From: an uncultured Acidobacteriota bacterium
Lineage (GTDB): Bacteria; Acidobacteriota; Thermoanaerobaculia; Thermoanaerobaculales; Sulfomarinibacteraceae
Assembly: GCA_963844845.1 (NCBI GenBank)
Contig: CAWJPW010000009.1
Coordinates: 155,599 to 219,598, forward strand
Direction of reading: 5' to 3'
DNA length: 64,000 bases
The position numbers and the translations under genes are program-made. Each line of letters starts with the position of its first letter. Within the stretch, counting starts at the first letter, position 1. Of the stretch, positions 1 to 64,000 are shown piece after piece. The notes beneath the pieces are model-generated. The model was given only the letters and a program-made list of their open reading frames with translations, was not told the DNA's origin and made no database searches.

Positions 1-528
1 GCCACACCCGGCGGCTTCGCACCGAGGCCGGACGGCTCTCGGACGGAGGGTCCCCGGGCGTCGGGCTTCACGCTGGTGGAGATCCTCGTCGTCGTCGCTC
101 TCCTCGGGGTGGCGGCACTGATCGTGACGGCCAACATGGGCACGGTGCTCCGGCGCTCCCAGCTCGAAGGAACCACCACCGAGCTCACGTCGTTCCTCGA
201 CGCGGTGCCTCGCGCCGCGTTCGAGCGCCGCGCGCCCGTGTTTCTCCAGTGGAGCTCGAGCACCCGCACCTTCGCCGTCACCACTGATGCTGCGGGAGCT
301 TCAGTGCTCGACACGTTCCGTCTCCCCGACTCGGTGAACGCGACGGTGGGCCTACCGGCGACGCTGCGCTGCGACACGATCGGCCGGGCCTACGTCGGCA
401 CGAACGGGGTGATGCTCGGCAATGTGCAGACGGTGCAGCTGGCCCAGGCCGCTGGCTACGACAGCCCCATCTACACGCTGACGCTGTCGCCCCTGTGGGC
501 GGTCGTCGTTACCAAGCAGATGAGTTAG
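1..528 (+). CDS. Type IV minor pilin, FimT/FimU/GspH-like (5' truncated by window edge)
   Basis: Frame open from base 1; class III signal G|FTLVEILVVVALLG at 64-108; first gene of the pilin cluster. Confidence 0.8.
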   Translation, partial: ATPGGFAPRPDGSRTEGPRASGFTLVEILVVVALLGVAALIVTANMGTVLRRSQLEGTTTELTSFLDAVPRAAFERRAPVFLQWSSSTRTFAVTTDAAGASVLDTFRLPDSVNATVGLPATLRCDTIGRAYVGTNGVMLGNVQTVQLAQAAGYDSPIYTLTLSPLWAVVVTKQMS

Positions 529-540
529 GGAGGTGCACGG

Positions 541-1023
541 GTGAACCAGACAGAGCTCGCTCGGCACGACGAACGCGGCCAGTCACTGGTCGAGGTACTC
601 GCCGCCCTCGCGATCATGCTCCTCGTGATGGTGGGCGTTCTCCAGCTCTTCACGATGGGACTGCTCAGCTACCGGGTCAGCACCGCACAAAGCGAGATGA
701 CCAACAAGGCGCAGGCCGTGGTCGAGGTGATCCGCATGGTGAACTCCCTCGGCCTCACCGCCAACAACGGCGGCATCCTTCCCCTCGCCACGAGCACCCG
801 GAACCTGCCGGTCACCTCCAGCGACGCCAACTGGGCGTTCTGGGGACCCGCCGGGTTCGGGATCATCCAGCCCGACTCCAAGTTCCGGATCTCATACCAG
901 ATCACCGACGACGGCGTCGACTGGGTTGTCGCCGTCTTGGTGGAGCCGGGAACCACCGGATCCACCTACCTCGGCCCGGTGGGCCAGAAGGGTATCCGCT
1001 ATGCGGCCCGTGTCCCCAAGTGA
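541..1023 (+). CDS. Type IV minor pilin, PilV-like
   Basis: Prepilin motif RG|QSLVEVLAALAI; GGAGG RBS before GTG; position in operon. Confidence 0.75.
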   Translation: MNQTELARHDERGQSLVEVLAALAIMLLVMVGVLQLFTMGLLSYRVSTAQSEMTNKAQAVVEVIRMVNSLGLTANNGGILPLATSTRNLPVTSSDANWAFWGPAGFGIIQPDSKFRISYQITDDGVDWVVAVLVEPGTTGSTYLGPVGQKGIRYAARVPK

Positions 1024-2191
1024 GCCAACCTCCCGGCATGCCTCCGATGGCCCAGCGGCACCGGGTGGTGGCGGCTTCACGCTGGTGGAAATCCTCGTCG
1101 CCCTGGCGCTCACCGCGCTGATCCTGACGATGGCCGGCCAGATCGTCATGTCCATGAAGCGCAGCGCCGACCGCATGCGGCTCAAAGCGGAGACCCATGA
1201 GCTGGCGCAGAAGGCCGCCGACTACGTCGCCTACCACCTGCGCGCCGCCAGCGACATGAACCGCCCGCCGGGCACCGGCACCAACAACCCGGCGGCGGTG
1301 ATCACCTGGTACCTCCGCAACGGGGCCAACGTCCAAGCCTCCTACAACAACGTGACCAACGCCAACCTGGCGGACGTGAACACCGACATCATCACGGTGG
1401 CGATGCCCACAGCCTCGACGCGGGCCTCGTACGATGCCAGCAGCGGCAGCTTCCCGGGTGTCGCCAGCAGCACCGCCGCCAGCTGGGCTTTCGGGCTCGG
1501 CTGCCCCAGCGACACCGACAACCTGAACCTCTTCAAGTCGCTCACGGGGTTCGACGGAACCGGAGGCGGTCCCGTCCTGCTGGTGGACTCGACCGGCGGC
1601 TACGCCTACTACCAGATCACCGCCTACGGCGCCAGCAGCTGCAGCTCCACCCCCCCGACCGTCTCAGTCACCGCCAACCCCGCCGCCGCGACGTTGATCA
1701 CGCCGATGCCGGGGGAGCTGGCCCTGAACGCCGCGAGCCTTCCCCTCCTCTTGCAGGTGAGCATCCACTTCTACTCGTTCAGGGTGCGCAACGGCTGGCT
1801 CGAGCAGAAGGAAGGGCTCTTCGACCCCGCCACGGACAATCCGGGCACTGCATTCGTGCCGATCCTCCCGCAGATCGAAGATCTCCAGCTGGCGTGGGTG
1901 TTTGCTGACGGCACCGTGTGGAACACCCCAGTCCAGCAGCTCAATGCGGCCACCTATCCCGGCAGCATCCCCAGCCAGGGCACTTCCGCCAACCCCTACG
2001 ACGTCGCCAACGTCCACGGCTTCCGCGTCGGTGTCTGCGCCCGCTCTGTCAGCGCGCTCACCTGGGACTCGGAGGCCAACTTCAAGCGCCCCGAGCTCGA
2101 GGACCACGCCGCCGCCACCGCCAGCGACCAGTTCTTCCATGAGGCCGTCTCCACGCTGGCGATGGTCCGAAACCGGAACCTGCAGCAATGA
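1001..2191 (+). CDS. Type IV minor pilin, PilW-like
   Basis: G|FTLVEILVALAL; C-terminal IEDLQL motif typical of PilW; start uncertain (ATG 1001 or GTG 1010, overlapping the upstream gene). Confidence 0.75.
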   Translation: MRPVSPSEPTSRHASDGPAAPGGGGFTLVEILVALALTALILTMAGQIVMSMKRSADRMRLKAETHELAQKAADYVAYHLRAASDMNRPPGTGTNNPAAVITWYLRNGANVQASYNNVTNANLADVNTDIITVAMPTASTRASYDASSGSFPGVASSTAASWAFGLGCPSDTDNLNLFKSLTGFDGTGGGPVLLVDSTGGYAYYQITAYGASSCSSTPPTVSVTANPAAATLITPMPGELALNAASLPLLLQVSIHFYSFRVRNGWLEQKEGLFDPATDNPGTAFVPILPQIEDLQLAWVFADGTVWNTPVQQLNAATYPGSIPSQGTSANPYDVANVHGFRVGVCARSVSALTWDSEANFKRPELEDHAAATASDQFFHEAVSTLAMVRNRNLQQ

Positions 2192-2202
2192 GGGAGGACG
2201 TC

Positions 2203-2865
2203 ATGATGAGCTCGCGACAGCGGGGATCCGCGCTGATGGTGACCCTCGTGGTGCTGCTGGCGCTCAGCGCCATCGGCATCGGAATCGTCTCCCTCATGGA
2301 GTCGCAGGCGAAGTCGGCGGCGAGCACCACCCACGTCAAGGACGCGCTGTACGTGGCGGAGATGGGGCTGCGGAGGGGCGAGAACTTGCTGCTCGCGCAG
2401 GGTCCGGACCGGGCCGACACCCTGCTCCAGCACGTTGCCTCGGCCGCGAACCCGGCGGTGGCGCAGTCGGTCCCGCTCTACCCCGACACCCCGGCCCAGT
2501 ACGACGTGAACCACCTGGGCACGTATCTCCTCGACGTCTCCAACGCCGAGGTGGCGGGCCAGTCCGTCGCCCTGCCGCCGCCGTCCGACGGGAAGCCCAT
2601 GCCCCAGGCGTTCTTCAGCCTCTACGTGCGCAACAACGAGGCGGACACGTCGGTGGCCGACTACAACACCAGCAGCAACGCCCGCGAGGACAACGACCGC
2701 CGGCTCAACCTCGTCTCGGTGGGTTGGGTGCAGTCCGGCAACCGCGTACTGGCGGTGAAGATCCTCGAGGAGGAGTACTCGTGGGTGGGAGTCACCCAGG
2801 GGACGACGCTGCAGAAACTCAAGGACTCCGGGGGCACGAGCTCCGGGCAGTTTGGAGGAGGCTGA
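2203..2865 (+). CDS. PilX-like pilus assembly protein
   Basis: RG|SALMVTLVVLL (no Glu5, as in PilX) and ALYVAEMG motif; GGAGG RBS before ATG 2203. Confidence 0.75.
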   Translation: MMSSRQRGSALMVTLVVLLALSAIGIGIVSLMESQAKSAASTTHVKDALYVAEMGLRRGENLLLAQGPDRADTLLQHVASAANPAVAQSVPLYPDTPAQYDVNHLGTYLLDVSNAEVAGQSVALPPPSDGKPMPQAFFSLYVRNNEADTSVADYNTSSNAREDNDRRLNLVSVGWVQSGNRVLAVKILEEEYSWVGVTQGTTLQKLKDSGGTSSGQFGGG

Positions 2866-2867
2866 CA

Positions 2868-5800
2868 ATGTCTGACCCTACCTACACGGCACAGCCCCGG
2901 CCGCAGGCCGCCGCCCGCCGCCGTCCCCTTACCGGTCGCCGCGGCTCGACGGTCGTGGTTGCCGCCGCAGCCCTCCTGGTCGGACTCGCCGCCTTCGCGC
3001 CCGCGCAGGCGGAGGAGGGCTTCGACCTCATGCGCCAGATCACCAGCCAGTGGGTGAAGCCCAACGTCATGCTGGTGTTCGACCGCTCCGGGTCGATGGC
3101 CTACCCGGTGGACACCGATCACTACAGCAGCGGCCGCTGGTCGTACCGCTACAGCGACCGCTACCACGGTGATCTGGGAGACGACTATGCCGGCAGCCTC
3201 TACCTGGGCGCCGACACCACCGACCGGGTGAGCGGGGTCTACGGCACCGGCCAGGGGTACTGGGCGCGCATCGTCGTGCTCCGGGACTCGTGGGCGGGCC
3301 GCGTCTACCGCGACAACCTCTACCGGATGTACGTCGACCCGGGCGACCCGGGATGGCTTACCGGCGACGAGATCATCATCGAGGGGATGCCGGACTCCGT
3401 GGACAACGGCACCTTCGTGCTCACCAGCAATCCCACCCGCGACTACACCGCCGGCGGGACCTTCAACTACTACTTCACGCTCAAGAAGAAGTTCTCGGAC
3501 GGCACCTACGAGACCTCGAACCACGAGTTCCAGCGGCCCCACCACCGGCACGACGAATACAGCGCGTGCACCATGTACGCCGCCGCCGGCTCGTCGACCA
3601 AGAGCCTGTGGTACTTCGTGCCGCCCTCCCGCATGGCCATCGCCAAGAACGTGCTCGGCGACACCATCACGCTGTACGAGCCCTCGGCTGCGCCCACGGG
3701 CATCGACGAGTACGACCGCGATTACTGGGTCTTCTACGGCGAGGACGGCGGTCCCACCGACGGAGCTTTCTTCGACCAGGAGAACGACCGCTGGCAGAAC
3801 TGGACCAACAGCTCGAGCTCTGCGGCCCCGGTGGGCGACTCCAGCTACACCACCGTGGTTTCGCCCTCGGACATCGTCCGTCGCTTCTCGGACGTCATCA
3901 ACTGGGGCCTGCTCAGCTACGCTGGGTACTGTGTCGACTTCAACCCGAACCAGGCGGTCGTCTCCGACGACAGCGCCCAGGGCCCCGTGGTCGCGGCCAT
4001 CGAGACCAAGCTCTCGTTCGTCGGGACGGGAGGCCTCGATCCTAGCGGCGCCACGCCGACCCGGGCGGGTCTGGCGAGTGCCCAGACATCGCTCGCCACG
4101 ACTGCGGCGAGCGATTCGCGCCTCACCTGCGGGCGCAGCTACGGCGTCATCCTGATGACCGACGGTCAGTCCAACAACTGCAACAACGGCGGCAGCTACT
4201 GTTGGAAAGATCCCGGTGGCAACTGTGACGGGACCTACCCCGGCTACGACTGCCCCACAAACCCGCAGTTCTTCCCGCCCCAGAAGTCCGACAGCCTCTG
4301 GAACATGTCGGCGAGCGGCCAGAATCTCCACACGCGGACCTGGACCGTCGGCGTGAGCACCGGGGTCGGACGCTGTGAGCTGAACTATACCGCCTACAAG
4401 GGCCGTACCGACGCCGCCTCGCCCAACGGCGACGCCGGCTTCAACACCACCGCCGATCCCTACCTCCCCGGTGGCAGCCCGGGCACCTACAACACCGACC
4501 ACGGCGACTACGCCTACTTCTCCAACTCGGTGGCCGAGCTGCGCGAGGCCTTCATCGGCATCCTCTCGAGCATGGGCGTAGGCGACTACGCCACCGCGTC
4601 CCCGTCGGTGGCGGGCGGCAGCGCCGCCAGCGGCTCGCTGGGCATCCTGGGCAGCACAGAGTACCCCTCGTGGGAGGGGCACCTGCGCGCCTTCGACCTG
4701 TCCAAAACCACCACCGACACCGACTACCTCGTCTGGGACGCCGCCGAGGTCCTCGCCACCGGATCCGCGGCCCAGTCGCCGCAGCCCAACAACGGCCTCA
4801 CGCGGCGGATCTTCACTTGGAACCCGAGCAGCAACGACGACTTGGTGGAGATCACCCAGAGCAACGTCGCCACCCTCGACACCATCTGCGGCAGCTGCGG
4901 CATCACCCCCGAGGTGGTCGACTTTATCCGCGGCGGTAACGGCAACGTCGACACCAGCACCGATCCGCCCACGCCGGGCAGCCTCCGACCCATGCTCCTG
5001 GGCGCGCTCATCAACTCGACGCCGGCGATCGTCGGGCCTCCGGCCTCGTGGGAGCAGAACACCCTGTACGAGCACTCCAGCTTCCAGAACGAGTACGGCA
5101 CTCGCCACCGCATGGTCTGGGTCGGCACCTCGGACGGGATGGTGCGTGCTTTCGACATCATCGACGGCGCCGAGGTCCTCGCCCTTGTACCGCCCGACCT
5201 TCTCGACAACCAGGTGACGCTCTACAACAACTACGCCGAGAAGCCGATCAGCCGCCCGTTGGGCCAGACTGGTCTGCCGTCCGACCACGTCTACGGCGTC
5301 GCCAACTCGATCCGCTTCGCCGACGTGTACTTCCCGGGTGTCAGCGGCACGCCGGGTGAGTACAAGACCGTCATGTACGTCACCGAGGGCCCCGGAGGCA
5401 GCGGGCTCCACGCCATCGACGTGACCCACGCCTACCCCGGCCGCACCATCGACGGGCAAACCTACGATCCCGACCCGAGCTTCGGCTACGTCCAGGACGG
5501 TACCGATCCGGTGCACGTGTTGTGGAGCGTGACCGCCGACGGCGAGGCCGGCACCACGGCCGTCGCCGCTCTGGGCGACACCTGGTCGGTACCCTCGGTC
5601 GCGGCGACCGCCAACACGAGCTGGATGCTGGAGATCGGCGCCGGCTACAAGGACAACACCGGGAACACGATCACCCCGAAGACCCTGTTCTTCGACCCCA
5701 CCACCGGCGCCCCGGTCAACGGCACCAGCACGAACTCCACCACCACCGCCACCAACAGCAGCACCCGTTACGTCGGCAACCAGACCTTCGCCGACTCCGT

Positions 5801-6566
5801 GCTCTGGAAGAACAGCTCCGGCATCTTCGCGGAGGACAACGTCGCCGGCGAGGGCGTCCAGGCCGACCTCAACGGCCACCTGTGGCGGATCACCAAGGGC
5901 AGCAGCATGAGCGCCTCGAACCTGGTGACCCTCTCCACTGCCGAGCCGCTCTACTACCCACCCGCGGTGGCCGGCTACCCTGCCGCCCCGGTGACCTACT
6001 CGCTTTACGCCTACTCGTCGGGCAGCTTCTTCGAGAAGAGCACGATGGTGAACGGCCCGAACACCGGCAACAGCGGCTACTTCATCCCCGCGATCCACAT
6101 CGCGGCCAGGACCCTGAGCGACGGCTCGGTGAGCCACGCCTCGGTCCCGCTCAAGAACATCCCCATTGATGACCAGGGGCACACCCTCGGCCGGCGCAGC
6201 CAGGTGACCGCGCCGCCAATGCTCTTCACCCCACGCCAGGGGGTCGATGCCAAGCCCTTCGCGCTTTACCTCATCTACGACCCGGACGGCTCGGCCTGCG
6301 TGGGCCTGTCCTACATCGTCCGGATCAACTTCGACCCCGCGAACCTCAACCTGCTGCAGAGCGACCTCGGCTCGGGCGACAAGGTCGAGGTCTACGAGGC
6401 CGGCGAGGGCACCTCGGGCGGCTTCGCGCTGGCCGGCGAGAAGGTCCTCGTCGCGCAGTCCGACGTTGGTGAGAACCCCGAGGCGGGGCTGGTGGAGGTC
6501 CCGAACCTCGCCATTCCCCAGGGCGGAGGCAACCGGAACGTAAACTGGTGGGTGGAGCTGCAGTAG
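2868..6566 (+). CDS. pilY1: PilY1/PilC-like type IV pilus tip adhesin with vWA domain (~1232 aa)
   Basis: Signal peptide; MIDAS-like VFDRSGSM, GATPT, ILMTDGQSN; WEGHLRAF, LGALINSTP, DGMVRAFD, LGDTWSVP and C-terminal WWVELQ typical of the PilY1 propeller; GGAGG RBS. Confidence 0.8.
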   Translation: MSDPTYTAQPRPQAAARRRPLTGRRGSTVVVAAAALLVGLAAFAPAQAEEGFDLMRQITSQWVKPNVMLVFDRSGSMAYPVDTDHYSSGRWSYRYSDRYHGDLGDDYAGSLYLGADTTDRVSGVYGTGQGYWARIVVLRDSWAGRVYRDNLYRMYVDPGDPGWLTGDEIIIEGMPDSVDNGTFVLTSNPTRDYTAGGTFNYYFTLKKKFSDGTYETSNHEFQRPHHRHDEYSACTMYAAAGSSTKSLWYFVPPSRMAIAKNVLGDTITLYEPSAAPTGIDEYDRDYWVFYGEDGGPTDGAFFDQENDRWQNWTNSSSSAAPVGDSSYTTVVSPSDIVRRFSDVINWGLLSYAGYCVDFNPNQAVVSDDSAQGPVVAAIETKLSFVGTGGLDPSGATPTRAGLASAQTSLATTAASDSRLTCGRSYGVILMTDGQSNNCNNGGSYCWKDPGGNCDGTYPGYDCPTNPQFFPPQKSDSLWNMSASGQNLHTRTWTVGVSTGVGRCELNYTAYKGRTDAASPNGDAGFNTTADPYLPGGSPGTYNTDHGDYAYFSNSVAELREAFIGILSSMGVGDYATASPSVAGGSAASGSLGILGSTEYPSWEGHLRAFDLSKTTTDTDYLVWDAAEVLATGSAAQSPQPNNGLTRRIFTWNPSSNDDLVEITQSNVATLDTICGSCGITPEVVDFIRGGNGNVDTSTDPPTPGSLRPMLLGALINSTPAIVGPPASWEQNTLYEHSSFQNEYGTRHRMVWVGTSDGMVRAFDIIDGAEVLALVPPDLLDNQVTLYNNYAEKPISRPLGQTGLPSDHVYGVANSIRFADVYFPGVSGTPGEYKTVMYVTEGPGGSGLHAIDVTHAYPGRTIDGQTYDPDPSFGYVQDGTDPVHVLWSVTADGEAGTTAVAALGDTWSVPSVAATANTSWMLEIGAGYKDNTGNTITPKTLFFDPTTGAPVNGTSTNSTTTATNSSTRYVGNQTFADSVLWKNSSGIFAEDNVAGEGVQADLNGHLWRITKGSSMSASNLVTLSTAEPLYYPPAVAGYPAAPVTYSLYAYSSGSFFEKSTMVNGPNTGNSGYFIPAIHIAARTLSDGSVSHASVPLKNIPIDDQGHTLGRRSQVTAPPMLFTPRQGVDAKPFALYLIYDPDGSACVGLSYIVRINFDPANLNLLQSDLGSGDKVEVYEAGEGTSGGFALAGEKVLVAQSDVGENPEAGLVEVPNLAIPQGGGNRNVNWWVELQ

Positions 6567-6594
6567 GCGGCCCGCCTCCCACGCCAGCAGACAC

Positions 6595-6622
6595 CGCCGC
6601 CCCGGGGCATCCCGGGGCGGCG
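6595..6622 (+). terminator. Hairpin after pilY1
   Basis: 12-bp stem cgccgccccggg/cccggggcggcg, loop gcat, followed by ttctcgtctc. Confidence 0.6.
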
Positions 6623-6674
6623 TTCTCGTCTCCGACGGCCGCAGGGGACGCCCTCGCCCTGCTACCCTCTCCGG

Positions 6675-7337
6675 ATGCAGCTCGAAAGCCCCGGCCCACG
6701 GCGAGCGCGCGAGCGCACGCGGCGCTTCTTCCAGCGCGCGGCCTTCGCCTTCCGATTCATCGATCGACGCCTGCTCGCGGACTACCGCACGGCTCTCGCC
6801 GGCTTCGACCTGCCGCCGGAGCTGGACATCCTCGACCTGGGTACCGGAACCGGGTCTCTCGCCCTTGCCTTCGCCGAGCGCGGGCATCAGGTGGTGGGGC
6901 TCGACTTCGTCCCGCGCCTGCTACGGCGCGCTCGCGCCCGAGTTCCGTCCGGCGACTTCCGACTCCTCGATCTCGCTCATCTCCCACGGCTGCCCGCCGA
7001 CAGCGCGGACGTGGTCGCCGCAGCCCACGTGCTGCACGGCCTCGACCCCGATCTCAGGGCATTCGTGCTCGCACAGGCCGTCCGTCTCACGCGGCGCTTC
7101 GTGCTCATCATCGACTACGCGGATGGCTCCGGTCCCTGGTACGTCCGCTTCATCGAGCGCCTCGAGGGTCCGTACTACCGTGAGTTCGTCCACCGCCCCA
7201 TGGCCGCGCGACTGACCGACGCCGGGCTTCGAGCCGTCGATCGCGTGGTGACCTCGAGCTTCGGCGCCGCGTGGCTCGCCCGACCGATGGGCGGCACTGC
7301 GGTCGGGGACTTCAAGCCAGCGCCTCCTCCACCGTGA
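6675..7337 (+). CDS. Class I SAM-dependent methyltransferase
   Basis: ILDLGTGTG motif I, VVGLDF, SADVV. Confidence 0.85.
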   Translation: MQLESPGPRRARERTRRFFQRAAFAFRFIDRRLLADYRTALAGFDLPPELDILDLGTGTGSLALAFAERGHQVVGLDFVPRLLRRARARVPSGDFRLLDLAHLPRLPADSADVVAAAHVLHGLDPDLRAFVLAQAVRLTRRFVLIIDYADGSGPWYVRFIERLEGPYYREFVHRPMAARLTDAGLRAVDRVVTSSFGAAWLARPMGGTAVGDFKPAPPPP

Positions 7338-8658
7338 CCGCATCGACCAGCCCACGGCATCCGTAGAGGGTAGGGATGACGTCCTCCGCCGGGTAATCGT
7401 GCCGCAGCTTCGCCACGAGCTGGGTTCCGACGCGGTAGGCCGGGAGGTACATCCGGCCGAGGATCGGATGGCCGGCCCACGGACCCGAGAGCTTGGCCGC
7501 ACGCTCATCCGAGACCACGAACTCGCCGCGCAGCCGCGCCTGCACGTCCGTTTGCGGCACACCCTCGGCCCAGCGCAGGTAGGAAGCCTGGTTCTTGGCG
7601 TCGTCCTGGAGCAGCGCCAGAAGCAGCCCGATCTCCAGGTCGGGATCATCCAGCTCGTCCGGCGTCGTCACTCCGTGCGCCATCAGGATCGCGTTGTTGG
7701 CGATCCCCTCGAACAGCGTCGCCCCACGGGTGTTCATGGTCAGGACCGTGGCCTCGAAGCCCACCTCGCCGCGCTCGTACAGCTCTTGCAGCAGCGCGAA
7801 CGTGGTCACGTGGCCCGGCACCACTTCGTGGCTCACGAGTTCCAGGAACTCCGGCACCGAGATCTCGAGCGACGCGTTGATCTCGTAGCTGGCCTCGTAC
7901 TCCGGGCGGCCTTCCGCGGTGCGGGCCCGGCCGAGGTAGTTCATCGAGCCGGAGAACCAGGCCTCCTTGATGGGCAAAAAGGCGACGTTCGCCCGGGGCA
8001 CGCTGTGGAGGCGCTCGGGGAGACACGGAAGCAGATGCTGCGCAGTGAGGGCGTCCAGCTGCGCGATGAACGCCGTCGCCAGAGTGGGGATCGCGGCACC
8101 GGGCACCCGTCGGTCGGCACGCCAGGCATCCACCGCCGTCAGCAAAGCCTGCTCGTTGTCGGCCGGGTACCCAGCTGCGGCCAGCAAACCGGCGAGCCGC
8201 TCCCGGAGTGCGCCCGGGCGAGAAGGTTCGGGGGCGGCCCCGGTCGAGGCGCGAACGCATCGTTCGTAGGGCACGGGCTCGCCCCGGTCGAGACACTCCA
8301 TCGCCAGATCCCACATCACCTCGAGACAGAGCGTCAGTCCCGCGAGGTAGGACCCGCGAAGGCCTCCAAGCCTCGGGGCTTCTGCGGCGACGTCCCGCAC
8401 CGCACCCGCCACGTCTACCGCCGCCAGGTACGCCTCCACGGCCTCACGGTCCGGTGTGGCGCTCGACAGGCCACCGGTCTCCCGCAGTCGACCGGCTGCA
8501 GGATGGCTGTAACTTCGTGGCAGAGGCCGGTCGGCGAACCAGGAGTCTGCGATGAACCGTCCGGTACCCGAAAGACACATCACATCTCCGCCCCACAGCG
8601 TGTCGATGCCCAGAATCGCCTCGGCCAGCCAGCCATCAAGCTCGCTCGGGTCGCCCAT
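7312..8658 (-). CDS. Hypothetical protein with HExxPGH metallopeptidase-like motif (DUF885-like)
   Basis: 448 aa; VSHEVVPGH and downstream FEGIA; GGAGG RBS. Confidence 0.55.
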   Translation of the reverse strand: MGDPSELDGWLAEAILGIDTLWGGDVMCLSGTGRFIADSWFADRPLPRSYSHPAAGRLRETGGLSSATPDREAVEAYLAAVDVAGAVRDVAAEAPRLGGLRGSYLAGLTLCLEVMWDLAMECLDRGEPVPYERCVRASTGAAPEPSRPGALRERLAGLLAAAGYPADNEQALLTAVDAWRADRRVPGAAIPTLATAFIAQLDALTAQHLLPCLPERLHSVPRANVAFLPIKEAWFSGSMNYLGRARTAEGRPEYEASYEINASLEISVPEFLELVSHEVVPGHVTTFALLQELYERGEVGFEATVLTMNTRGATLFEGIANNAILMAHGVTTPDELDDPDLEIGLLLALLQDDAKNQASYLRWAEGVPQTDVQARLRGEFVVSDERAAKLSGPWAGHPILGRMYLPAYRVGTQLVAKLRHDYPAEDVIPTLYGCRGLVDAVTVEEALA

Positions 8659-8867
8659 GGTTTCCTCCCCTGCGTCGTTCGCCTGGCAATGACAGCACCC
8701 CGACGGATGGAAAGATCACTGAGTTATGGTATGTTCCACTCCTGTGAAGGGTGCGCCGATACGCTTTCTTTGGAACCTCCCCCACCCACGATGCACCCCA
8801 GGATAACCTACGCTCGGCGGCGGGGAACGAGCGGATCGGTGAACTCGAGACAGGAGGAGCAGGCACC

Positions 8868-9938
8868 GTGTCGGCCAAACCGCTGGAGCTGACCCTCGAG
8901 CTGAGTCCACGTACTCGTTACGACGCCATCGACGTGCGGCGCCGAATCACTGACGAGTTCGGCGATGTGCTCTCGGGGTACCGGCGCAGCCTCTACTGCT
9001 CGCTCCACACCACAGCCGGCTTCCTCGACCAGGGCCTGTGCGCGCGCATGCAGCACCGGCGTGAGCGCCTGGATCCGATCTTCCGCGCCTTCCAGCGGCT
9101 CTTCCCGCCTGACGCGGGCTATCGTCATGATCAGCTCGATCTTCGCCGCGAGCTGTCCGCCGACCAGCGCCTCGTCGAACCGAAGAACGCCGATTCGCAT
9201 CTCACCTTCATCGGCTCCGGGCTCCGTAACTGCGTAAGCTACGTGAACCACCCCAACGAGCCTGTCTACTTCATGGATCTCGACGGAGTCAATGGCAGCA
9301 CCGCCCGTCTGCGCCGGGCCGCGGTGCTCGCCTATGACAACGAGCGGACCGTGGACACGCTGCGCTTCGCGGTTCCCGTGTCGACCCACGCCATCGACTC
9401 GGTCAACCTCCTCGACTCGCGCATCGGCCTCATGGCGCGCATCGAAGAGCTGCTCGAACGCAATGACGTGGAGCAGGGCCGGGTCCTGCTCACCCTCGAT
9501 CCCGACGAGCGCGACGCGGCGGTCACCGTCAACGAGTACGAGACCCTGCTCATGCAGAACGACCTCGTGGACGTCCTCCGCGACCCGTTCCGGTTCGTCG
9601 CCCAGCGCGGCCGCAATATGCTGCGCGACCCCCTTGCCATCCCCGTGAAGAGCCTCGGCTACGCCAAGTACGATGTTGTGCAGCTCCTCAAGGAGATGAT
9701 CGACGCCTTCGGCATGAGCGACACCTCCCTCGAGCGCCTCCTCTCCCGCGTGATGGCCTACCCGGCATCGAGGCTACTCAGGCTGCGCCGCACCGCCAGT
9801 CTGCCGGTGACCCTCAACGGCGGGCCTCGGCCCACCCTGATCCGCGGGACCTACCAGAGCCCCATTCTGATCCAGTGGCGCAAGCCGGGAAGCGCCGGCG
9901 CCCGCCAGGTCACGGTGACACTCACGCGCCTTTCGTGA
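8868..9938 (+). CDS. Double-length YjbQ/UPF0047-like protein
   Basis: N-half LHTTAG, YRHD, NADSHL; C-half VTVNEYE, RGTYQSPILI; AGGAGG RBS before GTG 8868. Confidence 0.6.
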   Translation: MSAKPLELTLELSPRTRYDAIDVRRRITDEFGDVLSGYRRSLYCSLHTTAGFLDQGLCARMQHRRERLDPIFRAFQRLFPPDAGYRHDQLDLRRELSADQRLVEPKNADSHLTFIGSGLRNCVSYVNHPNEPVYFMDLDGVNGSTARLRRAAVLAYDNERTVDTLRFAVPVSTHAIDSVNLLDSRIGLMARIEELLERNDVEQGRVLLTLDPDERDAAVTVNEYETLLMQNDLVDVLRDPFRFVAQRGRNMLRDPLAIPVKSLGYAKYDVVQLLKEMIDAFGMSDTSLERLLSRVMAYPASRLLRLRRTASLPVTLNGGPRPTLIRGTYQSPILIQWRKPGSAGARQVTVTLTRLS

Positions 9939-9976
9939 CGGTTGCACCGCTCGTGGGGACGCGGCATGATGAGGCC

Positions 9977-10753
9977 ATGACAGCGACACTCGAGACCGTG
10001 TTCGTCATCGGCATGGGTGAGGTTGGGACCCGCCTCGCTCAGGCCCTCGGCGCCGCGGGCGTACCGGTCGTGCCGGTTACCCGAACGGCAGGCTGGGATC
10101 GCGCCACCAGCTCCGCGAGGGGTCTCCGCCTGATCTGCGTCCGCGAGGAGGCCCTCGCCGAGGTGCTGATCCGCCTCTCCGACGTGCCTTCAGATCGCCT
10201 CGTGACGGTCCAGAACGGCTGGATTCAACCGCTTCTCGAGGACCATCCCAACTCGACGCGAGGGCTCATCTGGTTCACCAGCAAGGGCGACTTCTTTCGC
10301 GAGCTGCGCCCCAGCCCGTTCGCCGGCCCGGCCGCCCTGACGCTGACCTCGGCGCTCGAGCGCGGCGGCGTCAGCGTGCGCGCCGTGACCGACGCCCACG
10401 AGTTCGCCCGCCTCGACGCCGACAAGATGGGGTTCAACGCGGTCGTAGGCCTACCATTGGCGGTGCACGGGGTGACGCTCGGCACCTACCTGTCCGATCA
10501 CCGCACGGAGGCCGAGTCGGTCTTCACGGAGGCGGTCACCGTGTGCGCCCGCGCTCTCGGCATCGCACCCGACGACGACTGGTGGCCCAGCTTCGTGTCA
10601 AGTGTGGAGCCGCTTTCCTGGGTGTCGGCGTCCAAGGCCAAGGCCCTGGAGTTCCGCAACGGCGCGGTTCAGACCCTCGGACGCGAGCTCGGCATTCGCA
10701 CACCGGTCACCGACCGTCTGCTCACGGCTGCCGGCTGGGGCGATCCGAGCTGA
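9977..10753 (+). CDS. Ketopantoate-reductase-like Rossmann-fold protein
   Basis: VIGMGEVG, VTVQNG, DKMGFN, LEFRNGAV...LGIRTP resembling PanE/ApbA. Confidence 0.65.
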   Translation: MTATLETVFVIGMGEVGTRLAQALGAAGVPVVPVTRTAGWDRATSSARGLRLICVREEALAEVLIRLSDVPSDRLVTVQNGWIQPLLEDHPNSTRGLIWFTSKGDFFRELRPSPFAGPAALTLTSALERGGVSVRAVTDAHEFARLDADKMGFNAVVGLPLAVHGVTLGTYLSDHRTEAESVFTEAVTVCARALGIAPDDDWWPSFVSSVEPLSWVSASKAKALEFRNGAVQTLGRELGIRTPVTDRLLTAAGWGDPS

Positions 10754-10759
10754 GGAGCA

Positions 10760-10796
10760 GGAGTGCGGTGCGGACCGAAGGCCCACACCGCACTCC
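10760..10796. terminator. Hairpin between convergent genes
   Basis: ggagtgcggtg ... caccgcactcc followed by a T-rich tract. Confidence 0.6.
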
Positions 10797-10811
10797 CATT
10801 CGTTTTCTTCG

Positions 10812-11297
10812 TCAATGGGCGTGGCCACCCTCGTGCGTGTGGCCATGCTCGAGCTCCTCGGCGGTCGCCTCACGAACCGTGACGACCTCCACCGCGAAGT
10901 GGAGCGGCTTCCCCGCGAGGGGGTGATTGCCATCGAGCTTCACGGTGGCATCTCCGATCTCGGTTATCTGAAACGCCTTGGTCCGCCCGTCGGGGTGTTG
11001 CGCCTGTACGAAATCCCCGATCTTGACGTTGAAGTCGAAGCGTGCGCGCTCCACCTCCACCACCTGCTCCGGGTCGTGCTCTCCATAACCCTCGTCCGGC
11101 GGCAGCGTCACCTCGATCTCGTCTCCGGCAACGCGTCCCTCCAGGGCCTTCTCGAGGCCGGGAATGATCTGGCCGTGGCCGTGCAGGTAGCTGAGGGGCT
11201 CCGTACGCTCACTGGCGTCGAGCACGCTGCCCTCTTCGTCCTTGAGGATGTAGTGGAACGACACCACCCGATCCTCGCTGACGTTCATCTCGGTCAT
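10812..11297 (-). CDS. slyD: FKBP-type peptidyl-prolyl isomerase SlyD
   Basis: YLHGHGQIIPGLEKAL, LDGNHPLAGK, VREATAEELEHGH His-rich tail. Confidence 0.95.
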   Translation of the reverse strand: MTEMNVSEDRVVSFHYILKDEEGSVLDASERTEPLSYLHGHGQIIPGLEKALEGRVAGDEIEVTLPPDEGYGEHDPEQVVEVERARFDFNVKIGDFVQAQHPDGRTKAFQITEIGDATVKLDGNHPLAGKPLHFAVEVVTVREATAEELEHGHTHEGGHAH

Positions 11298-11340
11298 GAC
11301 GGTCTCCTCTCGGGCCGGCGCGACACCGACACGGACCGGC

Positions 11341-12387
11341 TTACTTTGTACCCGACGGAGCCTTGGCGTCGTCGGTCGTGGGCGCAGCCGAGGCGCCCGG
11401 AGGAACGCCCATCGTCTCGATGTCGGCGCTCTTGCGCAACTGGTCGAGAAGCGTCCCTACCGCCTCTCCGGTCTTGCTCTGAACGACCACACCCTTGAGG
11501 CGGTCGTGAACCTCTTCGAGGCTCCTCGTACCCGCAGGCTTGCGGTCCTCGACCTTGATGACATGGAAGCCGAAGCGGCTGCGCACCACATCGGAGATCT
11601 GCCCAGGCTGAAGGGCGAAAGCAGCGTTCGCGAACGCGGGCACCATCTGGTCGTGGGTGAAGAACCCGAGGTCGCCGCCCTTGGGCGCCGAGGGGCCTTC
11701 CGAAAGCTCCTCGGCAAGCTTGGCGAAGTCCTCGCCCGCCACTGCCCGCTTGTGCGCCGCGACGGCCTTATCATGCGCGGCTTTGACAGTCGCCTCGTCG
11801 GCATCCTCCGCCACCTTGAAGAGGATGTGGCGGGCGCGCACCTGCTCCGGAACCTCGAACATGTCAGGGTGCTCCTTGTAGAAGCTGCTGATGTCGTCCT
11901 CAGTCACCTGCACCTTGGGCTCGATCTGGGTCTCGATGAGGCTCTGGGCCAGGTCAGACTCGGTGATGATCTGCTTGAGAGCGGCGTAATCGGTACCCCC
12001 GGTGGCGAGGAACTTGTCGAGCGCCTCACGCCCACCGGCCTGCTTGACGATCTCACCGAGGTTCGCTTCGACCCGCTGCTCATTGGGCTTGATCCCCCGG
12101 CGAGTGGCTTCCTGGGCGAGCAACTTGCGGTCGATCACGCGGCCGGTGCCCATCTCGACCAGCTGCTGCTCGGGAATCTTCTGTCCGCGCTGACGCGCCT
12201 GCAGGTCGCGCATCATCAGGCTCACGTCGGAGGTGTACACCGGATCCCCGTTCACCTTCACGATCACGCGGTTCTGTGCATCTGCGCTCGTCGGCGGCTG
12301 CGACTGAGTCGGCGCCTGCTGCGCTGCGACGCTCAAGGCGATGGTCATGGCCGCCACGACCACCCCTACCCCAAATGACTTGTTCAT
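11341..12387 (-). CDS. Parvulin (PpiC) peptidyl-prolyl isomerase, SurA/PrsA-like
   Basis: Signal peptide; VRARHIL, FAKLAEELSEGPSAPKGGDLGFF, SRFGFHVIKV. Confidence 0.9.
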   Translation of the reverse strand: MNKSFGVGVVVAAMTIALSVAAQQAPTQSQPPTSADAQNRVIVKVNGDPVYTSDVSLMMRDLQARQRGQKIPEQQLVEMGTGRVIDRKLLAQEATRRGIKPNEQRVEANLGEIVKQAGGREALDKFLATGGTDYAALKQIITESDLAQSLIETQIEPKVQVTEDDISSFYKEHPDMFEVPEQVRARHILFKVAEDADEATVKAAHDKAVAAHKRAVAGEDFAKLAEELSEGPSAPKGGDLGFFTHDQMVPAFANAAFALQPGQISDVVRSRFGFHVIKVEDRKPAGTRSLEEVHDRLKGVVVQSKTGEAVGTLLDQLRKSADIETMGVPPGASAAPTTDDAKAPSGTK

Positions 12388-12510
12388 GAGAATGCTCCTG
12401 GTTCGTCCATGTGAATCGAAATCCCGTCCTCACCCAAACCGGGAGTACGGGCCCTCATACGGCCCGCAAGCATACCACCGCCGGCGGCAGCAGGAACCCT
12501 CGCCGATGCT

Positions 12511-14304
12511 ATGCTCACCCATGTGATCAAGACCGGCCACGCGAGGGATGATGAATCGCCAGGGTTCGGCGCCGGGTTCTTCGCGCCGGAGACGGACAGC
12601 GCCGGCGTCTTCCGCTGGATGAGCCATGAAGCAGAGGTCCAGATTGCCCCCGCAGCGCATGACCGCTACCTCGAGCTCGAGGTCCTTTCGGAGTTCTACG
12701 ACCTGGCGCAAACGTTACGGCTCAGGTGCGGCGAGGTGGACGTCGAGCACCCCCTCCCCCACGGCTGGTGGCCAGTGTCGGTCACCGTGCCGAAGCACAC
12801 CGCCACGCTACGGCTTGACGTCACACCATCGTTACCGCCGGCCCACCACGCCAACGACCCACGCAACCTGACCGTGCGTGTCCGCAACCCACGACTTCAC
12901 GTCAATGTGGCGCGGCATGCTCGCGTCTCCGCTTCACACGCCAACACGGTCCTCAATCAACGTGAGATGCTCGATGGACGCACCCAGCTGCGTTCGACAC
13001 CCCCGGTGCTGGGCATCGACCTCCACGGCGAATGCAACGTGAAACCCCCATGCGTGTACTGCGAGTGGGATGCCATGAAGCGCCTCGAGGGAGTGGCGGC
13101 CACCCGGTCCTTCGACCCGAACACCCTCGACGGGTACGGCGTGCTCTACGATAACGCCAGACACCTGGTGAACTGCTCCATCGGCGAGCCCTTCATGCTG
13201 CGCGGGCTCGGCCGGCTGCTCGACATCTTCGCAGCCGATGGCAAAACCCTCGAAATGTCCACCAACGGGCAGATCCTCTCCCCCCGTCAGATCGCCGAGC
13301 TCGTCGGCCGTGACGTCCAGCTCTATGTTTCCCTGGACGCAGCCACCCCTGCGACGTACGCGAGGCTCCGCAATGACCGCTTCGAGGCGATCCTGGCGAA
13401 CCTCCGCCGTCTCGTGGTTGCCAAGGGCGGCCGAGGCGCGCCACCCTGGCTCAACCTGGTGTTCATGCCGATGCAGGCCAACCGGCACGAGCTCGAGGCG
13501 TTCGTCCGCCTCGCCGCCGAGCTCGACGCCGATCAGCTCATTCTGCGGCCTCTCAACGAGTCTCCGGACATAGACCTTTCCTGGGAGCGCGGGGACTACT
13601 CTTTCGACTATCAACAGGAGAGCCTCGCTTTCGACGAGCTCATCCAGCTCTCGGGAGCGGCCTTCGAGCTTTGCACGCTGCTTGGTGTGCCGCTCGCCAA
13701 CCAGCTCGACTTCGGCGGCGCCACCCGCGCAAAGTTCGAGACTCTCTTCGACGAAGGACGTCATGAGGCCGCCTCCGCGCTCGCCGTCAAAGAGTGTGCC
13801 AGGACGCTGCCAGAGGCCACAGGCGCGCCGGAGCACGATCCTCTGGAGGGCGCCACCGACGGCATTCCGGCGGTGCTCTTGTCGACCGCCGGCGACCCTC
13901 CCCCGAGTCTCGGCCGCGAGCGCTGGCCGGCATGCACCGAGCCGTGGCGCAACCTCTATATCCTCCGCCGCGGTGTGATGCCCTGCTGCTACGGCGGTGC
14001 GCCCGTGGCCGGGGTTGATAGCCACCAAGAAGCGTGGAACGGCCCGCTTCTCCAAGAGATCCGCCGTGAGCTGGCGCGCGGCCGTTTCGCTGACTACTGC
14101 CTGCGAAGCCCCGCGTGCCCGTTGGTGCGCAAGACCGAGCACGCCGGCGAGCTACCGCTGGCACAGGTGCTCCTGCTTCAGCTGAGGCGCTCGTGGCAGC
14201 GCCTCAACCGGGTGACGTGGAACCTGCCGCGGAGGGTCCTGGCGCCTTTGAGGTGGGTCCTCAGCCATGCCGCACGTGCGCTGCGCGGGCGCGCTGAGAG
14301 GTGA
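12511..14304 (+). CDS. Radical SAM/SPASM domain protein with N-terminal accessory domain
   Basis: [24 protein letters not shown]; SPASM-like CTEPW...PCC...WNG...C-X4-C; possible start GTG 12523. Confidence 0.8.
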
Positions 14305-14419
14305 CCCCCGTCAGGCGACGCCCCGACAACCGGTCGCTTCGCCCACCACCTCACATTGCGTTCGACGAGGCCGCCTCCGGCTGCGACGCAACGACCGCGG
14401 CCCACCTATAATCCTCTCC

Positions 14420-15778
14420 ATGATCGATTCACTTGTCGCGCTTCGGGACGTGATCTGGGGCGTGCCGCTCCTCGTCCTGCTGGTGGGAACCGGGGTCTTC
14501 CTCACCGCCCGCCTCGGTCTGGTCCAGTTCCGCGGCCTGCTCCACGCCCTCTGGCTGGCGTTCGTGGTGCGCAAGGAAGAGGGCGCAGACGGCGACATCT
14601 CCCACTTCGGCGCCCTCATGACCGCCCTCGCCGCCACGGTGGGCACCGGCAACATCGCCGGCGTCGCCACCGCCATCGCGGCCGGCGGTCCCGGTGCGCT
14701 CTTCTGGATGTGGGTCACCGGGCTGTTCGGCATGGCCACCAAGTACAGCGAGGCGTTTCTGTCGGTGCGCTACCGCATCGTCGATCACCTGGGCACCATG
14801 TCGGGCGGACCCATGTACTACCTGGCCACCGGCGTAGGTGGCAGGCTCGGCAAGCTCCTGGGCGCCCTCTTCGCCCTGTTCGCAGCGGTTGCCGCATTCG
14901 GCATCGGCAACATGGTCCAGTCCAACTCGGTCGCCGACGTGGTCCGGACCACCTTTGGCGTCCCCCTGTGGGTGACCGGAGCGGTGCTGACCCTCGGCAC
15001 CGGCGTGGTGATCCTGGGGGGAATCCGTTCGATCGCCCGTGTCACCGAGGTGCTCGTGCCCGGCATGATCGTGCTCTACATGCTCGGCGCGCTGGCGGTC
15101 CTGGCCATCGAGTGGCGCCAGATTCCACACGTCTTCCAGCTCGTCTTCTCCGGCGCCTTCACCGGGCAGGCGGCCGTGGGCGGGTTCCTCGGCGCGGCGA
15201 TCAAGGAGACCATCCGCATGGGCGTCGCCCGCGGGGTCTTCTCAAACGAGTCCGGGCTGGGGTCGGCGGGCATCGCCGCGGCGGCCGCCCAGACCACCAG
15301 CCCGTCCGCCCAGGCCCTCGTGTCCATGACCCAGACCTTCATCGACACCATCGTGGTGTGCTCGCTCACCGGCTTCGTCATCATCGCCTCCGGCGCCTGG
15401 ATGAAGGTGGACGCCGCCGGCGCGGCGCTCACCGGCGCTCCCCTCACCGCGGCCGGCTTCCAGGCCGGGTTGCCCGGCACCTGGGGCGACCTCATCGTGG
15501 CGGTGGGTCTGATCCTCTTCGCCTACTCCACGATCCTCGGGTGGAGCTACTACGGCGAGAAATCGCTGGAGTTCCTCCTCGGCGAGCGCTCGGTGCGGCC
15601 GTACCGGCTGCTCTTCTGCATTGTCGTGTTCATCGGCGCGCTTCAACCGCTGGAGCTGGTGTGGACCATCGCCGACATCTTCAACGGCCTCATGGCGGTG
15701 CCGAACCTGGTGGGGCTCCTGCTCCTCGCCGGGGTCACCACCACCGGAACCAAAGAGTACTTCGCCCGTAGATCATGA
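14420..15778 (+). CDS. Sodium:alanine/glycine symporter (AGCS family)
   Basis: [51 protein letters not shown]. Confidence 0.95.
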
Positions 15779-15841
15779 GGATCGGCGCTCCGAGCGGCGC
15801 GCCCTTCCCGTGCGGATACCAATCCCCCTCCGGAGGTCCCG

Positions 15842-18800
15842 ATGCGTCATACCATCGCGAGCGCACTGGCGCTCACTCTCGCCCTCGCCGGCCTGGCCGG
15901 TGCGGTCCCGGCGGAGCTTCCCCGCCATCCGGCTCCGTCTCCCGACGGCTCGACCATCGCCTTCTCGTGGCAAGGCGACCTGTGGCTCGTCCCCGCCACC
16001 GGAGGCGAAGCCCGCCGTCTCACCGCCAACCCGGCGAGCGACCGCCACCCGGTGTGGTCGCGGGACGGCAGCGAGCTCGCCTTCGCGTCCGACCGCCACG
16101 GCAACCTCGACGTATTCGTCGCGCCGGTGGACGGAAGTCAACCGCCGCGCCGCCTCACCTTCGCCTCGCGGGACGACGTCCCGGTGGACTTCAGTGCCGA
16201 CGGCTCGGCGGTTCTCTTCGTGTCCCGCCGCGACGAGTCGATCCGCTGGATGGCCGGGCTCTACTCGGTGCCGGTTACCGGCGGCACCCCGACCCTCGTC
16301 CAGCCGGCCCTGGTGCAATGGGCGGCGCTGGGGCCCGACGGCGAGAGCCTCGCGTTCGTGCGCGGCGCCACCAAGTGGTGGCGGCGAGGCTACCGCGGCT
16401 CCGCCAACCGCGACCTGTGGCTGCGCACCGCCGACGGTGACTCCGTTCAGCTCACCACCTTCGACGGCGATGACGACCTCCCTTCGTGGGTCGATGCACA
16501 CACCCTCGCCTTTCTCTCGAGCCGGGCCGGGCGGAAGAACGTCTTCCTCCTCGACCTGGTGACCGGCGAGGCGAGCCAGCTCACACACCACGAGGGTTCC
16601 GACGTGCGCTTCCCCCGCGCCTCGGCGGACGGCTCCCTCGTCGCCTACGAGTTCGAGGACGGCGTGTGGACGGTCCCGACGAGCGGCGGCGAGCCGCACC
16701 GCCTCACGATCACCGTCCGTCCGGATCTCCTCGCCAACCCGGTGGAGCGGCATACCGACCGCAAGGGCGCCGAGGACCTGGCGGTGAGCCCCGACGGCAC
16801 CCTCGCCGCCTTCGTCGTGCACGGTGACGTGTTCGTCACCGCGGTGCGATCCAAGGACGAGCAGGAGATCGCCGCGCCACCCACCGTCCAGATTACCGCC
16901 ACGGCCGCCCGCGAGAAGCAGCCGATCTGGGCTCCGGACGGCAAGTCGTTGGTCATCGTCAGCGACCGCGCAGGTACCGACGACCTTTACACCGTGAAGC
17001 CCGCCGACGAGAACGCCGGATGGCTCGACTCCTACCGCTTTACCGCAACACCGCTGGTGGCCACACCAGCCGAGGAGCACACCCCCCGCTTCTCACCCGA
17101 CGGCAAGCGGATCGCATTCGTGCGCAACCGCGGTGGCCTCGTGGTAGCCGCTGCCGACGGGAGCGGCGAGCAGGTCCTCTTCAGCCACTTCGAGGCCTCC
17201 GACTTCCGCTGGTCGCCGGACGGGGCGTTTATTGCCTACTCGATACCCGACCTTCAGTACAACACCGAGGTATGGATCATCCCCTCGGCGGGCGGCACGC
17301 CCTACAACGTCAGCCGCCATCCCGACGAGGACGTACAGCCCAGCTGGTCGCCCGACGGCCGCCGCCTGGTGTGGGTGAGCAAACGTCACGCCGACACCAT
17401 GGACGTGTGGGGCGTCTGGTTGACCCGTGCCGACGCCGAGCGTACGCCCGAAGGTTGGCTCCAGGTCTTCAACCAGAAGGGAAAGAAGGCGAACGAGAAG
17501 AGCGGCGAGGCCGAGGATACGGCCGCGGATGATGACAAGGCCGCGGTGCCCGAGCCGCCCACCGTCACCATCGACTTCGACCACCTCTGGGAGCGCCCCG
17601 AGGCGATCACCTCGCTGCAGGGCGACGAGGGCTCGCCGCTCGTGAGCCCCGACGGCAAGCGCGTGGTCTTCACCGCCGAGCACGAAGGAGAACGTGACCT
17701 CTACGCCGTTCGCTGGGACGGCAAGGACCAGAAGCGCCTCACCACCGGTGGTCAGGCCCCCTCCGACCTGCAGTTCAGCTCTGACGGCAAGACGCTCTTC
17801 TACCTCGACAAGGACGGCGCCGTGCGGCGCGTGGATCTGGACGGCAAGGCTGGTGACCCGGTCCCCTTCACCGCACGCTACGAGGTCGATCGTCTTGCCG
17901 AGCGCGGAGAGGTGTTCGACGAGGCCTGGCGGGCGCTCAACCTGTGGTTCTATGACCCCGCCTTCCACGGCGTCGACTGGGCCGCCCAGCACAAGAAGTA
18001 CCGGCCGTGGGCGATGGCGGCCTCGGATCCCGAGGACTTCGCCGACGTGGTCAACCTCATGCTCGGCGAGCTCAACGCCTCGCACATGGGCTACTACCCG
18101 CGGGGCGAGAAAGGTGACGGCGACACCACGGGCTGGATCGGGGCATTCTTCGACGCTGCTGCCGGAGGTCCCGGCATCCTCGTGCGCGAGGTCCTCCCCG
18201 ACTCTCCGGCGGCTCGCGCCGACGTCGATCTCAAGCCCGGCGAGCGCGTGCTTGCAGTGGGCACCAATGAGGTCGGGCCGGACACCAATATCTACGGGCT
18301 CTTGACCGACACCGTGAAGGAGCGCACCTTCCTGCGCGTACGCGGCACCGACGGCAGCGAGCGCACCGTGAACCTGGTGCCGGTGGCCTACCGGCAGGAG
18401 TACCAGCTCCGCTATGAGGAGTGGGTCCGGCAGCGCCGCGCTCTGGTCGACAAGCTGTCGGAAGGCAGGCTCGGCTACCTGCACATCCAGGGCATGGACA
18501 TGCCCTCCTTCGAGGACTTCGAGCGCAGCCTCTACGCAGCAGGCCACGGCAAGGAGGGGCTCATCATCGACGTCCGCTCCAACGGCGGCGGATGGACCAC
18601 CGACTACCTCATGGCGGCACTCATGGTGCAGCGCCACGCCTACACCGTGCCGCGCGGTGCCGATGGCGTCACCAAGGCCTACCCGAGCACCGAGCGTCTG
18701 CCGCTCGCCTCGTGGACCAGGCCGGCCCTCGCCCTGTGCAACCAGGAGTCGTACTCCAACGCCGAGATCTTCTCGCACGCCTTCAAGACCCTCAAGCGGG

Positions 18801-19069
18801 GTCCCCTGGTGGGCATGCCGACGTTCGGCGCCGTCATCTCCACCGGTGGCCAGGCACTGCTCAACGGCGCCTGGGTCCGCCTCCCGACGCGCGGCTGGTG
18901 GGTCGCCAAGACGGGCGTCAACATGGAGCACCACGGCGCCGTCCCCGACGTGATCGTGGCCCAGCCGGTGGACCAGGACACATCGGCCACCGAGGACACC
19001 CAGCTTTCCAAGGCCGTCCAGGTGATGCTGGACGGCTTGGAGAAGGATCCCCGCCACGGGGCGTGGTAG
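15842..19069 (+). CDS. Secreted tricorn protease homolog (S41 peptidase, PD40 propellers, PDZ)
   Basis: Signal peptide; repeated SPDG/WSPDG; GELNASH, IDVRSNGGG, SYSNAEIF, GAVPD. Confidence 0.92.
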   Translation: MRHTIASALALTLALAGLAGAVPAELPRHPAPSPDGSTIAFSWQGDLWLVPATGGEARRLTANPASDRHPVWSRDGSELAFASDRHGNLDVFVAPVDGSQPPRRLTFASRDDVPVDFSADGSAVLFVSRRDESIRWMAGLYSVPVTGGTPTLVQPALVQWAALGPDGESLAFVRGATKWWRRGYRGSANRDLWLRTADGDSVQLTTFDGDDDLPSWVDAHTLAFLSSRAGRKNVFLLDLVTGEASQLTHHEGSDVRFPRASADGSLVAYEFEDGVWTVPTSGGEPHRLTITVRPDLLANPVERHTDRKGAEDLAVSPDGTLAAFVVHGDVFVTAVRSKDEQEIAAPPTVQITATAAREKQPIWAPDGKSLVIVSDRAGTDDLYTVKPADENAGWLDSYRFTATPLVATPAEEHTPRFSPDGKRIAFVRNRGGLVVAAADGSGEQVLFSHFEASDFRWSPDGAFIAYSIPDLQYNTEVWIIPSAGGTPYNVSRHPDEDVQPSWSPDGRRLVWVSKRHADTMDVWGVWLTRADAERTPEGWLQVFNQKGKKANEKSGEAEDTAADDDKAAVPEPPTVTIDFDHLWERPEAITSLQGDEGSPLVSPDGKRVVFTAEHEGERDLYAVRWDGKDQKRLTTGGQAPSDLQFSSDGKTLFYLDKDGAVRRVDLDGKAGDPVPFTARYEVDRLAERGEVFDEAWRALNLWFYDPAFHGVDWAAQHKKYRPWAMAASDPEDFADVVNLMLGELNASHMGYYPRGEKGDGDTTGWIGAFFDAAAGGPGILVREVLPDSPAARADVDLKPGERVLAVGTNEVGPDTNIYGLLTDTVKERTFLRVRGTDGSERTVNLVPVAYRQEYQLRYEEWVRQRRALVDKLSEGRLGYLHIQGMDMPSFEDFERSLYAAGHGKEGLIIDVRSNGGGWTTDYLMAALMVQRHAYTVPRGADGVTKAYPSTERLPLASWTRPALALCNQESYSNAEIFSHAFKTLKRGPLVGMPTFGAVISTGGQALLNGAWVRLPTRGWWVAKTGVNMEHHGAVPDVIVAQPVDQDTSATEDTQLSKAVQVMLDGLEKDPRHGAW

Positions 19070-19075
19070 GACGCA

Positions 19076-19107
19076 CCCCGGGGGGCGGCTGCCGCCGCCC
19101 CCCGGGG
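19076..19107. terminator. GC hairpin after tricorn gene
   Basis: Perfect 14-bp stem ccccggggggcggc/gccgccccccgggg, loop tgcc; no clear U tract. Confidence 0.5.
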
Positions 19108-19311
19108 GAACCACGAGGAATGGGCCCAGCGTGAGAGGTCCACTACCCGTCTCGCCACCCATTGAACGTGACCTCTCAACCTGTACTCACCGAGCGGCCC
19201 CAGAATGCATCGGCGCTTCCCGGCGTTACCGACGTTGACCGCCCACGGCGGGAGAATGTAGGTTGCGCCCGGCTCGCCTCCGGGCACTCACAGGACGAGG
19301 AGACGCACCAC

Positions 19312-21987
19312 ATGGCTTCACCCGAGGACACCCTCACCGATCTCGACGCGATTGAAACTCAGGAGTGGCGGGACTCCCTGGAGTGGGTGCTGCGCAACCG
19401 CGGTGCGCAGCGTGTCCGGGAGCTCCTCTCCGACCTCAGCGTCTACGCCCACCGCAGCGGCGTCACGCTGCCCTTCACCGCGGAGACCCCACACATCAAT
19501 ACGATCCCGGCCTCCGAGCAGCCACCGTTCCCCGGCAGCCGCGAGATCGAGCGGCGCATCAAGAGCATCATCCGCTGGAACGCAATGGCCATGGTCGTGC
19601 GTGCCAACAAGGAGGAGAGCGGCATCGGTGGCCACATCTCCACCTATGCTTCAGCCGCGACGCTGCTGGAGGTCGCGTTCAACCACTTCCTCCATGGCAA
19701 GAGCGAGCACCACGACGGCGACCAGGTGTACTTCCAGGGGCACGGCTCGCCGGGCATCTACGCGCGGGCCTTCCTCGAAGGGCGTCTCAGCGAGGAGCAG
19801 CTGCGCGACTTCCGGCGCGAGCTGCGGCCGAGCGGCGGCCTGTCCTCATACCCCCACCCGTGGCTCATGCCCGACTTCTGGGAGTTTCCCACCGTCTCGA
19901 TGGGGCTCGCGCCCATCCAGGCCATCTACCAGGCCCGTTTCAACCACTACCTGGAAGACCGCGGCCTGCACCCCAAGTCCAAGCACAAGGTGTGGGCGTT
20001 TCTCGGCGACGGCGAGACCGACGAGCCTGAGACCCTCGGCGCCATCACGCTGGCGGCGCGGGAGAAGCTCGACAACCTCATCTTCGTCATCAACTGCAAT
20101 CTCCAGCGGCTCGACGGCCCGGTGCGCGGCAACGGCAAGGTGATCCAGGAGCTCGAGGCCGCCTTCCGCGGTGCCGGCTGGAACGTGATCAAGGTGATCT
20201 GGGGCGACGACTGGGACGCGCTCCTCGACAAGGACACCTCCGGTCTGCTGGTCAAGCGCATGGGCGAGGTGGTGGACGGCGAGAGCCAGAAGTACAGCGT
20301 GGAGTCGGGGGCCTACATCCGTGAGCACTTCTTCGGCAAGTACCCGGAGCTCCGCAAGCTGGTGGACCACCTCTCGGATGAGCAGCTGCGCAAGCTGAGG
20401 CTCGGCGGCCACGACCCCGAGAAGGTCTACGCAGCCTACAAGGCGGCGGTGGAGCACACCGGCTCACCCACCGTGATCCTCGCCCGCACCATCAAGGGAT
20501 ATGGTCTCGGCGAGGCCGGCGAAGGCCGCAACGTCACCCACCAGCAGAAGAAGCTGGCCGATGACGAGCTGCGCGAGTTCCGCACGCGCTTCGGCATCCC
20601 CATCTCCGACGAGGAGGTGGCCAAGACGCCCTTCTACAAGCCCCCGGGCAACAGCCACGAAATGGTCTATCTGCGCGAACGGCGCGAGGCCCTGGGCGGC
20701 TTCGTCCCCACCCGCGGCGTGCGCTGCGCACCCCTACAGCCCATCTCGGACAAGGTTTTCGCGGAGCTCGAGGGTGGCTCCGAGGGACGCGAGATGTCCA
20801 CCACCATGGCCATGGTTCGGGTCATCACCCAGCTCCTCAAGGACAAGCAGATCGGGAAGCTGATCGTACCCATCGTCCCGGACGAGGCCCGGACGTTCGG
20901 GATGGAGGCACTCTTCCGCCAGGTGGGGATCTACTCCCACGCCGGCCAGCTCTACGAGCCGGTGGACGCCGAGACCCTCCTCTACTACCGCGAGGCCAAG
21001 GACGGCCAGGTCCTCGAGGAAGGCATCACCGAGGCGGGCGCGGTGTGCTCGTTCATCGCCGCCGGCACGGCCCACGCGGTGCACGGCATCAACACGATCC
21101 CGTTCTTCCTCTTTTACTCCATGTTCGGCCTCCAGCGCATCGGCGACCTCATCTGGGCAGCGGCCGACAGCCGCACCCGGGGCTTCCTGGTGGGCGGCAC
21201 CGCCGGTCGGACCACGCTTGCCGGCGAAGGGTTGCAGCACCAGGACGGCAACAGCCATCTCCTCGCCTACCCGGTCCCCAACCTGCTCGCCTACGATCCC
21301 GCCTTCGCCTACGAGGTGGCCGTGATCGTGCGCGACGGCATCCGGCGCATGTTCGTGGAGCAGGAAGACGTCTTCTACTACGTCACGGTGGAGAACGAGC
21401 AGTACGTGATGCCCGCCATGCCGAAGGGCGCCGAGGAGGGCATCCTCAAGGGCATGTACCGTTACCGGGCCGGCGAGCTGGCCAAGGCCAAAGGAAAAGC
21501 GCAGCTCCTCGGCTCCGGCGCCATCCTCAACGAGACGCTGCGGGCCCAGGAGATGCTGGCCGAGCGCTGGGGCGTCGCGGCCGACGTGTGGAGCGTGACC
21601 AGCTACAAGCAGCTCCATCGCGACGCCCTGGACACGGCCCGGTGGAACCGCCTTCATCCTGCCAAGAAGCCGCGCCAGAGCTACGTCGAGCGCTGCCTCG
21701 AAGGCGCCGAGGGCGTCTTCGTCGCGGCCAGCGATTACGTGGCCGGCCTTCCCTACTCGGTATCACGGTGGTTCCCCCGGCCGCTCGAGGTTCTCGGGAC
21801 CGACGGCTTCGGCCGCAGCGAGTCGCGCGCGGAGCTGCGCGGCTTCTTCGAGGTGGATGCCCGCCACATCGCGGTGGCCGCACTCAGCAGTCTCGCCCGC
21901 GAAGGAGCGCTCGATCCCAAGATTGCGGCCAAGGCCATCAAAGAGCTCGACATCGACACCGAGTCCCCGCACCCGGTGTCCCGCTGA
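19312..21987 (+). CDS. aceE: Pyruvate dehydrogenase E1, homodimeric type
   Basis: [50 protein letters not shown]; GAGGAG RBS. Confidence 0.97.
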
Positions 21988-22032
21988 CCGTGGGTGAGGC
22001 CATCACTGGACGACCGCCGGAAAGGACGCGCC

Positions 22033-23406
22033 ATGGCGACTGAAGTGAGGCTCCCGGAGCTTGGCGAGAACGTGACCCAGGCGGACGTCGTCCGGATCCT
22101 GGTTGGTATCGGCGACTCTGTGGCAACGGACCAGTCGATCCTCGAGATCGAGAACGAGAAGGCCTCGGTGGAGGTACCCGCCCCGCTGGCCGGCACCGTC
22201 GCGAGCATCGCCGTACAGCAGGGGCAGACCATCGAGGTGGGCGCCCTCCTCATGACGATCGAGGCTGCCGAGACGACCGCGGCCCCCGAACCAGATGAGG
22301 AGGCCGGGGCGACGGACGACCAGCGTGAGCAGGACGAGGAGACCCCCTCCGGCGAGGAAGCCACCGCTTCCCGGGAGGCAGCAGGCGATGGTGAGGAGGG
22401 CCCTGACCGGTCCACCGCCCCGGCCGGACCGGCTCGCCCCTCCGCTTCCGCTCAGCCGCCGGACCGTCCCGCTGCTCCCTCACCGGCTCTGGGCGACGGC
22501 CGCGTCCTGGTTCCGGCCGCACCCACCGTGCGGCGTTTCGCCCGCGAGATCGGGGTCGACCTCGCCCGAGTCAAGGGAACGGGGCCCGGCGGACGCATCA
22601 GCATCGACGACGTGAAGACCCACGCGAAGGAGGCCCTGCGGCGGGGCGCCGCCGGAGCACCCAGTACGCTCGCCGCTCCGGCGATCCCCGATCTCGCGGC
22701 CTTCGGTGAGGTGGAACGGGAGCCGGTGAGCTCCGTGCGCCGTCTCACCGCCCAGGCCATGGCCAGGGCATGGAACGTCGTCCCCCACGTGACCCACCAC
22801 GACCACGCCGACATCACCGAGCTCGAGGCGGCCCGGCAACGCCACGCGTCCCGGGCCGAGGCGGCCGGAGCCAAGCTCACCGTCACCGCCATGCTGGTCA
22901 AGGTGGTGGCCGCCGCCCTCAAGAGATACCCCAAGTTCAACGCGGCCCTGGACCTCGAGCAGGGCGAGGTGGTCTACCGACGCTACGTCAACGTCGGCGT
23001 GGCAGTGGACACCGACCGCGGCCTCTTGGTCCCGGTGGTACGCGACGCCGACCGCAAGACGCTCCTCGAGGTGGCAGTCGAGCTCAAGGACCTGGCCGGG
23101 CGCGCGCGGGCCCGCCGCATCGGTCCCGACGAGATGCAGGGGGCCGGCTTCTCCATCTCGAACCTGGGCGGTATCGGCGGCGACGCCTTCACGCCCATCG
23201 TCAACTGGCCGGAGGTGGCGGTGCTCGGGGTCTCACGTTCGTCACAGCAGCCGACGTGGAACGGGGAGACCTTCGTTCCGCGACTGATCCTGCCGCTCTC
23301 GCTCTCCTACGACCACCGCCTCGTCGACGGCGCCGACGCGGCCCGCTTCCTCCGCTGGGTGTGCGAGGCTCTGGAAGAGCCCATGCTCGTGGCCCTGGGC
23401 GGCTGA
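22033..23406 (+). CDS. aceF: Dihydrolipoamide acetyltransferase E2
   Basis: One lipoyl domain (ENEKASVEVP), E3-binding domain (PTVRRFAREIGVDL), catalytic DHRLVDG. Confidence 0.93.
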   Translation: MATEVRLPELGENVTQADVVRILVGIGDSVATDQSILEIENEKASVEVPAPLAGTVASIAVQQGQTIEVGALLMTIEAAETTAAPEPDEEAGATDDQREQDEETPSGEEATASREAAGDGEEGPDRSTAPAGPARPSASAQPPDRPAAPSPALGDGRVLVPAAPTVRRFAREIGVDLARVKGTGPGGRISIDDVKTHAKEALRRGAAGAPSTLAAPAIPDLAAFGEVEREPVSSVRRLTAQAMARAWNVVPHVTHHDHADITELEAARQRHASRAEAAGAKLTVTAMLVKVVAAALKRYPKFNAALDLEQGEVVYRRYVNVGVAVDTDRGLLVPVVRDADRKTLLEVAVELKDLAGRARARRIGPDEMQGAGFSISNLGGIGGDAFTPIVNWPEVAVLGVSRSSQQPTWNGETFVPRLILPLSLSYDHRLVDGADAARFLRWVCEALEEPMLVALGG

Positions 23407-23495
23407 CGCCGCTCAGGACCCAGGAGCGGCGCAAGCGAACGCACCGCGGGTCCGCGCGCCCTTCGGCCGCGACCGGTGAAGATGCCCCCAGCGCA

Positions 23496-23684
23496 TCAGG
23501 CCGTACTCTCGAACTCGGATCGGAGCTTCTCGAGCACGCCGCGCAAAACGTGCTCGCGCCGCTTGAAGTGCTCCCGTTCGTCCCGTACGTGTGTGTGCCG
23601 GACCTCAACCCGCAGGTCGCGGAAGGCCGCTTCGAGGTCCTCGACCACCTCGGCGCGTTCTTCTTCGTCGAGCTGAGCATTCAT
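23496..23684 (-). CDS. Small charged helical hypothetical protein (62 aa)
   Basis: ATG start, amphipathic helical pattern, high-GC3 codon usage, sits in an intergenic gap. Confidence 0.5.
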   Translation of the reverse strand: MNAQLDEEERAEVVEDLEAAFRDLRVEVRHTHVRDEREHFKRREHVLRGVLEKLRSEFESTA

Positions 23685-23909
23685 GGCTGCCCCCCGGGGT
23701 ATGCGTCAACCCGTCCGGAGGAACCGCTGCAGTGCGGACGACTCCGGACGGAACCGCCCACTCCTACTGAGGACAACATGGTCCGGCCCGTGCACCATCC
23801 ACCGCGGCCCGGATCGGGCTCCACTCTGAAGAAGCTGCGTCACCGAGAAGCCCCCAAACCCGAACCGGGTGGAGCGCCCAGCCGCGGGCACTCGCCTCCG
23901 CGGGCCCTG

Positions 23910-24587
23910 TCAGCCTGCCACAGCTGGCGCGAGGGCGTGGGGGATCACGTACAGGAGCACCGCGACGTAGTGCAGGGCGCTGCCCGCCAGCACGAAGAGG
24001 TGCCAGATGGCGTGGCCGAAGCGGAGCCCCCGCCACGAGTAGAAGACAACCCCACCGGTGTAGGCCAGCCCCCCGGCAAGGAGGAGGACCAGTCCACCAG
24101 GGGCCACCTTCGACAGCAGCGGCTTGGTGGCGACCACCATCACCCAGCCCATGACGAGGTAGAGCGCCACACCGGCCACCGGGTGATGAATCAGGAGCGA
24201 GGCCTCACAGGCCACCCCTAGGAGTGCAAGCCCCCAGATGACGCCGAAAAGGCTCCAGCCCCAGGGTCCACGCAGGCTCACGAGGGTGAACGGCGTAGAG
24301 GTCCCGGCGATGAGCAGGTAGATGGCGGAATGGTCGAGCACCCGGAGCACGCGTTTGGCCTTGGCGTCGCGCACGGCGTGGTACAGAGCGGAGGAGGTGT
24401 AGAGGATCACGAGGGTCGCGCCGTAGATGCTGCACGCGACGACATGCCAGGCGTCGCCCCGGAGGCTTGCCAATATGCACAGGGCGACCAGTCCCGCCAC
24501 CGCCAGCACCGCCCCGAGACCGTGACTGAGCGTGTTCGCGAGCTCCTCCGAGACGCTGTAAACGGGCTGATCGTCAGCGCTCGTCAT
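23910..24587 (-). CDS. Hemolysin III (PAQR/TrhA) family membrane protein
   Basis: EELANTLSHG, SALYH, LDHSAIYLLIAGT, HAIWHLFV. Confidence 0.93.
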   Translation of the reverse strand: MTSADDQPVYSVSEELANTLSHGLGAVLAVAGLVALCILASLRGDAWHVVACSIYGATLVILYTSSALYHAVRDAKAKRVLRVLDHSAIYLLIAGTSTPFTLVSLRGPWGWSLFGVIWGLALLGVACEASLLIHHPVAGVALYLVMGWVMVVATKPLLSKVAPGGLVLLLAGGLAYTGGVVFYSWRGLRFGHAIWHLFVLAGSALHYVAVLLYVIPHALAPAVAG

Positions 24588-24639
24588 GATCCGTCCTGAG
24601 CGGCAGGATAGTCTTCTGCGAGCTGCCTGACAACAGCGA

Positions 24640-24661
24640 CGGGGGGCCTTCCGGCCCCCCG
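24640..24661. terminator. Hairpin downstream of satP
   Basis: cggggggcc-ttcc-ggccccccg. Confidence 0.45.
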
Positions 24662-24716
24662 CCTGCCGTTGTGGCGTCCCCGGCCCTCCACCGCGACGCC
24701 ACCTTCAGGTCGGCGC

Positions 24717-25295
24717 TCAGCCAACCGGGAGGACTGTCTTCTCGTACGCCTCGTTGAGGACCTGAGCCACGGCCAGGTAGATGGCAGACGCACCGCAGAG
24801 GATGCCCTCGTACCCAGTAAAGGTCTTCAAAGCCGCGCTGCCGGTCGCATCACCGGCGGCGAGCAGCCAGAACAGGATGAACAGAGTGAAGAACACCACC
24901 TGCAGGGCACGGCCGTGCTTGAGGGTGGCGACCCACATGCAGAAGGTGAAGAGCCCCCACATGAAGAGGTAGGCGATCATGCCACCCTTGCTGGCAGGTT
25001 CGGACCAACCGAGCTTGGGCATCACGATGAGGAACACGAGCGTCTCCCAGAACAGCCCGTACGACAGGAACGCCACGGTCCCGAACGTGTTCCCCTTCTT
25101 CCACTCCATCCAGCCCGCGAAGATTTGCGCGAACCCCCCGTAGAAGATCCCCATGGCGAGAATCATGCTCCCGAGCGGGAAGAACCCCGCGTTGTGCAGG
25201 TTCAGCAGGACCGTAGTCATGCCGAAGCCGAGGAGTCCTAACGGCGCCGGGTTGGCAGTGGTGTCGCTGATATACATCTGCGCTCTGTCGGCCAT
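24717..25295 (-). CDS. satP: Acetate uptake transporter SatP (GPR1/FUN34/YaaH)
   Basis: [30 protein letters not shown]. Confidence 0.93.
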
Positions 25296-25739
25296 CTCGT
25301 CTCCCTCCTGTCTTCCGAGCTCCAGACATTAATCGATCACCGCCCTACATGTGCAGGACGGGCAGCCTTCGCCGCACGCTCAATGCGTTTGGATTGCTCC
25401 CTCCCGTGTCCCAATTACTGAATGCTGATTTAGGTATACGCTCACAGCGCCGCGCCTGTCAAGCGCCACCGCGTTGCGACAGCGTCGTTGAATGCTTCGA
25501 CGTGTCACGAGAACGCCCGAGATGGGTGCGCTAAGAGAAGGGACCTCGGACGCCTGGAGAGCTCTCTGTCGCGCTCAGACGCGACCAAGGCGGTGGGGTC
25601 TAAGCTCTTGCGTTTTCATGAGCTCGTTCGTATACTGCATCTCAGACCTAATTAATACGCTCCGCCACTGCGGAGCCCCGAGCAGAGGCAGGCGCCCCCA
25701 TCCATCTGGCCCCGGGGCGCCACGTGGAGGAGGTGCTCC

Positions 25740-26066
25740 ATGAGAATCGCGATTCCCGTGCGTCGAGGCGCACTGTGCGAGGACGTCGCTGGGTGCGAGG
25801 CATTCGTCTTCCTCGACGTCGACCCCGACACCCGCCGAGTCATCGCAGAGCACCTGATGGTCGCCCCACCGAGGCAGCACGGTGAGCTGCCATCATGGCT
25901 CGCCCAGATGGGAGCGACCACGCTCATCGCCAGCACCCTTTCGGCAGGGACCCGCGATCTCTGCCAGTACCACGGGCTTACGGTACTCATTGGCGCGCCG
26001 GGGCTCCCACCGAGCGATCTTGTCGGCGCCTATCTCAACGGAGGTCTTACTCGGAGCGCACAGTAG
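25740..26066 (+). CDS. NifB/NifX family (dinitrogenase FeMo-cofactor-type) small protein
   Basis: MRIAIPV start, F.F.DVD, PPRQHG.LP.WL pattern; GGAGG RBS. Confidence 0.65.
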   Translation: MRIAIPVRRGALCEDVAGCEAFVFLDVDPDTRRVIAEHLMVAPPRQHGELPSWLAQMGATTLIASTLSAGTRDLCQYHGLTVLIGAPGLPPSDLVGAYLNGGLTRSAQ

Positions 26067-26772
26067 TCGCGACGGGGTCGACACGCCGCCACGGTACCCG
26101 GCAGGGAGCACCGTCTGCGTGCCACATCAACGACTCCTCGAAGATCTCCGTCAGGAGCATCACGGTGCCGGACACGGTCCCCCCGGAGGACTGGTGATGG
26201 CAGGCCGTGGGCGGGTCGTGCCACGCCAGGAGCCGACGTAGACGGCTGGCCCACTCCTCGCGGCCCTCTTCGCAGCCGACCCTGCCCAACTCCAAGAGTT
26301 CTGTGACGCGGTCGTCCGCAGCGAAGATCGGCACGTTGCCCACCGCCAACGCACGCTGCTCCAGCCTCACGCAACGCGGCTCCGGCAGGTTGCTCGCTAC
26401 AGCGAATCCCTCCGCGTCCGCCACGACCACGTTGACCGGCGCGTAACAATCCAACGCCGCCGCGTCCAGGCGCTCCACCGCCGCGGTCGCCGAGGGGAGC
26501 ATCGCAAGGTCCAGGGCCAACAGCCCCCGACTGCGCTGATCCTCGCGCCGCTGCGCCTGCAGCCGGGCGTTCGTCACCGCAACGACGAACCCGGCTGAGC
26601 TCGCCGCCAGCCAGGTTCCGCCCTGCTCGGGGTCGCACCCGCCCAGCACGAGCGGCTCCTCGGCGAGCACACCGAACACGCCCGGCGGTCGTCGGTACAG
26701 CTCGTCGCGATTGGCCGCCACCGCGAGATCGACGCCCGCAAGTGGGCGCCGGTACATGAGCAAAGTACACAC
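26047..26772 (-). CDS. NRDE/TANGO2 family protein
   Basis: MCT start, AANRDE, GGTWL, SRGLL, GTVS. Confidence 0.88.
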   Translation of the reverse strand: MCTLLMYRRPLAGVDLAVAANRDELYRRPPGVFGVLAEEPLVLGGCDPEQGGTWLAASSAGFVVAVTNARLQAQRREDQRSRGLLALDLAMLPSATAAVERLDAAALDCYAPVNVVVADAEGFAVASNLPEPRCVRLEQRALAVGNVPIFAADDRVTELLELGRVGCEEGREEWASRLRRLLAWHDPPTACHHQSSGGTVSGTVMLLTEIFEESLMWHADGAPCRVPWRRVDPVATTVRSE

Positions 26773-26831
26773 CTAAAGAACCTCCATCCCTGGAAGGCCA
26801 GCCCGCAGGCGTCCATTCCCGCGCCGCCGCC

Positions 26832-27395
26832 TCAGTGCGTGCACGCTCCCAGCGCCGGCCCGGCAAGGGTGCCGTGGACCTGCGCCAGGAGGAGCCCCGC
26901 CAGGGTCTTGCCATCGCAGATCTCGCCACGCTGGACGCGGTCCCACAGCTCAGCCATGGGGAGGGTCACCACCTCCAGCGCCTCATCCGCGTCGAGGTCC
27001 GGCTCTCCCACTCGCTGCAGACCGCTCGCGAAGAAGCAGTGCAGCAGCTCGTCCGCGAAACCGGGAGCTGGCACGATGCTGCCGAGGGTCCGCCACGAAC
27101 GTGCGGCCAGCCCCGTCTCCTCGCAGAGCTCGCGGCGGGCGGCCTCCAGTGGTTCCTCACCCGGATCGAGCTTGCCGGCGGGGAGTTCCAGCAGCGTCCT
27201 GGCCACGGCATAGCGAAACTGCCTCACCATGACGATACGGTCATCGTCATGAAGGGCGAGGACCACCGCCGCGCCGGGATGCCGGACGACCTCCCGCAGG
27301 GCTTCATGTCCGTTCGCCATCCGCACCCGGTCCACCTCGAGGGTTACCACCCGGCCCTCGTAGACCCGCTTGCCGCCAATCCGCTCCTCAGCCAT
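26832..27395 (-). CDS. NUDIX hydrolase (ADP-ribose pyrophosphatase-like)
   Basis: REVVRHPGA, QFRY, ELPAGKLDPGEEPLEAARRELCEETG, DGKT. Confidence 0.92.
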   Translation of the reverse strand: MAEERIGGKRVYEGRVVTLEVDRVRMANGHEALREVVRHPGAAVVLALHDDDRIVMVRQFRYAVARTLLELPAGKLDPGEEPLEAARRELCEETGLAARSWRTLGSIVPAPGFADELLHCFFASGLQRVGEPDLDADEALEVVTLPMAELWDRVQRGEICDGKTLAGLLLAQVHGTLAGPALGACTH

Positions 27396-28218
27396 GTCCA
27401 CCTCTCGCTTGATGCCTCTCCGGCAGGAGGGCGAGCCACGGAACCACCAGGGGACCACCGCGCGGCAACCCGTCCAGCAGCTCGAGCATCCGTTCGGCCT
27501 CGAGCTCGGCGGGCAGGTGGGCAAGCACCAGGATGTCACAGGGCAGATCGCCCTCCAACTCCAGCCAGTCGGCGAGGTGGGAGTGGCCGGCCAGGCGCGC
27601 CGCCACCCGCGTCCCGGGCTCCACCTGGGAGCACTCCACCACCGCCACGGTGGCGTCCAGGAGCCCCGGGTCCGCACGAAACGGTTCGACGGTGCCATCA
27701 CCTGCGAAAGCGACACGTGCCCGCTCCTCATCGCTCACGCCGACCTTCCATCCAAGTGCCGGTGTGTTGTGGTGGGCGGGAATGGCGCGCGCCCAACCGC
27801 CGTGGGCGAGCTCCAGATGGCTCCCGACCTCGGAAGCGATGAGCGCCTCCGCCAGATCGACCCGCCGGCGCACACCGTCGAGGTCAGGCCACACCTCAAG
27901 GGCCCGCAGGAGAGCCTCCCGCCGCGCGGCGGGTACCGCCACCTGCAGCGGCGCCTCGCGGTGCCGGCGGGAGTGAGCCGACAGCCAGGCCAGGAGGCCC
28001 GCCACGTGGTCCGAATGACAGTGGGTCAGCAGCACGGTGTCCTGTGCCGCCAGCAGCGCCGAGCAGCGGCCCATGTCCACCGCCGTCCGCCAGCCCGGCA
28101 ACGCAAAGGCGGTGGCGAGCGCCGCCACCGATCCACCGACAATGCGGGCCTCCGCCGCGTCGAGGCTCAGCTCCCAGGCACCGCGCGGCTCGGCCAAAGG
28201 GAATCGCACCCGTTGCAT
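27388..28218 (-). CDS. Metallo-beta-lactamase fold hydrolase, RNase Z-like
   Basis: THCHSDH, AGDG, ECS, HSH, LAH. Confidence 0.7.
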   Translation of the reverse strand: MQRVRFPLAEPRGAWELSLDAAEARIVGGSVAALATAFALPGWRTAVDMGRCSALLAAQDTVLLTHCHSDHVAGLLAWLSAHSRRHREAPLQVAVPAARREALLRALEVWPDLDGVRRRVDLAEALIASEVGSHLELAHGGWARAIPAHHNTPALGWKVGVSDEERARVAFAGDGTVEPFRADPGLLDATVAVVECSQVEPGTRVAARLAGHSHLADWLELEGDLPCDILVLAHLPAELEAERMLELLDGLPRGGPLVVPWLALLPERHQARGGHG

Positions 28219-28253
28219 CGCCCAATCATAGCCAACCGGTACAATCGCCTGCG

Positions 28254-29138
28254 ATGAGCCAGGGTCTCGCGACGCTTCTGCTGGTCGGAGTTGCCGCCGT
28301 GTGGGGGTGGACCTTCGTTGTGGTCCGTGACGCGGTCGCTGTCTACCCGGTCCTCCCCTTCCTCGCCCTGCGCTTCAGCCTCGGCGCAGCTGTGCTTCTG
28401 CTCCTCTGGCGCCGTCATCTCACTCGGGCCACCCTCCTCACCGGCACGGGAATCGGGGCCGTGCTCGCCCTCTCCTACCTGCTCCAGACCCTCGGACTGC
28501 GCACCGCGACGCCCACCAACGCCGGCCTCCTCACCGGCCTCTTCGTCGTCTTCGCACCGGTCGCCGACCACCTCTTTTTCGGGCGCCGCATCGCACCCGC
28601 CGGGTGGATGGCAGTGGGTGTGAGCCTGCTGGGGATGACACTCCTCTCCGGGGGCCTGCCGACCAGCGCCGCCCCCGGCGATCTTCTCGAGCTCGCGGGC
28701 GCCCTCGGGTTCGGCCTCCACGTTGCACTGCTCTCGCGCCACTCTCCCGGCCACGATCCGCGCGCGCTCACATTGAGCCAAATGCTCGCAGCCGCCGTGA
28801 TCTTCACTCTCGCCACTCCGGCGGCCGGGAGGTTCCAGGCGCCGCCCGCCGGGGTCTGGCTGGCCGTCGGCATCACCGGTGTGTTCGCCTCGGCCCTCGC
28901 CTACTTCATCCAGACCACGGTGCAACGTCATCTCTCCACCGCCCGCACCGCCGTGATCCTCACTTTAGAGCCGGCCTTCGCCGCCCTCTTCGGCTTCGTC
29001 CTGGCTGGCGACCGGTTGCGGGCAACGCAGGCGGTGGGGGCCGCGCTGATCCTCGCCGCGCTCGCCCTCGCCGAGGTCGCTCCGCGGCTGCAGGTACCGC
29101 CTCCCGGGCCCTCATCGTCGAGCCGGGACGCCACGTAG
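28254..29138 (+). CDS. DMT/EamA family transporter
   Basis: VWGWTF, LRF, LEPAFAALFG; about 10 hydrophobic helices. Confidence 0.9.
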   Translation: MSQGLATLLLVGVAAVWGWTFVVVRDAVAVYPVLPFLALRFSLGAAVLLLLWRRHLTRATLLTGTGIGAVLALSYLLQTLGLRTATPTNAGLLTGLFVVFAPVADHLFFGRRIAPAGWMAVGVSLLGMTLLSGGLPTSAAPGDLLELAGALGFGLHVALLSRHSPGHDPRALTLSQMLAAAVIFTLATPAAGRFQAPPAGVWLAVGITGVFASALAYFIQTTVQRHLSTARTAVILTLEPAFAALFGFVLAGDRLRATQAVGAALILAALALAEVAPRLQVPPPGPSSSSRDAT

Positions 29139-29174
29139 AGCGTGGCGCGGCCCCCGCAGCTGGGCTGCGGCAGA

Positions 29175-30380
29175 TCAGACGCCCGGCGCGCCGAGCAGGT
29201 CGGCGAGCAGCCCGATACGCCGCCGCAACGAGCGCAGGTCCAGGTACTCCTCCCGAGTGTGCATCCCGGCGCCCACCGGGCCGAGGCCGTCGAGCACCGG
29301 CAGGGCGGCCGGATCCGGCAGGAAGTTGGGGAACGAGACGCCGCCCCGGTCGTCCTCCACCACCAGCTCCCATCCCCGCGAGGCCGCCAGCGCCCTCGCT
29401 CGCTCAGCCAGCACCCGCCCGGGCCCGGCCGGATTCACCGGCGGCACCGCTCCCGAGATCCTCAGCTCCAGGCGCACGCCGGTGTCAGCGCTCACCGTGG
29501 CGGCAAGACCCTCCAGCCGTGCCAGCACCGCATCTCGGTCCGCGTCACTCAGATAGCGCACCTCGCCCTCGGCCATGGCCCGGGCGGGCACAACGTTGAG
29601 GCGGCTGTGGGATCCCAGCAGAGAGTGGTGCTCGGCCAGCTCACCCACGAAGTCGTCGTCGCCCGCCACCAGCCGCGCCACGTTCACCGTGGGTCCGTGC
29701 CCCGGCTGCGACTGCTGCTGAGCCAACCACACCCACCGCGCGGCCGCGGCCAGGGCCGAGCGTCCTTCCCAGTAGGCGAGCCCGGAGTGGGCTGCCCGGC
29801 CCACCGCATCGAGCCGCCACTCGGCCATCCCGCGCCTTCCCAGCACGACCGTCTCAGCCTCTCCGCGGGCTTCCCCCGGCTCCAGCACCAGCAGCGCGCG
29901 CGCCGTGGCTCCCCAGCGACGTACGGCCTCCTCCGAGATCGACCCTCCCACCTCCTCGTCGGGAACCGCCACCAGGAGGAGATCATCCGGCGGTCGCCTC
30001 CCGGTCCGCGCGAGAAGCTCCAGCGCCCCCACCAGGGCCGCGAAGCCGCCTTTCATGTCGAGAGCGCCGGTACCGTGCAGCCGCTCCGCCGTGCGCACCG
30101 GCGCCACGGCGGGGAGCACGGTGTCGAGATGGCCCACGAGCAGCAGGTGCGACGCAGAGACCGTCGGACCGCGGGCCATGAGCACCGGCTGCGGCCGGCC
30201 CTGGCGGTCGTTCTCCTCGGCGATCTCCAGCGCGAGCCCGTTGCGCTCCAGCTCCGCGCCGACCCGCCGTGCCATGCGCAGGAGGCCGGGGCCGTCGCCG
30301 CTGGCCGAGGAGATCGTGCAAAGCTCCTCGAGAAGCGCCACCGCGCGGTAGTGGATCGCGTCCCCAACGTCGTCGCTCAC
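29175..30380 (-). CDS. M20 family metallopeptidase (glutamate carboxypeptidase-like)
   Basis: GHLDTV, GALDMKGG, PDEEVG, LEPG, GMHTREE; AGGAGG RBS before GTG 30380. Confidence 0.88.
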   Translation of the reverse strand: MSDDVGDAIHYRAVALLEELCTISSASGDGPGLLRMARRVGAELERNGLALEIAEENDRQGRPQPVLMARGPTVSASHLLLVGHLDTVLPAVAPVRTAERLHGTGALDMKGGFAALVGALELLARTGRRPPDDLLLVAVPDEEVGGSISEEAVRRWGATARALLVLEPGEARGEAETVVLGRRGMAEWRLDAVGRAAHSGLAYWEGRSALAAAARWVWLAQQQSQPGHGPTVNVARLVAGDDDFVGELAEHHSLLGSHSRLNVVPARAMAEGEVRYLSDADRDAVLARLEGLAATVSADTGVRLELRISGAVPPVNPAGPGRVLAERARALAASRGWELVVEDDRGGVSFPNFLPDPAALPVLDGLGPVGAGMHTREEYLDLRSLRRRIGLLADLLGAPGV

Positions 30381-30426
30381 GGCTCCTCCTGCCGCCCCGA
30401 CCGTGCGTGCCAACCGTTCCACATGG

Positions 30427-31299
30427 CTACCCTGGCGCTCTCGTTGCGTCCGGGATCCTCCCCCGCACCGTAGGATCGTACTCGTCTCCCGCCACCAGGA
30501 CCGTCAGCGTCATGTCCCGGGCCCCCAGACGGGCCGGCCCCTCCGGGCGCTGGGCACGTTGCATCGTCGCGGAGCGCGCGTCCAGCACGACCACCCAGCC
30601 CTCCCCCAACACCTGGAAGGTCCCGTCGGGACGGCGCCACACTGCAGTGCCCTCGTCGATGCCGATCCCGAGCAGGTCCGGGTGCTCCATCACCACCGTG
30701 AGCAGGCGGTTGAGGCGTCGGCGAGCGACGAAGTGCTGGTCGAGGATGACGCCGGGAAAGAGGTCCAGCCCCGGGGCGAGTGCGACAGCACCTTGATCGA
30801 GGACGTCGAAGTCACCGTCGCCGGTGATCATCAGACCGCTCTGGCAGGCTGTCCCCGCCGAAGTGCCGCCCACGACCGCACCGCGCTGGAAGGCGCGGCG
30901 CACCGCATCGCCCACAGGCGTGCCCAGGAGAGCCGCCGTGATCCGGCGCTGGTCACCACCGGCGAAGAAGATGCCGCCCGCTGCGGCGACCTCCGCCGCC
31001 AGTTCCTCCGACATGGCGTCCTCGCGGCTGTGCACGGGCAGCGGGCGGACGTCGCGGCAGCCGTACTCCTCCATGAACAGCGCGCGGTACACCTCGCCGG
31101 TGTCGGACAGCTCCGAAGCGGTGGGAAAGACCACGATCGCCGCATCCGGGCCGCCCGCCAGCTCGACGAACTTGGTCATCGCCGCCGGCGGCTTGCTGCC
31201 GCCGCCGATGAGCACCAGGTTGCCCTTGGCTGCCGGCTCGCTCGCCACGGCGGTCACCGCGCACAGCGCGAGACACACACCCAGCAATCGACGCATCAC
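30427..31299 (-). CDS. cphB: Cyanophycinase (S51), with signal peptide
   Basis: LIGGG, FFAGGDQ, catalytic GTSAG, DQHFVARRRLNRL, GIGIDEGT; N-terminal signal peptide. Confidence 0.88.
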   Translation of the reverse strand: MMRRLLGVCLALCAVTAVASEPAAKGNLVLIGGGSKPPAAMTKFVELAGGPDAAIVVFPTASELSDTGEVYRALFMEEYGCRDVRPLPVHSREDAMSEELAAEVAAAGGIFFAGGDQRRITAALLGTPVGDAVRRAFQRGAVVGGTSAGTACQSGLMITGDGDFDVLDQGAVALAPGLDLFPGVILDQHFVARRRLNRLLTVVMEHPDLLGIGIDEGTAVWRRPDGTFQVLGEGWVVVLDARSATMQRAQRPEGPARLGARDMTLTVLVAGDEYDPTVRGRIPDATRAPG

Positions 31300-31313
31300 G
31301 CCTCCGAGATCGG

Positions 31314-31353
31314 AAAAGCCCGGTTGGGGCGGCGGCCCCGCCCCAACCGGGCT
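31314..31353 (-). terminator. Intrinsic terminator between the TonB receptor and cyanophycinase genes
   Basis: 16-bp stem agcccggttggggcgg/ccgccccaaccgggct ending in a TTTT run on the minus strand. Confidence 0.7.
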
Positions 31354-31367
31354 CGTGGTTCACTCAC

Positions 31368-34118
31368 TCAGAACGACACCCTGGCGCCCAGGCGAATCTC
31401 GCGCGGGCTCTCCACCGAGGTCGGCTGCTTGTAGCCGGAGCTCGGCACCCACTCGCTGTTGCCGGGGTGGTCCTGGTAGTCGTAGTAGTAAGTTCCCCAG
31501 CGCTCCTGAACCGACAGCACAGTGTCGGAGTTGAAGACGTTGAAGACGTCCACCAGCAACGTCAGGTCGACCTCCTTCGGCAGCTTGAAGGTTTTCTCCA
31601 GATGCAGATCGAGGAGGCTGCGGTCGTCATACTGTTCCGAACCGAGGGGCACCAGGTTGATGTCGGTACGGTCATTGCGGTACAGGCCGCGAAGGGTCGC
31701 GTACGGGGTCCAGTAGGCCCCGGTGCGGTACAGGTAGAAGGCGCTACCGATCATGTCCCACGGCAGATCCACCGACGCGTTGACCTTGAAGACCCACTCG
31801 GAGCTGCCGGGCAGCTTGCCGGTGTTGTTCACCTGGCCGTTCTTGTCCGTCCAGGCGACCTCATATCCGTCCACGTCCACCGTGTTGCCGGTGAGGTCCG
31901 ACCACACCAGCGAGGCCTGCAACGACCAGCCGTCCTGGTAGCGCCGGTGCAGGCGTAGCACCGCCGACTTGTACTCGCGAAAGGCCGCCGACGGGTTGGT
32001 GATGACGAAGTCCGGGTAGCTGAGGAGCTCGAAGAACGGCAGGTCGCCTCCGGTGAGGGGGTCGCCCGGCGCGATCAGGCTGTCGTAGTCGTCGTTGGTG
32101 TTAACCATGGCGATGATGTCGTGGTTCTTGCGGTAGATGTAGTCGAGACCGATGAGGGTCGTGTCGGTGAGCTGTCGCTCGACCGTCCCCACCCACTGGT
32201 CGACGTACGGGTGGGAGATCCCCGGGTCCATCGTCGCACCACCCGTCTGGCGGGAGCCGGCGAAGATGTCGAACTCGCCGGTGTCGAAGTTGTAGTCCCA
32301 AAACTCGTATGGGCTCCAGACGCTGCCCGAAGCCTCGCGGTCATACATGAACGCCATCAGCGCGTCGTAGTAGCGGCCGTAGTGCACCTTCACCGCAGTG
32401 CTGGCGTCACCGAAGACGTCCCAGACGGCGCCGATGCGGGGCGCCACCATGTTGACGTCGTAGACGCTGTCGTTGCCGTTCTTGAAGCCGCCCTGGTAGC
32501 TGGTGTATCGGAGACCGGCGTTCACGGTGACCCGCTCCAGCTTCCACGAATCCTGGGCATAAAGATGCAGGCCCTTCTGGGTGGCGTGGAAGTTGATCTC
32601 GTTGCCGCGATCGGAGGACGAGACGCCGCAGAACGGGTCAGCGAAGTAGTCGTCCAGTGAGTCACAGTAGTAGGAGTCGTCCACGTAGGTGAACCCCCCG
32701 TTGCGGGTCCGCACCTCATCTTGGCCCGAGTCCTCGTACACCACCCCGAACTTGAAGGTGTGCGAGTCGTCCTTGACCAGAAGGTCGTCGGCGAACAGGC
32801 TCCACGACGCGTCGAGGTTGAGGCGCTTCTTCTCGGTGAGCCAGGTGTACGTGTAGTTGCCCCACAGGAAGCCGCTGTTGAAGTAGTCGTCGTGGCCCGG
32901 CACGTCCGAGCCGGACTTGGGCAGGTAGTCGTTCTTGCCGTTGAAGCCCGTCAGCTTGACGGCGAAGAAGTTGTTCGCGTTGACCAGGGACTCCCAGGTG
33001 AAGTTGTAGGCCCAGTTGGGCGAGTCCTGGTTGTAGGCGCCGCTGGCGAGCACGAACTCACCGATGTTGCGGTTGTCGGTTGTAAGGCCGTCGTAGTCCA
33101 GCATGAAGGCAAAGCGGTTGGCCTGGTTCGCCTGCAGCGTCAGCTTCGCCAGGTAGCGGTGGTACGAGCGCTCGTACTGGCCACGGTCGTCGGCTGAGGC
33201 CCCTTCGATGAAAAACGGGTCGATCTTGCGGCTCCGCTCCTCACCCGAAACGAAGTACCAGAGCTTGTCCCGAATCACCGGCCCGCCCAGGCCCACCGAG
33301 ATCTCGAGGTCGCGGGAGAGCTTGTTGACACCCTCGGCCCCTGCCGGCGCGTTCTCGGAGTTGAGGCTGCCCCCCGAGTAGTAGACCGCGGCGTTGCCAT
33401 GCACCTCGTTGCCGCCGGATTTGGTGATGAGGTTGACCACCGCACCGGTGAAGCCGCCGAACTCGGCATCGGCGCCGAGACCCATGACCTGGACCTCCTG
33501 GATCCAGTCCACGTTGGGCAGGATCCACTGCGACCCCGAGGCGGGGTCGGACACGTCGACGCCGTCCAGGTTGTAGGCGTTGGCCTGATCGTTGGGCGCG
33601 CCGTAGGCGTCGCCGTTGTTGACGCCGGGGGCGTAGTTGATGAGATCGGTAGTGGAACGCGGCACCGGCTGGTGCTGGATGAACTGCTGGTCGAGGTTGG
33701 TGCCCACCACGTTGGAGACCGTGCTCACCTGGGCCGACTGGGCGATGACGACGATCTCGTCGGTCACCGACGCGAGTGGCAGCTGCAGGTCGATGCCGAG
33801 GATCTGGCCCAGGCTCACCCGCACACTCTCCTGGCGCACTGTCTGGAAACCGGGGAGCTGCGCCTCGATGGTGTAGGTGCCCGGAGGCAGCGAGGGGAAC
33901 CGGTAGACCCCTGCGGCGCTGGTCACTGCGGTGGTCCGTCCCGCCACGAGGGCGTCCGACGTGGCGACCACGTTGACACCAGGCAGCGGGTCACCGTTGC
34001 TGTCGGTGATGGTGCCGCGAATGCTCCCGGCAGTAGTGGTCTGGGCCGCGCTCCATGCCGCCGGCAGCACCAGCGCCAGGGCGAGGACCACGACGATCGT
34101 CCGGAGGTCTCCTCTCAT
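31368..34118 (-). CDS. TonB-dependent receptor (Oar-like, N-terminal carboxypeptidase-regulatory-like domain)
   Basis: Signal peptide; GSIRGTITD...PLPGV, plug GAVVNLITKSGGN, YAQDSW, C-terminal PREIRLGARVSF; GGAGG RBS. Confidence 0.92.
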   Translation of the reverse strand: MRGDLRTIVVVLALALVLPAAWSAAQTTTAGSIRGTITDSNGDPLPGVNVVATSDALVAGRTTAVTSAAGVYRFPSLPPGTYTIEAQLPGFQTVRQESVRVSLGQILGIDLQLPLASVTDEIVVIAQSAQVSTVSNVVGTNLDQQFIQHQPVPRSTTDLINYAPGVNNGDAYGAPNDQANAYNLDGVDVSDPASGSQWILPNVDWIQEVQVMGLGADAEFGGFTGAVVNLITKSGGNEVHGNAAVYYSGGSLNSENAPAGAEGVNKLSRDLEISVGLGGPVIRDKLWYFVSGEERSRKIDPFFIEGASADDRGQYERSYHRYLAKLTLQANQANRFAFMLDYDGLTTDNRNIGEFVLASGAYNQDSPNWAYNFTWESLVNANNFFAVKLTGFNGKNDYLPKSGSDVPGHDDYFNSGFLWGNYTYTWLTEKKRLNLDASWSLFADDLLVKDDSHTFKFGVVYEDSGQDEVRTRNGGFTYVDDSYYCDSLDDYFADPFCGVSSSDRGNEINFHATQKGLHLYAQDSWKLERVTVNAGLRYTSYQGGFKNGNDSVYDVNMVAPRIGAVWDVFGDASTAVKVHYGRYYDALMAFMYDREASGSVWSPYEFWDYNFDTGEFDIFAGSRQTGGATMDPGISHPYVDQWVGTVERQLTDTTLIGLDYIYRKNHDIIAMVNTNDDYDSLIAPGDPLTGGDLPFFELLSYPDFVITNPSAAFREYKSAVLRLHRRYQDGWSLQASLVWSDLTGNTVDVDGYEVAWTDKNGQVNNTGKLPGSSEWVFKVNASVDLPWDMIGSAFYLYRTGAYWTPYATLRGLYRNDRTDINLVPLGSEQYDDRSLLDLHLEKTFKLPKEVDLTLLVDVFNVFNSDTVLSVQERWGTYYYDYQDHPGNSEWVPSSGYKQPTSVESPREIRLGARVSF

Positions 34119-34139
34119 GCCGTCCTCCCTCTTCCTTCT

Positions 34140-34220
34140 GAAAAGAAATTTTCGCACTTCATGCCTGATGCAAAGATTACCATCATCTGCGAAGATAGTT
34201 GTGCCCTTACGAGGTGTCAA
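34140..34220 (-). promoter_or_regulatory. Sigma70 promoter of the TonB receptor operon with palindromic operator candidates
   Basis: Minus strand TTGACA (34220-34215), 17 bp, TATCTT (34197-34192); palindromes GAAAA-N4-TTTTC (34140-34153) and TGATG-N10-CATCA (34166-34185). Confidence 0.65.
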
Positions 34221-34320
34221 GCACTGATTCGATCCCGCGACGGCGGCTCCGCCGGCGGCGGTTCCGCAGTCTCCGACCGGCGGACCGCCCACCAGGTATC
34301 ATGTGGCGGGGGGAGGAACC

Positions 34321-35190
34321 ATGCGCCGAATCGCTGACGAGTCCGCGTTCCGGGACCTGGTGGTCCAGCACGCCGCCGACCTTCCGCCCCAGCAGCGGGC
34401 CATTGCCGACTACCTCGTCGAGCACCTCCAGCTCGCTCCGTTCCTTTCGGTGCCGGAGCTCGCGCGCCGGGTGGGCGCCTCCGAGGCCACCGTGGTGCGC
34501 TTTGCCCAGCGCCTCGGCTTCAGCGGATTCTCCGAGCTCAAGATGGAGCTGGTGGAGCTCCTCCAAAGCCGCCTGGGCACTAGTGGCGACGGCGTCCCTG
34601 CGGCTGAACCCGGGGAGGATGTCCTGACCGCCGTGGCCACGCTGGAGTTGGACAACATCCATCGCTCGGTAGAGGCCATCGATCGTGCCGCCTTCGCTGC
34701 CGCCGCCGAAGCGGTGTTTCACGCCAATCACACCTTCGCCTTCGGCATGGGCGTATCCGGTCACCTCGCCGAGCTTGCCTGCTACACCCTGGTGCAGATC
34801 GGGGTCCGCGCCACTCCCCTCTCGCCGCGCTTCTCCTCCCCTCGCGAGCAGCTGGTGGCACTACGGCCCGGCGACCTCCTCCTCGTCTTCTCGTTCCCGC
34901 CCTACTCCCGCCCAACCCTCGACCTTCTGGAGGAGGCGCGGGCGCGGGACGTGACCACAGTGGCGGTGTGCGACCGCCTCACGGCGCCGGCGGCCCTGCT
35001 CGGCAACCACGTGCTCCCGGTGCGCAGCGAGAACATGATGTTCACCAACGCGATCGCCGCTGTCACGGTGCTATTCAACGCCCTCGCCACCCAGATCGCC
35101 ACCAGCCACCGCGGCGAGGCGGTGGAGGCCATGTCCATGATCAACCGGGTCCTCAACGACGACCCGGGGGTCCTGCCGCCGGGTCGCTGA
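34321..35190 (+). CDS. MurR/RpiR family transcriptional regulator (HTH + SIS)
   Basis: IADYL, SVPELARRVGASEATVVRFAQRLGFSGF, FGMGVS, SFPPYS. Confidence 0.93.
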   Translation: MRRIADESAFRDLVVQHAADLPPQQRAIADYLVEHLQLAPFLSVPELARRVGASEATVVRFAQRLGFSGFSELKMELVELLQSRLGTSGDGVPAAEPGEDVLTAVATLELDNIHRSVEAIDRAAFAAAAEAVFHANHTFAFGMGVSGHLAELACYTLVQIGVRATPLSPRFSSPREQLVALRPGDLLLVFSFPPYSRPTLDLLEEARARDVTTVAVCDRLTAPAALLGNHVLPVRSENMMFTNAIAAVTVLFNALATQIATSHRGEAVEAMSMINRVLNDDPGVLPPGR

Positions 35191-35202
35191 CGAGCTGAGA
35201 GG

Positions 35203-36591
35203 TCAGCGCCAGGCCGCGAGCACCGGCCACACCAGGAACGCCAGCGACATCAGCACGAACAGGCCCTGCATCGGCAGGTTCCAGCGGAACCACTTCTCGA
35301 AGGGGATCTTGGCCATGGCCAGGGTGCCCACCGTCACGCCCGATGTGGGGATGATCATGTTGGTGAAGCCATCGCCCAACTGGTAGGCGAGCACCGCGGT
35401 CTGCCGGGTGATGCCCGAGAGGTCGGCGAGCGGCGCCATGAGGGGCATGGTGAGGGCGGCCTTGGTGGATCCCGACGGGATGAAGAAGTTGACCATCAGC
35501 TGCACCCCGTACATCACCCAGGCGGAGGCAAGCTCGGGCAGGCGTCCGGTGACGACAGCGGCGCCGTGGAGCACCGTGTCGAGGATCTGGCCGTGCTCGA
35601 GGATGACCAGGATCCCACCGGCGAACCCCACCACGAGCGCCGCCCCCGCGATGTCCTTGCAGCCTGTCACGAACGCCTTGGCAAGCTGGTTGGGGCCGAG
35701 GCCGGCGATCACCCCGGCGAGCAGGCCCATGGCGAAGAAGAGGCCGGCCAGCTCGACAATGAACCAATCCCACTTCGTCACCCCGACAACCATGAGCACG
35801 ACTCCCGCCGCGAGGATGAGGAGACTGGCACCGTGTCGCCACGTGAATTCGGCAGCCTCATCCTCCCGGCGCTCGAGCTCGCGCCGGCGCGCCTCATCGA
35901 GCTCGAACATTGGGCTGCGCCGCGGGTCGGCCTTGACCCGTGCCGCATAGACCATGACCCAGGCGATGGTGACCGCAGTGGAGACGACCCACACGACGAC
36001 GCGGTAGCCCATGCCGGAAAGGGGCTGAACGCCGGCGATCCCCTGGGCGATCTGCAGGGTGAACGGGTTGATGAACGCGCCCGCGAAGCCCACGCCGGCG
36101 GCGAGAAAGGTGAGGCTGATACCGACGATGGAGTCGTAGCCGAGCGCCAGCGCGAGCGGCACGAAGATGAGCACGAAGGGCATCGCTTCCTCGCACATCC
36201 CGAACGCGGCCCCGAAGAACGAGAAGAAGACCATCACGATGGGGATGACGAGGAACTCGCGGCCCGCGAGCCGGCGGACCATCTGCCGGATCCCGGCGGC
36301 GATGGCCCCGGTCTCGTTGAGGATGTAAAACGAGCCGCCGATGATGAGGATGAAGGCGATGATGTTGGCGAGGCGGAGGAAGCCTTCGATGGGTGCGGTG
36401 AAGACCTGCACCGTCTGCGGCTCGGCCGGCACGGTGTGGAACGAACCGGGCACTGCCACCTCGCGCTGCGTTCCGCCCACGCTCTCACTGCGACGCTCGT
36501 ACCGACCGCCGGGCAGCACCCAGGTGAGCGCGGCCGCGGCGAGGATGAGGACGAAGACGATGACGAAGACGTCGGGCATCCGCTTGAGCAT
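35203..36591 (-). CDS. YfcC family (basic amino acid antiporter / DcuC-like) transporter
   Basis: TWVLPGGRYER, GMCEE, FINPF, FIPSGS, AYQLGDGFTNMIIPTSG. Confidence 0.88.
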   Translation of the reverse strand: MLKRMPDVFVIVFVLILAAAALTWVLPGGRYERRSESVGGTQREVAVPGSFHTVPAEPQTVQVFTAPIEGFLRLANIIAFILIIGGSFYILNETGAIAAGIRQMVRRLAGREFLVIPIVMVFFSFFGAAFGMCEEAMPFVLIFVPLALALGYDSIVGISLTFLAAGVGFAGAFINPFTLQIAQGIAGVQPLSGMGYRVVVWVVSTAVTIAWVMVYAARVKADPRRSPMFELDEARRRELERREDEAAEFTWRHGASLLILAAGVVLMVVGVTKWDWFIVELAGLFFAMGLLAGVIAGLGPNQLAKAFVTGCKDIAGAALVVGFAGGILVILEHGQILDTVLHGAAVVTGRLPELASAWVMYGVQLMVNFFIPSGSTKAALTMPLMAPLADLSGITRQTAVLAYQLGDGFTNMIIPTSGVTVGTLAMAKIPFEKWFRWNLPMQGLFVLMSLAFLVWPVLAAWR

Positions 36592-36643
36592 TCGCACCTC
36601 CACAGGCCGGGCATTATAGGGGGGACGCGCGGCGGGCCGAGCG

Positions 36644-37066
36644 TCAGCCGGTTTCTCCGGCCAGCTGAACCACGAGGCTGCGGTTGCGCGGGCGGTTGTC
36701 GAAGTCGAGCAGGACGATCTGCTGCCACGCGCCGAGCAGCAGCTTGCCCTCGCTCACCGGCACCAGGAGGGACGGACCGATCAGACTGGCGCGCACGTGG
36801 GAGTGACCGTTGCCGTCGTGCCAGGTGTCGTCGTGGTGGTAGCGCGCGCCCTGGGGCGCCAACCGCTCAAATAGCTCGGGTAGGTCCTTCCTCAGGCCTG
36901 GCTCGAACTCCACGGTGGTGACGCCGGCGGTGGAGCCCGGGACGAATACCAGGACATGCCCCTCGAGCAGACAGCTCCGGGTGACGAGCTCATCCACCGC
37001 GTCGGTGAGGTCGACGACCTCGCACTCACCCCGCGTCGACACCTCGAGCCGATCGGTCCTGTGCAT
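36644..37066 (-). CDS. yjbQ: YjbQ/UPF0047 (secondary thiamine-phosphate synthase) family protein
   Basis: PGSTAGVTTVEFE, YHHD, NGHSHVRAS, LGAWQQIV, R.R. Confidence 0.9.
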   Translation of the reverse strand: MHRTDRLEVSTRGECEVVDLTDAVDELVTRSCLLEGHVLVFVPGSTAGVTTVEFEPGLRKDLPELFERLAPQGARYHHDDTWHDGNGHSHVRASLIGPSLLVPVSEGKLLLGAWQQIVLLDFDNRPRNRSLVVQLAGETG

Positions 37067-39012
37067 CAGACCTTCCGCTCATCGTCACCTCTGCCGTCGC
37101 TGGGGACCACGAGCACGGGCACCGCGATCCGGTGGCGCAGACGCTCGATGGACGTGCCGTGGACGAAGTCCCCCACCCTGCGGTGCCCGTGGCTGCCCAC
37201 CACCACCAGGTCCGCGTCGTGGCGACCCACGAGCTCCACCAGCTGGTCCACCGGCTCGCCGAAACCGAGGTCGTAGCTGGTTTCGATCCCCAGCTCGGTG
37301 AGCTCTGAGGTGTACAGCTCAAGCCTCTCCTGGTCGGTGCGCGCTTCTTGGTCCTGCAGCTCGCCGCCCAGCAGCCGCGCACCACCCGACTCGACGACGT
37401 GCAGCAGGACCACCCGCGCACCCCGCCCAGCCGCCCGCGCCACGGAGACCGCCTGCGACAGCGCCGCAGCATCGGCGGAGGAGAAGTCGACGGCCACCGC
37501 AATGCGCTGCGGCGGCCGCGGCGGTTGGACAGACGGTACGGTCAGGGGCCCGTGGACACCTTCGTGCGCCGGCGTCTCGCCGCCGTGGAAACGCTGCGCA
37601 AGCGGTACCACTGTCACGTATCCGAGGAGCAGGACCAGGCCGAGCCCGACCGGCACGGCGCTGCCCCACACCAGCCACGCCCACTTGCCGGCGCCGCCGA
37701 TCCAAGCAGCGATCTCCCCCACTGCGAGCTTGAGATTGAGCACCACGATAACCCCGGCCACCAGCCAGGCGGCCGCCTGGGTGACGGGGCCAACCAGGTA
37801 CTGGCCCATCCAGCGGCGGTCGGAGACCAAGTGGATGAGGGGAATCACGGCGAAGGAGAGCTGCAGGGACAAGACCACCTGCGAGAGCACGAGGAGGTCG
37901 CCGGTGGCCCGCTCGCCAAAGAACAGGATGGTCACCACTGCCGGGATGATGGCCACGGCCCGGGTCAAGAGACGGCGAACCATGGGCCGCAAGCGGATGT
38001 GGACGAAGCCCTCCATGACGATCTGGCCGGCCAGCGTCCCGGTGATGGTGGACGACTGGCCCGAGGCGATGAGCGCCACCGCGAACACCACCGGCGCGAT
38101 GGCGGCGCCGAGCAGCGGCTCCAGCAACCGGTAGGCATCCTGGATCTCAGCCACCTCATGCAACCCGGCGCGGTAGAAGGTCGCCGCGGCCATCACCAGC
38201 AGGGCGGCGTTGACGAAGAAGGCGCCGTTGAGGGCGACCATGGAGTCGAGCACGTTGAAGCGGATACCCGAACGGATCCCCGCCGGCACCCGGGCGATGC
38301 GTCGCGACTGCACCAACGCCGAATGGAGATAGAGATTGTGCGGCATCACCGTCGCGCCGAGGATGCCGATGGCAAGGTAAAGGGCGCTGCCGCCGGGCAG
38401 GCTCGGCACGAACCCGGCGGCCAGGTGGCCCCACTCGGGGCGCGAGAGGATAATCTCGATGCCGAGGCAGACACCGATGGTGGTGATGAGGGCGACGATG
38501 AACGCCTCCATCAGGCGCATGCCCTTCGACTGCAGGAAGAGGAGCAGGAGCGCGTCGAAAGCCGTGATGACAACCCCCACCAGGAGGGGGATGTGAAAGA
38601 GGAGCTGCAAGCCTATGGCCGAGCCCAGCACCTCCGCCAGATCGCAGGCGGCGATGGCGATCTCGGCAAGTACCCAGAGTACCCACGAGACGCGGCGATC
38701 GAACATGGCGCGGCACGCCTGGGCCAGGTCCATCCCGGTGACGATGCCGAGCCGGGCCGAGAGGCTCTGCAGCAGCACCGCCATGATGTTGGACATGAGC
38801 AGGACCCAGATGAGGGCATAGCCGAACTTGGAGCCGGCGGCGATGTCGGTGGCCCAGTTACCGGGGTCCATGTAGCCGACGCTCACCAGGTAGGCGGGGC
38901 CCGCGAAGGCGAACAACCGACGCCAGAACGTGGGATTCTTGGGCACCGGAACGGTTCCGTGAACCTCCGCGAGGGAGCGGGACTCGGGAGTCTTGGTTGG
39001 GCCGGTCCGCAC
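37066..39012 (-). CDS. mntH: Nramp Mn2+/Fe2+ transporter with C-terminal universal stress protein domain
   Basis: YMDPGNW, GATVMPHNLYLHS, QSSTITGTLAGQ; USP motifs AVAVDFS, VVGSHGH. Confidence 0.93.
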   Translation of the reverse strand: MRTGPTKTPESRSLAEVHGTVPVPKNPTFWRRLFAFAGPAYLVSVGYMDPGNWATDIAAGSKFGYALIWVLLMSNIMAVLLQSLSARLGIVTGMDLAQACRAMFDRRVSWVLWVLAEIAIAACDLAEVLGSAIGLQLLFHIPLLVGVVITAFDALLLLFLQSKGMRLMEAFIVALITTIGVCLGIEIILSRPEWGHLAAGFVPSLPGGSALYLAIGILGATVMPHNLYLHSALVQSRRIARVPAGIRSGIRFNVLDSMVALNGAFFVNAALLVMAAATFYRAGLHEVAEIQDAYRLLEPLLGAAIAPVVFAVALIASGQSSTITGTLAGQIVMEGFVHIRLRPMVRRLLTRAVAIIPAVVTILFFGERATGDLLVLSQVVLSLQLSFAVIPLIHLVSDRRWMGQYLVGPVTQAAAWLVAGVIVVLNLKLAVGEIAAWIGGAGKWAWLVWGSAVPVGLGLVLLLGYVTVVPLAQRFHGGETPAHEGVHGPLTVPSVQPPRPPQRIAVAVDFSSADAAALSQAVSVARAAGRGARVVLLHVVESGGARLLGGELQDQEARTDQERLELYTSELTELGIETSYDLGFGEPVDQLVELVGRHDADLVVVGSHGHRRVGDFVHGTSIERLRHRIAVPVLVVPSDGRGDDERKV

Positions 39013-39118
39013 GACCCCAGGATTCCCGGCCTCCCGACTCCTGTCAAGTGCGGACCGGGGTAGGGGAGTCGCCGCCTCGCACCACTGCGCTACACTCCGC
39101 GAACGAAAGGAGAGACGC

Positions 39119-40102
39119 GTGTACGAAGCAGAGTATCACCTGGCCGTCGAGCTCGTGCGCGAAGCGAGCCGCCTCGCCCGCTCGGCCCAGGACGAGATCT
39201 CAGCTGCCCGCGACCGGGTGGTCAAGGCGGACCGCTCGCCGGTCACCATCGCCGACCTCGCAGTCCAGGCGGTCGTGGCATCCCGACTGGCTGAGGCAAC
39301 ACCTCAGGTCCCGTTGATGGCCGAGGAGGACGCCCAGGCCCTGCACCGCCACGCCGAGCTCGCCGGCCGCGTCCTCGACCTTGCCCGTCACGCCTTCGCC
39401 GGTCTCGACGAGGATGGACTGGTGGGGGCGTTGGCCAGCGGCGGCCACTCTGGGGGCCGCCAGGGCCGCTTCTGGTGCCTCGACCCCATCGACGGTACCA
39501 AGGGCTTCCTACGCGGGGAGCAGTTCGCGGTGGCGCTGGCCCTGGTGGAGGACGGCCGGGTGGTCGTCGGCGTCGTGGGGTGCCCCAACCTGCCGATGTC
39601 CGGTCTCACCGGCGAACCCCGCGGTTGCCTGGTCTCTGCGGTTCGCGGCGGCGGAGCCTCCCTCGAGCCGCTCCTCGCCGGCGGCGAGGCTCGCCGGGTG
39701 GGCGTCGACGGCGTCGCCGACCCGGCGCGGGCGCGCTTCTGCGAGTCGGTGGAGTCCGGCCACTCCTCGCACGGCGCCAGCGCCCGGGTGGCGGAGCGTC
39801 TGGGAATCACGGCCGAGCCGGTGCGGCTGGACAGCCAGGCCAAGTACGCCGTCGTGGCCCGGGGCGAGGCTGAGATCTACCTGCGGCTCCCCACCCGCGC
39901 CGACTACCGCGAGAAACTCTGGGACCACGCTGCCGGCAGCCTCGTCGTCGAGGAGGCCGGCGGCGCCGTGAGCGACGGCCGTGGTCGGCCCCTGGATTTC
40001 GGCGCCGGTCGCACGCTCTCCCCTACCGACGGCATCGTCGTATCCAACGGCGCCATTCACCGGGCAGTGCTCGCGACCCTGGCCGAGCTGCGGGAGGGCT
40101 GA
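39119..40102 (+). CDS. 3'(2'),5'-bisphosphate nucleotidase, HAL2/Met22-like
   Basis: SPVTIAD, LDPIDGTKGF, GCPNLP, ESVESGHS, LDSQAKY, WDHAAG. Confidence 0.9.
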   Translation: MYEAEYHLAVELVREASRLARSAQDEISAARDRVVKADRSPVTIADLAVQAVVASRLAEATPQVPLMAEEDAQALHRHAELAGRVLDLARHAFAGLDEDGLVGALASGGHSGGRQGRFWCLDPIDGTKGFLRGEQFAVALALVEDGRVVVGVVGCPNLPMSGLTGEPRGCLVSAVRGGGASLEPLLAGGEARRVGVDGVADPARARFCESVESGHSSHGASARVAERLGITAEPVRLDSQAKYAVVARGEAEIYLRLPTRADYREKLWDHAAGSLVVEEAGGAVSDGRGRPLDFGAGRTLSPTDGIVVSNGAIHRAVLATLAELREG

Positions 40103-40893
40103 TGACCGAGCGCCGCTCCCGCCGCGTGCGCTTCGCCGGAGGCGCCGGTGACACGCTGGTTGGTCAACTGGAGCTTCCGGCGCTCGAGGCGCGGGGCTGG
40201 GCGCTCTTCGCCCCATGCTTCACCTGCCTCAAAGACACCAAGGCGGTGGCGCACATCAGTCGGACTCTGGCCGAGCACGGCATCGGGACCCTTCGTTTCG
40301 ACTTCACCGGCCTCGGCGAGAGTGAGGGCGACTTCGCGGAGACGACATTCTCCACCCAGCTCGACGACCTCGAGGCCGCCGCCGCCTACCTGCGCAACGA
40401 GGCGGCCGCGCCCGCGCTGCTCGTGGGCATGAGCCTCGGCGGCGCCGTGGCCTTGGCCGGTACCGACCGCATCCCCGAGGTCCGGGCGGTGACCACCGTC
40501 AACGCCCCGTCCGACACCGCGCACCTCAGCGAGCTCCTCCTGGAGCGGGCGCCCGAGCTCGCCACGCAGGAGACCGCCGAGGTGACTTTGCTGGGCCGCA
40601 CAACCCACATCGGTCGCGCCATGGTGGAGGATCTTCGCCGCCACGATATCGAAGCTGCAGTCGCTCGCCTCGGTCGCGCCCTCCTCATCTTCCACGCGCC
40701 TGCCGACCAGGTGGTCGGCGCCGCCGCCGCTGAGCGCCTGTTTCGCGCCGCCAAGCATCCCAAGAGCTTCGTGGCCATCGACGGGTCCGACCACCTCCTG
40801 CTGTCGGACCGCGACGATCCCCGCTTCGTGGGTGAGGTCATGGCCGCCTGGGCCGGCCGGTACCTCCCCCACCCGGTTCGTTCCGACGTTTGA
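40102..40893 (+). CDS. Alpha/beta hydrolase (type often fused to OsmC)
   Basis: CFTC.KD, RFDFTGLGESEG, GMSLGG, HPKSF, DHLL. Confidence 0.85.
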   Translation: MTERRSRRVRFAGGAGDTLVGQLELPALEARGWALFAPCFTCLKDTKAVAHISRTLAEHGIGTLRFDFTGLGESEGDFAETTFSTQLDDLEAAAAYLRNEAAAPALLVGMSLGGAVALAGTDRIPEVRAVTTVNAPSDTAHLSELLLERAPELATQETAEVTLLGRTTHIGRAMVEDLRRHDIEAAVARLGRALLIFHAPADQVVGAAAAERLFRAAKHPKSFVAIDGSDHLLLSDRDDPRFVGEVMAAWAGRYLPHPVRSDV

Positions 40894-41072
40894 ACGTCAA
40901 GACGTTCGTGGCAAGGTTGGCCACTCCCCTTCCCGCTCAACCCTGAATGCCCGCCCGTGACGCCGAGAGGCGCCGCGAAAGCGCCGGTGCGCCTGTCAAC
41001 GTGGTGATTCGGCCAAGGCTACGCCGGCGGGTGCATCTGCGCTCGCAACAGGAGCGTGGAGGCACACACGGG

Positions 41073-41813
41073 CTAGAACCGCTTCCCGACCCCGATCCAC
41101 CAGTTCGGACCCGTCGAGTCGGTGTCGGCAAGCACCTCGGGGCCGGGCGCCAGCGAGCCCTCGGCCGGTACGTCGTGCTTCAGACGACCCCAGTAGTAGG
41201 CCACTCCCAGCTCGAGGAACCAGTCAGGGTCGCCGAATGCGTGCCAGTCGAGGCCCATGCCCACGGTCCAGGCAGGGAACCACCCGTCGTTCTCGACTCT
41301 GAGGCCCGCGTCCAGGTACTCGTTGCGCAAGGTGAGGGTGGTGGTGTCCTTCTCGTACGCCACTCCGGCGGCGCCATACACGAACGGGCGCCAGCTTGTA
41401 CACGCGTCGCAGGGGAAGTACCGGGCTGCCGCCATGAGGTTGGCGTAGACGCTGTACTCCTGCTCGAACGCGAGCCGAGCCGGCCCTGCCTCGGTGGGTA
41501 CGCTCGCGCTGCCGTCGATGGCGCCGGTGCTGAAGTCCAGCTCTCCGCCCACCAGCCAGCGCGGGCTCACCTGCCGGTGCAGCTGTAGGCCGGCGCTGAG
41601 GTTGACGACGTCGTCCCAGGTGTCGAAGCTGGTTCCGAACATCTGGTTGATCTGGTCGATCTGCCGGTTGGTGTTGGTCTGTTTGGGGAAGCTCTGCTGG
41701 ATGTAGCCGACGAGGGTCCACTCGGGCTCGGCCTGCTGCCCTGCCGCAGGGAGTGCCGAGCCGAGCCCAAAGCCCAAGGCGACCACGAGACACAGAGAGG
41801 GTGCTCCACGCAT
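41073..41813 (-). CDS. Outer membrane beta-barrel protein
   Basis: Signal peptide, alternating beta strands, RPFVYGAAG, C-terminal Phe; GGAGG RBS. Confidence 0.7.
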   Translation of the reverse strand: MRGAPSLCLVVALGFGLGSALPAAGQQAEPEWTLVGYIQQSFPKQTNTNRQIDQINQMFGTSFDTWDDVVNLSAGLQLHRQVSPRWLVGGELDFSTGAIDGSASVPTEAGPARLAFEQEYSVYANLMAAARYFPCDACTSWRPFVYGAAGVAYEKDTTTLTLRNEYLDAGLRVENDGWFPAWTVGMGLDWHAFGDPDWFLELGVAYYWGRLKHDVPAEGSLAPGPEVLADTDSTGPNWWIGVGKRF

Positions 41814-41901
41814 GTCGAACCTCCTCCAGAAGCGAGTCAGTCGTGAGACGAATCTTCCACGACTGTCGCTCCGGAGGCGACTCCTGTCAAGGGCCAGAGG
41901 A

Positions 41902-43371
41902 TCAGGAGGCTGGGACGTCCGGAAGAACACCGCCGGAGTACTCGAACTTCACCGACCGCTGCCCGGTGGCGCAGGCCATGCACGCGGGGGCGTCCTTGAG
42001 CACCTTCTCCTGGAACCGTTCCACCGGCAGGTAGAAGAGGGCGTCGACCCCGAGCTCGCGGCGCACCTCGTCGGTGTCACGGTTGAACCGGGCGCCGATG
42101 AGCTCGTTCTGGGTCGGCGTGTTGATGCCTTGGAAGCAGGAATCGATGACCATCGGCCAGAGGGCGCCGAAGTAGACCTTCCGGGCACCAGCCGCACGCA
42201 GCGCCTTAACGATGCGCGTGGCGTTGGTGCCGCGCACGATGCTGTCGTCCACCAGGAAGATGGTCTTCCCCTCCACCGCCTTGGCATCGACGCGGAAGTC
42301 CAGAAGCGCGGCCTCGTCACGGGCCTCCTGCGTCTCCTCCATGAAGATCCTGCCACCGTAGCGATACTTGGAGACCGGTGTGGCGTACTGCAGCACAGCG
42401 GCGTCGCACTCCTTCTCGAGCTTCTGCGCGAACGCCTCGGCCCCGGGGATGGGGCTGTGGGGGATCGGAACAACGAGGTCGATGGCCGGGACGATGTCCT
42501 GCGCCTGCTCGAGGACGTAGAGGGCCAGCGCGCGTCCGGCGCGCCAGCGGAAGGTCCGGACACTTTCGCCCAGCATCGCCGACTCCACATCGGCAAAGTA
42601 GATCAGCTCGAAGGCGCACGGTCGGGGATCACGCTGCAGCAGCAGACGCTCGTCCACCGCGAGGCTGCGATCGATGAAGAGGGCGGCGCCGTGCACCACC
42701 TCTTCGACCACCTCGTAACCGTTCTGCTCCAGCGGCAGGGTCTCGGACGCGATCATCGCCAGGCCCCTGCCGTCGCGATGTCGCACTCCTCGGACCATGG
42801 GCCGGAAGCCGTGGGCATCCCGGAAGGCGTACAGACCCTCCCGCGTCACGGCCACCGCCGAGTAGGCTCCGGTGACCCGTTCCTGCAGTTCACGAATGGC
42901 CCGGAAGAGGATCTCGCGCTCGGGGAGGGCGGGCTCCTCTCGCCGGAAGCGCTCAGCCCAGTTCGCTAGGACGCGCAGCAGCGCCTCGGCGTCACAGTCC
43001 GAGCCCAGTGCCTCGCCACGAGACCGTAGCTCCGCCGCGATCTGCTCCACGTTGGTGATGTGCCCGTTATGAGCCAGCGCGATCCCGCTCATGGGATCGA
43101 AGAACGGCTGGGCGTTCTCGCGACCACCCGAACCGAAGGTCTTGTAGCGGGTGTGGGCGATCCCGAGATCGCCACGCACGTCAGCGAGCGGCTTGAAGAT
43201 GTCGTCGGCGAGGCCCTCCCCTTTCTCCAACCGCGCCCCGCGGTGGACCGGGTCGAAGACGAAGAGACCGGCGTACGCCGGCCCGCGGTGCTGCAGGAAG
43301 TGCGCACCGTTGCCCAACTCCCTGACCACCGACTCGTTGCTGTCACTGATGACGCCCACAATGCCGCACAT
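41902..43371 (-). CDS. purF: Amidophosphoribosyltransferase
   Basis: MCGIVG Ntn nucleophile, QHRG, HTRY, NAQPF, CAFELIYF, VDDSIVRGT, CMAC. Confidence 0.85.
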   Translation of the reverse strand: MCGIVGVISDSNESVVRELGNGAHFLQHRGPAYAGLFVFDPVHRGARLEKGEGLADDIFKPLADVRGDLGIAHTRYKTFGSGGRENAQPFFDPMSGIALAHNGHITNVEQIAAELRSRGEALGSDCDAEALLRVLANWAERFRREEPALPEREILFRAIRELQERVTGAYSAVAVTREGLYAFRDAHGFRPMVRGVRHRDGRGLAMIASETLPLEQNGYEVVEEVVHGAALFIDRSLAVDERLLLQRDPRPCAFELIYFADVESAMLGESVRTFRWRAGRALALYVLEQAQDIVPAIDLVVPIPHSPIPGAEAFAQKLEKECDAAVLQYATPVSKYRYGGRIFMEETQEARDEAALLDFRVDAKAVEGKTIFLVDDSIVRGTNATRIVKALRAAGARKVYFGALWPMVIDSCFQGINTPTQNELIGARFNRDTDEVRRELGVDALFYLPVERFQEKVLKDAPACMACATGQRSVKFEYSGGVLPDVPAS

Positions 43372-43527
43372 GTAGCCCCCGGGTCGCCCATGGTACACCG
43401 CTGGCGCCCCCGTGCAACGAGGTCCGTCACGGCATGGCAGCTATATGCCAAAACGGCGATGCACGGTTACAGGTCCCTCGCAGCTGCTGCGTGCTACCCT
43501 TGACTCGATGCCACTTGGAGACAGGCC

Positions 43528-45327
43528 ATGACGGACCGCACTCTGCTCGACCTGTACCGGCACGACGTCGACCACCCCCGGTCCGACCACTACCGTCACC
43601 TACTGCCCGGCCGGCCGGACCGTGTCCTCTCCACCGCCGACTTCCTTCGCCGCACGGCGGCGCTGGCGTCGGCCCTGGAAGGCCTCGGAATCGGCCATGG
43701 GGACCGTGTCCTGCTGCTCTCCGACAACCGTCCGGAGTGGCACATGGTCGATCTCGCCGTGCTCGACCTCGGGGCCGCCGACGTGCCCGTCTACGGCACC
43801 CTCACCGCCGAGCAGGTGGCCTACCAGGCGGCCGACTCCGGCGCCGTCGCTGTGGTGGCCGAGAATGCCGAGCAGGTGGCCAAGTTCCTCGAGGTGCGCA
43901 GCCGTTGTCCCGCCCTTGCCCACCTGATTCAGATCGAAGGGGAACCGGCGCCCGGGGTGATTTCCTTCGACGACCTCGTCACGGCAGGCGGTACCTCCGA
44001 TGCCGTCGACAGGTTCTGGCGGCGCGCCCACGACATCGACGAGGAGGCCCTGGCCACCCTGATCTACACGTCCGGCACCACCGGTGACCCCAAGGGCGTG
44101 ATGCTGAGCCACCGCAACTTGGTGGAGAACATCCGGGCGGCGGCGCCCAGGGTGCCGGTGATGAGCGAGGACCACGCGCTCGAGTTTCTCCCGCTCTGCC
44201 ACGTGCTCGAGCGGATGGTCGGCTATATCTACATGTGGCGTGGCACCACCAAGGCCTACTGCTCGGTGTACCACGTGGGCGACCTCATCGCCGCGGCCGC
44301 ACCCACCCTGTTCGTCGGCGTGCCCCGGTTCTTCGAGAAGGTGCACCAGAAGATCCACGAAAAAGTGGCCGGCGCCTCCGGGCTGCGCCGCTCGCTCTTC
44401 CACTGGGCCATCGACACCGGCCGCGAGGTGGCGCACCAGCGGATCGCGGGCAAGCAGCCCGGCGCCGTCCTGTCCGGCCGGTATGCCGTCGCCGAGCGGC
44501 TGGTTCTCGCCAAGGTGCGGGACGCCGTGTTCGGCGGCCGGGTCCGCTACGCCATCTCCGGCGGCGCCGAGCTCCCACTTCCCGTGAACGAGTTCTTCCA
44601 CGCCCTGGGGGTCCCGGTGGTCGAGGGCTACGGCCTCACCGAGACGTCGCCGGTCATCGCCGTGAACGGTGTCACCCTGGGGACGCTTCGGCTCGGCACC
44701 GTGGGACGCCCGCTGGAGAACCTCGAGGTGAAGCTGGCTCCTGACGGCGAGCTCCTGGTGCGCGGCCCCTCCGTCATGATGGGCTACTGGAACAAGCCGG
44801 AGCAGACCGCCGAGGTCCTCGACGACGAGGCCTTCCTGCACACCGGCGACATTGCCGAGCTCGACGACGACGGCTTCGTTCTCATCGTCGACCGCAAGAA
44901 GGACCTCATCGTCACCGCCGGTGGCAAGAACATCGCACCGCAGCCCATCGAGGGCCGGCTCAAGGAGTCGCCCTTCGTCGATGCGGCCGTGCTGGTCGGC
45001 GACCGGCGACCATTCGTGGTGGCGCTCATCGCCCCCAGCCTCGACGACCTTCAGCGCTGGGCGGGAGCGCACGGCGTCGGGGCCGTGACCGCCGCCGAGA
45101 TGCTCGCCTCTCCCGAGGTTGAGCAGCTCTTCGCGGACCTGGTGAGCACCGTCAACGCCGGCCTCGCACGCTACGAGCAGATCAAGCGCTTCGCCCTGCT
45201 GCCGGAGCCGCTGACGGTGGAGGGCGGCCAGCTGACGCCGACGATGAAGGTCAAGCGACGGGTCATCGAGCAGCAGCTGGGCAACGTCATCGAAGGGCTC
45301 TACGAGCCCGTGCCCCCCTCGGCGTAG
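43528..45327 (+). CDS. fadD: Long-chain fatty acid--CoA ligase
   Basis: YTSGTTGDPKG, FLPLCHVLER, GYGLTE, HTGD, DRKKD, TPTMKVKR. Confidence 0.92.
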   Translation: MTDRTLLDLYRHDVDHPRSDHYRHLLPGRPDRVLSTADFLRRTAALASALEGLGIGHGDRVLLLSDNRPEWHMVDLAVLDLGAADVPVYGTLTAEQVAYQAADSGAVAVVAENAEQVAKFLEVRSRCPALAHLIQIEGEPAPGVISFDDLVTAGGTSDAVDRFWRRAHDIDEEALATLIYTSGTTGDPKGVMLSHRNLVENIRAAAPRVPVMSEDHALEFLPLCHVLERMVGYIYMWRGTTKAYCSVYHVGDLIAAAAPTLFVGVPRFFEKVHQKIHEKVAGASGLRRSLFHWAIDTGREVAHQRIAGKQPGAVLSGRYAVAERLVLAKVRDAVFGGRVRYAISGGAELPLPVNEFFHALGVPVVEGYGLTETSPVIAVNGVTLGTLRLGTVGRPLENLEVKLAPDGELLVRGPSVMMGYWNKPEQTAEVLDDEAFLHTGDIAELDDDGFVLIVDRKKDLIVTAGGKNIAPQPIEGRLKESPFVDAAVLVGDRRPFVVALIAPSLDDLQRWAGAHGVGAVTAAEMLASPEVEQLFADLVSTVNAGLARYEQIKRFALLPEPLTVEGGQLTPTMKVKRRVIEQQLGNVIEGLYEPVPPSA

Positions 45328-45332
45328 GGACG

Positions 45333-46268
45333 GTGAGGGCCACCATCGTGTCCCCTCCCGTGGAGCGCCTGGGCGAGCTGCAGCTCGTGGTCGTCACCGG
45401 CAAGGGTGGCGTGGGCAAGAGCGTCTTCACAGCGGTCCTCGGCCGCCGTCTGGCGGCCTCCGGCCGACGCGCACTCCTCATGGAGGTGGATCCGCGCGAG
45501 AGCCTTCACGCCCTGCTGGACGTGGCGCCGTCCGGCGGAGAGCCGGTGCAGGTATCCGCGGGGCTCCATCTGCAGAATGTCCAACCCCGCCGCGTGGCCG
45601 ACGACCTCGTGATCGAGCGGCTCAAGATCGGTCTCCTCACCCGCAGGGTGCTGGGTAGCCCCGTGTACCAGCACTTCGTCGAGGGCGCCCCCGGCCTCAA
45701 GGAGACGGCAGTGCTCGGCCGGGTACTGCGGCTCCTCGCGGGCCGTGATCTTCACGGCATGCCGCGACCCGACGTGGTGGTTCTCGACGCTCCCGCTACC
45801 GGCCACGGCGTCTCGCTGTTGGCGGCTCCCCGCTTGGTGGCGGACGCCGTGCGAGGCGGCCCGGTGGGAACCATGGCCGAGGAGATCGCCGGCTTTGTGG
45901 CCGACCCGGCCCGCACCGGCATCGTCATCGTCACGACCGCCGAGGAGATGCCCGTCCAGGAGGCGCAGGAGCTCCTCGACCTGGTGGAGGAACGCCTGCA
46001 CCACGCACCGCAGCTGGTCGTCGTCAACGCCGTCTACCCGGCCGTTCCCCCAACAGTCGCCAGGATACGAGCCCCCGACGCGACCACCGCCCTGTGGCGT
46101 CGCCGTCGCCGGGTCAACGAGCGGGAGCTTGACCGGCTGGCCCGTCGCTGGCCCGGTCCCACCGCCATCCTCCCCCTGCTTCCCCTCGACCGCGGGCCCG
46201 AGCTGGTTGCCGCGCTCGAGGTCGAGCTCGACCGAGCGCTGCGCTTCGCCAGCGCCTCAACGCCATGA
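45333..46268 (+). CDS. ArsA/GET3-family ATPase, subunit 1 (Rv3679/BagA-like)
   Basis: GKGGVGKS, APGLKE, LDAPATGH, EEMPVQE, VVN. Confidence 0.82.
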   Translation: MRATIVSPPVERLGELQLVVVTGKGGVGKSVFTAVLGRRLAASGRRALLMEVDPRESLHALLDVAPSGGEPVQVSAGLHLQNVQPRRVADDLVIERLKIGLLTRRVLGSPVYQHFVEGAPGLKETAVLGRVLRLLAGRDLHGMPRPDVVVLDAPATGHGVSLLAAPRLVADAVRGGPVGTMAEEIAGFVADPARTGIVIVTTAEEMPVQEAQELLDLVEERLHHAPQLVVVNAVYPAVPPTVARIRAPDATTALWRRRRRVNERELDRLARRWPGPTAILPLLPLDRGPELVAALEVELDRALRFASASTP

Positions 46269-47338
46269 GCGTCGTACGGCCTGCCGAGCCATTGGTGGTC
46301 GTCGTCGGCTCGGGCGGCGTCGGCAAGACGACGCTGGCGGCGGCCCTGGGCGTGGGCGGCGCCCGCTCCGGCCGCGACACCTTGGTCATGACCTTCGACC
46401 CCTCGCTACGGCTCAAGGATGCGCTCGGCGTGGGCGACGCCGCTCGGGGCCGCGAGGTCGAGGTCGATCTCGATGCCCCCGCTTCGCTGCACGCGAGCCT
46501 CCTCGACGCCGGTCAGACCTTCGACCGCCTGGTGGAGCACTACTCGCCCGACGACGCAGCGCGCGACCGCATTCTCGGCAACCGCTTCTACCGCCACCTC
46601 GCCGCCAGCCTCGCCGGCGTGTTGGAGTACATGGCGGTGGAGCGCCTCTTCGAGGTCGCGGCCCAAGGCCGGTACCAGCAAGTGATTCTCGACACCCCGC
46701 CGACCCGCCAGGCCTTGGACTTCCTGCAAGCGCCCGAGCGCATCATCGGCTTCCTCGACAGCGGAGCGCTCAAGATCGCCCTCAAGCCCTGGTTCGACGA
46801 GTCGGGCCACATCCGCCCCATCGCCCGTCTCGGTCCCTTCGGGCGCAACGTGGAGGGTTTCCTGGACCGCCTGGTGGGTCTCGACCTTCTGCGTGACATG
46901 GCCGAGTTCTTCCAGGCGTTCGGCCCTCTGTACAAGGGCTTTCGTGCTCGTGCCCACGAGGTGCAGGCCCTCCTGCGTTCCCCCCGCACGATCTTCGTCC
47001 TGGTGAGCGGTCCGGGCCGTGAGCGGGTCGCCGACACGCTCTTCTTCGCCCGCCACCTGCGTGAGGCCGGCCACCGCCTGGGCCCCGTGGTGGTCAACCG
47101 GGTCCATCCCGAGCCCGACGGGGTCGCGCCCGCCTCGGATCCGCTGGCCGTGGCGCGCGACGGCCGCCAGCTGCTCGCCTGGCTCGGGCATCGCGACCGC
47201 GCGGGCGTCGAGCACCTCCGCTCGCTGCTCGGCGCGGAGCAGCCCCTGGCCGCCGTACCACTCCTCGCCGAGGAGCCCACCACGCTCGAGGGTCTCTCCG
47301 ATCTGGGCGACCTGCTCCAGGAGAGGCTGAGCCGTTGA
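46265..47338 (+). CDS. ArsA/GET3-family ATPase, subunit 2 (Rv3680/BagB-like)
   Basis: GSGGVGKTT, DPSLRLKDAL, EYMAVERL, LDTPPT..ALDFL.AP; ATGA overlap with subunit 1. Confidence 0.85.
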   Translation: MSVVRPAEPLVVVVGSGGVGKTTLAAALGVGGARSGRDTLVMTFDPSLRLKDALGVGDAARGREVEVDLDAPASLHASLLDAGQTFDRLVEHYSPDDAARDRILGNRFYRHLAASLAGVLEYMAVERLFEVAAQGRYQQVILDTPPTRQALDFLQAPERIIGFLDSGALKIALKPWFDESGHIRPIARLGPFGRNVEGFLDRLVGLDLLRDMAEFFQAFGPLYKGFRARAHEVQALLRSPRTIFVLVSGPGRERVADTLFFARHLREAGHRLGPVVVNRVHPEPDGVAPASDPLAVARDGRQLLAWLGHRDRAGVEHLRSLLGAEQPLAAVPLLAEEPTTLEGLSDLGDLLQERLSR

Positions 47339-47452
47339 CGCACCGCGGCATGAGAGCCCTGCACCTGGCTCGCCAACGCGTCTCACCGGGCCGCGCCCAA
47401 GCGGTGAAACCTCGGCAGCCAGGCGCAGTTATCCCCTAGATTCGCCCGCTCC

Positions 47453-47509
47453 TTGACACTCTTGCCGCAGCGCGGTACATTGTCACCGGAAGACGCCGCA
47501 CAGCGGCAA
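47453..47509 (+). promoter_or_regulatory. phaR promoter with two putative PhaR operators
   Basis: TTGACA(47453)-17-TACATT(47476); ttgccgcagcgcggtac (47462) and acgccgcacagcggcaa (47493). Confidence 0.75.
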
Positions 47510-47526
47510 GAACCCGGGACGCCGAC

Positions 47527-48150
47527 ATGGCGTTGGAGACCACAATGATCCGACTGATCAAGCGCTACGGCAGCCGCAAGCTCTACGACACCGAGGAGAG
47601 CCGCTACGTCTCCCTCGAGGAGCTCGCCGCCTGGATTCGCCACGGGACCGAGATCCGGGTGGTAGACAACAAGACGGCCGAAGACGTCACCTCGCAGACG
47701 CTTACCCAGATCATCTCAGAGGAGGGCCGTCACGGGCGCACACTCCTGCCCAACGAGCTCCTGCACGAGCTCATCCGTCTCGGCGAGGAGGCCGTCAGCT
47801 CGGGGGTGGAGCAGCTGCAGACCGGCGTCGATCGGCTGGTGCAAGTTTCCATGGACCGACTCGGCCCCGTGCGCCGGGCCCGCGAGGAGATGGGGCGCCT
47901 GCGCGAGCGGCTCGCCGATCTCGAGGAGTCCCTGGTGGAGCTCGAGCAGGAGCGTCAGGAGCCTCCAGCTCCCGCGCCGGCCCCTGCCCGGACGCGACGT
48001 CCGGCAGCCAAGGCGTCGACGGCCAAGGCCAAGAAGGGCGCCAGCACGACCAAGAAGGCTGGCAGCACCACTCGCAAGGCGTCCACCACCAGGTCCAAGG
48101 CGGCCCCTCGTGGCCGCTCCCGCGCGACCAAAGACGGCAAGGCGTCATGA
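47527..48150 (+). CDS. phaR: PhaR-type PHA/granule regulator with Lys/Ala-rich C-terminal tail
   Basis: IKRYGSRKLYDTEESRYVSL, DVTSQTLTQII; coiled coil; AAKASTAKAKKG tail. Confidence 0.85.
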   Translation: MALETTMIRLIKRYGSRKLYDTEESRYVSLEELAAWIRHGTEIRVVDNKTAEDVTSQTLTQIISEEGRHGRTLLPNELLHELIRLGEEAVSSGVEQLQTGVDRLVQVSMDRLGPVRRAREEMGRLRERLADLEESLVELEQERQEPPAPAPAPARTRRPAAKASTAKAKKGASTTKKAGSTTRKASTTRSKAAPRGRSRATKDGKAS

Positions 48151-48464
48151 TTCGCCGCTCCACCCGGGCCCTCTACCTCGCCGGCCTCGGCGTCGTCACC
48201 TCGGCTCGCCGGCAGGGCCAGGCAGTCTTCACCCGCCTCGTCACCGAGGGCCGCAGAGTCGAGCGCCGTGAGCGCGCCCTCCTCAGCGGGCGTGTGGACC
48301 GCCTTCGGCACCGCGCCGACGATCTCGGGGCGGCCGTCGGCGCCCGCCTCGAGTCGGGCTGCGGCGCCCTGCTGCGGCGAGCCGGCGTACCCACCCGGCA
48401 GGAGGTTGCCGAGCTGGTCTCCCGCCTCGCCGAGCTCGACGCCCGGCTGAAGCGCCTGGGTTGA
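48147..48464 (+). CDS. Phasin (PhaI/PhaF family)
   Basis: YLAGLG, F.RLV.EG, GVPTRQEV..L..RL; ATGA overlap with phaR. Confidence 0.75.
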   Translation: MIRRSTRALYLAGLGVVTSARRQGQAVFTRLVTEGRRVERRERALLSGRVDRLRHRADDLGAAVGARLESGCGALLRRAGVPTRQEVAELVSRLAELDARLKRLG

Positions 48465-48594
48465 CCCGCACCGTTCGGCGGCGCATCTGCCCCGCGACGG
48501 TATAGCGTGACGCAGGGGCCCCTGGGCACCTCCACGCCGCACCTGCGCTATGCTGGACGAAACCCATCGGACGACTCGGCGACAGGAGGTTGGG

Positions 48595-49020
48595 ATGGCG
48601 GCGGAGATCTTCACCGAGGCCTGGGCTCAGGACTGGCGTACGTGCATCAACGACAACGACGACTACCGCAAGGCGGCCACCCGCTGGGAGGGCGCCATCG
48701 CCCTGGTGATGTCGGCAGACGCCGCGATGGGGGTCCCGGAGCAGCGCGCCGTCGTCGCCGACCTGTGGCATGGCGACTGCCGGGCGGCCTCCGCCGCCGG
48801 GCCGGACGAGCTGGAGAGCCCTCCCTACGTGATCCGGGCCACGCCCGCCACCTGGAAGCGGGTTCTCGACGGCAGCACCGACCCCATCGTCGGGCTCATG
48901 GGAGGAAAGCTCAAGCTCGAGAGGGGCGGTCTCTTCTCTCTTCTGCCTTACGCCCAGGCCGCCAAGCAGCTGGTCACCTCCGCCCGTCAGGTCGCGACGA
49001 GCTTCCCCGAAGGTTGGTAG
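48595..49020 (+). CDS. SCP2 sterol/lipid-binding domain protein
   Basis: DLWHGDCR, TWKRVLDG..DP..GLMGGKLKL; GGAGG RBS. Confidence 0.8.
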   Translation: MAAEIFTEAWAQDWRTCINDNDDYRKAATRWEGAIALVMSADAAMGVPEQRAVVADLWHGDCRAASAAGPDELESPPYVIRATPATWKRVLDGSTDPIVGLMGGKLKLERGGLFSLLPYAQAAKQLVTSARQVATSFPEGW

Positions 49021-49316
49021 CCGTCCGAAGATCACGACGATTATTCACCGCGACCGCCGGTATGTCAGCGAGGGCGACACTTCTGTCGGCCGTAGCGCCC
49101 GCGACGCAGCGTTGCGACGTCCCGGCGCCACCTTGGTCGGGTCACCACCCTGAAGGCATTCCCGCGGCCTCGCGACGATGACTTCCGAGATCTCCGGGCT
49201 TTGGTGGCCCTTGAGAAGCAGCACCACCGGCTGTCAGCTCATGTGAAGTCGTCAGCTCGCGTCGAGTGCCCGCCGCGGTGTCGATGGTCGGGCGGTATGG
49301 GAAGGAGAAGTGGCGG

Positions 49317-50681
49317 CTACCGGCTCGTGCCGGTCAGGGCGTCGGTTTCTTCGACGAAGAGTTCGGCGACGGTGTCGGGGTCTGGCACCAGGCCCGCGTC
49401 CACCGCCACCCCCACCCGCACCTGCCCGGCATAGCTGAAGATGCTGATGCCCAGCCCGAGACGGGCCGACTGCGGGACCCAGAACATGATGTTCTCCACC
49501 GGCGCCCCGGCGAGGTAAATCGTCTCGCGCGGGCCGGGCACATTGGTGAGCACGAGGGTCGCCTTGCTGCCGAAGATACTCACCCCGAACCCCTGAACCT
49601 CGGGGCTCGTGCGTCCGAGCACCCCCAGCACCCCGAAGGCCACGCCGGCCTCATCCGAGGACTTGATCTCGTCCATCCGGCGCTTCACATCGAGAAGCCG
49701 CGCGGTGGGATCGCGAATACCGATGGGCAGCTCCACGAACACCAGGCCGAACCGGTTACCAAGCTCGTCGGCCTCCTCGGAACGACGCAGGTTCACCGGC
49801 ACCACCGCCCGGATACTGAGGTTGTCCACCGCCTCGCCCCGGGCCGCCAGGTAACGACCCAACGCCCCGGCGACGCCTGCCAAGAGCACGTCGTTCACGG
49901 TCGCCCCAAAGCGCTTCCCGGCGAGCTTGATGGGGTCCAGAGCCACGGGCTCGGTCCACGCCGCCTTCTTGGTCACACCGAGAGGACCATGGAATGGCGT
50001 TCGAGGATCGAGAGGGAGCGTGAGCAGACGCCGCAGCACCCCTGCCGCGCTGGCGCCCGAGCGAGCGAGCTCGAGCACACGCTGAGGGTTGAGAATCGCG
50101 TCCATCCCCTCGTCGAGGATCCTGGTCACCGGCAACGTACGGCGGGTGCGGCGCCGCGCCGACGGCGCCCCCTGCGTCCCATTGCCACCCGGATTCTCCT
50201 CCTGGTCCGTGAGCGAGAACATGACCCGCACCAGCGCCACGCCGTCGCCGATGCAGTGGTGCAGGCGCACCACAAGGGCGCTTCCACCCTCGCCGCGGTC
50301 GATGACATGCATCTGCCAGAGCGGCCGCGAACGGTCGAGCGGAGTGCTCATGAGGTCGCTCACCAGCTCCTGCAGCGCCGCCTCGTCACCCGGCTCGGGC
50401 AGGGCAACCCGGTGCAGGTGTGCCTTCAGCGCGAAGTGGTCGTCGTCCACCCAGCTCGGCCGACCCAAAGGCAGACGAGACTCGACGACACGCTGGCGAA
50501 AACGGTCATAGGCCAGGAGCCGGTCCTCGATGACGCTCTTGAGGCGCCCGGGGTCGAGCCGCTCGCGGAAGGTCATGAGACCGGTGATTGTCATCAGGTT
50601 GGTGGGCTCCTCCATGCGGAGCCACGCGCTGTCCACATTGGACAGCGGTTCGCTCGTCTCGGGCGGCAACTCCACCGTCAC
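49317..50681 (-). CDS. Wax ester synthase / diacylglycerol acyltransferase (WS/DGAT)
   Basis: DSAWLRME, PLDRSRPLW, catalytic HHCIGDG, ATVNDV, VPVNLR, TNVPGP; GGGAGG RBS before GTG 50681. Confidence 0.93.
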   Translation of the reverse strand: MTVELPPETSEPLSNVDSAWLRMEEPTNLMTITGLMTFRERLDPGRLKSVIEDRLLAYDRFRQRVVESRLPLGRPSWVDDDHFALKAHLHRVALPEPGDEAALQELVSDLMSTPLDRSRPLWQMHVIDRGEGGSALVVRLHHCIGDGVALVRVMFSLTDQEENPGGNGTQGAPSARRRTRRTLPVTRILDEGMDAILNPQRVLELARSGASAAGVLRRLLTLPLDPRTPFHGPLGVTKKAAWTEPVALDPIKLAGKRFGATVNDVLLAGVAGALGRYLAARGEAVDNLSIRAVVPVNLRRSEEADELGNRFGLVFVELPIGIRDPTARLLDVKRRMDEIKSSDEAGVAFGVLGVLGRTSPEVQGFGVSIFGSKATLVLTNVPGPRETIYLAGAPVENIMFWVPQSARLGLGISIFSYAGQVRVGVAVDAGLVPDPDTVAELFVEETDALTGTSR

Positions 50682-50860
50682 GTCAACGCCTCCCGTGCGC
50701 CTCGCTCTTCTTTGCCGAGCCTGTTCGCGACCATGATGATACCAGCTGCCACCTCCCCTCGAGCGAGCCCCAGCGCCGCCTCGAACCAGGGAGCCACCGG
50801 CACGCGCGGCCGCCCGGGTGCGGCACGTCCCGTTCGACCACCCAGACAACGTCAGAATCG

Positions 50861-51026
50861 TGCTGAATGCCACACTGCGGCATTTTCAGCATTCATCACC
50901 TCATGCTACTCATCTTATTTTTGGTGTAACATCACTTAAAGAAATTGACGCAATGCAGAAAAATCGCTTGACAGACGTGCCGCAGCGCGTTATATTCTCC
51001 CTGTGATTGATGCCGCATAGCGGCAT
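50861..51026 (+). promoter_or_regulatory. Phasin promoter with an array of putative PhaR operators
   Basis: TTGACA(50968)-17-TATATT(50991); boxes at 50867, 50945 (weak), 50977, 51010 (atgccgcatagcggcat); AT-rich. Confidence 0.78.
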
Positions 51027-51094
51027 AGCGAACCGCCAGGGTACGAAACTCAACGGGTCGGAACGCCGACCGGGACTATGCACGGAGGTGCGTG

Positions 51095-51505
51095 ATGGTG
51101 ACCAAGAAGGCCAAGGAGATGCAGAGCGACATGGTGGAATCCGCCCACAAGGTCTGGCTGGCGGGCCTCGGAGCCCTTGCCGTGGCCGAGCAGGAGGGCA
51201 GCAAGGTGTTCAAGAACCTGGTCGAGAAGGGCCAGGGCGTGGAGTCCAAGGGCAAGGAGCAGGTCGACAAGGCGAAGGGCGCCGTCACCGGCATGCGTAC
51301 CGTGGTGGAGAGCTACTGGGAGACGCTCGAGAAGACCGTCGACGAGAAGGTAACGGGCGCCATCCGTCGTCTCGGCGTCCCCACCAAGGACGAGATCGCG
51401 AAGCTCACGAAGAAGGTCGAGGAGCTCACCGCCAGCATCGACAAGCTGCGCAAGAAGGACTCCCCGCCCAAGCAAACCGGATCCAAGTCTGCCCCGACCA
51501 CCTGA
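51095..51505 (+). CDS. Phasin (PhaF/PhaI family)
   Basis: ESAHKVWLAGLGA, KVFKNLVEKG, RLGVPTKDEI..L.KKVEEL; GGAGG RBS. Confidence 0.9.
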   Translation: MVTKKAKEMQSDMVESAHKVWLAGLGALAVAEQEGSKVFKNLVEKGQGVESKGKEQVDKAKGAVTGMRTVVESYWETLEKTVDEKVTGAIRRLGVPTKDEIAKLTKKVEELTASIDKLRKKDSPPKQTGSKSAPTT

Positions 51506-51561
51506 CGTCGGGACCCTTCCCGAGCTCTGAGCGCCGTCGCGAGGCGGCGCTTGCCGTTGGG

Positions 51562-53241
51562 CTAACGCTCGCCCCGCCGCAAGGGCAGCAGGAGCCCGAG
51601 CGCGATGAGGCCGGTCCATACCGGCCACGGCACATGGACAGCCGCGAGCATCGCGCCGCTCACCAGACAGAAGCCTCCGTAGAGGGTGGCGCGCAGGCCC
51701 GTGAACGGGCTTTCCGGAGGCCTCCTGGTATGTTGCTCCAGCAGCCGGAGGCCTTCCGTCACGAGCGCGGGCACCCGCACGACGGCCTCGAGGATGTCCG
51801 GCGCGCCCCGCATCACCTCCCGCGACAGACGTAGGGGGCTGAACATCTGCCGAAACACCCGTCTCACATGGCGCTCGGACGCCTCGGCGACGTTGAAGTC
51901 GGAGTCGAGCAGGAAGCCCAATGCCTCGTAGGTCACCAACGCCTTCACCGTCATCACCAGCTCGACGGGAAAGTACATGTGGTAATGGCCCCCCCGCCGC
52001 ACCGACTCCAGCAGGAGCTGCGCTAAGGAGTACTCCTCCAGTCGCCTGGCACGACGCCAGCGGCGGCTGATCTCCTCCACCTCACGACGGAATCCGGCGG
52101 GGTCGCAGCCCGGCGCCTGGTCCGCCAGAGCCGTGAGGTAGCGAGCGGCCCCCTCGAAGTCTTCGATCACCACACAGTAGTAGTAGTACAGCAGTGACCG
52201 CCGGAGCTCGCGGTCGAGACGACCCACCATCCCAAGGTCGATGAAGCCCAGGCGAGGCCCGGGCAGCACCAGAAGGTTGGCAGGGTGGAGGTCGGCGTGG
52301 AAGAAGCCGTCCTGATAGAGCATGCGGATGACCGCCGACGCGCCCGCGTCGATGAGGCGGGCGCGATCCTCGGCAGACAGCGCCAGGGCCTCGGGCGTGT
52401 CCGGCCGGAAGCCCTCCAGGTACTCCATGCAGAGCACGTCACGTCCCGACAGCGTCCGCTCGATGCCGGGGAACACGACCTCCGGAAGATCGCGGAAGTT
52501 GGCGGCGAAGGTCTCGGCGTTCTCCGCCTCGCGCGTCATCTCGACCTCGTGCAGCGTGTACTGGAGGAACTCCGCCACCAGTCGACGCGGGTGGTAGCGG
52601 GGCAGCAGCAGCTGCAGCGTCGCACCGACCCCGCGCAGCAGCCTGGCGTCGCGGTGCAGCACGTGACGGATCCCCGGCTTGACCACCTTGAGGATCACCG
52701 CCTCTCCGCTGTGTGTGGTGGCACGGTGGGTCTGGGCGATGGATGCGGAGGCCAGCGGCGCCGGGTCAACCCACGCAAAGAGCTCGTCGAGGGGCCGACC
52801 GAGATCGCGCTCGACGATCTCCTGGATGGCTTCGAACGGTACCGGCGGCAGCCGGTCGAGCAGGTTACGAAGCTCCGAGGTCACCGTTTCCGGTAGGAGA
52901 TCGCGGCGCAGGCTGAGTAGCTGTCCCAGCTTCACGAAGGTCGGACCGAGCAGCTCGAGCCGCCGGCGCAGCTGCACGGGAAACGGCTGCCGTACGAGCT
53001 CGCGGCTGACGAACAGGTACAAGGGCAGGCTTGCCAGCATCCACGCTGCGCCTCCGAGGGCGGTTCGCCGCTCCCGGCGCCGCCGCCTCGCCTCGGCCAC
53101 GAAAGCCCCCGCCAGTAGCCCGAAGACATGGCGCTGGATCTCCGCGAAGCGCCGCACGAGCCCTCGCTGACGCCACCGCGGCCGCCCACGTGGCGCGCCC
53201 CCTCTTCCCGCGCGGACCCCGTCGGCCCCCCCGCCGGTCAC
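51562..53241 (-). CDS. ABC1/AarF/UbiB family atypical kinase
   Basis: LGPTFVKLGQ, ASASIAQ, KVVKP, FFHADLHPAN, IDLGMVG; two C-terminal TM helices; start uncertain. Confidence 0.88.
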   Translation of the reverse strand: MTGGGADGVRAGRGGAPRGRPRWRQRGLVRRFAEIQRHVFGLLAGAFVAEARRRRRERRTALGGAAWMLASLPLYLFVSRELVRQPFPVQLRRRLELLGPTFVKLGQLLSLRRDLLPETVTSELRNLLDRLPPVPFEAIQEIVERDLGRPLDELFAWVDPAPLASASIAQTHRATTHSGEAVILKVVKPGIRHVLHRDARLLRGVGATLQLLLPRYHPRRLVAEFLQYTLHEVEMTREAENAETFAANFRDLPEVVFPGIERTLSGRDVLCMEYLEGFRPDTPEALALSAEDRARLIDAGASAVIRMLYQDGFFHADLHPANLLVLPGPRLGFIDLGMVGRLDRELRRSLLYYYYCVVIEDFEGAARYLTALADQAPGCDPAGFRREVEEISRRWRRARRLEEYSLAQLLLESVRRGGHYHMYFPVELVMTVKALVTYEALGFLLDSDFNVAEASERHVRRVFRQMFSPLRLSREVMRGAPDILEAVVRVPALVTEGLRLLEQHTRRPPESPFTGLRATLYGGFCLVSGAMLAAVHVPWPVWTGLIALGLLLPLRRGER

Positions 53242-53281
53242 GGCGCACCCCCGAGCCGCCGCTCGCTCATGGCGAGGCTCC

Positions 53282-54826
53282 TCAGCGGTTGCGCCCGTAC
53301 TTCTCGTGGCTGGAGACCCAGTCAAGCGAGGAGATGGCGGCGCCCAGCGAGATCTCACCGGCCAGCGCCACCGCCGCGACGATCTCGGCCAGCTTCCGGA
53401 CCTTGGCCTTACCGACACACCCAAGAAGCTCGAGGCATTCGCGCTGGGTCGCGAGGCCCGTTCCGCCGCCGTACGTGGCCACGATCAGGGACGGAATCGT
53501 GATCGAGAGGTAGAGGTCACGGTCCGGCGTGAGCTCGGAGTAGAGGATCCCGGAGGAGGACTCGGCCACGTTTGCCACATCCTGTCCGGTGGCGATGAAC
53601 ATGGCAGTGATTCCGTTGGGCGAGTGGCAGCCGTTGTTGTTGGCGCCCGAGAGGAACGCGCCCACGTTGGCAATAGAGGAGTGATACTGGAGGCTCTCCG
53701 GCTCCACCCGCATGTTCTCGATCAGCACCTCGCGGGGAATCACTACCTCCGCGGTGACCCGCTTGCCGCGCGTACGCATAACGTTGATCTGAGAGTGCTT
53801 CTTGTCGGTGGCCAGATTCGACTCCAGGTAGAACGACCGCACCGTGTCCACCTGGTCGAGGATCCAGCTGCAGGCGGCGAATGTCGCCCGCCCGACCATG
53901 TTCTGACCGGCGGCGTCACCGGTGGAGAAGTTGAAGCGCAGGAAAGCGATCTTGCTCGCCAGGTAGGTGTCGACATAGAGCAGCTTCGCGACCTTGGAGG
54001 TGGCCTCCGCCGCCTGCCGGATCTCCTCGAGGTGCTCGTCGACCCAGTCGCGGAAGCCGCGCGCTTCCCGCGCCGACTCGAACACGAACACGGGCGCCCG
54101 CTGCATCTTGTCGTCCTGCACGGTCGTGATGGCGCCGCCGGCGAGATTGATGACCTTCATCCCCCGGTTGTAGGACGCCACCAGCGTGCCCTCCGTGGTG
54201 GCGAGCGGGATGAGGTACTCCCCCTGAGCGAACTCACCGTTGACGCGCAGCGGGCCGGCGAGGCCGATGGGGACCTGAGCGACGCCGCTGAAGTTCTCGA
54301 TGTTGCCACCAGTCATGGTGGGATCGAAGGAGTACGACTTGACGTGGTGGAGCGTCGCTCCGGTGAAGCTCTCGGCGAACTGCTGGCGGCGCGCAATGAT
54401 CTCGGGCGAGGTGTTGTCTTCCTTGTCGTAGGGCACCGAGGTCGCCGCCTGTGTGACGTCCCGGATCGAGTCCTTGACCGTAAACCTCAGCTTGCCGAAA
54501 GGGGTCGTGTCGAAGACCAGCTCGAGCTCATGCTTGCCCTTGCCGAGCTCCCCCCCCTCCCACACCATGGTGACGACCTTGGCGAGGGGAAACGGCAAGG
54601 GAGCTGCGGTCGAGATGTCCCTCGGGCGCACCGTAGCGTCATCGTCGAGATCGACTCGGAGCCGCTCGAGCGGCACCGAAGCGCCATCCACGCTCACCTC
54701 CCGGATCCCCACCACGCGGGCATCGCTGAGACGGTTCTTGAGGCTGAAGTGAACGCCTTCCCCATCGCTACGGAGACTCCCCAGAGTATAGAGCTGCTTC
54801 AGGATCAGTGACGGAATTCTCACCAC
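53282..54826 (-). CDS. Class I HMG-CoA reductase with extra N-terminal domain
   Basis: ENFSG, TTEGTLVAS, GDAAGQNM, SNLATDKK, TGQD.A, GGGT, GEISL, SHEKYGR; about 120 aa N-terminal extension. Confidence 0.88.
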   Translation of the reverse strand: MVRIPSLILKQLYTLGSLRSDGEGVHFSLKNRLSDARVVGIREVSVDGASVPLERLRVDLDDDATVRPRDISTAAPLPFPLAKVVTMVWEGGELGKGKHELELVFDTTPFGKLRFTVKDSIRDVTQAATSVPYDKEDNTSPEIIARRQQFAESFTGATLHHVKSYSFDPTMTGGNIENFSGVAQVPIGLAGPLRVNGEFAQGEYLIPLATTEGTLVASYNRGMKVINLAGGAITTVQDDKMQRAPVFVFESAREARGFRDWVDEHLEEIRQAAEATSKVAKLLYVDTYLASKIAFLRFNFSTGDAAGQNMVGRATFAACSWILDQVDTVRSFYLESNLATDKKHSQINVMRTRGKRVTAEVVIPREVLIENMRVEPESLQYHSSIANVGAFLSGANNNGCHSPNGITAMFIATGQDVANVAESSSGILYSELTPDRDLYLSITIPSLIVATYGGGTGLATQRECLELLGCVGKAKVRKLAEIVAAVALAGEISLGAAISSLDWVSSHEKYGRNR

Positions 54827-54888
54827 GTACTCCCGTCCGGTATCGAGGTTTGGTCTCGAGTCTATCACCGTGCCGGCGCTTCGAGGAG

Positions 54889-55530
54889 CTACCAGCGCAG
54901 CGTCACCCCGACGCTCGCTTCGCCCTGAACGAAGTTGCTGGAGTAACCGAACTCGGCCGCGTTGCTGTGGTTGGACAGCGCGTCGTTGGCCGCGGTCCAG
55001 TAGCCTCTGAGATCGACGCGCAAGCCGACGTGGGGTGACAGGACGTACTTGGCGCCGGTGGCGAGGCTCGCCGAGAAGCGGGTGTCGGCGCTGCCTCCCG
55101 TGACCTGCGGCTCGAGCAGCGTGACCCCTGCGCCGACGCCCACGTAAACCGTGCCGAAACGCCGGAACCAGCTCTGAACGAGACCCAGGTGGAGGTAGGT
55201 CACATCCAGGTCGCCGAGCTCGCGGGAGCCAGTTGAGAGCTCATACCTGCTCTGCAGCGCTCCGCTCTGACGACTGACCCAGAGCTCCATCTGCCGGTCG
55301 GCGCTGACCGGAAGGTCGAGGGCGAGGCCATAGGACGCCGACCCCTCGAGGTCGGCGGTGAACTTGAACGGGAAGACGACGGTGTCGAACCCTTCCACGC
55401 GACCACCGTCGCGGTAACCGCCGAACACGGTGAGCTCCGGCCGGGTGATCCCGTCGCCCGACCCCGGCGCCCACTGCGCCCATGCCAGCGAGGGCGCCAG
55501 CAGCACGAGCACGACCATCAACCTGCGCAT
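54889..55530 (-). CDS. Outer membrane beta-barrel protein
   Basis: Signal peptide, YVGVGAG, GLRVDLRG, C-terminal Trp. Confidence 0.75.
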   Translation of the reverse strand: MRRLMVVLVLLAPSLAWAQWAPGSGDGITRPELTVFGGYRDGGRVEGFDTVVFPFKFTADLEGSASYGLALDLPVSADRQMELWVSRQSGALQSRYELSTGSRELGDLDVTYLHLGLVQSWFRRFGTVYVGVGAGVTLLEPQVTGGSADTRFSASLATGAKYVLSPHVGLRVDLRGYWTAANDALSNHSNAAEFGYSSNFVQGEASVGVTLRW

Positions 55531-55622
55531 TCACCCTCCACTGCCGGCGGCGTGACTGCCGCACGTGAGATGCCTCCGACTATAATCCGCTCGCGCGGCA
55601 CCAGCAACGCCGGAGGAACCGC

Positions 55623-56423
55623 ATGGCGACCGGAGAACTACAGCTTCACCCCCGCTGCATCGGCCTCGCGCTAAGCGGAGGAGCGGTGCGCGGAGCCGCA
55701 CACGTGGGAGTTCTCCAGGTCCTCGAGGAGGCCGGCATCCGCCCCGCAGTCGTGGCGGGCACCAGCGTCGGTTCGTTGGTAGGGGCGGCTTACGCCGCGG
55801 GCCTCTCCGCCGCCGCCATCGGCGACATCTTCCGCACCGTGCGCTGGCCACGGCTTGCCCGCCTTTCCCTGGGCAGTCGGTACAGCCTCTTTGACACCCG
55901 TCCCCTCGGCCGGATCCTCCAGGAGCGCTTCGGCGTCGAGTGCATCGAGGGTCTGGCGCGGCCGTTCGCCGCCATTGCCTGCGACGTCCTCACCGGCGAG
56001 CGGGTCGTGTTCCGCTCGGGCCCCCTCGCCGCCGCCCTGCGGGCCAGCTCCGCGGTTCCCGGCGTCTTCCCCCCGTTGGATCTCGACGGCCGTCTCCTGG
56101 TGGACGGCGCGGTGCTCGACAACCTGCCGGTCGGCGTCGCACGCGACCTCGGAGCCGACTACGTCATCGCAGTGGACCTCGTGCCACCGCCCTCGGGCAA
56201 CCGCCGCCCCCGCAACTTCCTCGAGCTGATAATGACTACAGGCTACCTGTGGAGCCGGGCAAACCACCCCGCACCTGGCCCGGCCGAGTGCCGGGTGGTG
56301 CCGGACGTGGCTGACTTCCTCGGCTGGGACCTTGCCGACGTCGCCGAGCTGGAGACCCGCGGCCGCGCAGCCGCCGAGGAGGCCCTGCCCGGACTGCGGC
56401 GCGACCTCGGCCTCGGCGGCTGA
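55623..56423 (+). CDS. Patatin-like phospholipase/lipase
   Basis: LSGGAVRG, GTSVG nucleophile, ASSAVPG, VDGA; TATAAT at 55581. Confidence 0.92.
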   Translation: MATGELQLHPRCIGLALSGGAVRGAAHVGVLQVLEEAGIRPAVVAGTSVGSLVGAAYAAGLSAAAIGDIFRTVRWPRLARLSLGSRYSLFDTRPLGRILQERFGVECIEGLARPFAAIACDVLTGERVVFRSGPLAAALRASSAVPGVFPPLDLDGRLLVDGAVLDNLPVGVARDLGADYVIAVDLVPPPSGNRRPRNFLELIMTTGYLWSRANHPAPGPAECRVVPDVADFLGWDLADVAELETRGRAAAEEALPGLRRDLGLGG

Positions 56424-56560
56424 CCTCCCGGGGAGGCAGTGTCACAGATCGGGGACAGATGGCGGCCGCACCAGGCGCCCGAGGTGGCGGCCGGGGTTGG
56501 CATCGAGGTTGCGTTGACCACCTGCAGCCCGGCATCGAACCGTCGGGCATGGAGGTACCG

Positions 56561-57274
56561 ATGCGTCAACGCCTGATGGTCTTGCTGCTCATCACCGCCT
56601 GCTCCACCGTAACGGCCCTCCCCGCCAACGCTCAGGGGCGCTGGGGGCCCGGAGCCGACTCCTCCTCACTGCGCTTCCGAGTCGGCCTCTTCGACCCAGC
56701 GGCTGATTCGAGCTACTGGGACGGGAGCCTCCTCGACTTCACCGGCAGCGCCGGCGACTTCCAGGACGTGGCGGTGGGCCTCGACTACGTGTGGCGCTTC
56801 AGCTCCCGCAGCGGCCTGATGCTCACCTTCGACCACTGGGAGGGCGACACCACCCAGGCCTACCGGGACTATGTGGACGGCGGCGGCGGCGACATCCGCC
56901 ACACCACCACGGTGGAGACATCGGGGATCGGGGCGGCCTGGGTGTATCACCTCGTCGACCGGCCGGCCCCGGTGTCACCCTACCTCGGTGTAGGCGGCGG
57001 GCTGGTGTCCTGGCGCCTGGAGGAGGCCGGCCGCTTCATCGACTTCACCACCGCCCAGGGGGAAATCTTCGCCGCCCGCTTCGTCGATGAGGGCACGACC
57101 CTCGCGTGGTACGCCCTCGCCGGCGTCGAGGTGGGCCTCTCCCCCACCTGGTCGCTGCTGGTGGAGGCGCGTTGGCGCAGTGCCGACGACGAGCTCAGCG
57201 GCGACTTCGCCGGCCTCGGCACCCTCGACCTCTCGGGAACGGAGCTCACCTGCGGGGTGTCGCTCAACTTCTGA
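56561..57274 (+). CDS. Outer membrane beta-barrel protein
   Basis: Signal peptide, SPYLGVGGG, EARW, C-terminal Phe; GGAGG RBS. Confidence 0.75.
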   Translation: MRQRLMVLLLITACSTVTALPANAQGRWGPGADSSSLRFRVGLFDPAADSSYWDGSLLDFTGSAGDFQDVAVGLDYVWRFSSRSGLMLTFDHWEGDTTQAYRDYVDGGGGDIRHTTTVETSGIGAAWVYHLVDRPAPVSPYLGVGGGLVSWRLEEAGRFIDFTTAQGEIFAARFVDEGTTLAWYALAGVEVGLSPTWSLLVEARWRSADDELSGDFAGLGTLDLSGTELTCGVSLNF

Positions 57275-58043
57275 AGGTCGTCGCGGCGATCGCGTCGTAG
57301 AGCTCACTCAGCTCTGCGGTGAGCTTGTGCCGGGGGGCCAGGTGTATGAGCGGGCGGTGCACCTCGTGCGACTCCCGCACCTTCACCGACGCCGAGAGGG
57401 GCGGATCGAGGACCGGGAGCCCCGCTTCCCGCAGCTCCTGCACCAGCCGCCTGGGCAGGCGCGCCCGCCCCTGGAACTGGTTGACCACGATCCCCGCCAC
57501 CTCGAGGCGGGGGTTGTGGTCCGCCCGCACCTCGGCGACGCTGTCCAGCAGGCCGTGCAAGGCGCGCCGGGAGAACTCGTCACAGTCGAATGGGATCAGG
57601 CAGCGGTCCCCTGCAATCAGGGCGGACAGGGTGAAGAAGTTCACCGCCGGCGGCGTGTCGAGGTAAATCTCGTCGTACCCATCGAGGGCGTCGAGGGCGT
57701 CCCGCAGTTTGTAGATCTTGTAGCGTGACTCGAGCTTCGGCTGCAGCGCCTCGAGCTCCGCACTCGCGGGGACTACGTCGAGACCCGGGAACGGCGACGG
57801 ATGAACGTAGGCGGCGGCCTCCTCGCGGAACAGCTGGAATCCCAGGGTCTGCTCGAAGAAGGTGCCAAGGGACGGGTGCAGAGTGCCCGCCTCGTCACCG
57901 AGAAGGTAGTGGCTGGCGTTGGCCTGGGGATCGAGATCGACGACGAGAGTCCGCAGGCCACGGCTCGCAGCGATGGCGGCGAGGTTGCACACGAGCGTGG
58001 ACTTACCCACGCCGCCCTTCTGGTTGAAGACAACCCAGCGCAT
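57264..58043 (-). CDS. Orphan ParA family ATPase
   Basis: NQKGGVGKST, DLDPQAN, DTPP, IPFDCD, VRES; no parB in the window. Confidence 0.9.
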   Translation of the reverse strand: MRWVVFNQKGGVGKSTLVCNLAAIAASRGLRTLVVDLDPQANASHYLLGDEAGTLHPSLGTFFEQTLGFQLFREEAAAYVHPSPFPGLDVVPASAELEALQPKLESRYKIYKLRDALDALDGYDEIYLDTPPAVNFFTLSALIAGDRCLIPFDCDEFSRRALHGLLDSVAEVRADHNPRLEVAGIVVNQFQGRARLPRRLVQELREAGLPVLDPPLSASVKVRESHEVHRPLIHLAPRHKLTAELSELYDAIAATTFRS

Positions 58044-58069
58044 GGTGCAACCTCCCGGATGCTGCGGCG

Positions 58070-58098
58070 AGTCTATTCGAATTGCCGCAGTGCGTCAA
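58070..58098 (-). promoter_or_regulatory. parA promoter overlapped by a putative PhaR operator
   Basis: Minus strand TTGACG(58098)-17-TAGACT(58075); box ttgccgcagtgcgtcaa at 58082-58098. Confidence 0.65.
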
Positions 58099-58211
58099 GA
58101 TGCCGCGTCCTCTCAACGCGGGCGACTGCACTCCGCCACGACGGCTCGCACCGGACACTCGCCAGAGACCCACGCTACAATTCGCCCCCCGACGGAGCGC
58201 GCGGAGGTCGC

Positions 58212-60467
<2,256 letters not shown>

Positions 60468-60516
60468 GCCTGCCACGATCCCGGGACGACCGCCGTCCGG
60501 GTGCGCCGCGCTCGCC

Positions 60517-61338
60517 TCAGCGCCCCAGGCTCGGAACCCGATCCGGCTCTCCGAGCAGGAGCGCCGGGTCCACCCTTGCACCGTGCCAGCGCACGCCGAA
60601 GTGGAGGTGGGGCCCGGTGGCACGGCCGCTGGCGCCCACCTCGCCGAGCTTCTCACCACGACGCACCGGTTCGCCTTCCGCCACGACGATTCGTCGCAGG
60701 TGGAAGTACATCGTGACCAGCCCGCCGCCGTGGTCGATGAACACGCTGCGACCGGAGAAGAAGTGCTCGCCGGTCAGCGCCACGGTGCCGTCAGCCGCAG
60801 CGTAGACCGGCGTTCCGGCAGGCGCACGATAGTCGGCGCCGGAGTGGGGGCTGCGCGGCTCGCCGTTGAAGATCCGGCGGGCGCCGAAGCGCCCTCCTGC
60901 GGGTAGCGGCCGCAGCGGTGGAGCGAGCGGCAGACTGAATCGCACCGGACCCTCGGCACGCTCCCACAGCGCCGCCACCTCACGGGTCTCGCGGGCGGCG
61001 CGCGCCTCGTCGTCTGCAGCGAGATGCACCTTGGCGTCCGCAACCTCCAGGCGCTGCTCCGGGTATGGATAGGGGCCGACCTCCAGCTGCGCCCGCTCCT
61101 CGTGCCCGGCCCGAGTCCGCGTCACCACGAGGACGCCGCCAGCACCGAGATCTACCGGGTACCAGCAGGTGTCACCCAGCGCCGGCCACCGACGCTCGCC
61201 CATGGCGCATGAGGTCGTGTCGCCACCACTCCACCTCACCACCGCCCCCGGGCGCACCTCGAGGGTCGCCGCCGGCGCGCCGAGGGCCGCCACCACCAGG
61301 GCGGCCCACATGACGGACGCCCGTGCGCCGACCCTCAC
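60517..61338 (-). CDS. M23 family metallopeptidase
   Basis: HSGAD, YFHL, GRATGPHLHF; start GTG 61338 or ATG 61311. Confidence 0.88.
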   Translation of the reverse strand: MRVGARASVMWAALVVAALGAPAATLEVRPGAVVRWSGGDTTSCAMGERRWPALGDTCWYPVDLGAGGVLVVTRTRAGHEERAQLEVGPYPYPEQRLEVADAKVHLAADDEARAARETREVAALWERAEGPVRFSLPLAPPLRPLPAGGRFGARRIFNGEPRSPHSGADYRAPAGTPVYAAADGTVALTGEHFFSGRSVFIDHGGGLVTMYFHLRRIVVAEGEPVRRGEKLGEVGASGRATGPHLHFGVRWHGARVDPALLLGEPDRVPSLGR

Positions 61339-61346
61339 GCGGCGCC

Positions 61347-62444
61347 TCAGTCGGCTGAAGGCGTCGGCGCCGATTCGGGCTGCGGCTTGGCTGGAGCGGG
61401 CACCTTGACGCCCTTCCTGGCCAACTCCTCGTTGATGATTCCGGCCACGGTCTCGAAGGGCTGGGCGCCCCGCACCAGGCGCCCGTTCACGAAGAACGTG
61501 GGGGTGGCGTTGGCGCCCACCGCACTCGCCTCGGCGAGATCGGCATCGACGCGGGCCGCCTCCTGGTGCGAATCGAGGCAGGTGGCGAACTTGTCGGCGT
61601 CGAGGCCGAGCTCCGCCGCCGCGGCCTTGAAGTGCTCGGGGGCCAGCTTGTCGTGGTTGGCGAAGAGCCACTCGTGCATCTTCCAGAACGCACCCTGCTG
61701 CTGTGCACAAAGAGCCGCCTCGGCGGCTGACCTGGCCTGCTGATGCATGGGCAACGGCAGCTGCTTGACCACCAGCCGAACCGTGTCGCCGTAGGTCTCG
61801 CGCACCTTCTTCACGGTCTCCTGCGACCGCGTGCAGAACGGGCACTGGTAGTCCGCGAACTCCACCATGGTCACCGGCGCGTCGGCCGGGCCCGTGCTGG
61901 GGTCGTCGGCATCCAGCGGCACGTCCACCCGTGGCGGGTCGAGCTTCACGGTGAGCCCGGCGTCGGCCAGGAGGCGGTCCTTGAACGCAGACTCGAGGCT
62001 GCTCAGCTTCCGCTGACGCAGCACGTCCACAACCTGCTGGCGGGCCTGATCGTCGTCCTTGGCCAGCTGCCCGCGGTACCGGGCCATCATGCTGCTGACC
62101 TCGTCATCCGACGGAGGCGCCACCTTGCTGGTGACCTCCCGCTGGTACAGCGCATCGGTGGTGATGCCCTCGGCCTTCGCCTCGGCCTCGAGCATGCGCT
62201 TGTAAACCATGTCCTTGAGGACCGATTGCTTGAGGTCGTAGATCTGCTGCAGCAGCGGCACGAGGCTGCTGTGCGCCTCGGCATCGAGCTCGGCCGCGGT
62301 GATGGCGCCATCTTTGAAAGTCGCCACGACCTGACCGTCGCCCGGCGCATTGGCAGTGGTTGCTGCGGCCGGGCCTTCCTGGGCGACAAGTGGAGCCGCC
62401 AGCATGGCGAGAACGGCAGCTGTGCATCCCAGACGTCGGAACAT
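61347..62444 (-). CDS. DsbA/thioredoxin domain protein with N-terminal helical domain
   Basis: Signal peptide; EFADYQCPFC, GAFWKMHE, ATPTFFVNG, GAQP. Confidence 0.9.
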   Translation of the reverse strand: MFRRLGCTAAVLAMLAAPLVAQEGPAAATTANAPGDGQVVATFKDGAITAAELDAEAHSSLVPLLQQIYDLKQSVLKDMVYKRMLEAEAKAEGITTDALYQREVTSKVAPPSDDEVSSMMARYRGQLAKDDDQARQQVVDVLRQRKLSSLESAFKDRLLADAGLTVKLDPPRVDVPLDADDPSTGPADAPVTMVEFADYQCPFCTRSQETVKKVRETYGDTVRLVVKQLPLPMHQQARSAAEAALCAQQQGAFWKMHEWLFANHDKLAPEHFKAAAAELGLDADKFATCLDSHQEAARVDADLAEASAVGANATPTFFVNGRLVRGAQPFETVAGIINEELARKGVKVPAPAKPQPESAPTPSAD

Positions 62445-62510
62445 CCTGTACCCCCTTGACGCCAAGTCGCGCGCGCACACGGCCCGCCGATGCTGGCGCC
62501 GCGTTCCATC

Positions 62511-63512
62511 CTACCCGTAATAGCTGCGTATCGCTCGATCGATGTCGGCCACGGTGGCAACCACATGGATTACCACCAAGCCGGTGGCCGCCCGCAGCGC
62601 CTCTCTGGGCGCTGGATCGGCAGGGTCAGCCACCGCCGTCGTGAGCACCCCTTCCTGCAGGCTCACCGGCAGCGTCATCAGGCGCCGCGCGAGCTCGGAC
62701 GGCACCAGCGTGCGAAGGCCGGCGGCGGGAGCCTGGTCGGCCAGCTCCATGAACGGGACTCCGTACTGAATCGCCAGCGCCACCGCGATCATCTTGTAGG
62801 TGGCGATCCCCATCTCCACCATCACCTCACCGAGCTTTCGCCGCCGTTGGTGGCTCTGGATCTCGAGCGCCTCCTCAAGCTCTTTGGCGTTGATGAAGCC
62901 CTGCTCGACCAGAATCTCACCGATGCGGGGGCCCTTGGGCTCGGCCTGAAGCGCCAGACTGCGGTCGAGCTTGTCGCGGGTCAGGAGCTGGCGGCGAACC
63001 AGGATCTCCCCGATCTGCTCAGTCTTGAGCCCGCGCTGCTGCTGCAACGCCTCCTCCACCCGGTCGCGGCTGACCATTCCTTCGTCAGCCAGGATGTCGC
63101 CCAGCCGCTTTACGTCGAGGACGTCGTGCACCGCCGTCAGCGGCACGTAGACCTTCTCGTACCACGAGCTGCCGGTGGGTACCAGGAAGAGCCCGGCGCG
63201 CGCTCCTCCGTAGCTGTGGGCAATACCGTGCAGGGCGTCGCCATCGGCGAAACGGACAGTGACGAGCCTGGCATTGGCAGGAAAGCGTTCCTCCCGCCCG
63301 GCGGCGTCGGGGGCGCTCAGGAAGGCCACGCTCTTGACCTCGTCGAACCGCACGCGGCGCGGCGCGTCTTCTCCCGTCGCATGAAGGTAGAACCATGGCT
63401 GCTGGGGGTTGAAGCTCTCCACCTGACCACGCGCCGACTCTCCGTCACGGTACGACACGGCTACGTCCGTGCCCATCGTCGAGATCTGGCGAATTTGATC
63501 GTCACGGGTCAT
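62511..63512 (-). CDS. Stand-alone MshEN (GSPII_N) domain protein with duplicated N-terminal beta domain
   Basis: Four (R/Q/K)(L/I)GxxLxxxG-type repeats, YGVPF, PVS...AVADP; no Walker A. Confidence 0.78.
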   Translation of the reverse strand: MTRDDQIRQISTMGTDVAVSYRDGESARGQVESFNPQQPWFYLHATGEDAPRRVRFDEVKSVAFLSAPDAAGREERFPANARLVTVRFADGDALHGIAHSYGGARAGLFLVPTGSSWYEKVYVPLTAVHDVLDVKRLGDILADEGMVSRDRVEEALQQQRGLKTEQIGEILVRRQLLTRDKLDRSLALQAEPKGPRIGEILVEQGFINAKELEEALEIQSHQRRRKLGEVMVEMGIATYKMIAVALAIQYGVPFMELADQAPAAGLRTLVPSELARRLMTLPVSLQEGVLTTAVADPADPAPREALRAATGLVVIHVVATVADIDRAIRSYYG

Positions 63513-63708
63513 CGCCCACCACCAACGAGAGCGCTCTCCTCACGGACCGGCCCTGAACACTTAGACCTCCGCTGGGTCGTAGATTCCCGCCGCAGCCGGG
63601 TAGCAGAGCGAATGATAGCAAACCAGGGCCTCGCAGCAGCGCTCGGCATGCCTGGGAGACGGCACCGCGACCGTCTCACTGCCGCTCGAGAGGGTCTATG
63701 CTCGTGCG

Positions 63709-64000
63709 ATGGGGAGTCGACCATCCCAGCTCTCGTCGGCCCGGCGATCGCGGCCTCCCAGCCGCCTCGGGCTGGTCGTAATCGTGCTCGCCGGCGTCGG
63801 GCTCGGTCTGATTGTGCTGCTGGGTGGACCCCGACCGTCGGCGCACGGGGGTGGTACCAGAGGACCGACGCCGAGCCCGTCGCCGAGGGCGGCCCCTTCC
63901 CCCACAGCCATTCCGTCGCCGACGCCATCGCCGCCGCAGACGCTGTCCACCGGCTGGGTGAACGTCCCGGCGCAACCGCCGCCCACCGCGACGCCGCCTC
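63709..64000 (+). CDS. Membrane-anchored Pro/Thr-rich protein (3' truncated by window edge)
   Basis: My translation: MGSRPSQ...LGLVVIVLAGVGLGLIVLLGG...PTPSPSP...; open to window end; TATGCT 6 nt before ATG. Confidence 0.55.
   Translation, partial: MGSRPSQLSSARRSRPPSRLGLVVIVLAGVGLGLIVLLGGPRPSAHGGGTRGPTPSPSPRAAPSPTAIPSPTPSPPQTLSTGWVNVPAQPPPTATPP

What the first reader, a model, noticed from the sequence alone, without database searches (positions are those of the whole stretch)
43528..58043. Candidate undescribed lipid-droplet system: PHA-granule proteins with WS/DGAT instead of PHA synthase
Seen: about 14.5 kb encodes an acyl-CoA ligase, two ArsA/GET3 ATPases, PhaR, two phasins, SCP2, WS/DGAT, an ABC1/UbiB kinase, HMG-CoA reductase, patatin, two small OM barrels and ParA, with no phaC/phaA/phaB in the window. 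Known: PhaR and PhaF/PhaI phasins are PHA-granule proteins; WS/DGAT makes wax esters/TAG; patatin-domain lipases (ATGL) mobilise lipid droplets; plant plastoglobules carry ABC1 kinases and phytyl-ester acyltransferases. Inference: a complete neutral-lipid inclusion module covering activation, synthesis, coat, lipid transfer, targeting, turnover, positioning and regulation, built by reusing PHA granule machinery.
Basis: partly seen in the sequence, partly recalled or inferred. Interest (0 to 1): 0.9.

Follow-up and report, generated by a model that had tools for sequence, protein, structure and literature searches.

The report
Wax-ester lipid droplet gene module
This stretch of neighbouring genes most likely lets a bacterium that has no bioplastic (PHA) synthase make, coat, regulate and break down wax-ester fat droplets, using a regulator and coat proteins so far known only from bioplastic granules.

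Summary
One was misread. The "HMG-CoA reductase" carries every tested mark of FcrA, the HMGR-like fatty acyl-CoA reductase described in 2025 (PMC11948995). The genome shows no mevalonate pathway. So the locus encodes FadD → FcrA → WS/DGAT, a wax-ester pathway.

No PHA synthase was found in the 98%-complete genome or in 40 relatives. Its only WS/DGAT, only PhaR and both phasins lie in this cluster.

In a 301-genome sample of the phylum, all 33 WS/DGAT genomes have PhaR, and 40 of 50 PhaR genomes lack PhaC. A block BagA–BagB–PhaR–phasin–patatin, often beside FcrA–ABC1–WS/DGAT, recurs in distant families. Parts of it occur in Rhodothermales and Chloroflexota MAGs.

A 15-bp palindrome sits inside the PhaR, phasin and ParA promoters, but not before the FcrA operon.

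The core idea is supported. The isoprenoid reading, the OM barrels and full co-regulation are not. No experiment exists. I found no paper describing this in 8 searches.

The parts
43528..45327 (+). FadD-type long-chain acyl-CoA ligase (activation step)
   Evidence: AMP-binding E 2.6e-71 plus AMP-binding_C_3. The best NCBIfam hit is FadD11, 395 bits, below its cut-off of 950. It lies directly upstream of BagA in 15 of 20 relatives' loci and in L128. The genome holds two paralogues at 62-64% identity.
45333..46268 (+). BagA-like ArsA/Get3-family ATPase
   Evidence: ArsA_ATPase E 5.4e-22. NF053622 BagA 95 bits against a cut-off of 400. The GKGGVGKT Walker A is nearly invariant across 14 orthologues. 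It is adjacent to BagB in 20 of 20 relatives' loci.
46265..47338 (+). BagB-like ArsA/Get3-family ATPase; its start overlaps the BagA stop by 4 nt
   Evidence: ArsA_ATPase E 1.5e-20. NF053621 BagB 225 bits against a cut-off of 521. 26 of 41 relatives have an orthologue at E <= 1e-60. It lies directly next to PhaR in 10 of 12 phylum-level loci.
47336..47508 (+). PhaR promoter with three operator-like palindromes (starting at 47336, 47463 and 47494)
   Evidence: TTGACA-N17-TACATT at 47453-47481. TGCCGCAGCGCGGTA fills the spacer and the -10. A TGC[CG]GCA half-site is found upstream of PhaR in 25 of 26 loci.
47527..48150 (+). PhaR-like regulator: PhaR DNA-binding domain, a helical middle part and a Lys/Ala/Thr/Pro-rich basic tail
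   Evidence: PHB_acc_N E 5.5e-25. TIGR01848 86 bits against a cut-off of 109. No other Pfam domain hit. The basic tail covers residues ~145-207. It is the only PhaR in the genome.
48147..48464 (+). Phasin 1 (PF05597); its start overlaps the PhaR stop
   Evidence: Phasin E 1.7e-14. Tandem phasins follow PhaR in L125, L127, L128 and L131.
48550..49020 (+). SCP2-fold lipid-binding protein; the likely true start is 48595
   Evidence: SCP2 E 1.3e-4. The alignment of 14 orthologues starts at MAAEIF. AF2 pLDDT 87.1. Foldseek top hit 2cx7, E 7.5e-16, 47% identity. An SCP2 gene lies within about 0.4 kb of Phasin2 in 4 loci and is separated from it only by WS/DGAT in 6 more.
49317..50873 (-). WS/DGAT acyltransferase (ester-forming step); the likely true start is near 50687
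   Evidence: WS_DGAT_cat 4.4e-45 and WS_DGAT_C 1.2e-40. TIGR02946 419 bits against a cut-off of 310. HHCIGDG motif. It is the only copy in the genome.
50868..51025 (.). Divergent WS/DGAT-Phasin2 control region with three operator-like palindromes (starting at 50868, 50978 and 51011) and an AT-rich stretch
   Evidence: TTGACA-N17-TATATT at 50968-50996, 11 of 12 matches. The palindromes have 1, 3 and 1 mismatches. The same two-site layout occurs before Phasin2 in 13 loci of the order.
51092..51505 (+). Phasin 2 (PF05597), the main candidate coat protein
   Evidence: Phasin E 3.3e-31. TIGR01837 94.2 bits against a cut-off of 94.7. All 30 nearest Atlas clusters are PF05597.
51562..53424 (-). ABC1/UbiB-family atypical kinase ending in a conserved hydrophobic hairpin. 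The true start probably lies just after the FcrA stop.
   Evidence: ABC1 E 1.8e-60. TIGR01982 303 bits against a cut-off of 487. The KLGQ, AQTHRA, HADLHP and DLG motifs and the tail are conserved in 10 orthologues. It sits between FcrA and WS/DGAT in L120, L121, L123 and L124.
53282..54868 (-). FcrA-type fatty acyl-CoA reductase (HMGR class-I homologue with an N-terminal Lad domain)
   Evidence: HMG-CoA_red 4.3e-124 plus HMG-CoA_red_N 3.5e-35. It has W-x-x-x-H, E for Ser684 and A for the K-N-L lysine (compared with PMC11948995 section 19). The genome has no HMGS C-domain, no MVK over cut-off, and has IspG.
54889..55530 (-). Small OM beta-barrel 1; membership uncertain
   Evidence: OMP_b-brl E 5e-7. 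It is next to FcrA in G017, G015 and G019 only.
55623..56423 (+). Short patatin-like lipase (candidate mobilising enzyme)
   Evidence: Patatin E 9e-34. GGAVRG, GTSVG and DGA motifs. Orthologues lie next to FcrA in L094 (72% identity) and L096 (44%).
56459..57274 (+). Small OM beta-barrel 2; probably an unrelated neighbour
   Evidence: OMP_b-brl E 3.1e-8. It is syntenic only in L102.
57264..58043 (-). Orphan ParA-type ATPase (candidate positioning factor)
   Evidence: AAA_31 3.1e-31 and CbiA 4.7e-25. Orthologues at 64-67% identity lie in or near the cluster in L092, L123 and L125.
58070..58098 (-). ParA promoter with an operator-like palindrome (58083-58097)
   Evidence: TTGACG-N17-TAGACT on the minus strand. 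TGCCGCAGTGCGTCA has 1 mismatch. L092 has the same layout, and L125 has a near-palindrome.

Best explanation
The locus is the local version of an old, conserved gene module for intracellular wax-ester (neutral-lipid) bodies in bacteria that have no PHA synthase.

**Biosynthesis (homology to characterised enzymes)**
- FadD activates long-chain fatty acids.
- FcrA, an HMGR-like reductase with a lipid-binding Lad domain, reduces acyl-CoA to fatty alcohol.
- WS/DGAT esterifies the alcohol with a second acyl-CoA.

**Coat and regulation (inferred from the PHA paradigm, gene linkage and promoter anatomy)**
- The two PF05597 phasins coat the hydrophobic body.
- PhaR sits on a 15-bp palindrome inside the core promoters of its own gene, of the phasin gene and of ParA. 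It represses them until nascent lipid bodies titrate it away.

**Mobilisation (inferred)**
- A patatin-type lipase hydrolyses the stored ester. This is the short form here, and a ~420-aa form directly after the phasin in most other genomes.

**Accessory parts (roles inferred, low confidence)**
- The ABC1/UbiB-type kinase is encoded between FcrA and WS/DGAT in other families. It is anchored by a C-terminal hydrophobic hairpin and organises or regulates lipid handling at the body.
- The BagA/BagB Get3-like ATPase pair handles hydrophobic proteins or lipids for the body.
- SCP2 is an order-specific lipid shuttle.
- ParA positions the bodies.
- The OM barrels are probably neighbours only.
For: **1. 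Enzymes**
- WS/DGAT is over its curated cut-off and has the HHxxxDG motif.
- The HMGR-like protein has the Lad domain and all three FcrA-specific substitutions (PMC11948995 sections 18-19).
- No HMGS or MVK was found, and IspG is present.

**2. No PHA synthase**
- Own genome: 0 hits with three models. tblastn with the phylum's own PhaC_N-hit ORFs gave no significant hit.
- 0 of 41 relatives have PhaC_N. 0 of 41 are over cut-off for the class III model.
- PhaC_N does detect short class-III-like PhaC in 10 of 301 genomes of the phylum, so the test has power.

**3. Exclusive location**
- The genome's single WS/DGAT, single PhaR and both phasins are all in this cluster.

**4. Phyletic pattern**
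- Relatives: WS/DGAT 27, phasin 29 and PhaR 29 of 41. All three are missing together in four genera of family f2.
- Phylum sample (n = 301): 33 of 33 WS/DGAT genomes have PhaR, against 17 of 268 others.
- 40 of 50 PhaR genomes and 36 of 41 phasin genomes lack PhaC.
- All 19 Lad/FcrA genomes have PhaR, 17 have phasin, and none has PhaC.

**5. Linkage**
- WS/DGAT lies within 5 kb of phasin and/or PhaR in 9 of 27 relatives.
- PhaR lies within 10 kb of WS/DGAT in 14 of 33 genomes of the phylum sample, from at least 7 families.
- Of the 12 phasin loci I picked from other families, 10 show BagB next to PhaR, 11 PhaR next to phasin, 10 the long patatin next to the phasin, 8 FcrA, 7 ABC1 and 5 WS/DGAT within 20 kb. 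L151 adds one more.
- MAGs labelled Salinibacter, Rhodothermales and Bacteroidetes show PhaR-phasin-long patatin(-ABC1). An Anaerolineae MAG shows phasin-PhaR-long patatin. All 5 such genomes lack PhaC_N.

**6. Operator**
- The half-site occurs upstream of PhaR in 25 of 26 loci and of every separately transcribed Phasin2 (13 loci), against BagA 2 of 29 and SCP2 1 of 15.
- All 6 matches with <= 2 mismatches in the 64-kb window fall in three promoters of the cluster.
- Those three are 3 of only 5 sigma-70-like sites that an independent scan found in 15 kb, where 0.8 were expected.
Against: - There is no experimental datum: no lipid analysis, no localisation and no expression data. No RNA run is listed.
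- In the phylum sample, 19 of 41 phasin genomes and 17 of 50 PhaR genomes have no WS/DGAT. Three of them (G041, G133, G181) carry the Lad/FcrA domain. In the two I fetched (G041, G133) a PF01553 acyltransferase sits in the WS/DGAT slot, as it also does in G318, which has WS/DGAT elsewhere. 11 PhaC-less PhaR genomes have neither WS/DGAT nor FcrA, including G003 and G022 of the window's own family.
- 10 PhaC-positive genomes have PhaR, and where I compared positions it lies next to PhaC. So PhaR keeps its classical partner where one exists.
- The operator is absent upstream of the FcrA-ABC1 operon at 0 of 16 sites, of the short patatin at 0 of 3, and of 5 PhaR genes from other phyla.
- Genome-wide, matches to the palindrome are no more frequent than to scrambled controls.
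- In the window's own family the genes are often dispersed. For example G006 has them 70-600 kb apart on one contig.
- PhaR, both phasins, BagA/B and ABC1 all score below the NCBIfam equivalog/subfamily cut-offs.
- Related genomes are not independent, so the counts overstate the support.
Confidence: 0.65

Rival explanations
1. The block PhaR-phasin-patatin-BagAB is a general device for handling hydrophobic material or lipid stress, such as membrane or free fatty acid/alcohol homeostasis. It is not a dedicated storage-droplet coat. Wax-ester synthesis is only one of several pathways it accompanies.
For: - 11 of 40 PhaC-less PhaR genomes have neither WS/DGAT nor FcrA.
- A PF01553 acyltransferase replaces WS/DGAT in three genomes.
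- Mycobacterial BagAB is linked to glycerol and nitric-oxide toxicity, not to droplets (passages of PMC10597346).
- The operator does not cover the biosynthetic operon.
Against: - All 33 WS/DGAT genomes of the phylum sample carry PhaR.
- The block directly abuts FcrA-ABC1-WS/DGAT in several families.
- Characterised PF05597 and PhaR proteins act on inclusion surfaces (recalled knowledge of PhaF/PhaI and PhaR).
Confidence: 0.17
2. It is an ordinary PHA-granule system whose synthase is too divergent, or lies in the unassembled 2% of the genome.
For: - PhaR and PF05597 phasins are classical PHA proteins.
- The genome is 98.09% complete, not closed.
- In 10 genomes of the phylum PhaR co-occurs with PhaC.
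Against: - No PhaC in the own genome with three models and lineage-specific tblastn.
- 0 of 41 relatives and 0 of 5 genomes from other phyla have it.
- A gap in one assembly cannot explain 40 PhaC-less PhaR genomes.
- The cluster's enzymes are wax-ester enzymes.
Confidence: 0.04
3. One reading: a prenyl-lipid/isoprenoid droplet fed by HMG-CoA reductase, with the ABC1 kinase as in plastoglobules.
For: - The HMGR family hit is real.
- ABC1 kinases are core proteins of cyanobacterial and plant lipid droplets, together with an acyltransferase (passages of PMC12223511).
- DXS was not found over its cut-off.
Against: - The protein has the FcrA-specific residues and the Lad domain.
- According to PMC11948995, characterised FcrA does not reduce HMG-CoA.
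- No HMG-CoA synthase and no mevalonate kinase were found, and IspG of the MEP pathway is present.
Confidence: 0.05
4. The product is triacylglycerol rather than wax ester. WS/DGAT acts as a DGAT, and FcrA serves another purpose.
For: - WS/DGAT enzymes are often bifunctional (stated in PMC11948995, passages).
- I did not search for the Kennedy-pathway genes.
Against: - FcrA is linked to WS/DGAT in one operon in several families.
- FcrA is present in 16 of 33 WS/DGAT genomes of the phylum sample.
Confidence: 0.09

Closest known systems
FcrA + WS/DGAT (+ FadD) wax-ester pathway (Grossi et al. 2025, PMC11948995; I read the abstract, sections 18 and 19, and passages)
   Same: - The same three enzymes.
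- The same Lad-HMGR architecture and discriminating residues.
- The same absence of a mevalonate pathway.
- The nearest WS/DGAT relatives include Promineifilaceae, the source of the characterised Pb-FcrA.
   Different: - The word phasin does not occur in that paper's main text, and it reports FcrA as usually not close to WS/DGAT in Halobacteriales.
- Here the enzymes sit in a conserved cluster with a regulator, coat proteins, a lipase, a UbiB-type kinase and Get3-like ATPases.
- Its supplementary tables could not be read.
PHA granule (carbonosome) regulatory circuit: PhaR repressor plus phasin (recalled from the Ralstonia/Paracoccus and Pseudomonas PhaF/PhaI literature)
   Same: - The PhaR DNA-binding domain.
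- PF05597 phasins.
- Operator-like palindromes in both the phaR and the phasin promoters.
- A hydrolase gene beside them.
   Different: - No PHA synthase in the genome or its relatives.
- No PHB_acc C-terminal domain hit; a basic Lys/Ala-rich tail stands in its place.
- The hydrolase is a patatin lipase and not a PhaZ depolymerase.
- The linked biosynthetic genes make wax esters.
Actinobacterial lipid-droplet proteins TadA/HBHA and MLDS/MLDSR (PMC5504291 and PMC6176652 seen only as search listings with the start of each abstract; PMC10699116 abstract and passages)
   Same: - Bacterial neutral-lipid bodies with dedicated surface proteins and a cognate regulator.
- Basic tails that may contact DNA.
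   Different: - Unrelated protein families.
- A different phylum.
- TAG rather than wax ester.
- No PhaR or PF05597 involvement has been described.
BagAB (Rv3679/Rv3680) of Mycobacterium tuberculosis
   Same: - Two adjacent ArsA/Get3-type ATPase genes.
- They are the best NCBIfam matches.
- They are linked to glycerol/lipid-related stress (passages of PMC10597346).
   Different: - Scores are far below the equivalog cut-offs (95 of 400 and 225 of 521).
- Here the pair is genomically tied to PhaR-phasin-patatin.
- No droplet role has been reported for BagAB in the papers I saw.
Plastoglobules and cyanoglobules (PMC12223511, passages)
   Same: ABC1K kinases together with a neutral-lipid acyltransferase on a lipid droplet.
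   Different: - Those droplets hold prenyl lipids and carry fibrillins.
- In that study the phasin marks separate PHA bodies.
- Here the ABC1 gene lies in an operon with FcrA and WS/DGAT.

Membership tests
FcrA (HMGR-like fatty acyl-CoA reductase) | Class-I HMGR catalytic domain with the catalytic Glu, Lys, Asp and His retained | tested here: met
   PF00368 E 4.3e-124. The TTEG, DKK and GQD motifs and the C-terminal His align with solved HMGRs. Which motif holds which catalytic residue is partly recalled.
FcrA (HMGR-like fatty acyl-CoA reductase) | N-terminal long-chain alkyl carrier (Lad) domain | tested here: met
   PF25653 HMG-CoA_red_N, E 3.5e-35, residues 22-136. That this Pfam family equals Lad is my inference from its position and description.
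FcrA (HMGR-like fatty acyl-CoA reductase) | Bulky residue (Trp) in place of Leu862; Glu in place of Ser684; a small residue in place of the pocket Lys | tested here: met
   W-V-S-S-H against L-x-x-x-H. L-E-S-N-L-A-T-D-K-K against S-G-N-x-x-x-D-K-K. S-I-A-N-V against K-N-L (features from PMC11948995 section 19).
FcrA (HMGR-like fatty acyl-CoA reductase) | Genome lacks the rest of the mevalonate pathway | tested here: met
   HMG_CoA_synt_C 0 hits. Mevalonate kinase model 37 bits against a cut-off of 163. GcpE/IspG 367 bits. Later mevalonate-pathway steps were not searched.
FcrA (HMGR-like fatty acyl-CoA reductase) | Reduces long-chain acyl-CoA but not HMG-CoA | not testable with these tools
   Needs an enzyme assay.
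WS/DGAT | Both domains, a score over the curated cut-off, and the HHxxxDG active site | tested here: met
   PF03007 and PF06974. TIGR02946 418.8 bits against 309.95. HHCIGDG.
PhaR (PHA synthesis repressor) | N-terminal PHB_acc_N DNA-binding domain | tested here: met
   E 5.5e-25, residues 10-68.
PhaR (PHA synthesis repressor) | Full-length equivalog score / C-terminal PHB-binding region | tested here: not met
   TIGR01848 86.1 bits against a cut-off of 109.45. No second Pfam domain. The C-terminus is a basic low-complexity tail.
PhaR (PHA synthesis repressor) | Operators in its own promoter and the phasin promoter | tested here: inconclusive
   A conserved palindrome sits in both promoters. 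Binding was not tested.
PhaR (PHA synthesis repressor) | Works with a PHA synthase and PHA granules | tested here: not met
   No PhaC in the genome or in 40 relatives.
Phasin PF05597 (PhaF/PhaI type) | Pfam domain over the gathering score | tested here: met
   108.4 and 54.4 bits against a cut-off of 28.8. TIGR01837 gives 94.2 and 54.6 bits against 94.7, so both are just or clearly below it.
Phasin PF05597 (PhaF/PhaI type) | Bound to PHA granules | tested here: not met
   No synthase, hence no PHA expected. The actual localisation is not testable here.
BagA/BagB (mycobacterial ATPase pair) | Equivalog-level similarity | tested here: not met
   95.4 of 400 and 225.1 of 521 bits. They are the best-scoring names only.
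ArsA/Get3/TRC40 superfamily | ArsA_ATPase domain with a deviant Walker A; paired subunits | tested here: met
   PF02374 E 5.4e-22 and 1.5e-20. Conserved GKGGVGKT / GxGGVGKT. TIGR00345 scores 67 and 61 bits against 135, below the subfamily cut-off. Tail-anchor handling was not shown.
ABC1/UbiB atypical kinases | ABC1 domain with KxGQ, the Ala-rich loop and catalytic-loop motifs | tested here: met
   PF03109 E 1.8e-60. The motifs are in the consensus of 10 orthologues. It is not a UbiB equivalog (303 bits against 487.55).
Patatin-like lipases | Gly-rich oxyanion hole, GxSxG serine and DGA/G aspartate | tested here: met
   GGAVRG, GTSVG and DGA. PF01734 E 9e-34.
SCP2 | SCP2 alpha/beta fold | tested here: met
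   AF2 pLDDT 87.1, pTM 0.80. Foldseek hit 2cx7, E 7.5e-16, TM 0.77/0.93.
ParA partition ATPases | A cognate ParB or adaptor and a defined cargo | not tested
   Only the ATPase domain was shown. No Pfam family of a ParB type appeared among the neighbours scanned.

The most novel reading that the evidence does not exclude
A cross-phylum 'wax-ester body' organelle toolkit exists. Its parts would be:
- a PhaR-type sensor-repressor;
- PF05597 phasins as the coat;
- a dedicated patatin lipase;
- a Get3-like BagAB ATPase pair that delivers hydrophobic-hairpin proteins such as the UbiB-type kinase to the droplet;
- that kinase, working between FcrA and the ester synthase;
- a PhaR-controlled ParA that spaces the bodies.

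If true, three things follow. PhaR and phasins would be general hydrophobic-inclusion proteins rather than PHA-specific ones. Mycobacterial BagAB would gain a lipid-droplet function. UbiB-family proteins would gain a role in neutral-lipid synthesis.
Probability: 0.3. Interest if true: 0.85.

Novelty: new variant of a known kind. Interest (0 to 1): 0.75.

Why it matters
Outside the Actinobacteria, bacterial neutral-lipid bodies have almost no known structural or regulatory proteins. PhaR and phasins are annotated everywhere as evidence for PHA metabolism.

If this module works as inferred, several things change:
- Many 'PHA' annotations in PhaC-less genomes are wrong. That would cover 40 of 50 PhaR genomes in this phylum sample.
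- Wax-ester storage in abundant soil and sediment lineages gets a genetic marker set.
- The newly found FcrA pathway gains its cellular context.
- Three poorly understood families (BagAB Get3-like ATPases, UbiB/ABC1 kinases, orphan ParAs) get a concrete, testable setting.
- It offers a compact parts list for engineering wax-ester droplets.

Tried and rejected
**Tried, no result**
- Complex prediction: complex prediction with BagA + BagB + the ABC1 C-terminal hairpin returned 'no answer'. No conclusion is drawn.
- Expression: the look-up of sequencing runs listed no RNA holder, only soil and sediment DNA contig sets with a share of at most 0.38.
- Amphipathicity of the phasins: the hydrophobic-moment script was uninformative, and no window passed my threshold in real or shuffled sequences.
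- Genome-wide operator census: matches with <= 2 mismatches number 55, against 28-101 for six scrambled controls. A regulon therefore cannot be read from raw counts. Only the clustering in the locus and the orthologous conservation count as evidence. The isolated sites by a patatin gene, malic-enzyme genes, infC and an EamA gene are leads only.

**Readings rejected or left undecided**
- Isoprenoid/mevalonate reading of the HMGR-like gene: rejected.
- Plus-strand ORFs 48507-49181, 49266-50939, 51007-51834 and 53306-54811: no family hit, rejected as genes.
- PHA synthase: sought with PF07167, TIGR01836, TIGR01838 and tblastn, not found. PhaA, PhaB, PhaE and PhaZ were not searched.
- Taxon of the window: not established. 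The nearest Atlas phasin cluster is commonest in Acidobacteriota, which is a lead only.

**Literature**
- 8 full-text searches found no paper that links PhaR or phasin with WS/DGAT, FcrA, BagAB or ABC1. The only exception is a passing remark on a phasin gene on a WS/DGAT scaffold (PMC10351704).
- Subscription papers and all supplementary files were out of reach.
- The supplements of PMC11948995 (FcrA distribution and gene contexts) and of PMC10699116 (whether Rv3679/80 are in droplet proteomes) may bear on the novelty and on BagAB.

- The search for homologous proteins, the search of protein representatives, the metagenome scan and the second structure job were not used.

Full report
**What is in the sequence**

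The window has about 68% G+C. Between 43528 and 58043 it encodes the following genes:
- FadD-type acyl-CoA ligase (+)
- two overlapping ArsA/Get3-type ATPase genes (+)
- a PhaR-like gene (+)
- phasin 1 (+), whose start overlaps the PhaR stop
- an SCP2 gene (+)
- WS/DGAT (−)
- phasin 2 (+)
- an ABC1/UbiB kinase (−)
- an HMGR-family gene (−)
- a small OM barrel (−)
- a patatin lipase (+)
- a second OM barrel (+)
- a ParA-type ATPase (−)

Tex follows the cluster. A PurF-like amidotransferase and an α/β-hydrolase precede it.

- The ATPase pair scores best against the mycobacterial BagA and BagB models, far below their cut-offs.
- PhaR has only the N-terminal DNA-binding domain. It ends in a Lys/Ala/Thr/Pro-rich basic tail.
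- The SCP2 Pfam hit is marginal, but the fold is clear: AF2 pLDDT 87, and the Foldseek top hit is Thermus SCP2 2cx7 at E 7.5e-16.
- The patatin has an intact oxyanion hole and Ser-Asp dyad.

Besides PF00368, the protein carries PF25653 at its N-terminus. Grossi et al. 2025 (PMC11948995; I read the abstract, sections 18 and 19, and passages) describe FcrA. It is a class-I HMGR homologue, often with an N-terminal lipid-binding 'Lad' domain. [quoted passage not shown]

The paper lists three pocket differences from HMGR:
- a bulky residue (Trp) four residues before the catalytic His;
- Glu instead of Ser684;
- a small residue instead of the pocket Lys.

The alignment of the window protein with solved HMGRs shows W-V-S-S-H, L-E-S-N-L-A-T-D-K-K and S-I-A-N-V at those places. 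All three are of the FcrA type, and the TTEG, DKK and GQD motifs are kept.

The genome gives no hit to the HMG-CoA synthase C-domain. It gives only a 37-bit GHMP-kinase hit to the mevalonate kinase model. It does contain IspG (GcpE, 367 bits). DXS was not found over its cut-off, which I cannot explain.

The enzymes therefore read FadD → FcrA → WS/DGAT, the wax-ester route of that paper. The nearest WS/DGAT relatives outside the lineage are 40-55% identical. They come from Chloroflexota (including Promineifilaceae, the source of the characterised FcrA), from Rhodothermales/Salinibacter and from Solirubrobacterales.

**No PHA synthase**

- Own genome (98.09% complete): PhaC_N, the class III model and the class I model all give nothing.
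- PhaC_N does detect short class-III-like synthases elsewhere in the phylum, in 10 of 301 genomes.
- ORFs read over those hits in three genomes find nothing in the own genome by tblastn. The best E is 0.014.
- Among 41 genomes of the order (own genome included), PhaC_N hits 0. The class III model hits 0 over its cut-off, with one 23-bit match.
- The genome's only WS/DGAT, only PhaR and both PF05597 phasins lie in this cluster.

**Conservation inside the order**

Of the 41 genomes, 27 have WS/DGAT, 29 have a phasin, 29 have PhaR, and 26 have a strong BagB orthologue. Four genera of family f2 lack all of these.

Around BagB I fetched 20 loci and mapped the window's proteins on them by tblastn:
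- BagA-BagB adjacency: 20 of 20.
- FadD directly upstream: 15 of 20 (4 without it, 1 at a contig end).
- PhaR next to BagB: 2 of 20 (L045, L049).
- SCP2 next to BagB: 2 of 20 (L046, L048).

So in this family the trio usually lies apart from the rest.

From the coordinates, WS/DGAT lies within 5 kb of a phasin and/or PhaR in 9 of 27 WS/DGAT genomes. In the other 18 the genes are on different, often short, contigs or far apart. G006 is an example of the latter.

Twenty further loci show the same genes in shuffled orders:
- L092: PhaR – long patatin – SCP2 – WS/DGAT – Phasin2 – ABC1 – FcrA – OMP1 – ParA.
- L094: SCP2 – WS/DGAT – Phasin2 – FcrA – short patatin.
- L096 (the other family): short patatin – FcrA – ABC1 – long patatin – Phasin2 – PhaR – WS/DGAT – SCP2.
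- L101 and L102: OMP1 – FcrA – ABC1 – Phasin2 – SCP2 – long patatin – PhaR.

A ~420-aa patatin paralogue sits between PhaR and SCP2 in most of these genomes. It is missing from the window, where phasin 1 takes its place. The genome's nearest match to it is only 32% identical.

**Conservation across the phylum and beyond**

I searched an evenly drawn sample of 301 genomes. The overlaps were computed from handle lists that I copied from those tables.

| Family | Genomes over cut-off (of 301) |
|---|---|
| PhaR (PHB_acc_N) | 50 |
| PF05597 phasin | 41 |
| WS/DGAT | 33 |
| Lad/FcrA (PF25653) | 19 |
| PhaC_N | 10 |

- All 33 WS/DGAT genomes have PhaR, against 17 of the other 268.
- 40 of 50 PhaR genomes and 36 of 41 phasin genomes lack PhaC.
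- All 19 Lad genomes have PhaR. 17 have the phasin, 16 have WS/DGAT, and none has PhaC.
- Phasin and WS/DGAT overlap in 22 genomes. 19 have the phasin only, 11 have WS/DGAT only, and 249 have neither.
- Related genomes are not independent, so I give counts and no probabilities.
- PhaR lies within 10 kb of WS/DGAT in 14 of the 33 genomes, from at least seven families (coordinates).
- In the PhaC-positive genomes where I compared positions, PhaR lies next to PhaC. The classical pairing therefore exists in this phylum too.

I then picked 12 of the 41 phasin genomes: the strongest hits, and those where a WS/DGAT was near. I fetched 20 kb around each phasin.
- PhaR is next to the phasin in 11 of 12.
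- BagB is next to PhaR in 10.
- The long patatin follows the phasin in 10.
- FcrA is within the stretch in 8, ABC1 in 7 and WS/DGAT in 5.
- In L120, L121, L123 and L124 the order is FcrA-ABC1-WS/DGAT head to tail on one strand. In L122 it is WS/DGAT-FcrA-ABC1.
- The exception is L129, from the PhaC-bearing genus, with a lone phasin.

L151 (G041) repeats the whole block, with a 384-aa PF01553 acyltransferase where WS/DGAT would be. The same holds in L127 and L128. G041 and G133 have no WS/DGAT at all, so this looks like a replacement of the ester synthase.

In families f27, f39 and f46, PhaR is followed by an unassigned ~210-aa protein and a GNAT, and then by WS/DGAT.

Outside the lineage:
- 3 of 38 WS/DGAT loci have a phasin gene directly beside WS/DGAT on the opposite strand. 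These are MAGs labelled Salinibacter, Rhodothermales and Bacteroidetes.
- 12 of 38 loci, all Solirubrobacterales, have FadD directly upstream.
- The five genomes holding L054, L058, L059, L063 and L064 all have PhaR, and none has PhaC_N.
- Their PhaR loci read PhaR-phasin-long patatin(-ABC1) in the three Rhodothermales-type MAGs, and phasin-PhaR-long patatin in the Anaerolineae MAG. In Promineifilum only PhaR matched.

**Regulation**

K-mer counting on upstream regions led to a 15-bp palindrome, TGCCGCA-N-TGCGGCA. Its half-site occurs at these rates:

| Upstream of | Loci with half-site |
|---|---|
| PhaR | 25 of 26 |
| Phasin2 | 13 of 34 |
| WS/DGAT | 8 of 16 |
| BagA | 2 of 29 |
| SCP2 | 1 of 15 |

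- The 13 Phasin2 cases are all loci where the gene has an upstream region of its own. 16 of the 21 without a site are the loci from other families, where the phasin follows PhaR.
- The WS/DGAT cases are largely the shared divergent region.

In the 64-kb window there are 16 matches with at most 3 mismatches, and 6 with at most 2. All 6 are intergenic and lie in this cluster:
- three before PhaR (47336, 47463, 47494);
- two between WS/DGAT and Phasin2 (50868, 51011, plus 50978 with 3 mismatches);
- one before ParA (58083).

An independent consensus scan of 15 kb found five σ70-like sites, where 0.8 were expected. Three of them are exactly these promoters:
- PhaR: TTGACA-N17-TACATT
- Phasin2: TTGACA-N17-TATATT
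- ParA: TTGACG-N17-TAGACT

In the PhaR and Phasin2 promoters the palindrome covers the spacer and runs into the −10. In the ParA promoter it covers the −35 and the spacer. The ParA orthologue in L092 has the same layout, L125 has a near-palindrome, and L123 has none.

Results against a wider regulon:
- No site before the FcrA(-ABC1) operon at 0 of 16 places tested.
- None before 3 short patatin genes or before PhaR of the 5 other-phylum loci. Before FadD, only 3-mismatch matches in 1 of 4 loci.
- No genome-wide excess over scrambled controls.

This is the layout expected from the classical PhaR model (recalled): the repressor controls itself and the coat protein, not the synthase.

**How it most likely works**

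*Shown by homology to characterised enzymes:* acyl-CoA formation, four-electron reduction to fatty alcohol, and esterification.

*Inferred from linkage, phyletic pattern and promoter anatomy:*
- The phasins coat the wax-ester body.
- PhaR senses the body and de-represses phasin, itself and ParA.
- A patatin lipase mobilises the store.

*Inferred with low confidence:*
- The ABC1/UbiB protein keeps its kinase-like motifs. It ends in a conserved helix-PWP-helix hydrophobic hairpin and acts at the body between FcrA and the ester synthase.
- BagAB serves the insertion or extraction of hydrophobic clients.
- SCP2 shuttles lipid in this order only.
- ParA spaces the bodies.
- The PhaR tail may tie the bodies to DNA, as PhaF or MLDS do (recalled).
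- The OM barrels are probably bystanders.

**Comparison with what is known, and novelty**

The enzymes are known (PMC11948995). Bacterial lipid-droplet proteins are known from Actinobacteria, but they belong to other families (listings; PMC10699116). ABC1 kinases on droplets are known from cyanobacteria and plastids (PMC12223511). BagAB is known only from mycobacterial stress phenotypes (PMC10597346).

Eight full-text searches found no paper that ties PhaR or phasins to WS/DGAT, FcrA, BagAB or ABC1. The only exception is one passing remark (PMC10351704). Supplements and subscription journals were not searchable.

I therefore rate the finding a new variant of a known kind: a neutral-lipid inclusion system built with PHA-type regulator and coat proteins, and conserved across phyla. 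It rests on comparative genomics alone.

**Verdict**

The core is supported. The HMGR reading, the OM barrels and the claim of completeness are not.
- Confidence in the best explanation is 0.65.
- Interest is 0.75.

Noticed in passing
L127:11783-12988 (-), L128:2483-3664 (+), L151:4447-5601 (-): A ~385-400-aa PF01553 (PlsC/GPAT-type) acyltransferase occupies the WS/DGAT slot next to FcrA/ABC1 in three genomes. Two of them (G041, G133) have no WS/DGAT at all. This may be a non-orthologous ester synthase or an ether-lipid branch.
   Followed up: partly
L096:12577-15507, L101:7769-10909, L102:11829-14816, L103:276-3887, L107:10357-13023: A ~900-1200-aa protein lies next to PhaR in five relatives. 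It is readable as PAS-GGDEF-EAL from its sequence; I did not scan it against Pfam. The window genome's 47%-identical homologue is elsewhere (C11:145015-147936). This may be a c-di-GMP input.
   Followed up: no
window 47959-48147 (PhaR residues ~145-207): PhaR ends in a Pro/Ala/Lys/Thr-rich basic tail that resembles histone-H1-like tails (as recalled for PhaF). It could tether the bodies to the nucleoid.
   Followed up: no
window 51562-51700 (last ~45 residues of ABC1): There is a conserved C-terminal hydrophobic hairpin (GLRGTL-hydrophobic-PWP-hydrophobic-RR) in all 10 orthologues aligned. It is reminiscent of monolayer-embedded hairpins of droplet proteins.
   Followed up: partly
G000:C11:111622 and C11:111667-113310: A palindrome with 2 mismatches lies 45 bp upstream of a 547-aa patatin-domain protein, far from the cluster. 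Other 1-mismatch sites lie by malic-enzyme genes (C9:1484, C9:4801), between an NMO gene and infC (C1:267463), and upstream of an EamA transporter gene (C11:415355).
   Followed up: partly
whole genome G000: IspG is present, but no DXS scores over its cut-off (best 82 bits, which looks like a 2-oxoacid dehydrogenase E1). Either DXS lies in the missing 2% or DXP is made another way.
   Followed up: no
window 50880-50960: An ~80-bp AT-rich stretch, unusual in a 68% G+C genome, lies in the divergent WS/DGAT-Phasin2 control region.
   Followed up: no
L147, L149, L150 (families f39, f27, f46): A different arrangement: PhaR, an unassigned ~207-218-aa protein, a GNAT acetyltransferase, then WS/DGAT. 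These genomes have no PF05597 phasin. The unassigned protein may be another kind of coat protein.
   Followed up: partly
L068-L075, L077, L085, L087, L088; L078:9180-9770: In Solirubrobacterales MAGs a FadD gene lies directly upstream of WS/DGAT (12 loci). In one locus a BagA-like gene lies next to WS/DGAT.
   Followed up: no
G019:C5:157862-158891; G011:C621:13-1080: The BagB orthologue of G019 matches in four pieces in different frames, so it is probably disrupted or misassembled. That of G011 carries one in-frame TGA.
   Followed up: no
window 57801-58213: The longest Tex ORF overlaps ParA by 243 nt. The Tex_N domain starts at residue 141, and an ATG at 58213 follows a promoter-like site. 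The real Tex start is probably there.
   Followed up: partly
window 40102-40893; L111:13928-14677: An alpha/beta-hydrolase upstream of the cluster has a 52%-identical homologue 3.5 kb from WS/DGAT in G036.
   Followed up: no

Follow-up and report, generated by a model that had tools for sequence, protein, structure and literature searches.

The locus and its boxes

The window, which is the whole 64-kb stretch of acidobacterial DNA that was analysed, holds a phaR gene, two phasin genes, a WS/DGAT gene of wax-ester/fat synthesis and a ParA-like ATPase gene, and among them lie eight palindromic boxes. The features are listed by position, with the box scores taken from the matrix described below.

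47335–47351: box R0, candidate distal phaR operator, TTGACGCACCGCGGCAT, 18.3 bits
47453–47481, plus strand: predicted phaR promoter, TTGACA-17-TACATT, 10 of 12 consensus matches
47462–47478: box R1, TTGCCGCAGCGCGGTAC, 20.8 bits; occupies the phaR promoter spacer and overlaps the −10, centre about −18
47493–47509: box R2, ACGCCGCACAGCGGCAA, 18.1 bits; centre about +13 of the predicted phaR transcript
47527–48150, plus strand: phaR; PHB_acc_N DNA-binding domain (amino acids 10–68), helical middle, Lys/Ala/Ser/Thr-rich tail
48147–48464, plus strand: small phasin, 105 aa, PF05597 (54.4 bits)
48550–49020, plus strand: SCP2-domain gene, PF02036 (22.7 bits), possibly the third gene of the phaR operon
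49317–50873, minus strand: WS/DGAT, PF03007 and PF06974, single copy in the genome; likely start GTG 50681
50867–50883: box P0, distal, phasin control region, ATGCCACACTGCGGCAT, 21.0 bits
50945–50961: box P1, weak, TTGACGCAATGCAGAAA, 14.7 bits; just 5' of the phasin −35, centre about −50
50968–50996, plus strand: predicted phasin promoter, TTGACA-17-TATATT, 11 of 12 consensus matches
50977–50993: box P2, GTGCCGCAGCGCGTTAT, 16.6 bits; occupies the phasin promoter spacer and overlaps the −10, centre about −18
51010–51026: box P3, ATGCCGCATAGCGGCAT, 23.8 bits; perfect 17-bp palindrome ATGCCGC-ATA-GCGGCAT, centre about +15
51092–51505, plus strand: main phasin, 137 aa; start GTG 51092 or ATG 51095, after GGAGG
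57264–58043, minus strand: ParA/MinD-family ATPase, 259 aa, PF13614 and PF01656
58070–58098, minus strand: predicted promoter of the ParA-like gene, TTGACG-17-TAGACT, 9 of 12 consensus matches
58082–58098: box A1, TTGCCGCAGTGCGTCAA, 21.9 bits; on the minus strand TTGACGCACTGCGGCAA, which includes the −35 hexamer of the ParA-like gene

PhaR is encoded by a single-copy gene and is recognized by PF07879 (87.7 bits against a cut-off of 25), while the NCBIfam equivalog TIGR01848 scores 86.1 bits, under its cut-off of 109.45. The PF05233 domain was not detected in PhaR in the domain search and the inclusion-binding part of the protein is putative. The start of the small phasin overlaps the phaR stop, so that the two presumably share an operon. 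The main phasin matches PF05597 with 108.4 bits and TIGR01837 with 94.2 bits (cut-off 94.7), and the ParA-like ATPase reaches 86.7 bits with ParA_partition, under the cut-off of 180. In the WS/DGAT frame the likely start is preceded by GGGAGG, and the first 64 codons from 50873 look like Arg/Gly/Ala-rich filler.

All eight boxes reported by the initial annotation were found at the positions it had given. The site consensus is a 15–17-bp palindrome, wTGCCGCA-N-TGCGGCAw, with a GCR-N-YGC core around a single central base. R0 shares bases with the stop codon of the preceding ArsA/BagB-like ATPase gene and is about 127 bp away from R1, on its upstream side. P0 precedes the likely WS/DGAT start by about 190 bp. 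The boxes overlie the −35, −10 or +1 of the predicted sigma-70-like promoters of phaR, the phasin and the ParA-like ATPase gene; five such promoters were found where 0.5 are expected, and three of the five are overlapped by boxes. The promoter layout that had been described as common to phaR and the phasin, TTGACA-N4-TGCCGCAGCGCG-N-TAyATT, is exact at both, and the neighboring boxes, said to be about three helical turns apart, have centre-to-centre distances of 31 (R1 to R2), 32 and 33 bp, a spacing that is conserved in relatives.

Enrichment over background

The scoring matrix spans 21 nt and was built from 27 sites, all from other genomes. Scanning the 64-kb window gives exactly eight matches of at least 10 bits, which are the eight boxes, and P3 is the best-scoring site of the whole genome. 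P1 and P2, the two weakest (14.7 and 16.6 bits), are supported by their position in the array and by conservation as well as by score. When up to three mismatches to TGCCGCA-N-TGCGGCA are allowed, the window has 16 matches against 7.8 ± 2.6 after shuffling, and none of 100 shuffles reaches 16; with up to two mismatches there are 55 matches across the 4.5-Mb genome, six of them inside this 10.8-kb stretch. The motif is commoner than background at a threshold of 18 bits or more (11 sites genome-wide, against counts of 0, 0, 2 and 1 from four runs of a second-order Markov simulation) but there is no genome-wide excess at 12 bits or more (41 matches against 24–44 simulated). Six of these 11 sites, and eight of the top 15 sites of the genome, lie in this region. 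With at most one mismatch the pattern occurs 3–6 times in five PhaR-positive genomes and 0–4 times in five PhaR-negative ones, which makes it only about twice as common.

Conservation at phaR and the phasin

All 29 phaR loci from the 28 relatives have at least one upstream box, a count in which the related genomes are non-independent samples and the training loci (L001–L010) overlap the phaR test genomes (L004 is the same as L022 in sequence). The related-locus set has two to three boxes within 270 bp upstream of phaR in all ten loci. In further families that lack PhaC the phaR boxes are present at 7/7 loci, one of which, with 36% G+C, keeps a GC-rich box of 28.9 bits. In 25 of the 29 related loci a box ends in GGTAT, GGTAC, GGTAA or GGTAG, where the TA opens a −10-like element; of the other four, L042, L045 and L049 have GTTAC or GCTAT instead and L026 is the exception. 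An isolated distal box, 130–185 bp upstream of the promoter box, is found at 22 related phaR loci, and its flanks are unconserved. Adjacent boxes at phaR are 29–34 bp apart in 17/17 such pairs (28 loci).

Stand-alone phasin loci have two to five upstream boxes in 22/22 cases, and the P2 form, TGCCGCAxxGCGTTAT, is present at all 22. Where P1 is weak here, most relatives have a strong box at the equivalent position. In relatives the phasin array is also preceded, at 80–115 bp, by a distal box, whether the upstream neighbor is WS/DGAT or SCP2. The distance between adjacent phasin boxes is 32–33 bp in 32 of 44 cases and 30–35 bp in 40 of 44.

Other predicted targets and non-targets

Upstream of the ParA-like orthologue, 14 of 21 related loci have a TTGACGCA-N-TGCGGCA box with a −10-like hexamer after it; the ParA-like orthologues of the sister family (three genomes) and of G006 (two copies) have no box. 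Assignment of A1 to tex was rejected, as the box is kept at ParA-like orthologues in these 14 loci and none adjoins tex. Elsewhere in the genome there is a gene for a 547-aa patatin-like lipase, for which a box was found at 12/13 loci.

The initial annotation had proposed a regulon across the lipid cluster, and this claim holds in part. It stands for the promoters of the phaR operon, the 137-aa phasin and the ParA-like gene. It does not extend to WS/DGAT, SCP2 or the 266-aa patatin, nor to the ABC1 kinase, HMG-CoA reductase and two outer-membrane-protein genes, at which the matrix scan of the window found no box. Stand-alone WS/DGAT genes have boxes at 0/21 loci, and boxes are near WS/DGAT only where it adjoins the phasin or phaR (seven loci); WS/DGAT is a neighbor of the boxes and not a conserved direct target. 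The half-sites that had been noted before SCP2 (48534) and the patatin (55557) are present as letters, but scored as boxes they reach −8.2 and −13.6 bits, which is chance level, and they carry no weight because such heptamers are common (TGCCGCA once per 4.6 kb, CGCCGCA once per 1.6 kb). The SCP2 gene therefore has no box of its own, and the 266-aa patatin has the chance-level half-site alone.

The predicted conserved core regulon thus has four parts: the regulator gene phaR, together with the small phasin and perhaps SCP2; the 137-aa phasin as coat protein; the ParA-like ATPase, which may act in positioning; and the 547-aa patatin-like lipase, which may serve in mobilization.

PhaR as the probable binding factor

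The boxes are very probably operators of the PhaR-family repressor encoded at 47527–48150, as the initial annotation had suggested; the computational support is strong and comes from promoter-occluding positions, conservation at phaR, a published core and co-variation of box and PhaR. In Sinorhizobium meliloti the PhaR motif has a YGCR-N-YGCR core and mutated palindromes abolish EMSA shifts (PMC12542648); the GCR-N-YGC core of our boxes is identical to the core of this validated palindrome. One possible option is that a different transcription factor binds the palindrome and that the box at phaR reflects co-regulation and not autoregulation. It could be argued from the ±4 positions (C, not T) and the outer TG/CA arms, which are unlike proteobacterial PhaR boxes, and from the score of PhaR under the equivalog cut-off. 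Yet across the genomes examined phaR is the single gene that has boxes throughout, the related phaR and phasin loci show no other regulator gene in consistent linkage with them, and the core with its single spacer base matches validated PhaR sites. Moreover, in family f13, where PhaR is only 36–48% identical and its gene adjoins a class-III-like PhaC, the palindromes upstream have the form CTGCR-N-YGCAG, and on these sequences the box variant switches along with the PhaR subfamily. We therefore regard another factor as highly improbable. Still less credible, to the point that we practically dismiss it, is that the palindromes are hairpins or terminators at the RNA level, or dispersed repeats with no regulatory role. 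The boxes are indeed palindromic, P3 and R2 would fall in the 5' leader and R0 reaches into the end of the gene before it, but a 7-bp stem with a 1–3-nt loop makes a poor hairpin, the boxes are not followed by a T-run and several of them, inside promoters, precede the predicted transcription start. The two half-sites keep their sequence beyond what complementarity needs (positions ±2 to ±5 at least 94% invariant), and box and position are kept across genera while the flanks are not, unlike mobile repeats.

A third explanation accepts the boxes as PhaR operators but places them in a canonical PHA circuit, the synthase being missed by two models or encoded in the unassembled 2% of the genome and the WS/DGAT neighborhood being incidental. 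In its favor, PhaR and the PF05597/TIGR01837 phasins are annotated as PHA-granule proteins, phaR adjoins a class-III-like PhaC in f13 of the same class, 11 PhaR-positive, PhaC-negative genomes are also without WS/DGAT, and WS/DGAT is no conserved direct target. However, PhaC was not found in this genome (98% complete), PF07167 and above-cut-off TIGR01836 matches were found in 0/41 relatives, and neither model had a match in any of the 40 PhaR-positive genomes outside f13, the majority of which are at least 93% complete. Identical searches recovered PhaC from 18/18 f13 genomes, which indicates that the models work in this class, and the conserved regulon has a patatin-type lipase and not a PHA depolymerase. 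We consider this explanation unlikely, though the least so of the three.

Proposed mechanism and lipid link

Returning to PhaR operators outside a PHA circuit, a PhaR dimer would bind each box with one monomer per half-site. At the predicted promoters of phaR and the phasin one box fills the −35/−10 spacer into the −10 (about −18) and another is about three helical turns downstream (+13/+15); the phasin has a third at about −50, and both promoters have a distal box, further upstream by 80–130 bp. The predicted −35 of the ParA-like gene is within its box. From these positions, bound PhaR would exclude RNA polymerase, and the strict 32–33-bp phasing suggests cooperative binding on one helix face. 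Repression would be lifted once a hydrophobic storage inclusion titrates PhaR, as in the canonical circuit. PhaR is described as attaching non-specifically to polyethylene, polystyrene and polylactic acid by hydrophobic interaction (PMC2873406).

Across the class, 40 of the 58 PhaR-bearing genomes have no PHA synthase, and PhaR is present in 47 of the 48 WS/DGAT-positive genomes; only 1/63 PhaR-negative genomes has WS/DGAT. That PhaR mostly occurs without PHA synthase here and that genomes with WS/DGAT nearly always have PhaR is a new angle, and it suggests that PhaR senses neutral-lipid droplets. With no synthase detectable and with this co-occurrence, the inclusion would most likely be a wax-ester/triacylglycerol droplet, a reading that we hold at roughly even confidence. 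The lipid link is not obligatory, as 11 of the 40 PhaR-positive, PhaC-negative genomes are without WS/DGAT.

Comparison with known systems

The system resembles S. meliloti PhaR (AniA) in its palindromic operator with a YGCR-N-YGCR core, in phasin promoters with paired copies that flank or abut the −35/−10, and in having further peripheral targets, which are in central metabolism there (PMC12542648). In the available text of that study PhaR represses phasin and storage-mobilizing hydrolase genes, and sequestration of PhaR by the inclusion relieves this (PMC12542648), both of which would also apply in our system. The arms are AT-rich in S. meliloti and TG...CA around a CCGC/GCGG core here; the inclusion there is PHB made by PhbC, whereas no PhaC was found here; and the hydrolases there are PHB depolymerases, in place of our patatin-like lipase (PMC12542648). 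Autoregulation of phaR is weak in S. meliloti, while the phaR boxes are the most conserved feature of the predicted regulon here, and a ParA-like ATPase target is not described for S. meliloti PhaR in the available text (PMC12542648).

In Ralstonia eutropha (Cupriavidus necator) H16 the PhaR sites of phaP1–phaP3 are likewise degenerate palindromes with one central spacer base (YTKNTGCRNYGCANMAR there), located at the −35 and around the transcription start, with three sites per promoter near −35, −10 and the start (PMC12849132). At the phaP promoter the binding curve is sigmoid and cooperative (PMC3570403), and cooperative binding with repression by occlusion would be shared by our system, where both are deduced from box positions (PMC12849132, PMC3570403). 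The ±4 positions are T in R. eutropha (TGCR...YGCA) and C here (CGCR...YGCG) (PMC12849132). The regular 32–33-bp phasing is not reported for R. eutropha in the available text of either source, and R. eutropha PhaR additionally activates phaP3, in an organism that stores PHB (PMC12849132, PMC3570403).

Within the same class, f13 (G061, G111, G114) shares the palindromes upstream of phaR with the GCR-N-YGC core and also has WS/DGAT (18/18 genomes); it differs in its diverged PhaR, its box variant and the class-III-like PHA synthase that phaR adjoins. A DNA-binding regulator that is tied to neutral-lipid droplets and controls a droplet coat protein is found in the MLDS/MLDSR system of Rhodococcus jostii. 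This system is actinobacterial, with protein families and an operator unrelated to those of PhaR, but the concept is alike.

Gene Order of the Cluster and Its Products

The source genome is 4.5 Mb in size with 70% G+C, is contained in 11 contigs and is 98% complete. Its nearest relatives by PhaR are MAGs labelled Thermoanaerobaculia or Candidatus Sulfomarinibacteraceae, in the phylum Acidobacteriota. Pfam profiles assign the genes in and around the 10.8-kb box-bearing stretch as follows.

45333-46268 and 46265-47338, plus strand: two ArsA/Get3-like ATPases
47527-48150, plus strand: phaR (PHB_acc_N, 87.7 bits)
48147-48464, plus strand: 105-aa phasin, overlapping the phaR stop
48550-49020, plus strand: SCP2
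49317-50873, minus strand: WS/DGAT
51092-51505, plus strand: 137-aa phasin
within 51562-54868, both minus strand: ABC1 kinase, then HMG-CoA reductase
after the HMG-CoA reductase: outer-membrane beta-barrel gene (minus), 266-aa patatin (plus) and a second beta-barrel gene (plus)
57264-58043, minus strand: ParA/MinD-type ATPase
58212-60467, plus strand: tex

A MAG labelled Gemmatimonadales carries the ArsA-like pair, phaR, phasin, patatin, WS/DGAT, ABC1 and HMG-CoA reductase in the same order and with the same box. The ArsA/Get3-like pair lies immediately 5' of phaR also in this MAG and in several other families of the class; its best NCBIfam models are the mycobacterial BagA/BagB (95 and 225 bits, below cut-off), and it may be functionally part of a droplet module, e.g., in the delivery of tail-anchored proteins. 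The ABC1 atypical kinase and HMG-CoA reductase adjoin the phasin here, in the Gemmatimonadales-labelled MAG and in several relatives, a neighborhood that may point to a connection between isoprenoids and the storage cluster; their stretch (51562-54868) is without boxes. The WS/DGAT start is probably GTG 50681 (after GGGAGG), because the 64 codons upstream of it read as Arg/Gly/Ala filler, and therefore the most distal phasin box (P0) would lie ~190 bp upstream of WS/DGAT.

PhaR matches PF07879 (E 5.5e-25) with residues 10-68, which cover profile positions 1-59 of 61. The full-length model TIGR01848 gives 86.1 bits, below its cut-off of 109.45, and covers only profile positions 1-86 of 107, while the C-terminal PHB_acc domain (PF05233) gave no match at E up to 0.01; the assignment to the PhaR family, made from sequence profiles, is thus a qualified one. 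No solved structural relative was found, the best PDB match having E 0.44. Residues ~145-207 (47950-48150) form a Pro/Ala linker followed by a Lys/Ala/Ser/Thr-rich tail, which presumably resembles the histone-H1-like tail of Pseudomonas PhaF and could tether droplets to the nucleoid. Among relatives this tail varies, as judged from tblastn alignments that end near residues 150-200. Both phasins score well above the PF05597 cut-off of 28.8 bits (108.4 bits for the 137-aa and 54.4 bits for the 105-aa protein), and the 137-aa phasin reaches 94.2 bits with TIGR01837, just below the cut-off of 94.7.

Box Sequence and Statistics

The initial annotation had listed eight 17-bp palindromes, and each is found at its coordinate in the window: three at phaR (R0, 47335; R1, 47462; R2, 47493), four at the 137-aa phasin (P0, 50867; P1, 50945; P2, 50977; P3, 51010) and one at the ParA-like gene (A1, 58082). 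The pattern TGCCGCA-N-TGCGGCA with up to three mismatches occurs 16 times in the window vs 7.8 +/- 2.6 times in shuffles; with up to two mismatches it occurs 55 times genome-wide, of which six are in the 10.8-kb stretch. To avoid circularity, a symmetrised 21-nt box matrix was built on 27 sites from ten related loci only, and box scores are given in bits against this matrix. Its positions +/-2 and +/-3 are at least 97% G/C, +/-1 is R/Y (63% A plus 28% G) and +/-4 is C/G in 97% of the sites, so that the arms read CC..GG, then TG/CA, with W outside.

A scan of the window with this matrix returns exactly eight matches of at least 10 bits, which are the eight listed boxes (14.7-23.8 bits). Of the 15 top-scoring sites of the genome, eight fall in this region, and each of the 15 is either non-coding or placed at the 5' border of an ORF call that is over-extended. 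Compared with four sequences simulated by a second-order Markov model, the genome holds 11 sites of at least 18 bits (0-2 simulated), 15 of at least 14.5 bits (5-9 simulated) and 41 of at least 12 bits (24-44 simulated). The genome-wide excess over background is thus confined to high scores and is gone at 12 bits, and because of this the two weak boxes rely on their context and not on their score. Counts of the strict pattern in five PhaR-positive and five PhaR-negative genomes differ only about two-fold, a weak contrast that does not settle the matter.

The genome also holds other repeats. Three GCTCGCCGCTTCGCGGCACGC copies on contig C11 (589533, 589603 and 589745; intervals of 70 and 142 bp, non-coding) surfaced as weak matrix matches and may be a short repeat array with a CRISPR-like period. 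The 17-mers CTGCCGCCTTGCGGCGG and CCGCCGCAAGGCGGCAG are each found exactly at four genome places (C1:506083, C3:145302, C10:385517, C11:507365 and C1:515922, C11:37012, 37687, 328387) and are probably part of a repeated element or an RNA gene, with no relation to the PhaR box.

Promoters and Box Geometry

A consensus scan of 47250-58300 gives five sigma-70-like promoters vs 0.5 expected, and boxes overlap three of these. The transcription start was taken ~7 nt after the -10 element, and box centers are given relative to this predicted start.

47453-47481, plus strand: phaR promoter, TTGACA-17-TACATT; R0 at -145, R1 at -18, R2 at +13
50968-50996, plus strand: phasin promoter, TTGACA-17-TATATT; P0 at -128, P1 at -50, P2 at -18, P3 at +15
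58098-58070, minus strand: ParA-like gene promoter, TTGACG-17-TAGACT; A1 at -27, containing the -35

The layout TTGACA-N4-TGCCGCAGCGCG-N-TAyATT, which had been proposed as common to phaR and phasin, is confirmed at both promoters. Judged by the predicted starts, the box placements at all three promoters are repressor positions. Operators at its own promoter (autoregulation) and at phasin promoters are expected of a PhaR-family protein, and the sequence agrees with this. The gene tex was considered as a target of the box at 58082 but was discarded, because the box contains the -35 of the ParA-like gene and is retained at orthologues of that gene that have no tex nearby.

Conservation at phaR and the Phasin

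PhaR occurs in all 24 genomes sampled from the same family, which represent almost as many genera, and in 4/16 of the sister family. All 29 phaR loci compared (28 genomes) have between one and three boxes scoring 13 bits or more in the 270 bp upstream of the gene, in a comparison where the ten training loci overlap the tested genomes and the relatives are not independent. In 25/29 loci one box ends in GGTAT, GGTAC, GGTAA or GGTAG, the TA being the start of a -10-like element; the corresponding bases are GTTAC or GCTAT in L042, L045 and L049, and only L026 departs from this pattern. Across 3.5-kb phaR loci there are almost no boxes outside the phaR upstream region. The distal box R0 was found again as an island amid unconserved sequence in 22 of the 36 phaR loci displayed, two of which (L004 and L022) are from one genome.

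The phasin, ParA-like and patatin boxes were tested on DNA different from the training set. At the phasin orthologue, 2-5 upstream boxes are found in 22/22 stand-alone loci; in six further loci the phasin is located 3' of phaR and the boxes precede phaR, and one weak phasin paralogue is without boxes. Adjacent boxes are 32-33 bp apart in 32/44 pairs at phasin loci and 29-34 bp apart in 17/17 pairs at phaR loci, which makes the spacing of about three helical turns, first noticed in this cluster, a conserved feature.

The phaR box is also kept in six other families of the class that are without PhaC, plus one locus in family f9 with a weaker box (17.0 bits). One of the six is family f3, where, in a 2-Mb genome (G041, locus L164) whose phaR locus has 36% G+C, a near-perfect GC-rich box, TTGCCGCAATGCGGTAT (28.9 bits), sits 30 bp 5' of the phaR-phasin pair. 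In family f13, where PhaR is 36-48% identical, the upstream palindromes switch to CTGCR-N-YGCAG. This persistence at phaR in PhaC-less families and the switch alongside the diverged f13 PhaR further tie the box to PhaR. With the GCR-N-YGC core known from published sites, these sequence comparisons support the initial proposal, and the boxes are very probably PhaR operators.

Other Candidate Targets, Kept and Rejected

The ParA-like protein matches PF13614 (109.1 bits) and PF01656 (88.4 bits), has a deviant Walker A motif (KGGVGKS) and an N-terminus read by eye from minus-strand bases as MRWVVFNQKGGVGKS, and can be placed in the ParA/MinD family, while falling below every NCBIfam equivalog cut-off. 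Its orthologue is preceded by TTGACGCA-N-TGCGGCA and a -10-like hexamer in 14/21 loci; counted by genome, the box is present in 14/16 of the family and 0/3 of the sister family, and the majority of these loci lie apart from the cluster. Outside the window, on contig 11, the -10 of the gene for a 547-aa patatin-like lipase is covered by a box of 21.4 bits. This box is kept in 12/13 relatives (9/13 at 16 bits or more), and in the sister family the gene is found only in the four PhaR-positive genomes.

A regulon across the whole lipid cluster, as initially suggested, therefore holds in part, for three promoters in the window (phaR, phasin and ParA-like) and for the distant lipase gene. The half-sites before SCP2 and the patatin of the cluster (48534 and 55557) were rejected: they have negative box scores and are at chance level, such heptamers occurring once per 1.6-4.6 kb. 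WS/DGAT as a direct target is not supported either: boxes are found only in the seven loci where it abuts the phasin or phaR, and the 21 stand-alone loci, three of them with less than 300 bp of upstream sequence, have no box of at least 12 bits (one further locus gave no tblastn match).

Three other high-scoring sites of the genome are not conserved. The box at the malic enzyme (C9:4808) is kept in 0/10 relatives, which are maybe paralogues (~50% identity), that of an M20 peptidase-thiolase operon (C1:196860) in 0/2 and that of an aldehyde dehydrogenase/beta-lactamase-fold pair (C11:47708) in 1/4. The B12-radical-SAM (C3:301340, 16.4 bits) and NMO/infC (C1:267470, 16.2 bits) sites score in a range with 5-9 chance hits per genome. 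All five are treated as lineage-specific or unconfirmed. C9:1491 is not a separate site: this contig end is duplicated in fold-back fashion, and the site is the second copy of C9:4808. In the duplication (locus L014, C9:1-6300, which is outside the window), an initial ~3.1 kb is an inverted copy of the ~3.1 kb after it, 83-100% identical in 20 collinear inverted-repeat blocks, with the malic-enzyme promoter and box duplicated, and this looks like a fold-back artefact of assembly.

What PhaR May Sense

One question that is raised by these probable operators is what releases PhaR from them. Polyester granules would call for a PHA synthase, and none was found with PF07167 and TIGR01836 in the 98%-complete genome itself or in 41 relatives, while the same profile searches were positive in 18/18 f13 genomes. 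Across a sample of 121 genomes of the class, a class-III-like PhaC (~335 bits) is present in 18, all of them f13, where it lies within ~1-2 kb of phaR wherever both positions are listed. PhaR is present in 58 of the 121 and WS/DGAT in 48, and 47 of these 48 are PhaR-positive. Among the 40 PhaR-positive genomes without PhaC, WS/DGAT is present in 29 and absent in 11; among the 63 PhaR-negative genomes, WS/DGAT is present in one and PhaC in none. In three f13 genomes (G061, G111 and G114; loci L158-L160) phaR adjoins the class-III-like PHA synthase and WS/DGAT is present, in G114 within 4 kb. It is possible that this arrangement gives a picture of the ancestral state before the loss of PhaC.

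According to published reports, R. eutropha PhaR adheres to hydrophobic polymers without specificity (PMC2873406), and its binding to phaP DNA is cooperative (PMC3570403). The most parsimonious explanation is that neutral-lipid droplets titrate PhaR here; we give this about an even chance or slightly less because of the 11 genomes without WS/DGAT and the lack of a box at WS/DGAT. By this mechanism, droplets would titrate PhaR and so switch on a four-part kit, conserved across genera, that would consist of PhaR itself, a phasin coat, a patatin-type lipase for mobilisation and a dedicated ParA-like ATPase for droplet positioning or partitioning. The wider proposal, that the PhaR/phasin module in PHA-synthase-less Thermoanaerobaculia, and apparently in the Gemmatimonadales-labelled MAG too, was re-purposed from polyester granules to wax-ester/triacylglycerol droplets, is a tentative one that we consider rather more likely to be wrong than right.

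If PhaR does sense neutral-lipid droplets, this would explain how fat and wax storage is organized and regulated in Gram-negatives outside Actinomycetota, and would advise against taking PhaR to indicate PHA producers when soils are surveyed, a use made in bioRxiv 10.1101/2024.12.02.626346. It would also offer two testable new players, the box-controlled ParA-like ATPase and the patatin lipase. A re-purposed module would turn PhaR into a general sensor of hydrophobic inclusions, would mean that Pfam PF07879 is not a reliable sign of PHA production, and would provide the first example of a ParA-type system serving a lipid storage organelle. The handful of defined boxes makes EMSA or reporter testing of the operator model direct.

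Comparison with Known PhaR Systems

The control of phasins by PhaR is a textbook circuit of PHA storage, and the circuit type found here is known. Here it occurs with a variant box and is conserved through a large lineage of uncultured acidobacteria in which PHA synthase was not found and WS/DGAT is the phyletic partner. As far as our literature searches reach, the novelty lies in the box variant, its strict phasing, the ParA-like and patatin genes as members, and a context that is without PhaC and linked to WS/DGAT. These searches, with subscription journals mostly beyond reach, found no paper that ties PhaR or a phasin to WS/DGAT without PhaC. A 2023 survey called neutral-lipid storage in Acidobacteriota unexplored and, offering no interpretation, recorded that genes of PHA systems and phasins lie next to WS/DGAT on metagenome scaffolds (PMC10351704).

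Published PhaR sites allow a direct comparison of the box. The R. eutropha site, YTKNTGCRNYGCANMAR, is a palindrome with one central base that was reported at the -35 and around the transcription start (PMC12849132). In S. meliloti, the site WNWD2NYGCRNYGCRNH2WNW likewise has one central base, phasin promoters carry two palindrome copies around the -35, and EMSA shifts were reported to be abolished by mutating or removing the palindromes (PMC12542648). The box described here has the single central spacer and the core GCR-N-YGC, while the proteobacterial flanks (T at +/-4 and AT-rich arms) are not found, which makes it a variant box. It has the core of both published sites, CGCR-N-YGCG fitting the YGCR-N-YGCR of S. 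meliloti; at +/-4 it differs from the TGCR-N-YGCA form of R. eutropha, and its arms have TG/CA.
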